Shown: positions 1-64,000, counted from the first letter of the stretch. The stretch is DNA of 64,000 nt from Amoebophrya sp. A120 (GCA_905178155.1 CAJINV010000012.1:2763765-2827764), one strand, 5' to 3'. Numbers and translations: made by a program. Notes: generated by a model from the letters alone, not told the origin.

Positions 1-3000
1 AATGGTGTTGGCATAATTGGTACTACCAGTTGTGTTAGCCTCGTCAAGAAAGACCGATGAAAACGCCGAGTCAAAGTCGAACTTGTCCGGATCCTTGCCG
101 AAGCTGACGGGCAGGGATTTCGAGGCGCGCAGGGGTGGTTCGAAGTAGTGCGGGTCTTGCTGCTGCGGGGACAAAATGTTTTTGCTAGTTGATGTAGTTG
201 TACCAGAAGTTCTTGTTGCACCGATATTATTGTTCATAAGTCCGCTCGGCTTACTTGGCAGCGAATTGGACGCCGCGGAGCCCCCGCCTTGCAGGTTCTT
301 ATTTCTGGCGCCGCCTGCCATGGGAGACGTTTCATCATCCGCAGCGGGGGACGCTTGTGCATTTACGCCGCCTATCCTGTCGTGGTTCTGGCCTTGCGGT
401 GGATCTACTTCGCTGGGAGCTCCGCCGGCTGCATTTCTATCTCCGGCGTTTTTCCCAGGGGGTGCCGAGAGCGTGTGGGCCATTACTACTTGTCCTGTCT
501 CTTGTTCTGTAGTACCTGTGGCGCTTGTCGCGGTCTTTGCTCCTGCAGCTCCATCTGCGCTACTAGCAGTGACTGCGCCTCCCAAAGACGGTGCTGCCAC
601 GGGAACAACGGAAGAAGAGCTGGACGCAGGCGCAGTGCCGACTTGGAGAACAGTTGTGATGTCATTTGCTTGTTGACTTCCTAAAGAGGATGGCTCTGGT
701 TGTACTCCCGGAAGAGGTGCAGCTTCAGTGCCCGCATTATCATCCCCCAAAGCGGTATCCACAGCATCAAACTTCGCACCAACTCCTTCCTGCATTGTAC
801 CGTCAGTGCTGTTGCCAACAGTCGACGTAACTCCGCCTTCGTTGCTGGCTATTTGATTCTGCCCCTGTGGCTGATGCTGTAGTGCCAGCAACTCCGAGGA
901 CGTCAAATCTTCATCGTAAATATCGTCCCCGATCGACGCCTCCTCCGCCGCAGCGGCAAGAACCACCTTCATCGCAGCCGTTTGCGCTGTCGCTGCTGCT
1001 GATGTAGTTGGGCCACTCGTAGTACTCGCCGCCGCCGCGGACGATGTTGGCTTGATATTACTAGTTCCCGCTTGGGCCCCGAGCGGGTTCATCTTCGTCG
1101 CAGCAGCAGTACCAGCTCCTCCCACGACTTCGTCGGAGGTCAATTGTAGTAGTTCCGTGGAAGATTCGTGGCTCATCGCACCGGGGGCTCCTCCGAAGGA
1201 AGAAGTAAATCCAGGATTTAGTATCTCCAGCTCCGTATCGGAAACGTAATCTACCTCGTCCGCCTCGGGAGTGTCATCCCGCTGGTAGACCTTCGCTACC
1301 CATTCCGGCAACGAGATTTTTTGCAAGAGCTTTTCCATGGTATCCGAACTGAAGTCGTCAAACAGCGTCTGCATCTCCTGGTAGACCAGGTCCCGCCCGC
1401 TGATGTGCTGTTTCTATGACAGTGCATAACCCCCCCTCCCCCTCATTTGTGTTGCATGAACAGCAACACAAGCGCTGGCAAAGATGCAGCTTTTGCATGC
1501 CAAATTCCTAGGGGATTGTAGTGCTGTTGCGGATTCCGGAACCTGTCTTGCAAACAGTACTAACAGGCAAAGGGTGGATTTGAAATTTTGCATGACAAAT
1601 GAGGGGGAGGGGGAGTTGTGCACTTTCATAGTTTCGTCTCCTCGTCGTCAAGCTCTTCATCTAAGTCGCCAAACTCGCAAATGAGCAGAAAAGGAGCGCG
1701 GGTTTTCGTGGAAAAAACTCGGCAATCGTGGGCATGGACCTATTTTGATACTGATTTTTTCTCCGTCATGTTGGTGGCTGTGGCTCCTTCGCTCTTCAGA
1801 TTAAGAACATCAACAGAGCGGCCCTACCTTTTTTTATTCGAAGAACCTCTCAAGGAGAAGAACAAGTAGGACCTTAGGCTTAGCCATACCACGAATACGA
1901 TGGTGGATAGAAGTACTTAAATGCATTATCTTACCTTCAACAGCTGCAACCTAGTGTCCCAGCCGTGCAAAGGAACGTGCAGTCCGATCATTTGAAACTC
2001 CGATAGCGCCGTCGCGGCGAAGTATGAAAGTGCACAACTCCCGCCCCTCACCCTCATTTGTATTGCATAAGCGGCAATACAGGCATCAGCAAGAGTGCCG
2101 GTTTTGCATGACAAATTTCTAATGGATTGTAGTGCTATTTGGGCTACCAGAACTTGTCATGCAAACAGTGCCAACACACAGAGGTTGGATTCGGTATTTT
2201 GCATGACAAATGAGGGGGACGAGGGGGAGTTGTGCACTGTCATACGAAGCACCTGCGCTCCAGAAGCCACACGTTCAGGAGATTTAGCGGCTTTTGGATC
2301 GCCAAGTCGCGGTCTTCGCACCGGGTATAACGGGAACACAGGGAAGGGATGGAAATTCCAATTTGGCGCTTTTGTCAACTACAACATACGCAAAAACTAA
2401 AACACATTCATAATGCCTGCAATGAGCATGCTGTTCCTCTTCCTGTTGCTGGCGGGCATGACAAATCAGCAAAAAGAAAAATCCATCACCAGTCATTTTC
2501 TCCACGATACCGAATCACGTAGTCAGATAGGGAGAGCAGGAAAGTCGAAAAAGCCAATTGCGTGTTCCAGTAGTTTACCTTTTTTTGTTGGTAGACATGT
2601 AGTGACGAGCGGTTTCCTAGTATGCTTGTTGTATTAACTTTTGATCGTCAAAAATCACAGTTTCATTTTCCATGGTTTTTACCCACACTAATATGAAGAA
2701 GTGGGGTGCTGCTATCCTCAGACAAGACCCTTGATCAAATTTTCAAGTACCGTGAGAATCTTGGGTTGCTCTTCAATCCTGGGTATGCTATCCGACAGTT
2801 GGTCGCCAGCGTACACATTTGGCGCCGCTTCGTCCAGCTCTAAAAACCCGCCTCGCGCGTCGCGCTTCAAGGAACGGAGGTAGGTGAGGATAGAAGTACC
2901 AGCAGCAGGAGCTCCTGGTGCTGCGTTAAGGTTGTCAGAAAGGGTTTCGGAGGAAGTCTTTCGAATCGAGGTGGCGCTGGAGGAGGGTGGTATCGGTTGG

Positions 3001-4074
3001 AAAAACTTATAGCTGATGCGCCGTTGCCACCTTCCATGCGCATTCGTGATGTTGCATACGTACCTAAAGGCATACTTACAGTATGAGCACTATGATCTAC
3101 CCCCGTCGTCCGGTCCCTCATCTAGATCTAGTACAAGTAGTACTTCTAGGTACTTACAAACATCAACATGCTGATCATGATACAAAATCGACTTGCGCCC
3201 GGACACAGCAATGGGAATGGCAGGCACTGGCACAACAACAATTTTGCGTGAAATAGCAGTCGGTCCCTTCTTGAACGTGTCCAAGTGAGCATTCACGACG
3301 GCGCGCTCCACCTAGTAGTAGAGTTTGTCTTATTTGTCGTGCTAATTCTACATTCCATTTGGGTTTGTCATGCTAATTCTACATTCCACATTCATGCTAA
3401 TCCTACAAACCTGATCGATAAGGGTGTCTCCGGCGATTTTCAGAGCTTTGGTCTGTTCCCGCTCCTCGAAGACCGAGATGTATGCAATACAAAAGTATCG
3501 CACTAGCGGCAATCGCAACACCAATTTACCTGTGTAGCGAGGACTTTGTCATGCTAGACACGGTAATAGAAAGTATTTTTGTCATGCTAATGTACGAGCG
3601 CAATACTTTTGCAGAGGATAAGATGGCCAGCCAGTGGATTTTCAACGCGAAATGCACGGACGATTTCGCTTTCCACACGAGAAACTTGGAGAGCGACTGC
3701 GCAGATTTGGTGGTCTCCTTCGCGGACAGCCTCGTGATGCAGATCTGCACGAGTTGACAGAGGTAGAAATCCACCTCGACGTCGGATTTCTCGTACAGTT
3801 GGTTGACCAAGTAGTCCTGGATCCCCGGCCGCTCGTCGTGGTACAGGTAGTGCATCAGGTAGAAGATTTCGCTTTTGAAGTAGTCTGACTGGAAGAACCG
3901 CAGCAGCGAGTCGATGTTTTTGGAGCCAGGCCGGTTTTGGCTGGTCGTGCTGCTCAGCGCCTCCGACTCGTTGTAAAAGGTCATCATCTTGTTTGCAGCG
4001 GAGAAAGAACTGCTCCCGGCCGCCGCCGCCGCCGAGGAGGACATGGGGGCCGTGCTTCCGGAGGATACCATCAT
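1..4074 (-). CDS. PI4KB: Phosphatidylinositol 4-kinase III beta-like, multi-exon, 5' part only (catalytic domain lies beyond position 1)
   Basis: N-terminal helical segment LLRFFQSDYF..LMHYLY..GIQDYLVNQLY..VDFYLCQLVQ..HFALKIHWL; spliced continuation VERAVVN and LLK|VHAHDCRVFSTKTRAPFLLICE resembles PI4KIIIb. Exons between ~2300 and 3150 are not fully resolved. Confidence 0.85.
1415..1630. mobile_element. Introner, family A (TIR TATGAAAGTGCACAACTCCCCCTCCCCCTCATTTGT)
   Basis: TSD GTTTC; removal gives ETK|QHIS. Confidence 0.9.
1740..1934 (-). other. Canonical GT-AG intron (PI4K)
   Basis: AAG|GTAAG ... AATAG|GTC joins LLK|VHAHD. Confidence 0.8.
2023..2244. mobile_element. Introner, family A
   Basis: TSD CGAAG; removal gives RCF|AATA. 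Confidence 0.9.
3312..3410 (-). other. Canonical GT-AG intron (PI4K)
   Basis: CAG|GTTTG ... CTAG|GTG joins LIDQ|VERAVVN. Confidence 0.8.
3481..3620. mobile_element. Introner, family B (TIR TATnnnnTGCAAAAGTATCGYACT)
   Basis: TSD AGATG; removal gives WLAI|SVFE. Confidence 0.88.
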
Positions 4075-6139
4075 CGAGAAGCAGGAAACCAGCGGCCCTG
4101 CGCGAGTTCTGCCGCAGCTGAGAACCCCCGCAAAGCACTCGGAGAGACAATCGCAAATTTTGGCGTCGCCGGGGCTTTCATGGATACGGGGGGCGAAACA
4201 GAGAATAAAGTGCGGGGAAGGTCATTTGGTTTATTAAAGCGATTCTACTTCTTCTCTGTGTTTCCTTCAGAACCCAACTCAACTCAGTTTCGCAGGTAAA
4301 ACTGCGGTCGGACTCGCAGCACGCGGGCCGGAAGATCACAGTATAGTCATGACTTGCGTACTACACTTTAACTTTATTTATTCATTCTGATGTGGTATGT
4401 CCTAGAGTTGGCGTTGTCGCTGCAATCTTTACTACAAGCATCTGAGCCCCTTCTTTCCAGATAAGGAGCAGCGAGCAGTATTTTTCTTGTGGCTGTGCGC
4501 AAGCAAGTGGACTTATTAGATCATTGACTTGCAAGCGCACAAAGTGAAGTGGCGCCGCCTTATTTCTTTTTCTTTGCCCGTACTCAATTGGGACGGGGAA
4601 CAACGCACAACCATCAAAATCGGGCGACCCGCAGTCCGTCGCAGCGGCAGCCGCAGGGAGAAGCATTAAGGTGCAGCGAGCTCCAGTTTGCGAAGGCCCA
4701 TGCCCGCCAAACTACTGACAGAGAGAAAAAACGGCGCCGCCGCCGCATGCTCTGCTCGGTCCACACATCGCTCCGCCCCGCCGACCAGCGGGGGCAGAAG
4801 TCCAATCAATCTGGGGCCGCAACGCACGGGCCGAGCATATTTATGCGGGTCGGCACTCCATCCGAGAAAAGGGCTGCGCGCACGCCTCTAAGGAAGTAAC
4901 ACGGCACTCGCGCGCCCTGTTCAGCGTGCCCGGAAATATAGATGACACAGACATAGACCGACGGACGCGCGCGAACCAAGGCGCGGGAGCAATGCGGGCC
5001 CACCACAAGCCCGGCCAACCAGGCCCGCGCACACCGGCTGGCCGGGGGGGGCCCAACCTGCCAAGCAAGCAAACCATCGGGCGGCCGGCAAGAATCAATG
5101 AAAACACAAGGGGGCGGCGCCCTCTGCCTGCCGGCCCACGAGGGGCGCGCCCGCTTTGCGCGGGAAAATGACGCGCCGCCGCCGGCTGCGTGCGCCCACA
5201 GACAACACTCCCGCCCGCGCACACAAACAAAGGCGGCCGACGCCAGACGGGGGGGGGGGAACCAAGGGCCCGGGGCATTCCAAGCCTTCTGCGTTGCCTT
5301 TGCAAGCCCCGCATTGAGTTTGCGGGGGGGGCCGCGGCGCGGCGGAGCTTGCCGCTGCTTTGTACAGCGTCGAGGGCCCGCGAAGGCCACTCTCGCACCG
5401 CTCGCCGGCCCGGCGGGCAGCCCCGGCCGGCGCGGGGCCCGCCGCCGGGGCGCGCCGATAGAAACAAAGCGGGCGGGCAAAGGGAACGAAGGAAAGCGGG
5501 GGGGCGCCGCCCCCTGCCTTCGTTCACCCTCCGGCGCGGTTGCGATGGATGGAAGCCGCTGGCGTCGGCCGGTCCCCCGTCACCTGCGTGCCTTGGCGAG
5601 TGGTGGCCCGGGCCCCCCGTTTCCTTCCTAAGGCCCGCCGGCGCGAAGGCCCCCGGCGGATACGCAAGACGGGCCCGCCGGGCGGGCCCCACCTCCTCGA
5701 CCCCCCCAAAGCGCCCCAAGGGGCGCCCATCCGCAGGGGGCCGCAACGTTCCAACTGCAGCCCCGCCCCCGGCGGCGAACGCTCACCCCGACAAATATCA
5801 GGCGCGGCAATTCTACCAAAGAGCGCCCCGCACTTGTGCGCCGTATCTGTGTGGCCGCCCCGCGTCTCCAGTTGCTCAGCGTTAGTGGTCAACCAGCTTC
5901 CTCATACACACAAACAGCAGCCGAAACAGCCTCGCCAGATTTGGAACACAAGTGGAACAGCGCTCCGGTCGCAAGATGAAACGACGCACTTTGTTACCTT
6001 GGCAAAGGTTTTTTTTTTGCGCAGAGCACGCTTGGAACTGGAACAGGAAACTGTTCGTAAAATTCATTTCTATTTTCGTCATGATCATTTTATTTCTGTC
6101 TCACAAGGACATAAAGCTTGTGCAACTACCAAACATGGA

Positions 6140-9123
6140 TCAGACAGCAGGTTTTGGTAGCCACTGCAATGCGCGACTCATTGTGTATCTCGACGGTTGA
6201 AACAATACCGAAGGCCACACTTTGCAGCGAAAATCTAGATTTTCATAGTCACAATTATCACCTCCTTGCTCAACCTCCATCCGGCCATCGCTCCTCGTCC
6301 CCTGCATTTCCTCCTCCGTTGTAGTGCCACTTCTATCGTACAGTTTCATTTTCCGCTGCATTCTAAAATCCTTCGTACCACGGCCTCCCCCAGCTGCACC
6401 TCCGCCCCGGCCAGCTCTCCTACCCCTACGCCCCCCGCCGAAGCAGCTCAGTGGCGGGCTCGCGTTTTTGTCCACGTGGAGGTAGTCCCCCATGACGGAG
6501 CGGACGTTCTCCAGCGCGGCGTCAAATTCCAGCAAGGGGTCCTCCGAATCCATGAAATCCGTGTAGTGGTGCACGTGGGCGCGCCGCTTGTACAGGCGCT
6601 CAAACTTCCGCACAATCGACTGCAGCAGCCCGGGGACGATGCCGCAGTTGTTGGCCAGTCCGAGGCAACTGTGCTTGTACGCCGAGGCGGTGGTGGTGAA
6701 CGCCGCCGCCCCCCCGGACGCCGCCGCGCTACTCGCATTGTAGTGCGTCGAGTTCGTGGTCGGCACGTTGCTGCAGAGTCCGATCTTGATCGCGTCTTCG
6801 TTAAAAGGGAGGAACTTCAGCTTTTGCTTCACTCTCGTCACGTTCCTGGTCACGTCCTGAATGCCGCAGTCCGAGCTGCGGACGAGAAACGCCTGTGCAA
6901 GCGTGACGTGGCTCTTCGGGTTCACGTACTGAAAAGCACCAGGGTCCACGACCCCTCCACTCGCGAAAGAACAACCTCCGACTACATGATCCGCTGATGG
7001 TACGAACCCTAGACTGCTGTTGTGGTGCTCCACCACCGTGTTTTGGCTGTTGTAATTCCAGCAGAGGCATCAAATGTAAAAATGTGTGGGTCTGGAAGAA
7101 TGCAAGTTTGTCATGCTTGTCTGGCACGACTCGAGAATCTGTGGCGCATAGGCACGAAAAGGCCCTCTTACCTGTCATGCAAAAACGCAGTTTGCCATGC
7201 GGAATACGTAAGACATGGGAGCCAAAAGATTTGTCATGCATAGCTGCGTATTGCAGTGCGTCTCCCATTCGCTTTTAGCATTACAAGTTTCCAGACCCAG
7301 ACATTTTTGCAATCCATAAGAGGGAATGGTCCGCCGTCAGCGCCACGTCCGCGAACATTTGGTCGACGGCATCGAATCCAAATGTGTCTGGGTCTGGAAG
7401 AGTTGAACTTGTATTGCTGTCTGCGGACTCTAAAAATATCTGTGTTGCACGAGCAGCAAGAGGAGTGAGCTCTTGGCACGCGGAGAGGGCATTTCTCATT
7501 GCGTAATTAGCATCAAGATCAAGAAGCTCTCAAAAAATATGTGATGGTAGCACCAGCATCACAGATCTCACGGTTCATGCAAAATGTGCATGACAAGCCC
7601 CCACGCTTTCATACCCAGACATATTTGCAGTTGATAGAAGGAGCGAGGCAGCAACTTCCGGTCCTTGGAGACTGTCAGAGGGGATAAAGAGGAATTCAAA
7701 AAGTGCATTTTCGGGTAGGGGACGAGGTTCGTCGTGATTTCGTTCAAATCCAGGTTTAACGATCCGCTGTACCGCATCGAGGCCGTCAAGTGGTTCAGCA
7801 TCTGCGCAACCAAGAGGTTCATGTCCCCGAAGGGGGGGCCAGAGGGCTTCGTAGTTTGAGGAGCAACAGATCCAGTTCCTTGATGTGGTCCTCGACCAAG
7901 AACTGTCTGGTCGAAGTCACTGACCGGCGTTCTTGTACTTAGCACAGAAGATGAACCTGGTGCGGTTCTAGCGGTAAGAACCGCGTTGGAACAAAACGCT
8001 GAGTTGCCAGAGGCGGAAAGCAAAGTCGCCGCGGTGTTCGAAGATGCGGCGGAAGATTGTTCAACAGATGTTGATGATGATCCAGCTCCAGTCTTGCTCT
8101 TACACGCGGAGTTGATTCGGTCGACGAGATGGATCAAACTGTCGTTATTCACGGGTAACACGCAGTGCGCGTTGTCGATCATTTTGTTCAGTGCCAGCAG
8201 ATATCAACTGTAAAAATGTCTGGGTCTCGAAGAATTCATGTTTGTCATGCCTGTCTGGCATGACTCTTAAATCTGTCACGCACGTTACCCAAGAGCTCCG
8301 CTTTTCTGTGATGCAGAAGCGCAGTTTGTCATGCAGAATAGGCAACACCTAAGAGCTCATGAACTTGTCATGCTGAGCCAGCATCTGTAGCCTCATCATG
8401 AGACGCCACCCAGCATCACAAGTTTTCAGACCCAGACATTTTTACTTTTGATAGCAGACTGTTGTACGGACTCGTGATCACGTCATCCGTTTGCAGCGAG
8501 GGCGTAACGCAGGACACGAATCGGTAGTACTCGGGGTAGTTATCCGCCAGAATGTTCTCCAGGGTGTACGTCCCGACCCCGGATCCCGTGCCGCCACCGA
8601 CGGATTGGAGTAAGAGAAAGCACTGCAGGCTGTCGCACTTCTCCACCGCGTTCCGCACCGCCTTTTCGATCTTGTTGTGATACATTTGCTTCCCATAGTG
8701 ATAATACCCGTGGGCCCAGTTGTTTCCACTGCCGGAGACGTCGGTGACAATCTGCTTGCGGTCGAAAATGTCGCCGAGGGGGCCTTTCAGAAGCGAATTC
8801 ACCACACCGTCCTCCATGTCGACGAGGACCGCTCGCGCCTTCAGCGTTTTGATCTCAGTCGTGACTTTCGGGTCGATGTCCCGGTCGTTCCGTCGGTCGA
8901 TGTTGCGGAAGAAAGAGGACAGGGCGTCGTCAAAGTGGTACTGTGGGTGGGAGGGGTTACTTGGTCCGGCGGGGGTGTGCTTGTTGGTTAGCGAGCTTGA
9001 TGGCCCGTGTTGCTGCTGTTGAAATATGTGGTCCAGGTGTTCCTGCAGCGCCAGGTCCCAAAACCGGCACCCGATTTGGTTGCCGCATTGGCCAACCTGA
9101 ACGGTTATCACTTCGCGGGGCAT
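6140..9123 (-). CDS. TUBE1: Epsilon-tubulin, 4 exons separated by 3 introners
   Basis: MPREVITVQVGQCGNQIGCRFWDLALQEH, SGSGNNWAHGY, GGGTGSG, LNLDLNEITTNLVPYPKMHF, LYKRRAHVHHY; frame restored at all 3 junctions (SPYNSL|LALNKM, PRS|DQMF, DHSL|CWNY). Confidence 0.95.
7068..7318. mobile_element. Introner, family C (TIR TATCAAATGCAAAAATGTCTGGGTCTGG)
   Basis: TSD AGAGG; left end CAT variant. Confidence 0.9.
7370..7636. mobile_element. Introner, family C
   Basis: TSD GACGG/GAAGG; left end CAT variant. Confidence 0.88.
8202..8453. mobile_element. Introner, family C
   Basis: TSD GCAGA. Confidence 0.92.
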
Positions 9124-11170
9124 GGTGTCGGGGGTTGTTGGAAAATGGTTTTTGAAACTCGCTTTGATAAACAGCCTAATCTTTTAGAAGTACTTGATGA
9201 AGTGAGCGGATTGCTTACGAGGCAACCATTGCAAAGCCAAGTCACAAGCGAAAGCTTTCGATCGTAGAACAGCTTGCCTTCTTCAAAAGATTCTACGGAC
9301 GGAAAAAATCACAGGCATTAACCCTCAGTCGCCAGCTGAGCCAGCTTGGGAGAAGATTTTTCTGGGGCGGACAAAATTGCCGACGAACATAGTAAAGCGT
9401 CCCAACAAATAAGCACCAAGAAAGGAACTAACGCTGCACACTGCGGCGTGAGACCCTCTCCATTAGGGCGGCACTGCCCCCCGGCGGCAGCGCGCGGGAA
9501 CGGCACACCACCGGAGGCTGCCGATACGCCCAACAAACTGCGCAGGCAGGGGCGACAAAAAGGCGCACGCACCCGGTTCCTGGGCGGAGGGGGGGGGGCG
9601 GGGCGGGGCGGATCGGCGAAGGGCACCATAGTAGCCCTCCCTTGCGCGGGGCCGGCAGGCTGGCAAAACACGCGGCTGCCCCCTCCGCCGAAGGGGACAA
9701 GCGCCACACCCCAAAAGCCTAGCCCTTCCGCCCGCCGTGGCGCGGGCGCAGGCGGGGCAGCGGCAGAACGAAAGGGGGCGCGCGGACCAACCAAGCCACC
9801 ACGCGGCCAGACGGCCGCGCCCCCCCGCCCTGGCAAGCTGGCAAAACAAACCGACACGGCCGGGCCCCCATTGGTGCTGTTAGTTGATTCGTCGCTTCGC
9901 GGCCGGGCGCCTTCACCGACCCCCTCCGCCCCGCGGGCTCGCTCTTTCACGACGCGCAGTTCTTCCGCTGGCGCACCCAACCCCACCCAAAGCCACCCCG
10001 CCCGACGCGCGGGCGCGCCCCAAAAAGGGGCGGGCACGCGCAAGCAACCAAGGCACAGGCCTCAGGCCAAACCAAAACGCCCGCAGGGCGGCCGGGCGGC
10101 GCTGATACCTTCCGAGCGCCCCCCCCCCCGGGTTCACCAAGAACCCGCCCGCCCGCGGCCCACGGCACGCCCGCCCACCTTGGTGGCGAGCAGTTTTTCC
10201 CCGATCTTCATGGCCTCGCCGATCAGGCGGCACAACTACGTCAAGGATGCGGGCCACCGACACCGGGCGGGGCGGCGGCTCTATACTTTGCGCGCCAGAA
10301 TCGTGCACACCTTCGCGCCACGCACATTCTGCTTGCGAAGGCGGTCACCCAAGGAAGCCAAATCGGGGCGCGCCCGGCGTTTTATCACCCAAGCCGATAC
10401 CCGCTGCAACCTCCTTCCGTGCCCATCCAAACGCGGGCCGCCGGCAGGTGCGTGGGCGCGCGCCCAACGCCGCTGCGCCGCCTTGCCCGCGCTGCGTAGC
10501 TACTCGCGGAATCGGTGGCCCGCCGGGGCACAGGAGTACGGCGGGCGGCAAGCGGGGTGGCGGCGCCGCCTTTGCGGCGAAAAACTGGCCACCCGATCCC
10601 GGGCCGGCCGTTCCCGTACCACCTGGCGCCCTCAATCTGCGGCAAGATCGTTGCCCGAACGATGGCAGGGGCGACCTCGGAGCGACGTCCCCGCTCCTGC
10701 TGCAGGGTCCACAGCCCCAACGAAGCGGCCCCCGGGGGCCCGAGTTCGTGGAGCCCGAACCCCGCGCGATGTCAAGGCAGCCACTGCCGCCACTGCTATT
10801 TTCGTTATGGTCCGTCCACGATAATGTCGCGCAATTTTTGTACGATCGGCCACAACAGGTTCGTCACTGCGCGATCATTCGGATCCACTTGAATTTGTAC
10901 CACACAGGGAACATCACTTAGACTCAGTCAAATGATATTACGACGGAACTCCTCCGGAAGTGAAAACTTCGCGTCCACATGCCACTGCGGCCACATGCTT
11001 GCTCAAAGAGGTACAGGTAGGTTCGGGTGCAAAATCAAACCAAAGAGCACCAAGACGAAGACCAATTTCATTTCATTCACTTTCAATTCTTGGCACAGCC
11101 AAAGTGGCCGGCGATGTCAAAGAACTCATCAGCACGCTCGCAAGCGTCGCACCCACAGAATCAATTGTCT

Positions 11171-14023
11171 CTACAAATCATCCTCTACCCACGCGTCATG
11201 GCCATGGCGCGGCGGCGGTCCACCCGAAGTAGATCCAGGAAAATTATTTGCCCTGTAATTCCCACCGTCTTCCCCAAAGAAGTCCACTTTGCCATAAAAG
11301 AGCAACTCAAACACCTTCGAGTAGATCCCCGTTGCGTAAAACCGCCAGCCGAAGCCGAGGATAAGGAAGAAAATGAAGTACCGCCACCAGTTGGAATCCG
11401 GGTTAGTACTTGCATTTGCTCCCATTCCACCAGAGAGATTCTTACTTTGACCACCAACAGTATCGGAGTCTTCTTCATCTAGAATCTCCTCTCCCCGTCT
11501 GCTTCGTTCCTGCACCGCGAGTAACTCCCGTTGCACAACCGGATCGAGCAGATCTAGCCCGTACTGCTTGGCTTCTTCGATCATCTCCTGGGTCGGGTTC
11601 GCGTAATCAATTGCCTGTTTCATCGCCCGCTTCGCCTGTTCAATCTCCTGGTCCAGTTTTCTCGCCTCCTCAAACTTCCCGTTTCGCTGGTACAAATCCC
11701 GAAGAAGCATGGCGTCGTGGATCTTCTGCGTCATAGGATCCCCCTTGTTCCCGCCTGCTCCTGTTTGCTGCTGAAACGCACGGTCGCGCGCTTTCTGCAG
11801 TAACGGGTCGAAGTTGGTGGACGAAGATGTACTATTTTCATTGCGGTTCACCGCGTACGAGTCTGCTGCAGAGGCGGAAAAGAGTTTTCCTTTGAAGGTT
11901 TGCTTGCTCTTCCGGTCCATTTCTTTCTTCTCCTCACGGCAACGCTGGTACAGGGCACGGATCTGAGGATTTGATGTGAGTTTGTCATGCTCAGGTTGCA
12001 TATGTAAAAGCCGTTCTAGGGGTGCTGACATGCAAAGAACGCGTGACAGAAACAACGTGACATTCACATTGTCAAAAACAAATACATACTTCTTTCGACC
12101 CCGGCTGTAATTCTAGCGCCCGCCCCAAATCTGCGATTGCACAGTCGATCTCCACACTGCCTGACCCCGGACTGGCCACGTGGCACTGCGCCCGCCGGTA
12201 CAGCGCTTTCACGCAACTCGGGTTCATCTGCTGCAAAATCGCGGTGCAGACCAGCCTGCAGTCGTAGTACTGCCCGGATTTCAAATAGCAGGCGGCGATG
12301 TTGAGAGCGCAGGTTTCGCGGAACTCCGATGCGGTAGTAGTAGTCGGGCTGCCCTGCGAAGAGGATGTCGCCGAGTTTAGAACCGAAGAAGAAGGGCATG
12401 CACTGCTACTGCTGCTACTTCCTCCGCTCGTTTCCCGTGGGCCGAGGTTGTTTTGATTAGCAGTTGACGAAGATGCTCCGCCAACACTGCGCTTCACACC
12501 GAGACTACCACCACTCACCCGGCCACTGTCCGCATTCGCGCCGGTGTGGAACATAGACCTTGACGTCGGCTGGAGTTTGTCATGCGAAACAGCAAAAATA
12601 TTACCTTCTTCGTTTCGATTCTTACACGACGTCGAAACCAACTCGAAGTACTCGTCCGACCGGAGGAAAACTTCGCGTCTGCTGCTACTCGCTTTCCCCG
12701 AATTCAATTTCTCCTCTTCCTCTTCCCCCGCGATCACCACGACCAAAACATCGTCGTCAATGCCTCTTTGGCTGTTTTTCCACGCCGGATCTCTGCTCTC
12801 CACCCACGCAAACAAGCCCGCGGCTTTTTCGTACTCATGCACTGCGTCGGCACAGTTGTTTTGCGAAAACAACTCGTTCCCCTTCTGCTTCATCGCCATC
12901 GCTTCCTTCATCCGGTCTTGGAAAGACAGCAACCGCATTATTACAGTGAAAAGTGCCCCCCACCCCTGAAGTTGCAAAAGCAAAAATCTGTGATGCGAAG
13001 TTTCCAAATGAAAACTTTTTGTCATGCATGAAAGGAGTATGAATCTTTCTGATGCAGAGTCTAGGCGTGCATCGCATCGCTTGCATGACAAGCGCCGCTC
13101 TTGCTGGGGTCTTTGGCAATACAAATTTTTGCTATTCACCATTGGAAACCTGTGATGCTGATAGATGCAAGACGGCGAATGTTTCACTTGGAAAGGTTTG
13201 CAATACAAATGCTCCCAAGTTCGGGGGTGGGTGCGTTTTTCATTGTAATACGCATTTCCCGCATCTCCTTCCGTTCCCCGAAAAATAGCGTGTGCTGCAG
13301 GTTACCAACTGTAAAAATGTCTGGGTCTGGAAACTTGTAATGCTGCGTTGGGAATAGTGAACGCCCTGTAATGCACAGGCAAGCATGAGAAATATCTGCG
13401 CTTCTTTGTGTTGCGTTTTTCGCGTGACAAACTGCGTTGTTGCATGACAGGCAAAAGGGTCTCTTGCTCTTCTTGGACACGCATCACAAACTTTTTGGTC
13501 ATGCCAGACAAGCATGACAAATCTCGCAATCTTCCAGACCCAGACATTTTTGCATTTGATACAGGTAGAGCGGGAGCGATTCGAAGCGTTTCCGCTTCTC
13601 CGTCATTTGCTCGCCCTTGATCTTTATCAAATGCAAAAGTGTCTGCGTCTGGGACTTTGCGCGACGTGTCATGCAGGTTTTCCATGACCCATACGATCTG
13701 TAATGGAGGACCTAGCACGACAGATTCCGTGAGATCACTATCATGCCTATCCTGCATGAGAAGCTCACTCTCAACTTGATCAAGAGTGGACAGCGTTTGG
13801 TAATCAAAATCATGCAACACAGATTTTTGCGTGATTCAGGTTTAGCATCACATGTTCCAACCTTCCAGGCCCAGACATTTTTGCAATGCATAATCTTGCA
13901 CGCGTGCTGCAGGATGTCGCCGAACTCCGTGCCGGGGGCGAGCGGGTTTTCGGGTGGCTCGGCGGAAGAACCGGCGGACCCGCCGGCGGGCGGGGTGGAG
14001 GAAGAAGAAGAGGAGGATACCAT
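11171..14023 (-). CDS. TPR-domain (FKBP/Cyp40-type 3-TPR) co-chaperone-like protein with C-terminal hydrophobic segment
   Basis: AMKQKGNELF..YEKA, CALNIAACYLK..Y, CVKALYRRAQC, DLGRALELQPGSKE|IRALY; 3 introners plus 1 GT-AG intron; ends ...WVEDDL*. Start codon uncertain. Confidence 0.8.
11963..12089 (-). other. Canonical GT-AG intron (TPR gene)
   Basis: GAA|GTATG ... CTCAG|ATC joins GSKE|IRAL. Confidence 0.8.
12939..13250. mobile_element. Introner, family D-like (TIR TATTACARTGAAAA..CCCACCCC)
   Basis: TSD CGCAT; removal gives REMR|LLSF. Confidence 0.88.
13303..13561. mobile_element. Introner, family C
   Basis: TSD CAGGT; left end TAC variant. Confidence 0.9.
13625..13892. mobile_element. 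Introner, family C
   Basis: TSD ATCTT. Confidence 0.9.
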
Positions 14024-14613
14024 GGGGATGAAGCCGATGCTTCTTGTAGGTAGCAATCAAACGTCGGAACAGGATCCGCGCATGATCTCTAGTACTGCGG
14101 TGACTCAGAAGCACGTGCGAGATCGCATTTAGAAAAAAAAAAACCTACCTGCGCCAGTGTCTCTCGTCTCTCTTGCTAGGCGGCGGGTGCTGCAACAGCA
14201 CCACTCCACAGCACGTGGAACTCGAACTTCCTTATTCCTCTTCCTGCTCATCAATCCCTCTCGGCCCGGGTTTTGAAAAAAAGCTGGGCTTTGAAAAAAA
14301 CCCACATCATGGCGAAAAATCGTCTCGGTGTGGCTGTTGTTCTGCCGTGCGGTCGGAGCTTCTGCCGCTTTAGTCTCTGTTGATGACTTCAATAAATTCA
14401 AAGTTGGAAACGTTTCGCAGAATGTGGCGGGAATGTGTATCCTATCAAAAAGGAAGTTTAAGTTTTTCTCTACTTACAACAACAAACTCGATGTGCATTG
14501 ATTGGTCGTATCGGGCAGGAAACAATGTATGATAGGGCTGAAATTGAACAGGTTCTCCTAACTAAACTCATTAGGTTGCCCATGATCAAACTTCATAGAT
14601 TCTCAAAATGTCC

Positions 14614-15697
14614 TCACTTCGAGCGGAAGCACGCCTTCCACCAGGAGTCCGCCTTGGAGAACAAACAGGAGCAGCGCCTGGGCGGAGCATCTGCTTGCTC
14701 CGTGTTCATTTCCGCGTCATTGTTCTCGCTTGCGCTAGCAGCTCCTGGCTCATCAGAAGCCGCTCCGTTTGCATTTCCCGCGGAGGTGGTGGATTTCTTG
14801 CCCTTATCCCCCTCCAGTATCTCGAGTGCGAAGCTCGCCAATGCGTCCGCGGTTTCGTCTGCATCATACCCCGCGGCACTGCTTGTCTGCCGCGCCATGA
14901 TCGGCAGGGAGCTGACGCGGCGCACGGACAACGGATCTATTTCCCCTACTTCTGCTGAAGAAGCTCCATGGTGCAGCGTTGCCGACCGGCCGACGGGTAA
15001 TTGCGGCTCCTCGTCGCTCAAGTCGATGTCAATTTCGGAAAGCCCGCCGTCATTCAACTCGCCGGGGGGTGATCGGGTTTCCGAATTTTTAATGATATGC
15101 TGGCCCACTACATTTTCCAAACCGACCGCTCCGCATAAGGCACCCGGGACGAGTATTTTTGCGTCCACATGATCTTGCTGGCCTCTGCAGTTGCTCCCAC
15201 GACTCGTGGTTGTGTCGACGGCGAACAAGGCGGGAAACGGGGTATGTTCGAAAGTGGACGGGGAGGAGGACTGGGAGAGGGCGTTTAATCTTTCCGGATC
15301 CGGAACTATCAGGTTCTTTTTCTCCAGGTTCTCGTACGGCTGCTGCAATGGTGGGGTAGTTATGGATTGCAAAAGTATCGCACTCGTATAACTATAAATA
15401 CAAATTTCCTCAGCATGAGAAATAAAATTTGTAATGCTGATTTAGATTAAGGAGAAGATTTGTAATGCATGACTGCAATACGAGTACGATACTTTTGCAC
15501 AGGATAGTAGTAGTTTGCTGTGGACCAGCAGAAGTGGTATCAGCATCAGTCCCCTGTTGTACTGCTTTTATTTTCGTGCTGACCTGCAGTTTCCTGTTGA
15601 ACTGATACGCAGAGGCGACTGCTGGAAACAATATGGTGCTGGAGGCAAGAAGAGCAACGGCGCGCATGGAAGCAGGACGCCGCGGGCTCGTCTTCAT
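14614..15697 (-). CDS. Hypothetical secreted protein, 2 exons
   Basis: Signal-peptide-like MRAVALLASSTILFPAVASA; frame restored across introner 15361-15506 (QTTT|PPLQ). Confidence 0.7.
15361..15506. mobile_element. Introner, family B
   Basis: TSD GTAGT. Confidence 0.9.
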
Positions 15698-16022
15698 TTT
15701 GATGTTCTTAGTGGCCGGATGACTCCTGCTCGGATTTTGAAACCTCAATCCTCGGGCCTAGAATTCCACAACTGATGTGACTAACTTGCAAGTGACTACT
15801 TCTATTTGCGATTGCGATTCGGATCTTTCATATTTAGCATGATTTGCTGTTGCTTGTAGTTCTGAATATCACGTGATCTATTTATTTTCAGTGCTTCACG
15901 GATCATGATCAGCTGGAAGTAGAATGAGAATCACGTGTGGCACAACAGGAGTAGGTAATCACAGTGTGTTCTCTGAGGCATCATCGCTGGAACAGACACT
16001 GCGCACGCAGGTGAATCTGGTG

Positions 16023-18530
16023 TAAATCCATCTCCAATCCTGCTACACAAACACACCTAGCAGTTGTAGTGCGCGTGAAGTACACCTGGACATGCGGGTG
16101 CAACAGGTCGTTGCAGTCGCGGCCCGCACGTGCGGTGCAGAGGGAGGAGGGGGGGAGGGCGTGCCACACCACACCGTGGTGGAGGAGCACGCCGGTACCA
16201 CGGAAGGCACGAGAGAAGGACGGGGAGCGCTACGCGCACCCCCCGGGAGGACGTCAGGATCACAGGCGCACGAGCGGTGCGCTGGATCCACGACGCCACC
16301 CGCGCCGCACGTGGATGTGCGGGCGGGAGGCCCGTAGCGCCCGACCTTCACCTACGAGGTCGCACGACGCACGGGCCTATGCACTCACACAACCCGATCT
16401 GGACCAGACGGGGAGGTGCGAGGCGGCGGGGGCGCGGCGGCTGCCAGAGCAGCGCCCCCTAGGCATGAAGTGTGAGTGCCGACACCGACGCGTGCGCAGG
16501 TCATCTTGCCTGCGCACCGGTGGAGCATAACACACACGCCTTGCGGTGTCCAACCGCACGCTGCTCGGTCCCCCTTGGGGGAGCTGGCAGCGTAAGAACG
16601 CGTGCTGCAGAGGCAGCACTGGGTGCGAAGGGGTGCTCGCGCACCACAATCGCGTGTCGTGAGGGACACATGGTCGCAACAACGCGACGGTGCTGCGTGA
16701 GGTGCAGCGCTGCGTGAGGTGCAGCGTGGCGCGAAGACGCAGCCACAGTGCCGATGGGCACAGGTTCATCGCGGATGAACCGATGGTGTACCAAGAGGTG
16801 GTAACTTTGTCATCCAGGACAAGAGAAGTTGACCTCTCCCCCGAGGTGGGACGGTCGTTTTGTACCCGAGACCCACCCCCAGTCGCACAGCGAAAGGAAG
16901 CAGGGTCGAGCACAAACGACCGGTGGCGAAGGCCACGAAGAGGCGGTGACAGGTTGCCAGACAGGCAGCTGTCGCCGCGTGAGGGTCGAAACCGACACGA
17001 CAACGAGTGCGGCTGAGCCACACAGTATGTCCAACCAATTCGTCGAGACCGCTTGCGCGCGTAAACATCCATCAGACCAAACAGCATGGGCGGCACCTCA
17101 GTCTAGTTACCCAGTCCTAAATCCATCTCCAATCCTGCTACACAAACACACCTAGCAGTTGTAGTGCGCGTGAAGTACTCTACGTCGCGTAATAAGCGGC
17201 CCTCAAATAAGGTCAGAGGTCACGAGACAACATTTGACGCCCGGACGCTTGACGACAGAGCCTGACGCGCGTGACGTCGTATGGGCTAAGCACTAATCGA
17301 ACCGAAACCATGCCGCGCGGAGCACAAAGAATTTGCCAGGCAGACTAGCCTCTGCCTGCACTGTAAAGACCCTTGCATGCTAACCCCAATGCCGGCGACA
17401 CAGAAGCATCGGGGGGCTATCTGACCTCTGCGTTTCTAAAAAGGGAGCTAGCGCGGTTCTTTCGCAAAAATTCCGAGGGGCTAACCGCCCTTTGCATTGA
17501 TTTTGTACAGGAAATCTAGCCCGGTCCTGGGACAAAAATTTCGGGTGGCTAACCTCCCTTTGCATTTCAAAAAGGGAGGCTAGCCCGGTCCCTGGGCAAA
17601 GTTTTCGAGTAGCTAACCTCCCTTTGCATTTCAAAAAGGGAGGCTAGCCCGGTCCCTGGGCAAAGTTTTCGAGGGGCTAACCTCCCTTTGCATTTCAAAA
17701 AGAGAGGCTAGCCCGGTCCCTGGGCAAAACTTTCGGGTAGCTAACCTTCCTTTGCATTTCAAAAAGGGGAGTTAGCTTCTGCCCAAAAATTTCAGTGGGC
17801 TAACCTAGGTTTGCATTTCAAAAACCTAGGTTAGGAAAAATGAATTCGCGCACTTTTCCTAACCAAGGTTTTCATTTTGAAAAGGGCGGTCAGGAAAAAT
17901 TTCAATGGGCTAACCTCTGTTTGCATTTCAAAAAGGGAGGTTAGGAAAAATGAATTCGCGCACTTTTCCTAACCAAGGTTTTCATTTTGAAAAGGGCGGT
18001 CAGGAAAAATTTCAATGGGCTAACCTCTGTTTGCATTTCAAAAAGGGAGGTTAGGAAAAATGAATTCGCGCACTTTTCCTAACCAAGGTTTTCATTTTGA
18101 AAAGGGCGGTCAGGAAAAATTTCAATGGGCTAACCTCTGTTTGCATTTCAAAAAGGGAGGTTAGGAAAAATGAATTCGCGCACTTTTGCTAACCGCCCTT
18201 TTCAAAATGAAAAAGGCGGGTAGGAAAAAAAATCCGGCCGCTTTCCCAGGTTCAGCCTGGAAAAGCGGCACATTTTTTTTTCCTCGCCGCCCTTTTCATT
18301 TTGAAAAGGGTGGTTGGGAAAAAGGCGGCAATTCATTTTTCCTAACCTCCCTTTTTCGAGTCTCGTTCTCGTGCCCAAGCCACGGCTGCCCATTACCTGA
18401 AAAAGTATTGAGGTTGTGAGAATTTAAATGGTGGCTTTCTAGCAGCCAGACTGTGCAAGTTGCGGCAGATGCACTATCACAAGTTTCAAACAAACACACC
18501 TAGCAGTTGTAGTGCGCGTGAAGTACACCT
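16023..18530 (+). repeat. Three direct copies of a 41-61 bp sequence (16023-16083, 17118-17178, 18490-18530)
   Basis: Core ACAAACACACCTAGCAGTTGTAGTGCGCGTGAAGTAC is identical in all three. Confidence 0.9.
17440..18360. repeat. Compound tandem array: ~5 x 64-bp units, then ~4 x 110-bp units, then an inverted partial copy
   Basis: TAGCCCGGTC at 17517/17581/17645/17709; TTAGGAAAAATGAATTCGCG at 17831/17941/18051/18161. Confidence 0.9.
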
Positions 18531-18789
18531 TCGGTTCTTCTACTTCTCGCGAGTCACTGTCCTATGTATCACATTGGCCGGTGTGGATTCTTCAAAAAAG
18601 TTTGGTGGTGGAAGGCGTTGCTACTTTACAAGAAGCTAGCACGACACATTCATCATGATGCTGCCATGCTTTCTTTCTTTTTGTGAAAAAAGTGAGGACA
18701 CTAAACCAGCTTCTAGCCTTAATCTCGTCCGGAGGTGGTGTACTTCTGTCTATCCAAAAACTTCTCATCAGCATTTCACTAGTTTTTCA

Positions 18790-20875
18790 TCACAGCGCAA
18801 AGTCCCTCTCCCGGGCCGAGTTCGTTCTTGCGGCGCCCGTGCTCGGGGAATAGCCCACGCCCGATTTGGCGTAGCTGCTGCGGTTGTTTGCGTCGCCGAA
18901 GAGCCGCTTGCGGAAAATGAACAGAAGCCCGGCGACGAAGCAGAGCGTATTGAAAGGAAACATCCCCCGTCCCCATATCGTATACGAAACCTGTGATGCT
19001 GTATTTGAGTACACAAATCGATTTATATTGCTAGAAGGCCAAGAGCCGCAGCTGTGGCCTCGTTTGCAGGCAATCTGTGATGCCGTGTCCCACCTCCAGC
19101 TGCCTCCTGTGCTGCTGAAGTAGACGCAAGGCTTTCCTACGCCACCCAGAACTTCAGTCCGCATCTTTTCCCTTCTAGCATGACAAAGCTGAATTTGTGA
19201 CCACAAATCAGCATCACAAGTTTCCTTGTCGATATGGGAAGGGGAGATTTTTCCTCACAATAGAGCGCGAGCAGCGACCACAGGGACGGGATCCAGGAGT
19301 TGCTAGTGGACGTTTGTTCTTTTTTCGCGTCCGCCGGGGCAATGTTGCCACTTTCCATCGCAGGCTGCAGGCTTATCCAGGCGAAAACCTCGTCCCGATG
19401 TGGCTACAACTGTGTTTTGACTAGGAGATTAAAGATCACGAACATTTTTGATGTAGCCGCGAATTTTTGTCATGCCATGGCGCAGCAAGTGCGCCGGAGA
19501 GATTTGTGTACTATCTTTTTCATTTGCGTATCGTCCATATGGTCAAGTGGCATGTAAATTTCCTGGATAAAACTGGGGGGGCTCGCTTTTGGCACTGGTA
19601 TCCCAGAGAAAAAAGCTGGCAGGGTACATTTGTAATGCAAAAATAAATACACAGAAAAATTTGTCATGGGCGGGCCCATAGCATGCTGATTAGGATACGC
19701 AATGCAGATTTTTTTTTGTGTATTTAGTTTTGCATTACAAATGTGACCTGCCTGCTTTTTTCTGTGTGATAACCGGAGCCGCACTAACAGAGGCTATCAA
19801 GTCTGACAACGGCTCCCAGTCACCGCTAGTTAAGTATTTGCATGGCCCCACGAGCACCCAGTATGTAGGACCGACTGGAAAAAGAAATCTACTCCTGCAT
19901 AAATTTCCAAACTTTAATTCGCAGGGAGGCGCTAGAACTTGTCATACAAAATGCAGAGCTGTGGTGCTGGTGCCCTTGATCATAAGCACATCTTGGGAGT
20001 TTTTGTCACCTGTGATAGTGCCGCTGCCCAGCTGGATGGACGCGCTTTCCAAGTGAGACAGTAAGGGAAACTTGTCGTCCAGGTATCTCTGTTGTGAAAA
20101 TCAAAATTCATTCAAAAACTGTTCTATCTGTCATGCAGCACGTAATGCATCATAGCATTAGCATGATCGAACAAAAGCATCCACACTACGAAAACCAAAA
20201 CATCAAATCGTATTATAGAAAAATAACATCATGTGTACGAAAACAAAATACGTTTCCCTGCGTCTGGACCAGATCCTGTCGGGGACCGTCGCCGCTTGGT
20301 GCGCCCTCCCCGTATTCCGAATACAATTTGTCCACGTGCTCCATGCCCTCGATGACTTCGCCCACCGGGGCAAATCCCTGGGAGTCGAGAAACGTGTTGT
20401 CGACCAAATTGATGAACAGCTGCGTGGTCCGGTGTTTCCGGCCGTCCATGGCGAAGGTCAGATAGCCCCGCTGGTTCGATTTTTTCACGTCTTCGATGGG
20501 TAACGCCGGCTTGGCCTGCCACTCCGCGCTGACCGCCGGGTCGCCGGAGATCCCAAACTGGGTCATGAAGCCGCGGATGGTCCGGAAAAATCGTAGGTCC
20601 TTGAAGTAGTCCGCGGTGGTCATGTCGATGAGGCGCTGGAACCCGGCCGGGGACCACTCCTTGTGCAGCTTGATCTTGATCGTCTTCGGCTGTTTATCAT
20701 CCACGGCTTGGTCCACCAAGTGGTTGACCTTCAACTCCCATATCGCGGTGTTTTCGTCCTCTGCTTTGGCGGTGACGAGAAGTAGAGAGGGAAAATTCGT
20801 GAAGCAGGAGGACAGCGGCCCGAGCGCCGCGAGGAGGGCGGCGCGAGTTCGAGTTCTCGAGGAGGTCAAACGCAT
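18790..20875 (-). CDS. Cyclophilin-type peptidyl-prolyl isomerase with signal peptide and probable C-terminal TM anchor
   Basis: YFKDLRFFRTIRGFMTQFG, SNQRGYLTFAM, RTTQLFINLVDNTFLDSQGFAPVGEVIEGMEHVDKLY, QGN|RYLDDKFPLL. Linking the downstream exons (to SWIPSLWSLLAL|CFVAGLLFIFRKR..DFAL*) is inferred; the alternative is a stop at 19942. Confidence 0.8.
18948..19262. mobile_element. Introner, family D-like
   Basis: ~50-bp imperfect TIR TATTG..GGAAA..CCCATATCG..GAAACYTGTGATGCTG; TSD GAGCG. Confidence 0.88.
19599..19771. mobile_element. Introner, family F-like
   Basis: TIR TATC...AGAAAAAAGC.GGCAGG; TSD ACTGG/ACCGG. Confidence 0.85.
20089..20251 (-). other. Canonical GT-AG intron (cyclophilin)
   Basis: AAC|GTATT ... 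AACAG|AGA joins QGN|RYL. Confidence 0.8.
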
Positions 20876-23067
20876 TTTCGTTTCTGAGATTCGGACTTCG
20901 CACCGGGTTCCAATACACAAATAGACGTTAAACTTGATGACGCAGCCCTTGTTATTAAATAAGTTTTTCCCCGGACTTGCAAGACCATTGATTAATAGGA
21001 GCGGGAGAGGCGGAGCGCTCTCAAATACGCTCTTGCCCCTTTTCCTTTGAACAAAAGACAAACAGATCACTGAAGGGCAACACTCTCTACCAACCTACTA
21101 AGCCCTCGCAATTTGCATCAAATAGATCTACAGAAAAACCAACGACACACCATCCACGGCGTTGCAGAGCAGCCTCATAAGTGGTGCAATGGGTGACCCA
21201 CCGCGGGCCGGTGCGGCCTCACCGGGGCGTGCCGGAATCGTCGCCATCCAACGAACACAGGCAGGCCGGCCGCGCCAACGCAACCGGCCACAGTGGGGCC
21301 TAGGGCCCGCGCGCCAAGGACCGGGGCGCCGCCGTCCGACCGAATGAATAGCTAGCCAAGGCCGGGCCCGGCGCACGCTTCGAGGGGGGGCCCATAGGTC
21401 GGTGGCCGGGCCCGAGGCCGGGCCCATTTGGTCAGGGGCGGGCCGGCCATTCAAAAAAAAAAGCGCCTTGCTGGCCTTTCTCCTCCCCCAAGCAAACAAA
21501 AAAGGCCAAACCGACCGGCCCCCGGGGGGCCCGGCCTTTCTATTTTTTCCCCGCGCCGCGCGCCTTGTGCTACCGGATCGATCGCCATAGCGCTCCGGCG
21601 TTCGTTCCTATGCTTGTTGTAGCGAACGACGCATCCCTGGATTGATCCTCGAAGCCAGACGAACGCGGGCCGCTCCATATCCCGGGAGTTCTTGTCCTTG
21701 TCCAGGTCCGGCGGGCGAAGGTGCGCGCGGCCGCCCAGGCCCGGCGCCCAAGATTCGCCCCCGGCCCCTGGGCAGTCCTGGACCGCTGCGGCCAAACTAC
21801 ATGCATCCGGGTAGACCCTGGGGGCCTCCGTCCCCGGCCCCCCGCGAGGCGGCGAGGCGGCAGGGCCGCTCCTTCCAAGCGGCCCGGCGGCAGCCTCCCT
21901 CACAAGGAGCGCCGGCCCTGGGGCGAGCTCACGGGGAGGCCCGACCGCGCTCCGTACCGGCTCCGCTCTCCACGCGGAGTTCTTCTCCGGTGCTTTTCCG
22001 CTTCACCAGCTCCACCGAGACACGATAGAGGGCCTCCCCGGCCCTAAACGGTCACGCCCCCCGCCGCACACTCTACGCCGGCACATCGAGAACCGGGGGG
22101 CCCGCGCCTGCCTCCTGCCTACGTTGGCTATTCGTTTGCATTCCTCAACTGTGTCAAGCACATCAATAAACTTATTGTTCTCCTTCGCTCGGGGGCAGCT
22201 CTGGAAGCAACTCGAGGCGTCCAGGTTCGGCGCCAGTTGTCAGATTTCTGCTCTCCCTTTTGAAGAGCTCAAACTAAGGCTCCTCGTAACAGACCGCCCG
22301 CCCTCAGAGAGTCCAGGCCACTTCGCACTACCTGGAACACGCAATTTTCCCCGGTCCAGCAGGGTGAAATTATGATTGGACAAACCTTGCCGAGACATCA
22401 CTTTAGACAATTTTTCTTTGTCGACTTTTCCCACAGAGAAGGCAAAAGATGAAACTTGAGGTCTTTCTATTTCACTCTTAGGATACAACGAGAAGAAATG
22501 AAGATGAGCAAGATATTGGACAAGTATTTTTACTTTAAGGTTTGACAGATAACGAAACCAATACCAATGAGCACTCACAGGTTGCAGCAGAAGGCCATTG
22601 GCATGTAGACACGGGCGAAGCGTAGAAACCCGGCGCCTTTCCAAAATGAGTCCAAGCAAAAGAAACTACCAAAGATAGCATAGCAATACAGTATGAAAGC
22701 AAGTAGAACTAGTAATCCTCCATCTCCAATCAAATTTTGTACAAATCAGAGCCCAGGATTTTCTTTTTCAAACCAAAAAGTGAGTTTTCGTATCCGTATA
22801 TCATCTTTATCTGTTTGCAGCATCGTCGCAGCACTGGCTTCCTGATACGCTTTTGTCTCCAGTTTTTGTTATTAATGAGCGTGATTATCGTAGTGAACGC
22901 AAGTTGACAAGATAATTTCAAAATAAGTAGTGTTAAAGTAAGAACCAATATACAGCGCAGCGACAGCAGTGTCGCTCGCCGTTCGAAAAAAAAAACAGCT
23001 AGAAATATTTTCTATCACAACCGTGACTTTGCGGCTACCCGCAAGTCCAAGTCTTCTTTCTACCTAC

Positions 23068-26000
23068 TTACGTAAACAGCACATCCCCCACGTAGATCGG
23101 CGCCGCCTCGCTATCGCTGCGCCAACACAGTTTTTCCGTCTCTCCAAACTCCCCCGGTTTATCAGTCCACTCAATCACGAATTGTTGCTCCGCGAGTTGT
23201 GTGGTCGCGAGTGGGACAAAATTTGTGCAGGTCCCGTTCCGGACGAAGCCTAATTCCGAACTGCTTTGCCCGAGATGAGACACGGTTGTACTGCCGCTTT
23301 GTACAACACCGTTACCATCACTGTAACCGAAAAACCCAGAAATTTCTACCGTGCAGTTTGTTTGTTCAAAATCGTTTGTGGTATTCGTCGTCGCTACGGT
23401 CGCGTTCGTATTTTCATCCACTGTGGTACTACTATTCGAGCCATCTGTTGTGCTGTTCGCCATTCCTAGATCCTCAGCTGTCCCGTTTTTCACCCTGCAA
23501 ACTTTCCGATACATCGTCCCCAGCAGCCAGTTCTTCAATTCCTCGTACTGAATACACTCCTCCCGGTGCAAACAAACCTTCTCACCAACAAATACCTGTG
23601 GCTTGTACTGGGTCAATTTCGGATCCGACAACTGGATGTTCCGCAGCGTTTCCTCATTCGGCAGGGCGCGCGACGAGTTGGCGAAGAAGGAGGCATTGAT
23701 GCTGTTTCTGCTCCCGTATTCCTGTAAATCTATCGGCATGTTCGTCTGCGTTTGTTGGAACCAGTATTGGTCCAGGGATTGCAAGAGTTGCCTTTGGGTT
23801 AAAAGTTGAGATTTCTCCAGTTCTAATGAGGACAATCCGCCGTCAAAAGTGTTCACAATTGTTGAGGTGACAGCTGGTACAGCTGCCGTGCCAGAGTTAA
23901 CCGGGTAGTAGTCCTGCACGGGATTTGGGTAGGGGAGTAAGTGCTGCAACAACGGCGGCCCGTTCTTGTTTTTATCCTCTAACTGCTCCAAACTCGGTCC
24001 ATCCGTCGCCGTCGTCGGTCCGCCGTACCGGAGCCCCAACCGCGCCGACAGAGCGGTAATCAAACTGTTCACCGGCTGGATCTCGGATTGCTTCAAATTC
24101 GTTTCTTTCCTGAACGGGTACGGACCGACGATCTTCAGTTCGTTAACGAGAACATGCGGGCCGAAACAAACTTCATACGCGAAAGAGTCCGTCGGGTCGA
24201 AAAGGTCGTAGTTGGATAGGAGTTCTCGCGGTATTTCGTAGGTAATTTTCGAGGCGAAGAAATTCCTGAACGGGCCGGTGAGAAGAGCCGCCTTCGCTGC
24301 GAGGGCTTATGGCGTTCTCACCTGTTACATTCTCAACTGTTACATGAATTTGTGATGCAAGAATGGCAAAAGTCAAAGGGGTGACCTTGCGCGTCTAGCA
24401 TGACAGATTTGCCACAGATTCTCAGCCTGTTTGGCTCTTCGAGAATTTGTCATGCGGAGCAGCTTGATCGTATCAGTTCTATATTGTGATTTTGCATGAC
24501 ATCAAATCATGTAACAGTTGAGAATGTAACGTTTGAGAACGCCATAGGGCTGTGGAGTTCGTTCTCGTTGGGGATGCGATTTCATCGTCTAATAGGCTCG
24601 TAACTGCGAGAGTAGAGGCCGGCGATGCGGTGCTGTTGGCGGATGAATTGGTTCCATTAATTCCCCCCGCTCCAGTTCCTCCTCCGCCGTTCATACTCAC
24701 CAGCTCCTTGATTGCCAGCTGCAACACCAAGTTCTTCACGCTCAATGCGCTGCAGTGGATCAAGGGCTTCAAAGTTTTGTCCGCCAGTTGCTTTTTGTAG
24801 ATCCGCAATTGAAACGGCCGGCTCATCGCCCCGGACAACTCTATCGAACACGCTTTTCCCATAACGCAGAAATACGGCCCTAAATCCGTCCTTGGTCCCT
24901 GGAAACGCACTTTCCCGATCTCCATGATTGTGCGGTGCGAGTAGAAGATCTTTGGTGGGGGTTTCGATATGGCAGCGGGGTCTAATACTCCTGTTCCTGC
25001 GACCAACGCTGTAGAAGTTCTGGAACTGCTGCTTCCGGTCAGACTGCTTGCGTTCGTTGCATTGGAAGACGCGTTTGTCGAATTCGAATCGTCGAAGTCG
25101 TCAGCATCAGCTGCTACGGCGCTAGAAGAAGAGGTTCCTCCTGCTACTACGTCCGTGTCGTTTCCCGTAGAATTCACATCCAACGCGGCACTACCTCCGC
25201 CAGCAGCGGCGGAAGCTGAAATCAGCTTCATCTTCTCATCCACCAAGTCAGCAACAACAGCGCTATCAGCCATGTCGTCCTGACTCTCCATCACCGTATT
25301 TTCCGTGATCCAACAAAGAGAAAACAATTGGTTCACATCCGCCCGTGAAATGATCCCAAAGTTCGCCCGTAGTTTCAAAACATCATTCAACCGGTTCGCG
25401 ACGACTCTGGTCAGGAAATAGTTGCTCGGTAATCTAGACTCCATGTCCAAAGTCCGCTGCCGCTCCTCCTCCGAGTTATGGCGTTCTCAACTGTTACATT
25501 CTCAGCTGTTACATGGATTTGTGATGCAAGAATGGGAAAAGTGAAAGGGGGGAGGTTGCATCTGTAGCATTACAAATTCCGAACAGATTTGGGTTCTGTT
25601 TAGCCATTCGCAAATTTGTCATGCGAAGCAGCTTGATCGTGTGGATCAGATCTTGATGATCATTTTGCATGACAAATCATGTAACAGTTGAGAATGTAAC
25701 GTTTGAGAACACCATACGAGTCGAAATTTCGGTACGTCACGTCGCTGTCCGCGAGATACAGTTCCCGTAACACCCCGATCGGCTTCAGGTGGTATCGCCA
25801 GAAAAAACTGTTTCACTGTAAACTTGTAATGCAGAAAATGTATCTCACAAGTGTTTGTCTTGCTACACATGCAAGACAGTGGACTTTTAGCTGTGTTTTC
25901 CCTTAGGAGCCTTGCATGGCAAATTTTTTCTGTCATGTAGAACAAACTTGTGATGCAAAACCTGCAAAATCCTCACAGTGAAACACTTTTTTCGTACGAT

Positions 26001-29000
26001 AGGTGGGAATCGGAATCCACTAGTGGGTAGGGGGGGAGTTTGATATCATTTGGACTTTGCTGATTTATTTGTTGAAACTGCTCGTACACCGCCAAGTCGG
26101 CTTCGTATTGCAAGAAAGCGAGGATCTCTTCTTCCGTTGAGTTCTCATTCACGGTGAGATTCAGGTTGGAATGAGCGGCGAAGTTTCTCGGGTGGTAGTA
26201 CCCGGGATTTAAATATCGCTCGTCGTAATTCGGGTAATTGTAGTTGTTTTTGCTGTTTGATATTTCTATGCTGGAATTCAGCAGACTGTTCAACCCCAGC
26301 TCGTACCTCGCATCGCATATTTTCAGTGCCGTGCTGGTCACAATCTCGTACCCGGGCAGAGAGTATGAATTGCAAAACCAGCAAAAGTGTCTGGGTCTGG
26401 AAACTTGTGATGCAAGAAAGGGAATAGTGAACTCACTATGATGCGCTGCCAAGCATGACAAGTTTTTTTCATGGATCTGAGTTGCGTAATCCGCATGAAA
26501 CACTGCGCTTTTGCATGACAGGGAGGAGGAGCTCTTCGCGGCCATGCAACACAGAGTTCAGAGTCATGCCAGACTAGCATGCCAAGTCTCAGAATCTTCC
26601 AGGCCCAGACATTTTTGCATTTGATAGAGAGGTTTTGTCGACGCTTGTGAAATTGTCGTTCGTGAGGAAAGTGGACAGATTGTAATTGAACAGATTTATC
26701 ACATTCCGCGCCACCTCGTGCCCGTTTGCGATGGTGGTTTCGATGGTTTTCTGCATTGTTTTCGCAGAAGAAGACGATGTTGCCGATGAAGCTGCCATGA
26801 GCGCGTTCAAACTGGTGTCGGATTCCAAAAACGCACCGCAGACCTCGCCGAGTTGACAAATTGTCAAGGGCAGCGTCGTGTCAACTGCAAAAATGTCTGG
26901 ATCTGGAAGAATGCAGATTTTTGTCATGCTGTTTTTGCATGACACAAAATGTCTGTCATGGAAGCCCTAGCATCACAGATTTCGAGAAGCTTCGGCATTG
27001 CTTATTCCGCATGACAAATCCCCCATTTTGGTGACAGGAAATGGGCGCCCTTTGCTGCCTATGCATGAGCGATTTGTCTGTGTTGTGAAATGCGCATCAC
27101 AAGTTCGCATCCTTCCAGACCCAGACATATTTGCATTTGATACTTCGCACTGTCGAAGGGTGAGAAGAATTCGACGCTGCGAGTAGTCGGGTCAGCAGAG
27201 GTTGATTTTTCAGCCGTGTTCTTGTCGGAAGCACTGCTGGTTTCCTTCACCACAATCGATTGCAACGATGTTGTATCTGCCGTTTCTCCAACACCAACGT
27301 CTCCGTATGTTACAAACTCGATCGATTTTGTTCCCACGCCAGGGCCTGGTCCTACTATTCCGTCTATCTGTTGTCCTGAAGGCGGTCCTCGTCCCTCTCC
27401 CTTCTGTAGCACCGTCGGCACGATTTTCCCAGCCTCCCGAATGGGCTCGTCTAACAAATCGTTTGCGGCAGAAGTTGTTGGCACGGTGTAGTTGTTGAAG
27501 CCGAAACTTTCATACAAAACACTCATGTTCGCGACATCCACGGCGAATTGCTTCATGATCATCGTCGGGTCCACAACAGCCCGCTCGTACTGCGTCGTGT
27601 TTTCAAACACGGAAGACGTTACACCGATCATCACCGGGAGTTTGATAAACGACCCCGCTGCTTGGGTTTTTTCCTCTTCCGAAAACGGGAGCCTGGTGGT
27701 TTTTCGCGTCACAAGCTTGGCGGAGGTGGAAACTGCCGCGCCGCTGGGGTCGTCGAACACGGTGCCGGCCTCGGTGATGCCTGATGATAAATTGTAAGTA
27801 CTGGATCGATTTTCTTTTCGCAAGTGGAGAAATCTCTGTCTACACACACAAGGTTGACTTTGCATTTGGTTCAGGACATGAACGTTTGCACTTTGCGAAG
27901 ATACTAGCAGAACTACTACAACATACAGACACACACACACATACCTAGCGTGTCGTTCCCCCCGACCGAAAAGAAATCGCCGACCAGCAACTGCCGTTGC
28001 GCTTGATGATAGGTCAGGCTGGTTGTTGCAGCACTCACTTGTTCCGCTCCCGGATAGAGTAAATACGCCCCCATGTTGTTCACGGTTTCAATCTCCCTCG
28101 AGCCCGTGTCCAAAAATTCCGCAATGTTGATTCCTAACTTTTGACTCGACAGCTCCTGGTCTAAGCCTAGAAAATAATTCATGGACGCGTACCGCTGCGA
28201 GATTGTGGTTTCCGACGCAGAAGATACCGCTATGTTGCTAGAAAAATCTGTAGAGCTGCTGTCGTATACCATGGCCGGGTCGTGTTCAAAAATCGCCGCT
28301 TCAAGTGACGTGTTCTTCTTCCCCACAGTGCTGTCCCGCAGCCGCAAGTAGTCGTACTGACCGGTGAACACGTTTGCGAAATTCAGTTGCGAGTTAGGCA
28401 CGTGCTCGGTCGTCAGCTTCAGGAAAGTGTTGTTATCCGCCTTCGCTGTTGTCGTGTTCGCGTCGGCATTGTGCCTGTAATTCGGCCCATCGACGGTCAA
28501 GAAAGCGCGGATGGACTGTTGCAGGGCGGTTGTCGTGTTGAAAGTGAGAGGGGCTGTTGCGTTACTTGATGTTGCAGTTGATGTTCCGGTCTGATTTATT
28601 TTCCCATCTACATCCTCCACGACTCTCATCGCCAGCACGCTGACGCAAATTCCGTACACTCCGATGGAGAAAGGCAACACGACGAGTGGCACTTTCCCGT
28701 AGTTGCTGTCGTATTTCTCCGTGGAAGATCTCCGATGGGCAAGCTGTAAAATATCAAGTGTAAAAATGTCTGGGTCTGGAAGAATGTGAGATCTGTGATG
28801 CATATTTTGCATGGTATGGTATGGTATGGTATGGTATGAGGCTTGCGCCCTCCAGGTACATGGTCCATAATGCCTGTGATGCATGGCCTAGCATCACATA
28901 TTTTTCAAGCGCTTGCTCATGCCTATTCCGCATGACAAATGCCATCTCCGCGGAGCACAAAGTCTCCTCCTCTTACTCTTAGTGGTCAGGCAATACAAAA

Positions 29001-32000
29001 TTTTTTCGAATCCAGAGACAGCATCACAGGTTTAGAATCTTCCAGACCCAGACATTTTTGAATACCATATAAAAGGGTCTGATGCGATGAATTCGTTAGA
29101 ATTTCTTCTTCCAAAGCTTCTCTGGTCGTCGTTGTGCTAGAACTGCTTCCACCTCCGACTTCGTCTCCGAGCATCTTCGTCACTTCTGAACTTAAAGTTT
29201 TCACGTCTTCAAAACCGGATAAAATCTTCACCCGACTCGAATTCGAACTCTGAGCGCAGTTGTTGCTCTGGTCTTCCGCGATTGTGATAATTGGGTGGTA
29301 GAGAATGTTTTTGTCAGCAGCAGTTTTGGTTGAATTTGTGGTACTGCTGTCGTTGCTTCCCGTACTACTGTTGGATGAACCTGTGCTGGTACTACTGCTG
29401 CTCTCCGTCGCCAACTTTGCCTCTTCCACTGCTTTTAGAACGATTGCTTCCAAACCTTGCAACTGACAAACACTTCCCAAATTGCAGTGAAAATCCGTAT
29501 CGAAAGACATGAATCCGGCCCGGACCCAAGGATAGAGCTGGTTGTTGCTGGTTCTTGTTTCGCTGGTAGAACTAGAAGCATCAGCATCTTCCTCGCTGCT
29601 TTTCCAGCACACCGTCAAATTGTCTCTCCTGTGGAACTTGGGCATGGAGTTCAAAGCGGTTTCTGGCAGCGTGAACTGCGCGATCATATCGCTTTGTCCT
29701 GCTAAAATCTCGTTCGGCGGAAAGGTCATGTACGGGTTCAAACTATTCAACCGATTCAACTGTCCGCTGTTGTAGATGCTGAGCATCGCGTGCGTCGGGT
29801 TCGAGTCCGTCGTATTTAAACCAGAATACTGTCGCTCGTTGTCTGGCCGCACGTCCTGGATAGTAACAGCGCCAGAGGTTGCTGAAGGGTCTTCACCCGC
29901 ATCAACGCTACTGTCGTCCGATGTACCAGCTGTTGCTTTCTCGTCTTTCACAAACTCGACCAAGTTCCCATTGTACAAAATGTGCGGGCTATTGCAGTCG
30001 TAGTCGTCTACAATGCGGATCAGATTCTTTGACGTGTCGGGTGCAGTAGTTTCATTCGACGAATTTGTCATGCTATCCTCGGAAGTAGAGAATTCGTCGA
30101 CAAGACCCGTGCCGCCAGTGGAATTCGTATCGTTGCCACCAACCGCTGTCACTGCCTTCGATGGCACCGCGTGCTTCTGGAAGAAATCACCGGCGAATTG
30201 TAGTGCACACGCAGATGAACTCGAAGAAGTAGAAGACGAGGAAGACGTAAACGAATACCCGCACTTCTGCACTAGCCCCAAATTCTGATCCAGCGGGCCA
30301 TAGAACTTCATGGGACTGAGTAAGACCTCGTTGTCCGACCAACACAATTCGTAATTCGTGAACGTCGGCAGAGAAGTGGACAATCCGAAATCGAATTTGA
30401 ACAAAGTTTTGTTCTGGTACTATCAAATGCAAAAATGTCTGGGTCTGGGAGGATGGAACTTGTCATGGTAAATCTGAAGCATGCAAAAATCTGTGTTTCA
30501 TGAGTGCCAAAAGCGGCACACTTTTGACCAAGTTGGAAGGGAGTTCTCTTGCAGGATAGGCATGGCAGAGACCTCGCAGGGTCTGTCATGCCAAGTCCCG
30601 CATTCCAGACCTCATGGCCATGGGTCATGGAAAATCTGCATGACAAGTCTACACTTTTCCAGGCCCCGACATTTTTGCACTTGATAGGTACTCTTCGAGG
30701 ATAAAACTGTTGGACTCCACTTCGATAGAATTCAAAAGGAGATCCGTACTGTAAGAACCTTCAGAGGAAGAATTTGCTGATGCTGTTGTAGTGTTTTGCA
30801 TCGCCCCAAGACCCGCAGAGGTGGACGACAGTTGCTCCAACAAAGCGTTCCCATAAAACAACTCCCCACTATCCACGACCGTCGGCGGTATCATCGTTTT
30901 CTCCTCCGTTAACAGCAATCCAGCACTCGACTTCCCCGCAAACCCGCCTGCTAATTTCAGATCCACCACTTGTGGCAAGCGGACAGACTCCACAAGCAAA
31001 TCCGGCCTGGACCAAGTACTGTCGAAGGGGAAGTTCGGGTTTTGGAATTGAATTCCCGCGGTGATGTTTCTACTGGCGAGTAGATAATCCGTCGGGAGGT
31101 AGGAAATGTACCCCGTTTCGTCCAGGTTTTCGAACAAATTGTAGTTCTGCTGGTTCAAATCCGCTAACGTGGGTTTGTACCCATACGGCAGGAAATTCGG
31201 CTCGAAATTGATGCCGTACGGGGTCGGGAGAGGAGCGGGAGTGGTTGTTGGCGTGTTGTGTGAGAGTCTACGAAGACGTCTTCCCGCGGAGTAGGGAAGG
31301 GGGTCGTTCGCTGCATCGGTGAAGCTTCTGTCGTACAGGCGGTTTTGCTCTCTTAATGCTTTGCTCTTCTGCTCTTCCTGCTGCAAAAAGAGTAAGGTGT
31401 CGTTTAGATTGCACTTTTTCCGAATTTTGAAGAAGTTTGTTTCCTTCGTGAAGTCTTGTTCCTTTCCGACAAACGGGACCGCAATGGAGCAGGTTTTGCC
31501 GATGAAACAGCTGTGGAATTCGAAGTGATTGAGTGTCGGGTCGTCTGTCACCGTTGTTTTCGTGGCGTCGACTGAAGCAGCTGCGGATGATACTGATGAT
31601 GATGAATCTGTGGCATTTATGGCAGAGTCGACGGCTTCTTCCTCCTCCAGCCCCGCTAATGAAGAAGCACGCAGAGCGCTCGTCGATTGATTGCTGCTAT
31701 TACTGGTTCCATTCACATCCACATCTGTCGCGTTGCTTGCATTCGCCACAGCACTGGCGTCGGCAGTTGTTCCAGCAGAAGTGCCCGATCCTGTCTCCAT
31801 CCCTTTCTCGAAAAAGAACCCCGCCGCTTCCAGCTCATACCGTTTCATCAATAACTTGACCGTTTCGTTCGGGATCACCGGCCCGAGAAGTTGGAAACTC
31901 CCAACGATAACCCACTCGTACTTGATCTTCTCATCTAACATTCCCGCCATCTCATTCAAGGAGTTATCCACGTGCCAGTACATCCGGTAATCTCGACTCG

Positions 32001-35000
32001 CATTTGCGAACGGGCGGCCCAAGTCGAAAACTTCCTTTTCCCGGAAGACGGATTCTGGGTACTGCGGGTTGTTCGGGAAACCGAGAAAATTGTCGAGCTG
32101 GAGCTCCACCGCTTCGGAAACGAGTTCCTTGATCGTGAAATTCGGATCGGGGATGTATTGCACAGTGCTATTAGAAGATGTTCCATTTGCCATGCTCGAG
32201 CTTGCATTCCCGGTCGTAGTACTGCTTCCTATATCAAATGCAAAAATGTCTGGGTCTGGAAGAGTGTAAGCTTGTCATGCAGGTTTTCCATGACCCATCA
32301 GGTCTGGAATGCGGGACCTAGCATGACAGTGTCTGTGAGGTCTCTATGGAACGTAGGTGTACTACCGCTACCGGGATATTGCATGCACTACCGGGTTAGT
32401 CAAGGTACCCCAATTTTGAAAAGTCAAGGTCAGCGCTACAAAAAAGTCAAGGTCGGGAAATCCGATGAAACAGGCAGCACGGGCCAAAAGGCGACAAAAC
32501 CGAACCCGTTCGGCCTGGCTCCGTCTCAAGATTGGCCGGGCGGCGGTTCTCAGCCTTTCGGCCCGCGCTGGCGGGCTTTCACAACCGCGCGACCACTCGC
32601 TCGCCCTTGTTGGGTGTGGGCATTCGTCACTCCCAGCGGGCTAGCACCTGCGGCGCCGCCCGTGGGCGTCTACTCCTTTCTCACATCTATCATACCATCG
32701 TGTAACGCGCGTTACACGAGCGGTCTATGCTTCCCGTTTGTCTGCAAGTTGTCGCAGAGGCTACAGAGGGGCGGGCGCTCCGAATCTTTCCGACCCCTCC
32801 CCCTGGAGTGTCGAGGGTGATCTTTCCAGGATCTTAATGGGACCTCTTCGGGCACCCCGCTGGTGCCGGCGAACTACTTCTCAGCAGCCCTGCCTTCGCC
32901 TTCTCAGCAGCGCCATATTCGGAGGGGCCGGGGGAAAACAAGCGGCAGCTGCAGCATTTGCGAGCGAGCGAGGACCAAGTACAGGGGGACCAACGGGGAT
33001 CGACGGCGCCGCGCGGGCTCCAAGCGATCCCCCGGCTATCCAGGAACTCCCGGGGCACTGGCTACAGGGCTTCTGACTCGTAGCGCCCTATGCCTCTCGA
33101 TGGGGTTAGGCCTTTTGTAGAACTTGTAGAAATTAGAAAGGGCTGCAGCGCGGGCAAACGTAGTGCTCACGCAGCGCGGGCCGAAGGGCTAGGAGCCGGC
33201 CCCTGTTGTGCTTCGCAAGGCACCGCCAGCGCGGGCCGGAGGGCTAGGAGCCGCCGCCCGGGCGGCCAATCTTGAGGCAGAGCCAGGCCGAACGGGTTCG
33301 GTTTTGTCGCGTTTTGGCTCCTGTTGTGCTTCGCAGATCACCGCCAGCGCGGGCCGAAAGGCTGGGAACCGCCGCCCGGCCAATCTTGAGGCGGAGCCAG
33401 GCCGAACGGGTTCGGTTTTGTCGCGTTTTGGCTACTGTTGTGCTTCGCAGATCACCGCCAGCGCGGGCCGAAAGGCTGGGAACCGCCGCCCGGCTCCTCT
33501 TGAATGAGGCAGACCGAGGCCGAACGGGTTCGGTTTTGTCGCCTTTTGGCTCCTGTTGTGCTTCGCAGATCACCGCCAGCGCCGGACGAAGCCAGGGCTG
33601 GGAACCGCCGCCCGGCCAATCTTGGGAGGCAGAGCCAGGCCGAACGGGTTCGGCTTTGGTCGGTTTTGGCTCCTGTTGTGCTTCGCAGATCACCGCCAGC
33701 GCGGGCCGAAGGGCAGGGAGCCGCCGCCCGGCCAATCTTGAGGCAGAGCCAGGCCGAACGGGTTCGGTTTTGTCGCCTTTTGGCTCGCGCTGTGCTTCGC
33801 AGATCACCGCCAGCGCGGGCCGAAGGGCGAGGAACCGCCGCCCGGCCTCATAGCCTCCGGGACGGACTAGGCGTCGACATGGGGCGCGGCGCTGCTGGAG
33901 CGCCACCACCTCCACTGGAGGTGGTTGCTTCGGCCGCTCAGAAGGCCGACACTTCAACTGTAGACCTCGTCCGGGCTCATCTTCTTCTTTCTCATCCGCC
34001 TCGTCGATCGTGGAGGCTATTTGAAGGAGGAGCTCTCCTTCAACGAGGAGCTCTCCTTCAACACCCGATGGCTCTGGTTCTGCTCCTCGCACTGCAGAAG
34101 AAGGCGGGGCGGCTCCTCTCGGCTGCACCTCGTTGGCCCACTCGAACAACAGCTACTGCTTTTCAAATCGACGTGCTGTGTCGGCCATGCGAAAGAGGTT
34201 TCGGGAGCGCCGTTTTTGATAGTACTACCGAGATAATAATCATGGACTCCACTCGGATCGCGACAAATTTCGCGACCTCGGGAGCAGTTTCGGGACAGTT
34301 TTTTTTTGTTTTTTCATTGAGAACGCATTTAATATCCAGGTAGTGCAAAGATCTGAAAACCACCGTAGCATGGGTGTTCGGGTTTGCACTACCGCACGAA
34401 AAATAATGGGTAAAAGTCAGCCACTACCGGAATCTGCGGGAATTAATATCCAGGTAGTGCATTGAAAAAGTAGATCGGTAGTACAAAGCCTTAAAATCCA
34501 CCATACCATTGGGAATATGCCTTTCACTACCGTACAAAACCGATAAGGGAAAAGCGACGCACTACCGTGGTGCCGGTCCGACGAATTTTGGTCGTCGGTT
34601 ATCCCGGTAGTGCGTCGTCTTTTCGTACGGTAGTGCAACGCGTTTCCCCCATGCTATGGTGGTTTAGAAGTTTTTCGACTACCGGGATAATAACTCACAA
34701 ACGCGGCAGCTCGGATTCAACTCCGATTCGGGTCTGAACACGTTGAAAATCAACGTTTCTTATTCCGGTAGTGGAATGAAAAAAGTGACTATTTTTTGGC
34801 CTCAATCTCTTGGGAAGAGCTCCGCTCTCGCGCCTCTGGCCTCTGCTCTGTCTCCCCAGCCTCTTGGGGCGAGCGCTGAGGCGCCAACCAGGAAGCCGCC
34901 GGCTCGTCTTCAGACACGGTTGGCCACCCGATTTTCTCCGGTTGGGAGGGTCGAGGAGCGCCGCAGCTCTTGACGCTGCGGGCGCGCAACTGCTCGGCGG

Positions 35001-38000
35001 GCTCCTCAATCTCTTGAGTCGAGCGCCGCTCTTGGCAGACGCCCTGCCGAGGCGTCCAGCGCGACTATTTCCGTCGATTTGGACCGCCCAAAAAGGGGCG
35101 CCGGAAAATGCCAAGGCGAAAAAAGCGGAGGCCGCATGGTACGGGCCCCATTTCGGTCCACTTTTGGAGGTTGCAAAGAAAGGAAAGCCGGCTCGCCAAA
35201 AGCTAAACGCTGACCCGCATTGTAGTCGCTTTTTTCCGAAAAATGGGAAAGTGAAGGTAAAACGAAGCTAAAAACTGCATCCGGGCAAAAAATTCGCCAA
35301 AAAGCGATTTTTTTGCCCGAGTGCAGTTTTTAGCAGAGTTATTCTGACTACCCGGTTTTCCTTTTGCTCAATGGAGCAATGTGCACCGGCCTTAAGGGTG
35401 GACTCGAGCTGTCAGCGCGCAAGTCGCCGGAACCGGGGGGGGCCCCCCCCGGGGCAGCTTCCGGCCGCTCGTGGGCCCCGGGCGGAGGCGGGAGGGACGC
35501 CTTCGGAGCCCCGTCCGGGTGGTCCGCCAGCCAGCGGGGAGCTGCTGGCGCGGAGTTGGTCATGAAAAAGATGGCACGAAAAAGCCCGGTCGATTTTGCT
35601 CATTGTCCCCGCATTGGGGACAATGAGCATGAGCAAAATCGGCCAGGCTTTTGCTCGCCATCTTGTTCATGACCAACTCCGAGCAGCCCGCTGCAGCTGA
35701 ACCCCCGGACGAGGCTCCGAAGGCGTCCACCCCGCCCCATGCGTGGGGCCCAGGCATGGGGCGGGGGGGACGCCTTCGGAGCCTCGTCCGGGGGTTCAGC
35801 TGCAGCGGACTGCTCGCTTCATGCTGAACAGTTGCGCGCTGACAGCTCGAATCCACCCTTAAGGCCGGTGCACATTGCTCCAACCATCGAGCAAAAGGAA
35901 AGCCGGGTAGTCAGAATAGCTCTGCTAAACTCCAAGCAAAAATGACAATGCAGCCACAAGGACAAGTCTGTCATGCAAAAACTCAAATGGAGTTGCGCTC
36001 TTGCTGCACCTCCATCTGGGGTTTTGCATGAAATGCTTTTCTTAGTGGTTGCATTTTTGTCATTTGTCCTGCGCCACCCCCTTCCCAATGTCCACGACTA
36101 CCACGAAAAAACTACAGAAGCGCACCAGATAGGGGGGCAGAAGGAGAGTGTCCGCCTGTTTCATCGGATTTCCCGACCTTGACTTTTTTGTAGCGCTGAC
36201 CTTGACTTTTCAAAATTGGGGTACCTTGACTAGCCCGGTAGTACATGCAATATCCCGGTAGCGGTAGTACACCTACGCTCCATAGTCTCTTCCATGCCTA
36301 TCCTGCATGAGAAACTCCCCCCAAACTTGGTCGAAAGTGGACAGCTTTTGGCACTCATGCAACACAGATTTCTGCATGCTTCGGATTTAGCATGACAAGT
36401 CGCAATCTTCCAGACCCCGACATTTTTGCAATCCATATCCCATACCACCCGTGTCATCCTCGTCGTTCATCAACGCGATGGTTGGCGCCCACTGGTAGGA
36501 GTAGGATGTGGCTGTGGACATCACACTTGTAGTACCATTCGTAGTTCCGTTGCTGCCATTTACAGTACCTTCTTGACCACCGGCTAAAGCTGATCCCGCA
36601 TTATTGTTCACCATCACCCGAAACGGTTTCAGACGGTCGAAATTCAAGATTTTCAACCGGTTGAAGCTCTGCAGCGCCACGCCGCTCAACTCGACTTTGC
36701 ACGACTCCCCCAATTTGCACACAAACCCCGTGTCTCCATCCGCTGCGGTCAAAGACTTCACTTTCGGGCCTTGCAACACCAAAACATCCGTGGAAATTTC
36801 TTGTTTTACCGCTGTCTCCCCCCAATAGAGCGAGTAAACGCCGGGGGTTGCGATCTGGTCATTTGTCGTACCTATCGGGCCGAAGCTGTAGAGTCGGTTC
36901 CTCAAGTCTGGTTGCACTTGGACGGGGTTCGCGGGAAGGAAGTTTAAAGAACTACTTCCTGTTGTCACAACGGGAACCCCCTCAACAACTTCCACCATCT
37001 TCAAATGATTCGTTTCCGAAAATCTGTGCCCTTCCAGCCTGATCCGGCAATCCGTCACACCAATCGGGCAGCTGGACGGCCTGGCGCCGCCGAACAGCGG
37101 CCCCGTGAGGTGGAATTTTCCGAAAACCTCTCGATTCCGCCAACACAGCGCGTATTCGCCGACTATGCCCCGGTAGGGGGTTCCGAATTCGAACGTCATT
37201 TGGGCGGAGTTGATTGCTTGCTGAGTTTGTTCCGAAGTTGTACTGCTTGCAGAACTCGAACCTGAGTCCACCGGATTTGCGAAATTAGGTCCGTTGAAAA
37301 CCGGTAAAATCTGCTCCATGGAGGAGATCAGAGAAGATTGTTCTGTTTTTCCAAGCAGTCCGTAGCTCTCCCGGCACTCGCTCGCGCCCGTACTGGCGGC
37401 GGAGTCCAAAACGACGATGCTAACGGAGCGGTTTTGCAGTGGTGTGGTACTATCGTCATCCGTTCCGTTCGACATAATCGTTCCGTTCGACATAATTGTC
37501 CGCAAATACGTCCCACTTAAATTCGCCGCCGTACAGTCTTCCCCCAAAGCGCAATACACGTGCGTTTCCAGCGGACCGAAGAAAGTGACTTGCCCGATGT
37601 CGTACACTATCAACTGCAAAAGTATCGTACTCATAGTACTGCAATACAAATTCGCTCAGCATGACAAGTGAAATTTCTCATGCTGATTTAGCTTGAAAAA
37701 GAAATTTGTCTTGCATGACTGCGATCAGCACGAGTGGGAGTGCGATACTTGTTTTGCACTGGATAAAGACTGTCCCGGAGCTCGAACCGTCCGAAGTGGT
37801 TTGGAACACGTACTGCGGCACCCCGTCGAACTGGGCCTTCCAACGCGCTTGGTTCTGTGGGTCGTTCGAAATAGTCGCTGTGCTGGCCGCGGCCGCGGGG
37901 TCAACACTTTGGGAACTGGGCAGACTACTCGGAGCCGAAGTCGCGCTAGTACTGTGGTGCGCGCTGTGATCCATAGTACCAGCACTAGCACTGCTAGTAC

Positions 38001-41000
38001 CTTCCATCTGCATGGAGGTGGTACCCGACATTGATGTAGCACCTCCAGCCTCGTGGTAAGACAGCGCTCTCATCCTTCTTGCTGCTACTGCAGTTTCGTC
38101 CGTGAATTCCGAGCGCCAGCACATCCTGTAAGTTCCGGTCCACCCGACTGGTTCGCTGATTTTGATTTCCCCTAACGAGAATTTGTTGTTCGTCGTATTG
38201 AAAAACCGACTACTTCTATCCAAGAAAAAAACTGTGTTAGTGTAACTTTCTTTGGCTGACAGCATCACAAGTTTGCTCTACATGACAGAGAAAACCTGTC
38301 ATGCATGGCTTGTAAGGGAAAACACACATGAAAAGAGGCCTCGTGGCTTTCTGGCATAACAGATGTAACTCTGTTGCATGTTCTGCATTACAGAGTTACA
38401 CTTACACAGAAGTTTTTTTCTTGCATAACTCCCCGCGAACGCGTTTTTCAACCGAATACTCGATCCAATCCTTTGCTCGTCAATACACGCGGAACTAGTC
38501 GAGCTGGCTGCGGTTTGCGCGACCAAAGCGGCATCCGGGTGCGTCTGGCCGCCGGAAATCGGCTGGAGTTGTAGATAGCTGACCCGGAGACTCGATTTCA
38601 GATTGCTTTCCACCCCGACGTACGGGAGTTCGATGTCGCAGTGTCTGTCCCCTAACTCGCAGTAGAAATGCACTTTTGGTGCGTTGTGGCCGGGTATTTG
38701 CGGGCCGGACACGATGAATTGCCCGATCCGGATGTAGTCACCAACTACGGTGGAAGAAGAGGAACTACCCTGCTTCGCATCAACCAAAAACGGGTTTCTC
38801 GTACCGTTGTTCGTACTGGCACTACCACCACTCGACGAGCTGCGCCAACACAAGCTGAGTGTACTCGCATCCGCAATATGAATTGCAAAAGTATCTTACT
38901 AGTAGTATTTGCAATACAAATTCGCTCAGCATGAAAAATGGAATTTGTCATGCTGATTTGCCTTGGGAACGAGATTTGTAATGCATGACTGCAATTACTA
39001 CGAGTACGATACTTTTCTTGCACAGGATACGCAACCGCCGTGGGCAAATTTGCAAAAATGGTGTCGATGGAGAGCACTCCGCCGGTCATTATCCTGAGTA
39101 AAAACGTCCCCACACCAGAGTCAGGATGGAGATTTTGCAACACAGCCCTAGGAGTTTAAGTTTTGTGAGTCACGCATGACAAATTGCACTCCGCAGTGTA
39201 GTGCTGGTTAGCAAGTGCAGCCGCGTCACAGATTCATCTGCTCATCCTGTTCACAGCATCACAAATTCCAAAACACGACTGGAAATGGCTCTCATGGGGA
39301 TGCGCATTGCAAGTCTTCCTGTCTTTGCAAATCTGCATTACAACTCTGGTGTGGGTACGTTTTTACTCAGGATAGTCATCGCGATTAATTCTGTCATGGG
39401 AATTTGGTAAATGATCTCCCAGTCTGGACCAGAACAGGCGTTTTCATCGGATACAACTTGCGGTGTTGTTTGTTGCTGCAACTGTCGCCTTTGTTTTCTT
39501 CTGCTCGTCCCCGCCGTTGTACTGGAAGTAGTTTTTTTCCTCGCGATAATCAACTGCGTCACACTCGCAAAGTCTCCGTAACCAGAAAGATTGATCGGAC
39601 ACCGGGCGCCGAGGTTACAATTGAACAACTCCTTTGTCGGGCCAATCACGTCCAACTTTCCAAACGGGACCCAGGAAATTTGTTCGGAGCCCTGCCCTGT
39701 TGTTTCGTTGCCTGCACTTGTCGCTGTTGTTCCGATGGTAGTTGATGTCGCGTTATTCGTGCTCGCCGTAGAAGTAGTACTCGCGTTCTGACCTAGCAAT
39801 AAACTCTCCGCATTCTCTATCGCCTTCCAACACAGCTGCCAGGGTCCGGCGATGTAAGTTTGCTTAAAATCCTGAATCGTGTAGGCGAGTTTCGACCCGA
39901 GCGAACTTACCCTCGCGTAGTCTTCTTGCGTCGCAATCGCCTCGAAACTCGGATCATGTGCGGAATAGTTGCTCACTGGTAGATAAACCGTCGACATCGT
40001 GAGAACGGAAGAGAGCTGGGCTTGGAGGAAACTCTCATCCACATTGCACAAATCCGCTGCGGTTTGGAAAAACCCCCGCCGGATGCGGTCTTCGAGACTG
40101 ATGGTCGACGTCGCGGTGGAGATAACTGTTGTGTTGGTCTGGTTACTGGCCTCTGTAGTTGCACTTTGGTTCGTGGACAACGCGTTTGCGTTACTAGTAT
40201 TCGTGGAGTTCCCGTTGTCTGTTGCGTTGGCCGTTGCAAGCACCCCCCCAAAAACGGCTGCAACAATTGTACTTGTAGTGCCATTGCTCTCATCAAACGT
40301 CAGGCCTAATGACCGAATTTTGTCGTTAATCACCTGCAAATTCAAGGACTGCAACGGCCCACTCGTCGTGATCAGCCGGAGAGAGTCCGCAATGGAGAAC
40401 GTTTCCTTGACCGGGCTTGACAAAGAAATTCCACAGGAGACCCCGAGAGTGCAGCCACTCACCTGCTCGTTCGGACCTCGTAAAAAGATCTCCGCGACCT
40501 TCACTCGCTGCCCGCGGCTAGATTTAGACCAGCAGAGCAAATACCGGCCCGGGCGGGCGTTGCGCGGGAAGCCGAAGGATACGTGGACTTGGGCGTCGTT
40601 TGTCGTTGCCGCGGAATTTGAAGCACCAGAGTCGGGTGCAGTTGTAGGGGCTAGTACTACGATTCCCATTGCAGTCGGCATAATTGCAGTAGTACTACTG
40701 TTTCCTCCAGAAGTTCCGTTCATTGTATCGTTCATCGCAGTCGCACTGCTATCGTCCGTCGAGGTAATATCATCGTCAGAACCCCCACTTCCGCTGGAAA
40801 TCACCCTATCCCAATCAAACACCAACTCCGCCTGCATGCCCTCAAAGTAATCGCTTCTCGGAACAAAATCCACCGAGGTTGTGTCACTCGTGTTCGTTTT
40901 TGTTAAAACCTCCAACCCTTCAAACTCCGGCAAGAAGCAATCCTCAGCTTCCTTCGTACTCATATCCGCGCCAGGCGCGCCGTTCACCGCGATACTGTAA

Positions 41001-44000
41001 CCGTATTGCTTCGGAAAAGTCCAACGGAAGACCGACTTTTTCTTCTCGTCAAACCCATTCAAGCTCATGTCCACCTTGCACTCCTTCCCCAGAAAACAAT
41101 TGAACGAGGTCTTTCGACTCAGTAAGGTCGGCGCGACCAAGTCGATGCTCCCGACCATGGTGTACTCCTTCCCCGGGCTGTCGCGCCAGCAGAAGTAGTA
41201 GCTGCCCGCGTACTCCGCAGAGGGGCCGATCGGCATGCCGAAATGGTGGTAGTGAATCGCCGTACTGTCTTTCGGGTTGGATTGTTTTGTAGTTGTTCCG
41301 CCGGCGGTTCTGGCTGTTCCTGCTGTTCCAGCTGTTGTCCCATTGTAGAAATCCTCGTCCCCATGAAACCAGTACTGCGCGTCATCCCACGAATCTAGAT
41401 ACTTCTCTCGGATCGCCAGGCCCACGTCGAAGCCGCTCAAGCTCGGATTCACGAATGCCCTCGTCGGCATCGTCAACACCGTCGCCGGCTTGCACTGCGG
41501 CGACCGGTTGATGGCTAAGTGGTTTACCCCTCGTTTCAGCTGCAATCCGGTCACGCCTAAAATGCACGGCGATCCCAACACGCAGGTATACGTCCTCGCC
41601 GCCGGTCTGGGGCCGATGATCCGGAGAACCCCGAAATTGATCGCGTTCAAAGAGCTTGACGGATCCGCGAGATAGCAGGCCTGGAAGTTGTCCGACCCGC
41701 GAACGGCCAAAGCCGACATGCTGTACTCGTTTAGAGTTGACGCCATTTGCAACCCGGGGGTGACTATCCTGTCCAAAAGTATCGCGCTCGTATTGCAGTC
41801 ATGCATTGCAAGTCTTTTTCTTAAGGTAAATCCGCTATACAAATATTTATTTCTCATGCTGAGGAAATTTGTAATACATTTATACGAGTACGAGACTTTT
41901 GCAGTGCATAGTGACCGAGATCGGCCCGACTAAAATGGAATTCGGCCGGTAATTCGCGACCCGGGTGATGTTCAAATCGGCCAAATTAGCTTGCTTCACG
42001 TCGACGGACGAGAGAAATTCCTCCGTGTAGGGTTCTTGGTTGATATCAGTTGACTGTCGGAAATATTGCACAACATCCCCGGTTTCCACGTCTTCTAACA
42101 ATGGAATGACCGCTTTCGACTTGAACACGTAGAATTCGTACAGAAAGTTCACCACGGATAAACAAGTCCCCCCAGACACGAGGAAGATCCGGTTCTTGTC
42201 CGCCGACAAACCCGTCCCTTCGACCAAGACCTTGCACTCCGTTATGCATTGCAAATGTGTCTGGGTCTGGAAACTTGTGATGTTGCCAGTCAGAGAACAA
42301 TAAGTAACCGTAATGCGCAGCCGAGCATGACAAGTTTTTTCGTGCTTCTGGTTCTGTGCTGCGTATTCCGCATAAGAAACTGCGTTTTTGCATGACAGGC
42401 GAGAGAGGCTGTTTGTAGCCACGCAATACAGAGTGCAGAGTCATGCCGGACTAGCATGACAAGTCTTGCAATCTTCCAGACCCAGACACATTTGCAGTTG
42501 ATATCCGTCCCCGCAACACAGTCGAATTGCCGGAACATCGGGCCGAAAACGAGTAAAGTTCCGACTTCCACACCATAATTGACTCTGTCCTCCACAAACG
42601 GAGCCATGTCGTTGTCGTTGTTTTTCCGCGGCCCGGTGTACCCCCAGCAGATCCGATACGGGCCCTTCTTCTGCGGCGCGGCACCGGCCTATGAGAGTGC
42701 ACAACCCTCCCTCCCCCTCATTTGCATGGCATAAACAGCAATACAAGCAACGGCAGAAATGTGGCCTCCGCATGACAAATTTGCACCCGCACTGTAGTAC
42801 TGCTTCAGGTGCAAAGCTTTGTCATGCAGACAGTGCCTACAGACAGAGTGTGAAGAGTTTGGTAGTTTGCATGACAAAGGAGGGGGAGGGGGAGTTGTGC
42901 ACTCTCATACGGCCAACCGGTCGAAATTGTAGCGGTACCGCTGCACAGTCACCGAGTTCGCCAAATAGCTATTCGTGCCGGGCTATCCTGTGCAAAAGTA
43001 TCGTACTCGTACTAATTGATTTCATGCATTACAAATCTTTTTGTTAAAGGCAAATCCGCATTTACAGATTCAATTTTTAATGCTGAGCTACTTTGTATTG
43101 CAATTTTTACTAGTATGATGTTTTTGCAGTTCATACGGGCGCCGGGTCATTCTCCGCGCCGAGGTACGTCATGGCGTTTGTCGGGTTCCGGATGTTGTTG
43201 ATTTCAATCGGCTGTTTTTTCGTGGAGTAGCAGAATTCATCCTTGTGGACGAGTAGTAACCCGTGGTTGTTCAATTCTTTCAACCCGACTTATGAAATGC
43301 AAAAGCATCGTACTAGTATAAATCGCATGAAAAATTTCCTCAGCATGAGAAATAAAATTTGTAATGCGGATTTAACTTGAGAAAGAAATTTGTAATGCAT
43401 GACTGCGATTACTACGAGTACGATACTTTTGCACAGGATACGACTCCATCAACCTCAATCTTACATTCCAACGCCAAGTAGCAGAACACGGTCCCGTTAT
43501 TCACACCGCCAAACATGGAATATGAACTGCAAAAATGTCTGGGTCTGGAAGGTCACAACTTGTGATGCTGTCTGTGGATTCATCTAAACAAATTTGTATT
43601 GCATGACCAGCAAGAGGGGTCGGGTTTGTCCTACGTGGAGAGGGCATTTTTCATGCGGTAGAGGTATCACGAAGCCCTCTAAAAATCTGTGATGCTACGG
43701 CATGCATCACGGACATCATGGCTCATGGAAAATATGCATGACAAATCTAGAAATCTTCCAGACCCAGACATTTTTGCACTTGATATGGAAAAGCTGATGT
43801 CAATCCCCGCCTCGAACCAGTAGTTTCTGATTCTCGCATATCGTGGGAAAAAAGTGTTACAGTTACACACTCTGATGGGAGACAAGCAAGCGAGAGAAGC
43901 TCTGTCATGCAGGAAATGCTTGCCAACCTGATTTCATTCGTGTTTTTCCTTATATATAGTCTGAGCATCACAGGTTTTTTTTTGCCATGTCGAGCAACTT

Positions 44001-47000
44001 TGTGATGCAGAAACTCCAACAAATGTGTAACTGTAAGACTTTTTTCTTGTGATATCGCAGAGTCGCCGGTTAGGTTCTGAAATCTTGCGTGATTCGTCCC
44101 GACTTGGAGCGGCCCGTAGAGGAACATTTCCGCGATTTTCAGGCGGAATTGCTCGAATTCGTACCTCGCCTCAATGGTGTTGTGCGGCGGGTTGAGGAAA
44201 CCGGCCGTGTAGGTGATTCTCGTTGTTTCGTTGCTGCTCGAAGTTGAAGTACTACTAGACTTCGCTACCGCCATCGCCGCTGCCGATGTTGCGTCGGCCC
44301 CCACCTGCTGCAACGCGCCTTGTTCCACTGGGAACAACCCCCGGAAGATGTTGTAGCCCCAGCACAAGGAAAAGCGCCCGGAATGGGGGAAATAGGGCAC
44401 GTTCAAGTCAAAGATCTCCACGCCTTTCTGCGTACTGCTGTCGAGCATGAGGGAGGTTACGCCCGCCGGGTTTAATAGCTGGTCCCAAGGGCCATACAGT
44501 GCCCTCTCGTGTAAATACTGGATCTGCTGACTCAATCTTTCGTTCTCCGTCACATTCGAAACTGCGGTCGAGTTCTGTCGCACCAAAAACTCCGCGATAC
44601 TCGTTGCCCCGGTGGGGTAGGCGGCGGTGCTCGCCAGACCGGTTGTGTTTCCTGTGCCAGTTTGCGGCTGCACAATCACAGCGGATGCGGATGTGCCGGC
44701 TCCACTTAAGTGCGTCGCTTTCATGTGGTGCTGAATCGTCACAGCTGGGTACATGGAGTCTAACTGGGTGAAGTAGTCCGCGGCAGAATTCCCGGTTCCG
44801 TTTAACTCCCCTCGGACGATCGCGTCAAAAATCAAGTCGTTTAAGTGGACGTGACTCAACCCGGGGGTGGAGTCCACGAGTCGACTCGGGACGGCGGTTA
44901 CGTTGAACTCTAATTTCTTACTTGCCTCTTCCGTACAGGTTTCCGTGGGGGATAACAGCATCATGTTGTCCGACGTGAAGCTCGCCCCCTCGACTTTGAT
45001 CACGCACGGCATCCCCAATGTGCAGTTTCTCGTATCCCCATCGGCAATATCCGGGCCGGTGAACACCAGTTCTCCGATCACCAAATCGTTGAACCCGCAA
45101 AGTCCATACACCGACCCGGGGGAGACTTTGGTCGCGATACCCAGTTCGTAGACCGCGCGTTTCTTTTTCCCGTACCGGTTTTTCTCGTCGAAAAACAGGA
45201 CATCGGACTGCTGTAAGTCTGGTAGTACCACTGTATGTAACCCCCGGATGATCGGCGGAATGGTGGTGTTCTGGAATTTTTGTTGCTGGTTATTTTGGTC
45301 CGGATCATACGGTAAGGCGGACAAAAATCCCTCGCCGATCGGACTGGTCAAGAACAACCCCGCGTCCATCGCCGCTTTCTCGATCTTCAGTTTCAAGTCC
45401 GAAGAACTTAGTTTGTTCAAATCTGAGGTGTAATTCAGCAAGTTACTGATCGTTGTGGGCACGGAGCAGACGCTGGCGTTCTTGGATAAAAATATGAAGT
45501 CATTCTCCCGGTTACCCACGCCGTCCAAAAACAGTGTGCAATTCGCTATGAACTGCAAAAGTATCGCACTCGTCGTATAAATGCATTACAAATTTCCTCA
45601 GCATGAGAAAGAAAATTTGTAATGCAGATTTGCCTTGGAAGCAAGATTTGTAATGCAAGACTTCCATTTGTACGAGTACGATACTTTTGCACAGGATATT
45701 CGCCCCGAGTTGGCAAGTTTTCCGCTGAAAATACGGCCCAGAGACCACCAAGCTCGCAATTGGCTCTTTTGCTTCCACGAACTGCTTGTTCTCGTTGAAG
45801 AAAGTGCCGGTTCGGATCGTCGGCCTTGCGTTTGCAGCGTCTTCCGTCGCGGTGTCGAACATGAAATCGGACTCCGTTGTGATGATGCTAGAGCTGGACA
45901 CGAAGAAATCCGGGGGTAAGTTGCTGGTCCCGTTCGTCTTCGGAGAAATCACTTTCTGCCGGATTTCCTCCGGATAAACCCCACAAGGGTTGTAAGTCAC
46001 ATTAACATTCGATTCCGTCACCTCCTCGACCAAATACTGCCCGATGGCTAAAGTCCTGTTCGGATAAAAATCCGCAATTGTTTCGTTCGTCAAGGTCCGG
46101 TTCCTCGTGCCGGAAAAGATGTACCAGAACTCGCGACACGGCTCGAAATCGTTATTGTCCAGTTCCAGCACCTCGCAAAATTTGTAGTGGTGCGACGGGA
46201 ATTTCTCGAACCTGGGTAGATCGTAACTCCAGATCTGTTTCTCCTCTTCCAAGCCGAAATTCGGATCGGTCCGGTTCCGCAACTCGAACATCGAAGGTCT
46301 TGCGAGCAAAGACTGCGACTTGGTCACGATCGGGCTCAGAGTGTTGGAGACGAAAATTTGCTGGTTGTTGTTATTGGTATCCACCCCGACCAGGAGTTTT
46401 TCCCCGATGACGCCGCACAAAGCGGTGTTGTCGTCATCGATAAGCATCTATGCATTGCAAAAGCATCGTAAGTAGTACAGATTGCATTACAAATTGGCTC
46501 AGCATGAAAAATGGAGTTCTTTCTCATACGGGTTTACCTTGCGAAGCAGATGTGTCATGCATATCTGCAATTAGTATTAGTACGATACTTGTTGTGCAAA
46601 AATGCATAGCATCAACGTCGTGTTTTTCGTGAAAAACCAGGTTTCGACGAAGCACGGATCGCCCAACACACACTGCGCCGTTAATTCCATGGAAAACCAA
46701 CCGACGTTCATGTAGTGGTGGCTGTACCAGGTGTAGACTGGGTCGGAGTACGAGGGGTTTTCCCCCCAACACAGCGTGTATCGGTCCGCGTCGCCTAACT
46801 TCGGGATTCCAAAATTCCACGTGTTATAAGGGTATCCTGATTGAAAACGTCCCCACACCAGCGTCAACAAGATGGGAAATCTGCTAGACAAATCAACAAG
46901 CTTTGGTTGTTTGGCATGACACGTTTGTCCTCGTAGTGTAATTATCCTGTTTAGCTAGTTCAGAAGCATCACAGATCGAGCCTACCTTGCTGTTTCTAGC

Positions 47001-50000
47001 ATTGCAAATTCCAAAACACGAATAAAAAATGCTTCTCATACCGCTCCGCATGAGAAACTTTTTTGGCATGCAGAATTGCATGACAACTCTGGTGGGGTGG
47101 GGATGTTTTTACACAGGATAACGGGTCTTTGTCGTTCTGCGCGTCTTCCACGTTCCAAGAATGCTCCAGCCACTCGTCCCCAGACAGCACATCGGACCGG
47201 ACCCACCTGCCATCGGCCAAGTAAACCCGGCTCCGAAATGCCCAGGGTAGAGTGTCGCGGACGTTGTATCAAATGCAAAAGTGTCTGGGTCTGGAAGAAT
47301 GCCAGACTTGTCATGCAGGTTTTCCATGACCCATGAGGTCTGGTATGCAGGACATAGCATGACAGATTCTGTGCGAGTTCTATCATGCCTATCCTGCATG
47401 AGAAACTGCCTCTCGATTAGGTCAAAAGTGGACAGCTTTTGGTAATCATGCAGATGCAACACAGATTTTAATTTTTACATGATTCAGATTTAGCATGACA
47501 AGTGGCTTTGTTCCACCAGACCCAGACATTTTTGCCTTTGATACTTTGTCGTATTTCGCCACCCCGGCGGGAAGTTCCCCGCACAGCCGGTTGTTTCTCG
47601 TCCGGAGGTCTATGACCGCGACCCGGTCTAGCCAGGTGTAGTCCGCGGCGGAGGCGCCGGGGAGCTGAAAGCGGCACAGGCGGAAGAAGTAGCAGGTAAT
47701 GTCCCTAGGCAAAGGTCCGGGGAAATTCAGATACCCCACCGGGACGCGCATTTTCGACAGAAGGAACTCGTTGTTGGTTGCACTGGAAACCGGCACCACC
47801 AAGTCCCCCGTATTCGCGGCCACATCGTACAGAATCGGCTGGTGGCCCCAGCAGAGCCGGTAGCCCAGACCGGCGGCCGTGGCTGCCGTGGAATTTATGA
47901 CTGGGAAACCGATGGAGTACAAATCAAAATTGTCCTGGTCCACGGGGAACGGGTTCTGCAAGTTCTTCGCCTGCACGAGGTTTTTCGGGTCGGTGTCGCT
48001 GCAGTCCACGTTTTCTTTCAAAGCGCGAATGTAGTTGGTCGCGGCAACTTGGGTGTTTCGGAGGAGGACGATACACTCGCGGCCGATAATATCGCAAGAA
48101 AAAACTGCTTCACTGTGAACTTGTGATGCAGAAAATGGAATACAGAACTATTTGTCTTGCTACATCTGCAAGGCATCGGATTTTCAAGCGTGTTCCCCTT
48201 TGGGAAGTGCGCATGACAAATTTTCAGTGTCATGTGTATCAAACTTGCGATGCAGATCTTGCAAAATCATCACAGCGAAACACTTTTTTCATGGGATAGA
48301 TAATGCACCGGGTCGACCCGGAGATGGAAGAGTGAACGGCTAGGTTCCCAGGGCCAGTTAGGTCCACACGCCCGGCACTGTTGGAGTTGGTTTTTTGTCA
48401 ACATGCAGTAGACACACAAGTTGTCGCGCAAGAAACAAGCCACAAGAAAAAGTAAATGCAATAATTTTCTATACCGCAAGAACGGCATTGCGCCGTACTC
48501 TTGTCCCCAACAGAGGAAGTAGCTCATTCTGGCTGGGTGCGCCCCCACAATCGCGCCCAAATCGAAGAAGATCCGCGGTGCGTAGCCGTCCGGACTACTG
48601 TTATTTGTCGACGTAGCGTTGAAGACGTTGACATCGTACACTTCGTTGGTTGTCCCGGACCGAATTCCCGTCCAGGTGATCGGATTAAACGCGATACCCT
48701 GCGTGTTCGGGCACTGCTCGCCAAACACCAATTGTCCGATGTTGTCCTGCCTCAAATTCACCCCCTTCGCGCCCGCGACGCACTCTTCGCCCATGATGCA
48801 GCTGCTGACCACACCATCCTGGTCGGGCCCGGAGAGCGAGAGAATCCCGGCCTCGATGAAAAACCGCCGGACCTCCCCCGCCGCGACAAATTGGTTCTCC
48901 GCGAAACAGATTTTGTAGTCAATCACGTCTGCGCGATCGATGAAACCCATCTCGTAGAGCCGAGACGTAGCGGAATGCGGCTTGCTGTCCATTCGCGGGT
49001 TGAAAATCGAGGAGATTTCCTTATCAGAAACCAACTGTTTCTGGTCTATGGATGTGTCAGGATCGAAATCGACAAAATCGAAAATTTTGTGATGCATAAA
49101 ATGCAGGGCACCGAAGGCCTGTATTGGGGAGCAGGCAAATGAGGCCGATTGTAAGCCTCTTTAGGGGTATGCAATGTGCTGCCAGAGTAGCACGACAGGA
49201 GCAGTCTTCTTTGTCCAAACAGCATGACAGGCTGGACGTGGGTGCCCCCGAAATTTGTCATGCGCCACTTGGAAACTGAGGCTCGAACTAACATAGATTT
49301 TGTGCATCGCAAATTTTTTGGTTTTGTCAATTTCGATTCTGACACTTCCATATGGTCCTCCGGTTGCGTGCAGTCCCCGGTGTTGTTCTTCAGCACTTGC
49401 AGCGCGTTCGCCGCGCGCAAGCCCACACCGCGGACAATAATGTCGCACTGGAATCCGAGCCAGCAGTAGTGGATTTCCCAGTTGACGCCGGTGATGAGAA
49501 TCTGTCCGAGTCTCACGTTCAGCAGATCCCCCGCTTTCCCCCAACACAGGTAAAAGGTCCCGGCTTCCCCGACGGATATCTCGCCAAAGTCGTACTTCTC
49601 GTATAAAACCTCAAATCCGCGGTATTCCTCCGTCGGCCCGAGTGGGTTCTTCCCGGGCAGGTAGATCAAATTCCGCGCATCGTATATCGCAGGAAAAAAG
49701 TGTTACAGTGACACATGTGTTGCAATTTCAGCATCACAGAGTTGCTCTGCATGGCGAAGAAAACTTCTAATCCGCACACTATAAGGGAAAGAACGAATGA
49801 AATGAGGCTGGCAAGCATTTCCTGCATGACAGAGGTTGTCTGTCTTGCTTGTCTTCCATCAGAGTGTGTAACTGTAACACTTTTTTCTCACGATATCGTA
49901 GTCCACGAACCCCATGGCGCACTGGGTACGGCTGATCCCCACTCGGTTGCCCATTTCAAACTCCACACCGGTAAGGCGGACGATACAGGAAACTCCCTGC

Positions 50001-53000
50001 GCACACGTCACCGTCGCGTTCAAGGAGTACGGCCCGGCCAGCGCCCAGGTCCCCATCCGGACGAATTCCGCGCGCTCCACGTTTTTCACCTTCCAGCACA
50101 GCCCGTACACCGCCGGGGTCCCCTCGATCACGTTGCCCAGAGAGTACACCAGCGTGCCCTGGCCGTGCACGCCGCCAATCGCCTGCGACGCGTGGATGTC
50201 GGACACATTGCTGACCGCAGTCGCGAGTAGGCCGGTCGCGACCTGGTCACAGCTCTCCACGCCGGCGGGCAAAATCCGGATCACCCCGTCCACTTGTCCT
50301 ACCCCGAAGCCCATGCCCTGACCGACGAGGTGTAAACTGCAGTCCCGTCCGAGCACGCATTTGGTCACCGCGAACTCCGGGCCTTGCACCACCGCCCGGC
50401 CGACATTGACCAGGGCTGTGGCGTCGTAGAAGGACACAACTGAGTTGTTGCCGACGAAATTTGGGGATAAAGGATAAGGATCCAAATATCGGGACCACCA
50501 TATCCTGTGTGAAAACGTCCTTACCCCGTACTTGTCAGTTGTCATGCAAACCTGTAAGAGTAAAATGTTTCTCGTGCGCAGTCCCATTAGAAGCATTTTC
50601 TATTGCAAACTGGGAGTTTATTGTCATGCTAGATTCAGGATGAGGTGGCCGATTTCTGATGCAGCTGCACTACCTAAACAGGACTACACTGCGCATTCCA
50701 ACTTGTCATGCGCAACAGCCAAAACTCATGGCTTTGTGTAGCGAAGTTCCCATCTTGACTCGGCGGTGGGGACGTTTTTACGCCGGATACACCAGCACAT
50801 TTGGTACTTCCCCGGCATTCGCTGTAGGAAAAACTCCTCCCCCGGCTCAATCGGCGCCGGGATGGAGGGAACCAGCTGCGGCTTTTTCTTGACGTCACAG
50901 GTCGCGTAGGTAACGTAAGTTATGAAATGCAAAAGCATCGCACTCGTATAAATGCATTACAAATTTTCTCAGCATGAGAAATAAAATTTGTCATGCGGAT
51001 GCACCTTAGGAAAAACATTTGTAATGCATGACTGCAATTACTACGAGTACGATACTTTTGCACAGGATATATGTCTGGATGGACCAACTGAAGGGCGACA
51101 TGCACGGCGCCTCTTATGGAATGCAAATATCCCTGGATGTCTGGAAACTTCTGATGCAAGGAAGGGAATAGCGAGCATACTTTAATGCGCTGCCAAGCAT
51201 GACATAGTTTTTTCGTGGTTCTGAATTGCGTACGCCGCATGAGAAACTGCGTTTTTGAATCACAAACAAGAGGAGCTCTTTGCGGCCACGCAACACAGAG
51301 GCCAGAGTCATGCTAGACTAGCATGACAAACCTCGCAATCTCCCAGACATCCAGGGATATTTGCAATGCATACCCCTAAGATGCACACCATTTCCTTCGG
51401 ATCCGGCCCGAGCGCCAGCGGTGCGATGTAACCGCCTCGGACCTGCGACCGGAGAACCACGAACGTCGGAGTGGGGATGGAGTCCTCGAAGCTGGTAATG
51501 GAGAAAGGGATCAAAGGTGAGTTCTTTCCCTTGGAAATTTGAAAAACAATCAAGCCGTACCTCGTTGTGATCAGCACCGTGTCATTTTTGTACCCGGCCG
51601 TCCCGTGGATCTGGGACACGCCGGAGGCGATTTTCAGAATGCCTGTGCCACTTCCTGTGGTCGCAGCTCCGCTACCGGAGCTGCTTTCATCTCCACTCAC
51701 CTGTTGACTACATACCTGGATGTCCGTGGAATTTGGCCCGGAACTCGAATTCACTAAATCGTCGCTGTAAATCGTTTGATTCGTGCAGTTTACATCGTCA
51801 TCCGAAACGGTGACGAGCTGCCGCAGAAGTAAAACCGACGTGGTATTTGTTCCTGTTCCGCTACTGCTCGTCCCGCTGGTTGAAGATGAGCTACTGGTAC
51901 TTTGTAAGGACACCGTAGTCTCAGACGCCGGCGTAGCCGCGGACGTGTCGGCGACGTCGGTTCCGTTGCCGAGCAAGGCGTAGATGTCTTGGTTCACGGT
52001 CAAAGGGAGGAGGTACTTGTTCAAACTGGACACCGGCTGCATGCCGTGCTCGGACACGGAGAAGCGCGAAATCGTCTCGTTAAAATCGATATCTTGGATG
52101 ATCTCCGCGTTCCAGCGATAGAGCGTCAAAACCGTGTTATCCGGCACGGTAATCGGGATCTTCACGTTCGGATCTTTCATGGCCGGTTCGCCAATCAGGA
52201 TCAAATCATCAAACACATACGATAACTTCGCGGTGCTCGCGGTGATATTGAAATACGGCAGGTCCTATCCTGTGTAGGAACGTCCCCACCCCAGAGTTCT
52301 TGTCATGCAGATTTGCCATGAAAGGAACATTTGTAATGCGCACCCCAACGGGAGGCATTTCCAATCCTGTTTTCGAATTTGTAAAATGCTGCAAAAAGCA
52401 TAAGGAGATGGGTTGTGATGTGGATGTGCTTGCTAAGCCGCATTTTGCAATACAGAGACGAACTTGTCATGCGTGACTCCCAAACCTTCTGGATTTGTGT
52501 TGCGAGATCCCCATCTTGACTCTGGAGCCGTAGGGACGTTTTTACACGGCATAAATCCCGTGTGATGGTCACGAGATTGGACGTGGTGCCCGTCGGGTCT
52601 AACACCGTTCGCGCGATTCGGACGCCGTCATTCCAAGGAAAAATCTCTCCTCCCCATATTTGAAGCGTATCCTGCTGAAAATTTGCGATGCAGTTTGGGG
52701 CCCACAGTTCCTGTCTGTCTTGGAAGAGGGCAAACGCAGAGAGTCCGCCGCGTTATGCAGGCGCTTTGTAATGCTGGAGGGCCTACAGGGGCGACGTCTG
52801 CCATGCTAGCCGCCTACACAACAAGGCCCCTGCCTAGGCTTACGATCTGCGTGCAGTCCTATACGGCAGGACAGACTTGATTTGTGTACACAAATCCCGC
52901 ACCACAGATTTCCGCTTTTGTATGGGGAGGAGGGGTTTTCCTTTCGATACCCGGACTTCACCTGCGACTTCGGCTCCGCGGAGGTCGAAATAATCGCGTA

Positions 53001-56000
53001 CGCGTAATCCTTATCAAATGCAAATACGTCTGGGTCGGGAAGAGTGTGTGATTTGTCATGCATCTCGCGGACCACACGCATGGTCTGGCATGCACACAAA
53101 AGCATCGCAAATTATGCGCGGGCTTCCTCATGCCTATTCCGGATGAGAAACTAGCCTTTTGCCTAGCAAGAATTAGGCAGCTTTTGGCGTTCATGCAACA
53201 CAGATTTCTCTGTGCTCGAAACGCAGCATAAGAAGTTCCACCCTTAGAGACCCAGACTTATTTGCATTTGATAATCCTTGTCTGCGAAGCCGGGCCGGGG
53301 GTTGACCGCGGTGATGTACCGCCCCCCCTCAATGGCGTTCTCAAATGTTACATTCTCAACTGTTACATGGAGATGGATTTGTCATGCAAAATGACCATGA
53401 GCCACCAGACAATGAAGCTGCTTCGCATGACAAATTCCCGGAGGGCTAAATAGCACTAGAATCTGCACCAAATCTGTAATGCAAGACGCGCAAGGTTCTC
53501 CCTTCCACCTGTGCTATTCCTGCATTACAAATTCATGTAACAGTTGAGAATGTAACGTTTGAGAGTCCCATACCCTCAATGCTGAACCTCGGGTCCCCCC
53601 GGGCGGCCCGGCTTATCAAATGTAAAAATGTCTGGGTCTGGAAGAACGGAACTTGTAATGCTGTCTGCGGATTCTAAAAATATCTGTGTTGCATGAGCAG
53701 CAAGAGGAGTCAGCTCTTGGCGCGCGGAGAGGGCATTTCTCATGCGTAATTAGCATCAAGAAGCTCTCAAAAAATCTGTGATGCTAGCACCAGCATCACA
53801 GGCCTCACGGGTCATGCAAAATGTGCATGAAAAGTCCCGACTCTGACATTTTTGCATTTGCTACGGCTGTTCCAACAACAAAAGGAGTTTGCGCCCGGAT
53901 TGTAGGTGGCGTAGAGAATTTTCGACGCACCCGGGCCGGAGTCGACCGTCCACTCAACCAACAAAGTCGTGGAAGACACGAACACCTCATCGGTTGGCAC
54001 GGAACTGAACCGCTCGAAGGAGCCGAGCCCGATGCCAAGCCCGTCCTTGTCGGGGGAATTCAGGTAGGAAATGTCCAGGTACAGATCCGCCACGTGCACG
54101 GAATGCTCTCGGAGAAGTTGCTGCTGCTGGGCAGTGGTCAGATCCGGTGTGGGCGTAGAACTAGAAGTAGCTGCAGCAGAAGTGGTTAAGCTTGTCGCAT
54201 TTGATGTAGAAGTTGTTCCACTGTCGCTACTTACACTGGTCCCCGTCATGAAGCTTTTCGCAGCCCAGCAGAGTCTGTAGTGCTGGAACGCGAAGTCTTT
54301 GACAAACAAATCCGTCCGACTGCCCGGGACCCCAAGGTCAAAGCGGTTGAAGGGAGACTGATCGACCGGGTTGCGCTGATACACAACGGGGTTCGTGTTG
54401 GGCGTGGTTTCCGGATTGTACTATGCACTGCAACAGTATCGCACTAGTATAAACCAGCCATGCTCCGGCTGCCGCCGGAGCGCAAGGCTGTTGGGCCGGG
54501 GCAAGACTGTTTGCCGATCGGACCACAACCCCACGGGCCTATGCACAACGAAACACACTGCTTTCGTGCCGCCCGTTTGCGCCGCGCCAACCCGCTGGAC
54601 CACTTGCGCGCTTCCCGCGCCTGCGGGCGCTCTGCGCAGGGAGCAGCTGCAAAGAACACCGGGGGCGAACAGAAGCCGCCCGGCGGGAGAGGGTAGCGCG
54701 AGAGGGTGGCGCGAGAGGGTAGCGCGAGAGGGTGGCGCGAAAGGGTGGCGCGAGAGGGTGGCGCGAGAGGGTGGCGCGAGAGGGTGCGCGAGAGGTTGGC
54801 GGGGACAGGCGCCGAACAAAACAAGTCCGCGAATGGCCTGCAATGCCAAATATGGGCAGTACCATGCGGATTCGCGCCCGCCACTTTGTGTTTTTACCCT
54901 CTCGCAGACCTCTCGCAGACCCTCTCTTTTACCTCTTTTGGGGGTCCCCGCTAATAATCCGGCTATACTCGCGGGCAGAGGTCGACAGAGGTGGCCGAGA
55001 GGTGGCCAAGAGGGTCCGCGAGAGGTCGCCCCTTATTCGCGCCACCTCTCTCGACCNNNNNNNNNNNNNNNNNNNNNNNNNNNNNNNNNNNNNNNNNNNN
55101 NNNGGCTATACTCGCGCACCCTCTCGCCGACCCTCTCGAAAGGGGTCCCGCGCCACCTCTCCACCTCTGTCGACCTCTTTTTTACCTCTTTTGACCTCTT
55201 TTTGACCTCTCGGCCACCTCTTGTTTACCCTCTGTCTACCTCTTTTTTCGCATGAATATAATATATAGTAATTGCATATACAAATTTTCCCAAGAACAAA
55301 AATAAAATTTGTCATTCTATTTCAGGTAGAAAGTTGGATTTGTCATGCATATCTGCAATTAGTACGAGTGCGATACTTTTGCACAGGATATGTACCAGTT
55401 TTTCGCCATAATCACCGCATTCGCGTCTCCACAGCTGTGCGCGTCGTCGATGATCAGTAAAGAGTTTTCGCTGCTCAGCCCGTAGTAGTGCAAAATTTCG
55501 AAGAAGCACGGCAACCCGATTTTGCAATTCACAATCGGCGCCGGCGTGGACGCGAAGGGCCCCTGCATCGCAAGTACCCCGAGTGTGGTCGAGTACTCTG
55601 CTAAATCAGTAAGAGTAGTTGCACCACTATAATCGGCACTAGCCGAACTCATCTCTTCCGTCCCACTAGCCCAGCACAGCGGGAAGCTCCCTCCGATATG
55701 CCCCTTTTCCGCGATGCCGAGTTTGTAAAAGGTCGTGTTGTATCAAATGCAAATATGTCTGGGTCTGGAACGAAGCGGACAAGTTTGTCATGCACATTTT
55801 CCATGATTTGTGATGTCTGTGATGCATGCCTTAGCATCACAGTTTTTTTGAGCGCTTACCGATGCGCATCCCGCATGACAAATGCCCTGCTCTCCGCGTA
55901 GCCAAATTTGACTCCCCTTGCTGCTCAGGCAATACAGATTTTTTCAGTATCCAAATGCAGCATCAGAAGTTTGGCTCTTTCAGACCCAGATATATTTGCT

Positions 56001-59000
56001 ATGCATATGTTCAAATCCGTTTGGTTCTCAAAAGCGAATTCCTCCAAGGCGAGCTGGGCTGCGGTTTATCAAATGTAAAAATGTCTGGGTCTGGAAACTT
56101 GTGATGCTGTGTGGCATTTATGAGGAGGCCACAATTGCTGGCGCAGCATGACAAGTTTCTGAGCTTCTAGGTGTTGCCTATTCTGCATGACAAACTACGT
56201 TTCTGCATGACAGAAAAGTGGGGCTCTTTGGTAATGTGCATGACAGATTTAAGAGTCATGCCAGACAAGCATGACAAACTTGCATCCTCCAGACCCAGAC
56301 ATTTTTACATTTGATACGGTTAGAGGAACAGAAATTCCTGTTTGGTTGGACAGAAATAAATCGTCGTCCTCACTCGACGCCAAGGCCGCCACCGGTCGCA
56401 GCGGGTAGGCGTTGATATTTGCGCCCGGCCAGATGATGAGGTGCGAAGCATTCACGTCGGCCGCCCCGCAGGTTTGTCCGTCTTGCAGGATGATAATTTT
56501 GTTCAAAGACGAGAGCTTTTCCCCGGTCACCGTAAATTGGCAGTTTTCCGTGAGCGTGCAGGTGACATTCACCATGCTCGGCCCTCCGAGGTACTCTTCT
56601 ACTACAGAGGGGAAAAAAACATCGTCGATCTTCTGCGTGAACACCGGCAACTTCGTCTCCGTCGTTCTTTGATCCACTACACTGTTTGATGCCGTCGAGG
56701 ATACGAGGAAAGAAGAAGTTGTTGTTCCAGCAGCGAGTTTCACGATCCCAAAAAAGGCGAAAAAGGTCGCGTTGGAGCTTGTGCTGTTCAACACCGTCTG
56801 GATGCTGGTGTGGTTCGCGATTTGTATCGACACGCTTTCTATCAAATGCAAATATGTCTGGGTCTGGAAAGTTGTGATGCATGTCAGTGAATAGAAAGCG
56901 CACTGTAATGCACTGCCAAGCATGGCAGACTTGTTTTCCGTGGCTCCGTATTGCGTATTCCGCATGACAAACAGCGTTTTTGCATGACAGACTAGAGGGC
57001 CTCTTGCTGGCTACGCAATACAGAGCTCAGTGTAATGCCAGAATAGCATGACAGATCTCGCATTCTTCCAGACCCAGACATATTTGCAATCCATACTTTC
57101 GTCAAATAAATTTTTCACCCCGGTTGCTACGCCGATCTGCAGTCTGCTTGCCGTGCAATTCTCGAGATTCGTTGCCCCTCTCTCGTAGTCAGTAGCGCAG
57201 GCTTCCGTGATCGCGTACAGGTTGAATTCCAAGGCGGAAACTTCCGGCTCTACCGCTGGGTTGATGATTTTAAGACTCACAACATCAGAAGTAGACGACA
57301 CTGCATAATCATCATTATTATCGTCGAACGCGAAGTCAACTGTTCCGGCGATTTCTCCGTAACCTGTGTCGGTGTCGAGAAAAGTGAAATTCTTCACCTC
57401 ACCCAGAAGTTTTCGATCCGCTAGGTCAACTCCTGTGTCGACAATCTGCTCCGTTGCATCAGTTTGGTTCGTCGTTAGTACCCAGACGCGAAACATGTTC
57501 GAAGTTGTACTTCTAGAGGCTCCCGAAGCAGGAGGAGGAGTTCCCGGTACAACGACTGTGTTTTCTGGAATGGCGAAAGAAAACAGTTCTAAATCCGTGG
57601 TTCCATTCACCGACTGGGTCACCATTCCCGTGCTCTCATTGTTCGAGATGTTCTTCACGAAGTACGGATCACCCACGTCGCTGGCAGTACTGTTCGCCGG
57701 GAGGAAATAGAAACTGTAGGTCAATGAACTGCCCGCCGTCGTGGTGCCTGTCGTTTCCAACACTGCAGTTTGAAAGGTGAAATTCCCCCCTACTTCGCCG
57801 TTATCGGGGTCAAAGTCGGTGAAACTGATCGTGGTGGGATCGACCTGGCCAGGGTCCAAGGGTGATGTTGATGTTGTACTACTGGATTGCTGCAACTCTC
57901 TTCTATTTTTGCCGGCCGCCGCGGCTGTGTCATCATCTGTTCCCCCACCGCTGGGAACATGCCGTCCATCGACGCTTTCCGCTCTCCTCGTTGCTCCTGC
58001 GTAGAGACCTTCTCCGCCAGCTGCGTTCTTTTTTCCATCTGTAGTTCTTGCAGAAGAAGTAGTTCCTTTGCTACTTTTACCATCACCTCTGGCATTTGCT
58101 GCTCTACCTCTTTTCGCTGATGACGAACCTGCATTGATGTTATTCTTGCCTTCTGCTCTCGAATTTTTCTCCGTAGTTTTCCCAGCGAGAGTGCCGGTAG
58201 AGGATGCACTAGAAGTTTCCGCACTCTTCGCGACCCTCCGCTTCTCGGCAGCAGATAGTGATGTTTCCGCTGTAGTTCTTGCACCATCACCAGCGGTGGT
58301 AGTACTGTCCTCTTGTGAAGAAGTTGTACTTCTAGTGATTTTTCCACCTCCCGTCCGCCCCTTTCTAGCAACATCTTCAGTCGCCGGGATGATCGCGGCG
58401 GGCTGCTGCATGTTTTCCTCTCGACCATTCTTTTCCTCCTGCTGCTCATCGATGGTGTTCTTGTTGTCCAACCCCCCTGTTGCTGCAGCCCGGCTGTCTG
58501 AAGATGTGGGTTTATCTTTATTTTTTGTAGTTCTAGTTTCTGGCTTTCCTGCGTCAACACCTCCCGTATTACTGCGCGGCCGGGAGGCGGAGGGCAGTCT
58601 CTCTTCGAGGTCCATCTCGATGCCATTCTTTCGGCGAGTATGATCTGCATTTGGTGGCCCACTTGTTGTAGCTTCTCGACCTCGTCGTCGCTCCTCTTCC
58701 GGCTTTTTCGGAGAATCGTTCTTGTAGAACTCTTCGTCAACGCCGTTCTTTCCTCGGGGGCTCGCTTTGTTTTTACTTTTGGAAGAAACAGATTTCGTTG
58801 CTTGTTCGCCGTTCTTCTTGCTAGAAGATGAAGGTTTTTGGGTTGATGCTGCTCTTGTGCCTTCTTGTCCTTCAATAGCTTCCGCTTCAACCGAATCCGC
58901 TGCAGGTTTGTTGTTCCTTCCGGTCGTGCCTCCCGCCGGCGCACCTTTAACTTTTTCTTCCGCGAAAACAAAATCGTCGCCCTGCTTCGCGCTAGCTTTT

Positions 59001-59404
59001 TCCTTGCTTGACGCTTTAATATTGTCGGTCCTTTGCTTGTTTGTAGTTCTTGTGGTTGTCGTGGTTCTTTCCTGTAGCTGCTCTTCTTGCTGCAGATCTT
59101 GTCCTGCTCCACTTGCGCCTTTTTGGCCTGTGGAAGTAGTAGATTTAGATGGTGAGGACAATGTCTCGGTTTTTCCTTTGTTCCGACTGCTCCGGCCTGA
59201 GCGTCCTGACGAGCTGCCTGCTCCGGGTCCTGTGCTCCCTGCTCCGTCATCCTTTTTGGTATTGAGCGAGAACTGGTCGTCATCGCGGCCCTTCTTCCTC
59301 TTCCCGCTCTTGCCCCCTGCGACGAAGAAGAGCTGCTCCGGGTTCGTGTTGTGTAAGGTAATGTAGTTGACATGTCCCCACAGTAGGACGGTTCGGAGGA
59401 ACAT
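23068..59404 (-). CDS. Giant (~7,500 aa) extracellular protein with >=24 Cys-containing repeats, interrupted by 37 introners in this span and several GT-AG introns
   Basis: Successive minus-strand ORFs join in frame once element plus one TSD is removed (e.g. GGMG|SSTT, EEY|QNKT, QTLL|QLAH, DKTS|LPGY); recurring GP..CxLGxxCxIxLxG and YxLCW motifs. Both ends are uncertain (GTAAG donor at 23071; possible upstream exons to ~60140), and one junction near 52800 is unresolved. Confidence 0.8.
24308..24546. mobile_element. Introner, family E (TIR TATGGCGTTCTCAAAYGTTACATTCTCAACTGTTACATG)
   Basis: TSD GGGCT. Confidence 0.92.
25477..25716. mobile_element. Introner, family E
   Basis: TSD CGAGT. Confidence 0.92.
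25793..26001. mobile_element. Introner, family F (TIR TATCG....GAAAAAA.TGTT.CA.T)
   Basis: TSD GGTGG. Confidence 0.9.
26364..26626. mobile_element. Introner, family C
   Basis: TSD GAGAG; 9-bp duplication inside the left TIR. Confidence 0.9.
26879..27142. mobile_element. Introner, family C
   Basis: TSD CGTCG/CTTCG; left end TGT variant. Confidence 0.88.
27781..27944 (-). other. Canonical GT-AG intron (giant gene)
   Basis: TAG|GTATG ... ATCAG|GC joins TLG|ITE. Confidence 0.75.
28752..29069. mobile_element. Introner, family C, with internal (ATGGT)5 expansion
   Basis: TSD TAAAA. Confidence 0.9.
30421..30686. mobile_element. Introner, family C
   Basis: TSD GGTAC. Confidence 0.92.
33170..33848. 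repeat. GC-rich tandem array, ~114-121 bp unit x5 plus partial copies
   Basis: Recurring GGCCGAACGGGTTCGG..TGTGCTTCGCAGATCACCGCCAGCGC; inverted copy at ~32481-32575. Confidence 0.9.
35329..35929. repeat. ~600-bp imperfect palindrome (foldback)
   Basis: Arms TTTAGCAGAGTTATTCTGACTACCCGG / CCGGGTAGTCAGAATAGCTCTGCTAAA; centre TGCTCATTGTCCCC-GCATT-GGGGACAATGAGCA. Confidence 0.88.
37608..37765. mobile_element. Introner, family B
   Basis: TSD TACAC/AAGAC (2 mismatches); frame restored. Confidence 0.82.
38217..38427. mobile_element. Introner, family F
   Basis: TSD ACTTC/ACTCC. Confidence 0.85.
38877..39029. mobile_element. Introner, family B
   Basis: TSD CGCAA. Confidence 0.9.
39090..39374. mobile_element. 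Introner, family D (TIR TATCCTGAGTAAAAACGTCCCCAC)
   Basis: TSD GTCAT. Confidence 0.92.
41765..41910. mobile_element. Introner, family B
   Basis: TSD GTGAC. Confidence 0.9.
42243..42503. mobile_element. Introner, family C
   Basis: TSD TCCGT. Confidence 0.9.
42690..42909. mobile_element. Introner, family A
   Basis: TSD CGGCC. Confidence 0.92.
42984..43135. mobile_element. Introner, family B
   Basis: TSD CGGGC. Confidence 0.9.
43291..43440. mobile_element. Introner, family B
   Basis: TSD CGACT. Confidence 0.9.
43521..43785. mobile_element. Introner, family C
   Basis: TSD TGGAA. Confidence 0.9.
43839..44054. mobile_element. Introner, family F
   Basis: TSD TCGCA. Confidence 0.9.
45547..45698. 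mobile_element. Introner, family B
   Basis: TSD TTCGC; removal gives CQLGA|NCTL. Confidence 0.92.
46449..46608. mobile_element. Introner, family B
   Basis: TSD GCATC. Confidence 0.88.
46833..47120. mobile_element. Introner, family D
   Basis: TSD AAGGG/ACGGG. Confidence 0.88.
47267..47543. mobile_element. Introner, family C
   Basis: TSD CGTTG/CTTTG. Confidence 0.88.
48090..48298. mobile_element. Introner, family F
   Basis: TSD GATAA; removal gives RCII|GRECI. Confidence 0.9.
48378..48474 (-). other. Canonical GT-AG intron (giant gene)
   Basis: GCG|GTATA ... AACAG|T joins PFLR|AGRVDLTGP. Confidence 0.75.
49047..49352. mobile_element. Introner, singleton family H (TIR TATGGAWGTGTCAGRATCGAAATYGACAAAA)
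   Basis: TSD TGGTC; removal gives QPED|QKQL. Confidence 0.9.
49685..49895. mobile_element. Introner, family F
   Basis: TSD TCGTA. Confidence 0.9.
50501..50789. mobile_element. Introner, family D
   Basis: TSD CACCA. Confidence 0.9.
50921..51069. mobile_element. Introner, family B
   Basis: TSD TAAGT/TATGT. Confidence 0.88.
51115..51372. mobile_element. Introner, family C variant (TIR TATG.A.TGCAAATATCCCTGGATGTCTGG)
   Basis: TSD CCTCT/CCCCT; both TIR arms carry the same variant. Confidence 0.88.
52266..52553. mobile_element. Introner, family D
   Basis: TSD GGTCC/AATCC; frame restored (TRD|LP). Confidence 0.82.
53012..53273. mobile_element. Introner, family C
   Basis: TSD ATCCT. Confidence 0.88.
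53331..53572. mobile_element. Introner, family E (opposite orientation to 24308 and 25477)
   Basis: TSD CCCTC; left end AAT variant. Confidence 0.88.
53614..53863. mobile_element. Introner, family C
   Basis: TSD CGGCT; right end CTA variant. Confidence 0.88.
54683..54799. repeat. 13-bp minisatellite GCGCGAGAGGGTG x ~9
   Basis: Read directly. Confidence 0.9.
55057..55103. other. Assembly gap (N run)
   Basis: 47 Ns. Confidence 0.99.
55741..56007. mobile_element. Introner, family C
   Basis: TSD TGTTG/TGTTC. Confidence 0.88.
56067..56316. mobile_element. Introner, family C
   Basis: TSD CGGTT. Confidence 0.92.
56840..57095. mobile_element. Introner, family C
   Basis: TSD CTTTC. Confidence 0.92.
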
Positions 59405-59415
59405 TCTCTGTTCTC

Positions 59416-59703
59416 TGTCCTGAGTAAAAACGTCCCCACAGCACCAGAGTTGTCATGCAAATGCGCAAAGCCAGGAACGTTTGTAATGCGCAGCCCCATG
59501 AGAGAAATTTCTAGTCGCGTTTTGGAATTTGTAAAAATGCTGTAAACAGGATGTGAGAATGACTTTCTCATGCAGCTTATCTTGCCAATCAGCACTACAC
59601 TGCAAAGGGAAAGAACTTGTCATGCACAGCTCCCAAAACTTGGAGGTTTGTGTTGCTAGATTCCCATCTTGACTATGGGGTGGGGACGTTTTTGCTTAGG
59701 ATA
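59416..59703. mobile_element. Introner, family D
   Basis: TSD TTCTC; left end TGT variant preceded by a 7-bp duplication. Confidence 0.85.
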
Positions 59704-59805
59704 TTCTCTTCCATCCGCATCGCAGACTTAGCCCTTTTCCTGCGCCCTCACCAGTAGCAGCACCGGTAGCGGCTGCAAGCTCGTTCCATATTTCCGAACA
59801 AACTG

Positions 59806-59955
59806 TATCCTGTGCAAAAGTATCGTACTCGTAGTAATCGCAGTCATGCATTACAAATCTTCATCCCAAGGTAAAACAGCATGACAAATGCCATTCGTCA
59901 TGCTGAGCTAATTTGTCATGCGATTTATACTAGTAAGATACTTTTGCAGTTCATA
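59806..59955. mobile_element. Introner, family B
   Basis: TSD AACTG/AACTC. Confidence 0.88.
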
Positions 59956-61460
59956 AACTCCTGGCGAAGTAGATTGGCGGGGCAACAAAGCACGAGCAGC
60001 AACTTCTACGAAAGCAACGCTGAGCCGCAGGGAGGTGCTGGTGGTGAATGACGCGAAACGACGAGACAGCAACCAACAGCAACGACCGTCCAATAACGAC
60101 AAGATAGATGTTGTCGTGCTTGAACCGCGACCGCTGTTCTATTTTAATTTTTCGTCTTCTGTTTTTCGAAAAAAAGCACCGGAGACCACGATGATGTGAT
60201 CTCGCAAAAAAAGAGGAACGCAATTATGATTGCGAACGTATTTATATGCTTCTCACCGTCCAGGGTCGTGTTGATCTTCATTTTTTCTAGTGCAGCCATC
60301 AATCTGGAGAATAACTCGTTTCTCTCTTGTGTGTGGGCTCCCTCTTTGTTCGTCCCTCATGTGATTGTGGTCGTTCTTGATCATCCCAAAAGACAAATAA
60401 CACGGAATAAAATCCGTCTACGTGAAAGCAGTCATCCGTATGAAAGCGTGAAGATACCGGCACGTCGACCCGTCTGGGAGCGAGCGACCAAGTCCCCAGC
60501 GACGCCGAGTCACAGAAGGCACAAGGACGAGAAGTTTCTTCTTTTTTATATTGGATTATTCCCTTGGCGAATGTTTATGTTCCGAATCCAATCTGTTGAA
60601 GTCTTGCACGAAGCCGGTGTCTTTACTCGTCCTAGTAATTGCTGCGAATGAGCATCTACTTGCTACAATACAAATCATACTACTGCATTAGGGACTCGAA
60701 GATGACAGATTTCTTTTGGTGATGAAAAAGTTTGTTAGAAGTTTTAATTTTGTGTGAAAAAAGGGACAGACTGGTTTCTTTTCGATGCGGAAGCTAGTAT
60801 ACTGGATAAAAGAAAAAGATCGCGATCTCGTAGGAAGAGGAGTACTTAAGAAGGATCGAAGTATCGTAATAGAAAAACGGGGAAGCAGCGGAGCTGCAGT
60901 CAACATCGTGAAGATGCTGTACATTCTTTACGTATAGTACATAGGACAGGGATTATGTGTGTAGTAGCCAGGATATGGCAGAGGAGGCGACGAAACAAAG
61001 TTCGGACTAGAAGTTTTGATGAAAGTGAGCTCGACGTGGCACCTCGTACTACGTACAAAAATGATTTGTTACGCGATGCTGTACTGTTGGAAAAACAGAT
61101 AACAGGAGGACGTGACAAACTTCGAGACGCACTCTTCGGCTTCAAACTCGCACACACGAGCGCGTGAATACTTTTCGCACGATCGGGTAGCTGGTGTTCT
61201 CTGCTTGCTGTCAAGGCCTGGTGGATTGCTGTCGTTATACTCTGGTTGTTTGTTCGTCATGCCGCAGTGGTCCAAAAACTTCGCCTCACCCTCGGCTCCG
61301 ACGCGGTATCGGTAATTCTAATTCTCCTCGTATAATATAGCAGTCATAATCGACAACTTCGTGTTCGTTGTAGATTGCTTCAAAAGAAGGTGTGCTGGTG
61401 GGGCGCCTGCCTCCTCCTTCTCCTCATTGCGTCTCCGCCTGAGCCGGCACGCACGCGCCG

Positions 61461-62761
61461 TCACGCCGCGCACGCGCCGTCGTCCCAGGTGCATTTGCCG
61501 TCCGTTTTTTTTTCGCATTCATGGTCATCATCCATGAAGTTCGAAGAAATCGCGGCGGCGCAAGCGTGGCACTGTTCCCCACCTTCCTCGTCCTTCACCA
61601 CCCACTCATTTAGCCCATTGAGTGTGTACCAATGGCCAAAGAAACAGTTCAGACTCTCTGCGTAAGCGGCGCACCTGTCCTCGTCCGCCGGAATCTCGTC
61701 GCAAGACGTTGGAACAATCTCCCCTCTCCTGAGTAAAAACGTCCCCACTAATGCGAATCTGCATGCTGAAAATGTTTTTTATGAGGAGCCCCATGAGATG
61801 CTTTTTCTAGTCGTGTTCCGTAATTTGTGATGCTCCCATCAGAATAATATTGTAGATCTGTGATGCAGCTGAACTCGCCAAACAGGTCTAGTACACTACG
61901 AGGCCTCACTTGTCATCATGAGCAACAGCCAAACCTTGTTAAATTTGTGTTGCAAAATCCCCATGTTGACTCTGGGGTGGAGACGTTTTTTCTCAGCAAA
62001 TCCCCGCAGCTGCCGCCATCTTTGATCTCGCAGTACAAATCTGCCTCGTGTCCTTTGCACCAGGCTTATGAATTGCAAAAATGTCTGGGTCTGGAAGATT
62101 GCAACTTGTCATGGTAAATCTGAAGCATGCAAAAATCTGTGTTGCATGAGTCCCGAAAGCTGTTCACTTTTGACCAATTTGGGCCGGAGTTTCTGTCACT
62201 TTTGACCAATAGGCATGGCAGAGACCTCGCAGAGTCTGTCGTGCTAAGTCCCGCATTCCATACCTCATGGGTCATGGAAAATCTGCATGACAAGTCTACA
62301 CTCTTCCAGACCCAGACATTTTTACAATTCATAAGGCTTGGTCACTCCCAATTTCCTCGCAAGCCGTCGGCTTCGCCACGCAGGCACTGTCCCCCGGCGT
62401 CTTGACTTCGCAGTTCAGTTCGCCTTCGGATCATGTGTCATGATGCGCGGTTGTACTTCTGTAACGGTCTTTCTGATTGTTCTAACGCCCTTTATAGTAA
62501 GTAAGCCCGACTACACGACATTCTTTTTTATCTTGGAACAAGGAAATAAATTTTGTTTCTTTACGGTTGTAACTACACTCTCTAAATGTAGTTGCGCACC
62601 TGCTGCGTCGCTAGCCACGGAAGAACTCCGATCATAGCGCCGGTACTAGTGAACAGCAGGTTCGTGTTGCGCGCCTGCTTGTTCTTGCTGCGGTTCGTCC
62701 CCGCGGCGTCGGCCTTGGTTCCGGGTTTTGCTTTTGCACCGTCGTCTTTCGTGTTGTTCAT
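61461..62761 (-). CDS. Small cysteine-rich repeat protein; 5' exon(s) uncertain
   Basis: Spliced across 2 introners: LNCEVKTPGDSACVAKPTACEEIGSDQA|WCKGHEADLYCEIKDGGSCG|EIVPTSCDEIPADEDRCAAYAESLNC..KCTWDDGACAA*. Sequence upstream of ~62425 could not be joined in frame. Confidence 0.6.
61725..62000. mobile_element. Introner, family D, both termini decayed (TCT..AAA)
   Basis: TSD TCCCC; frame restored (SCG|EIVP). Confidence 0.85.
62067..62333. mobile_element. Introner, family C
   Basis: TSD AGGCT. Confidence 0.92.
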
Positions 62762-64000
62762 GACAGCGAACATAACTGCTGACTTTCAAAAATAAATGGC
62801 TTGTCAAGAAAAAACAAAAAGTAGTATCTCTGCCTCCCTCACTTGTTGAAAACTTCTGGTTTTTACTGGCAATAAAGTACTACCTAGTGAATAGGGAGTC
62901 TTTCGAAATAATTTTAAGTAGTTGCTTTTGACTTGGAAGCAAGCAGGGTCTTCGTCTTTTTCTTAATTCATCGGAGCAAGATGGGGTTTCATAGAGGTGA
63001 ATGCAAAATAACACGAAGTGTTTCGTCTTCCTGTGGAAACGAGAACGACACGGTCGTGAAGATGAGGAGGTGATGCTAATCAATGGTAGAAGCAGTGCCG
63101 CAAATAAAATACACACGATGCAGCTCTTTAATTCAACAATCGTCGAGGAACGAGACGCAAAAATCAATTTGCAAGGTGGCGCACCGAATTTCATCAAGGA
63201 ATTCGAATAACGCTGCACGAAGGAAGCGGAACGAAGAAATGGATACATAGTTGTAGACGACCACGACTCACAGCAATTGAAACACATGAAGTACTCCAAC
63301 CGAAAGCAAAACTAGGACGAAAAACCGAAACCAGCAACCATGCTTGTCAGTCAACAACATTTTTAACTCAGGAAGCTAAAGCGCAAGTTTTGTTGAGAAG
63401 TGGTACGATCGGAGGGACGACACGAAAACGAGAGCTGACGAAGACTTAAAGAATTATGTCAAAAAACTCCATGTACCGGAGCGGTTTATCACACCGGCGC
63501 TACAACTACTACGGAACTTTGATGTCCTCTGTGTTATTGATTCGTCCATTCTGTTTGACTTATCGTACGGGCGTCTGCGCGAAGCGACTGCAGCACGCCC
63601 AGGAGCGCTGAAACATCGATGCCGTGACGAAATTAAAGAACAGCACGAGCATCAAAAAACGAAGCTACGGCTTCGTTTCAATAACAAGCTGTAGCTCTCG
63701 TTCCTGCTGAAGAGGAAGAGCCCATGCTATAAACTTGCAGGATAGCGGAAAAAGTGTAGCATGAGTGCTTGTGCCTCCTAGTACAATACGCAACATCCTC
63801 CAACATCTCTGGTTGCGCATGCAAAAACTTCGTCGAGTCAGAATCTACTAGATAAAAAGGATGCACGATGATAAATTCAAAAATTTCCAATCTCTGCGTT
63901 AGGGTGGATTGCGAAGGAGTCATATCATTTTTAACCGTATTTACAGCTTCTCGTTTTAATCCCAAACCAAATTGCACTAGATACAAAGCATGACTCTCAT

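Follow-up and report, generated by a model that had tools for sequence, protein, structure and literature searches.

A paired internal DNA motif common to dissimilar introner families of Amoebophrya sp. A120 as a putative transposase docking site

Background

Why should introner families that differ in their TIRs share one dense internal motif, and what reads it? The question is raised by a window of 64,000 nucleotides from Amoebophrya sp. A120 (GCA_905178155.1 CAJINV010000012.1:2763765-2827764), the whole stretch of DNA analyzed here. A first-pass annotation of it had claimed that unrelated element families carry TGT(C/G/A)ATGC in both orientations, and had ascribed this to a shared binding factor, whether a transposase, a DNA-packaging protein or an intron-marking RNA-binding protein. 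The elements themselves are already published, and the work that described them found no transposase in A120 (Farhat et al. 2021, PMC7789003, in the portions covered here). For most families, the covered portions of a later survey (Gozashti et al. 2025, PMC12130899) give only TIR DNA, with the superfamily unknown.

Results and discussion

The elements are introners of the A120 type

The 53 window elements counted as curated, that is, with TAT...ATA ends and a 5-bp duplication (TSD), agree with published Amoebophrya A120-type introners. They are given below with two interrupted elements and a nested one; each line is a curated element unless other evidence is named, strand is not assigned, and motif pairs are given by their positions and spacing.

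1415..1630, introner, family A (TAT..ATA, 5-bp TSD, motif)
2023..2244, introner, family A
3481..3620, introner, family B; pair 3547/3580 (33 bp)
7068..7318, introner, family C, within tubulin gene; missing from likely-RNA contig
7370..7636, introner, family C; pair 7556/7588 (32 bp); likely-RNA contig evidence
8202..8453, introner, family C; contigs skip 8196-8452 (element and one TSD)
12939..13250, introner, family G; pair 12989/13020 (31 bp)
13303..13561, introner, family C; pairs 13336/13367 and 13481/13512 (31 bp)
13625..13892, introner, family C
15361..15506, introner, family B; pair 15430/15461 (31 bp)
18948..19262, introner, family H; pair 19178/19211 (33 bp)
19599..19771, introner, family J; likely-RNA contig skips element
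19795..20017, introner K; one weak motif site; skipped in likely-RNA contig
24308..24546, introner, family E; four alternating sites, without a 31-33 bp pair
25477..25716, introner, family E
25793..26001, introner, family F
26364..26626, introner, family C
26878..27142, introner, family C (left end +/-2); pair 26937/26970 (33 bp)
28752..29069, introner, family C
30421..30686, introner, family C
32232..36437, family C introner split by a 3.9-kb insertion (sequence; removal restores frame)
32345..36284, nested 3,940-bp TAT..ATA element, 5-bp TSD, TIRs of ~135 bp with other repeats; ends without motif (sequence)
37608..37765, introner, family B; joint skips 163
38217..38427, introner, family F; joint skips 216
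38877..39029, introner, family B; pair 38946/38977 (31 bp); joint skips 158
39090..39374, introner, family D; six sites, all on the same strand; joint skips 290 (sites and joint)
41765..41910, introner, family B; only degenerate sites; joint skips 151
42243..42503, introner, family C; joint skips 266
42690..42909, introner, family A; joint skips 225
42984..43135, introner, family B, orientation opposite to 43291; joint skips 157
43291..43440, introner, family B; pair 43360/43391 (31 bp); joint skips 155
43521..43785, introner, family C
43839..44054, introner, family F
45547..45698, introner, family B; pair 45618/45649 (31 bp)
46449..46608, introner, family B
46833..47120, introner, family D, oriented as 39090
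47267..47543, introner, family C
48090..48298, introner, family F
49047..49352, introner, family I
49685..49895, introner, family F
50501..50789, introner, family D, orientation opposite to 39090; sites 82 bp apart
50921..51069, introner, family B; pair 50989/51020 (31 bp)
51115..51372, introner, family C
52266..52553, introner, family D; pair 52301/52332 (31 bp)
52628..52949, introner, family H (left end +/-2)
53012..53273, introner, family C
53331..53572, introner, family E
53614..53863, introner, family C
54422..55390, family B introner split by a repetitive insertion containing an assembly gap (sequence)
55741..56007, introner, family C; pair 55786/55818 (32 bp)
56067..56316, introner, family C; 56205/56238/56269 (33 and 31 bp)
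56840..57095, introner, family C; pair 56873/56904 (31 bp)
59415..59703, introner, family D (left end +/-2); pair 59451/59482 (31 bp)
59806..59955, introner, family B; pair 59848/59879 (31 bp)
61725..62003, introner, family D, ends decayed; pair 61826/61859 (33 bp)
62067..62333, introner, family C

With families weighted equally, TIR positions 1-3 (TAT) are invariant and A stands at positions 11-15 in 70-92%, with families E and I departing from the A-run at positions 11-12; the ends follow the A120 pattern of TAT, seven loose bases and at least three A. In the portions of PMC7789003 and PMC12130899 covered here, A120 introners likewise have such inverted ends, short direct repeats, non-GT-AG removal, co-oriented genes and a mean length of 240 nt (about 235 nt here), and lengths of ~149, 208, 214-227, 252-260, 278, 305 and 319-322 bp recur among the A120 rows listed in supplementary file 8 of PMC12130899. 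Direct repeats are a variable 3-5 nt in Farhat et al. but uniformly 5 bp here, and whereas those authors report no transposase in A120 and argue against transposase-mediated mobilization, the elements here have transposon-type repeats inside (PMC7789003, same portions).

Public contigs contributed 128 loci, and 14 families have at least two members. Of the 415 elements analyzed, ~193 belong to one family because of the search pattern. The duplication is perfect in 295 of 371 copies and has one mismatch in the other 76, the finder having required a duplication; on 113,953 shuffled bases it returned no false element. In contigs that are likely RNA, an origin only guessed for these runs of a single sample, 9 of the 11 joints listed skip the element and one 5-nt duplication, with further cases seen and no GT-AG ends. 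Taking out the elements restores a 12,294-nt stop-free frame across 19 junctions.

One motif is dense in elements of many families

The window holds 160 exact copies of TGT(C/G/A)ATGC (84 on the plus and 76 on the minus strand), as against 6.36 +/- 2.73, and at most 13, in 100 dinucleotide shuffles, which bears out the density first noticed. The 53 curated elements (12,482 bases) contain 148 of these, compared with a mean of 3.4 and a maximum of 8 when they are shuffled (100 shuffles), and 51 of the 53 have at least one; the two interrupted elements add 5, and the remaining 46,343 bases hold 7 where 3.3 are expected. Across the 415 elements a matrix finds 2,121 sites versus 93 in shuffles, while 45 sites in 140 kb of ORF DNA are near chance, in line with the reported sparseness in exons, where the motif is not enriched. 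The examples originally quoted are all present, those at 8326, 8365, 43359, 43390, 24350 and 30065 exactly and that at 8241 placed one base early. The 8-base form, though enriched, proved too short and too strict: window elements and 371 copies from public contigs yield a longer, looser site, approximately AAAYYTGTVWTGCD. Orientation needs a similar amendment, since not every family has both: in family D nearly all copies lie on one strand. The description of the families as unrelated holds, because BLAST matches fall from 38 to 2 of 91 family pairs when motifs and TIRs are masked, a masking that also cuts power.

Sites are paired at three turns of DNA

Same-direction pairs 31-33 bp apart, or three turns of DNA, occur in 13 of 14 families, and 332 of the 415 elements have a pair at 30-33 bp; family E has the pair in none of 16 members. 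When one random member is drawn per family, 9.9 families have the pair against 1.6 in the null, whose best 3-bp window reached 9 families in only 1 of 3,000 draws. Spacers inside pairs are close to random between families (identity 0.276 versus 0.240 shuffled; 909 pairs), and the distance within a pair varies modestly less than other intervals do (67 of 538 deviating versus 150 of 816). A same-direction spacing of 82-84 bp recurs in five families. Of the spacing periodicity suggested for checking, the 31-33 bp pair is clear and wider helical phasing weak: facing-pair distances peak at a period of 10.5-10.6 (scan 7-16) and the phases of 12 families cluster, but p=0.055 against a jitter null with families not fully independent, and it is weak as well for same-direction distances outside 29-34 bp (p=0.25) and back-to-back ones (p=0.58).

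The 31-33 bp pair is the strongest feature of the motif and was missed by the first-pass annotation.

The motif is kept during copying and decays after insertion

In 19 of 19 subfamilies, conservation is higher in the columns of the motif than in the rest of the interior (0.893 versus 0.780), in agreement with the earlier remark that spacers diverge while the motif persists. On family trees of 13 subfamilies, core change amounts to 0.13 of the interior rate on internal branches (inner TIR 0.28), a 4- to 8-fold constraint in which internal-branch rates are biased down by the definition of sites on the consensus; on tips it rises to 0.41. Core tip changes, which could include assembly errors, number 0.0301 per site against 0.0311 predicted by a line through five other site classes, or 4.6 times (95% 3.2-8.7) the expectation without post-insertion decay. 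A trinucleotide-matched control retains the effect, with 225 shared variants versus 964 expected. Hence the motif is kept in copying lineages and decays at the neutral rate once inserted, and is therefore likely to be a grip site for a mobilizing protein rather than a splicing signal.

A site on DNA for the mobilizing enzyme

We propose, at somewhat better than even odds (about 0.57), that the motif, usually paired at 31-33 bp, is bound as double-stranded DNA by the transposase responsible for copying the introners. This enzyme would be a multimer, two of whose DNA-binding domains would each hold one site of a pair; at a distance of three helical turns both sites face the same side of the DNA. 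BED domains of hAT enzymes grip subterminal repeats in a comparable way. The catalytic part would need only the common end grammar of TAT followed by an A-run at positions 11-15, leaving the family-specific TIR sequence free to diverge, so that many dissimilar families could be served by one mobilizer. Once inserted, the site would be dispensable and decay at the neutral rate, and splicing would depend on the paired ends instead of the motif. The shared binding factor first put forward is thus supported, and among its three suggested identities the transposase fits best, given the fixed spacing with unrelated spacers and the constraint in copying lineages followed by neutral-rate decay on tips. 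A bolder extension, which we regard as doubtful, is that a single protein reads a TIR-independent code (TAT ends and motif pairs three turns apart, every ~82-84 bp) and thereby mobilizes introner families by the hundreds to thousands; were it host-encoded, the host would license the largest known burst of non-canonical intron gain, and fossils would mark GT-AG introns that were once introners.

The pair spacing and tree evidence at the DNA level would be equally compatible with a host-encoded protein other than a transposase, which might bend or loop the 150-320 bp elements so that their ends meet, the families having converged on the site or kept it. A common host protein would account more easily for sharing despite different TIRs, and A120 is without a reported transposase in the portions of PMC7789003 covered here. 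The longer element with the same TAT ends and 5-bp duplication (32345-36284) also has no motif near its ends. On the other hand, its ends contain different repeats of their own, the usual anatomy of transposase-bound ends, which favors the transposase reading. Four of its 28 ORFs were scanned and gave no Pfam match; four long elements of the window and loci include no cognate autonomous element with a hAT transposase, and neither set yielded a transposase or binding protein. We know of no host protein with such binding, and ordinary DNA should then hold sites, yet the 46 kb outside elements and the 140 kb of ORF DNA have the low counts given above; we consider this alternative unlikely.

Strand, splicing and GT-AG introns

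Could the motif act instead in RNA, as a protein site, a branch point or a stem of inverted copies for unusual splicing, with copies running both ways to suit either orientation? A120 is reported to lack U1, the reverse form contains a UnAC branch-point-like core, and that form lies on the transcript in four hand-picked GT-AG-looking introns of the window:

3313..3410, minus strand, GT-AG-looking intron; a 31-bp tandem duplication contains two motif copies (sequence; no RNA joint seen)
11963..12089, minus strand, GT-AG intron with one strong motif copy, likely a fossil introner by its similarity to a family F subfamily (nhmmer E=2e-6); skipped in likely-RNA contigs
19408..19573, minus strand, GT-AG-looking intron (ends approximate); one motif copy and a TAT-type end remnant (sequence)
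20089..20251, minus strand, GT-AG-looking intron; one motif copy (sequence; a likely-RNA contig piece stops at 20252)

Under a rough intron model, 22 predicted GT-AG introns retain 13 sites versus 1.3 expected, but 15 have none, none has the right form at the branch-point position (15-65 nt before AG), and the forms stand at 10:3, the wrong way for a branch point. In predicted folds motif bases are more often paired than other interior bases (0.76 versus 0.60), with motif pairing to motif at 0.42 and an interior z of -3.6 (102 folds); family D, however, has no internal fold (motif pairing 0.05, z -0.5). The transcript strand is unbiased (490:485 in 206 elements), and family D, in genes both ways, has 10 copies with one form only and 6 with the other only among 20 called, which gives no support to the earlier idea that presence on both strands explains orientation independence. 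Moreover, 39090-39374 is skipped in likely-RNA contigs without a GCAWBACA-form site of at least 9 bits on the transcript, and 19795-20017 despite its single weak site, neither having a usable branch-point-form site near the 3' end. Together with the neutral decay of the core on tips, this makes an RNA signal, including the intron-marking protein once suggested, improbable.

By the 0 of 22 introns predicted under the rough model and the lack of strand bias in the elements, the motif is not a spliceosomal branch point.

The end grammar common to all families makes a single ancestor probable, and its internal 31-33 bp duplication might have left the motif as a shared relic without current function; the literal tandem duplication in 3313-3410 and the slight excess of spacer identity agree with this. 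Near-random spacers around a core constrained more tightly than the inner TIR, even after trinucleotide matching, contradict it unless alignment or consensus bias explains the constraint, and we judge it very improbable. Least credible is that the host genome uses the motif generally for DNA packaging or as a chromatin signal: the 82-84 bp spacing resembles one superhelical turn of wrapped DNA, but exons and intergenic DNA, outside elements and remnants, hold it at close to chance frequency, and it is not kept after insertion.

Significance and comparison with known transposon systems

The motif was found in none of the papers searched, and neither it nor its spacing is mentioned in the portions of PMC7789003 and PMC12130899 covered here. 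Being shared and regularly spaced, the site offers bait for pull-down and a direct binding test of candidate enzymes; it separates the copying signal (the motif) from the splicing signal (the paired ends) and marks old introners turned GT-AG introns.

Among known systems, IS3EU/GingerRoot elements share the TA..TA termini, but their TSD is usually 6 bp, as opposed to 5 bp throughout here, no transposase was found here, and no comparable internal repeat is described for them in the portions of PMC10045372 covered here. The hAT elements come closer. Hermes, Tol2, Tag1 and Ac need subterminal repeats, which, as here, are short, run in both directions inside the TIRs and differ between the two ends; they are needed at the DNA level and, like the present site, quasi-palindromic (PMC10368747, portions covered here). 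The typical hAT TSD of 8 bp does not fit, whereas a hAT5 group has 5-bp duplications as here (PMC12730594, portions covered here). In hAT elements a BED-domain protein binds the repeats; none was seen in the four scanned ORFs of the nested element. The repeats of Hermes measure 4 bp, lie irregularly and are element-specific, with an 8-bp TSD (PMC10368747, same portions); the site described here is ~13 bp, has a fixed partner at 31-33 bp, lies throughout the element and is common to families with different TIRs.

Introners in the window and in a wider sample

Nearly all of the 53 short elements curated in the window (140-322 bp, 12,482 bases in total) run from TAT to ATA between the two copies of a 5-bp target-site duplication (TSD). 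When each element is deleted with one duplication, reading frames reopen on the minus strand over long stretches, up to 12,294 nt across 19 junctions. Furthermore, in public contigs from runs that we guess to be RNA, all from a single sample, exactly the element plus 5 nt is skipped at 9 of the 11 joints listed; family B is skipped in both orientations (42984, 43291), and further skips involve the elements at 8202, 19599 and 19795. None of the listed source runs is registered as RNA, and one run that is so registered gave only 13 partial reads and no evidence. A search with the end of family C gathered 128 loci from public contigs (388,113 bases, none overlapping the window), and gave no match in viral contigs. 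An element finder based on TAT/ATA ends, the duplication and terminal inverted repeats (TIRs) returned 371 elements from these loci and none from 113,953 shuffled bases, and recovered 46 of the 53 curated elements. The resulting 415 elements of at most 350 bp include 14 families with two or more members; as 193 elements belong to family C, families were weighted equally. No target-site preference was seen in 408 insertions.

At the ends, all families have in common only TAT and an A-run. Complementarity of the two ends is 87-96% at TIR positions 10-14 and about 60% at positions 4-8. Positions 4-8 evolve at 1.4-1.5 times the interior rate, and some of their variants, few in number, are common to several families, which suggests that ends may have been swapped or may drift freely.

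A shared motif and its three-turn spacing

Counting both strands, the window contains 160 copies of the motif TGT(C/G/A)ATGC, against 6.36 +/- 2.73 in dinucleotide shuffles. The 53 curated elements hold 148 of these copies (51 elements have at least one exact copy) and two interrupted elements hold 5, leaving 7 in the remaining 46,343 bases, where 3.3 are expected. Unconstrained EM drifted into a merged quasi-palindrome, so a one-strand matrix was used instead; over the element set it gives the full site as approximately AAAYYTGTVWTGCD, itself a quasi-palindrome. At 9 bits the matrix finds 2,121 sites in the 415 elements, a mean of 5.1 each, versus 93 in shuffled sequence. By BLAST, 38 of the 91 family pairs match unmasked and 2 once motifs and TIRs are masked. 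The claim of the first-pass annotation that the motif is enriched in otherwise unrelated families is thus upheld. The motif seems to resemble the human ZBED1/hDREF site, a likeness that carries no weight here. An Rfam scan of the window returned no family. GC-rich (62-70%) intergenic blocks at 4700-5900, 9400-10800 and 21200-22100 lack both elements and motif.

Distances between same-direction sites have a sharp maximum at 31-33 bp. Of the 415 elements, 332 contain two sites 30-33 bp apart, and a pair 31-33 bp apart occurs in at least 40% of the members of 13 of the 14 families, family E being the exception. When one member per family is drawn at random, 9.9 families have the pair. Randomised positions give 1.6, and the most favourable window under this null attained 9 families in one of 3,000 draws. 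The spacers within pairs are unrelated between families (identity 0.276 versus 0.240 shuffled). Secondary distances also recur: 15-16 and 45-49 bp for facing sites, 34-35 and 48-51 bp for back-to-back sites, and 82-84 bp for same-direction sites. The three-turn pair is firm, and phasing beyond it is only suggestive: the period of facing distances peaks at 10.5-10.6, with p=0.055 under a jitter null, the other distance classes show no significant periodicity, and the phases of 12 families, which are not independent, cluster with a Rayleigh p of about 2-4e-4. A general 10.5-bp period of all sites was dropped.

Probable constraint during copying

In 19 of 19 subfamilies the motif columns are better conserved than the rest of the interior (0.893 versus 0.780; TIR 0.868), as the proposed contrast between motif and spacer anticipated, and the excess persists under trinucleotide matching. 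In trees of 13 subfamilies with at least 8 members each, the core evolves, relative to the interior, at a rate of 0.13 on internal branches and 0.41 on tips; sites were defined on the consensus, and assembly errors would look like decay. For five other site classes, tip rates are linear against internal rates with an intercept of 0.024 (95% 0.018-0.036). This line predicts a core tip rate of 0.0311, and 0.0301 is observed (ratio 0.74-1.21); without post-insertion decay the expected value would be lower by a factor of 4.6. We read the core as constrained while copying and decaying neutrally afterwards; weak selection common to all classes is also compatible.

We propose, with a probability of roughly 0.57, that the machinery which copies these elements binds the motif on double-stranded DNA and is most likely a multimeric transposase; its DNA-binding domains would span three turns and grip paired sites three helical turns apart during copying. 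We infer the binding step, the binding protein and the link to hAT transposons. Occupation of the motif by a host DNA-binding helper protein would fit the same data and is a possible, if rather unlikely, alternative. That the motif is a non-functional relic is very improbable, and that it is a genome-packaging signal more so; both fit worse than the DNA-binding readings.

Evidence at the RNA level

A splicing signal, also a worse fit, is improbable. In 102 predicted folds, motifs do pair with one another (0.42; interior z -3.6), as such a signal might, but this pairing would be expected as a by-product of inverted copies, and it is absent from the predicted folds of family D (0.05, z -0.5). 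Gene strand could be called at 212 of 426 junctions, and the 206 elements so called carry 490 sites of one form on the transcript and 485 of the other, a balance that speaks against a splicing signal. So does family D, in which nearly all sites lie on one strand: among 20 called copies, 10 present only one form to the transcript and 6 only the other, the opposite-orientation copies being backed by frame evidence only because contigs cover the giant minus-strand gene thinly past 45 kb. The element at 39090-39374 is skipped in the likely-RNA contigs without any GCAWBACA-form site, and that at 19795-20017 with a single weak site. Across 10 tests, family A has a 6:0 orientation to the transcript among strand-called copies (p=0.03, uncorrected), and no other family is biased.

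Two specific RNA roles were rejected. A branch point, prompted by four window introns chosen for holding the motif, fails in 22 predicted GT-AG introns, 15 of which lack a site and none of which places the required form 15-65 nt from its AG; these introns were selected on donor, acceptor, GC and length from 81 calls of a rough gene model that passed a first filter, many of them spurious. An RBFOX-type site fits the motif variants poorly and has the strand test against it.

The same 22 introns contain 13 motif sites versus 1.3 expected. Element profiles match 5 of the 27 introns tested, including 11963-12089 (E=2e-6), although the motif itself raises such scores. These sites are likely to be fossils of introners turned canonical introns.

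GT-AG introns that retain motif copies; some resemble introner profiles
3313-3410, window
11963-12089, window
19408-19573, window
20089-20251, window
Loci L001, L013, L021 and L026, outside the window

Host genes and long elements

Genes and a long element hosting or interrupting introners
6400-9123, tubulin gene on the minus strand (Pfam PF00091), presumably of epsilon type, with three family C introners within
32345-36284, nested 3,940-bp TAT..ATA element with a 5-bp duplication and TIRs of about 135 bp, inside a family C introner

One or a few very large minus-strand genes with about 40 introners occupy about 23070-59960; introner removal gives frames of 2.9, 12.3, 3.1 and 4.2 kb with GT-AG-looking introns between. 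A cyclophilin-like ORF was noted by eye at 20252-20880 (minus strand).

The TIRs of the nested element each carry three AGTCAAG repeats and lack the motif, and its host gene would need to splice 4.2 kb. Its interior has tandem repeats of about 86 bp (33190-33850), long hairpins (35372-35882) and a sub-element (34328-34692), bounded by inverted ends, which carries a further and distinct repeat code, eight copies of CACTACC(G). Of the 28 ORFs in the nested element, the four that were scanned matched no Pfam family; none of the four long elements from the window and the loci has a recognisable transposase. Around an assembly gap, some 800 bp of low-complexity repeats split a family B introner (54422-55390). 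The region 16020-18530, with 55/110-bp tandem repeats, a 101-bp inverted repeat (18150-18356) and a roughly 50-bp sequence recurring at about 16025, 17120 and 18490, is probably another mobile element.

Comparison with known systems

The published A120 introners of Amoebophrya, as described in part of PMC7789003, have TAT, seven loose bases, an A-run, short direct repeats and a length of about 240 nt, and the window elements are like them in all these features, a grammar that points to Amoebophrya as the lineage; family lengths also agree with the A120 families in the 22 of 58 rows compared of file 8 of PMC12130899. No internal motif or spacing is mentioned in the main and supplementary text of PMC7789003, in the main text and 12 of 14 supplementary files of PMC12130899, in the portion of PMC11282704 covered, or in literature search listings. 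IS3EU is ruled out by TSD length. The 5-bp duplications match in length those that hAT5 produces, according to the excerpt of PMC12730594, and the subterminal repeats of hAT transposons, as treated in part of PMC10368747, are an analogue for the role proposed for the motif. The introners themselves are already known, and the motif with its spacing varies on a known kind of transposon end architecture.
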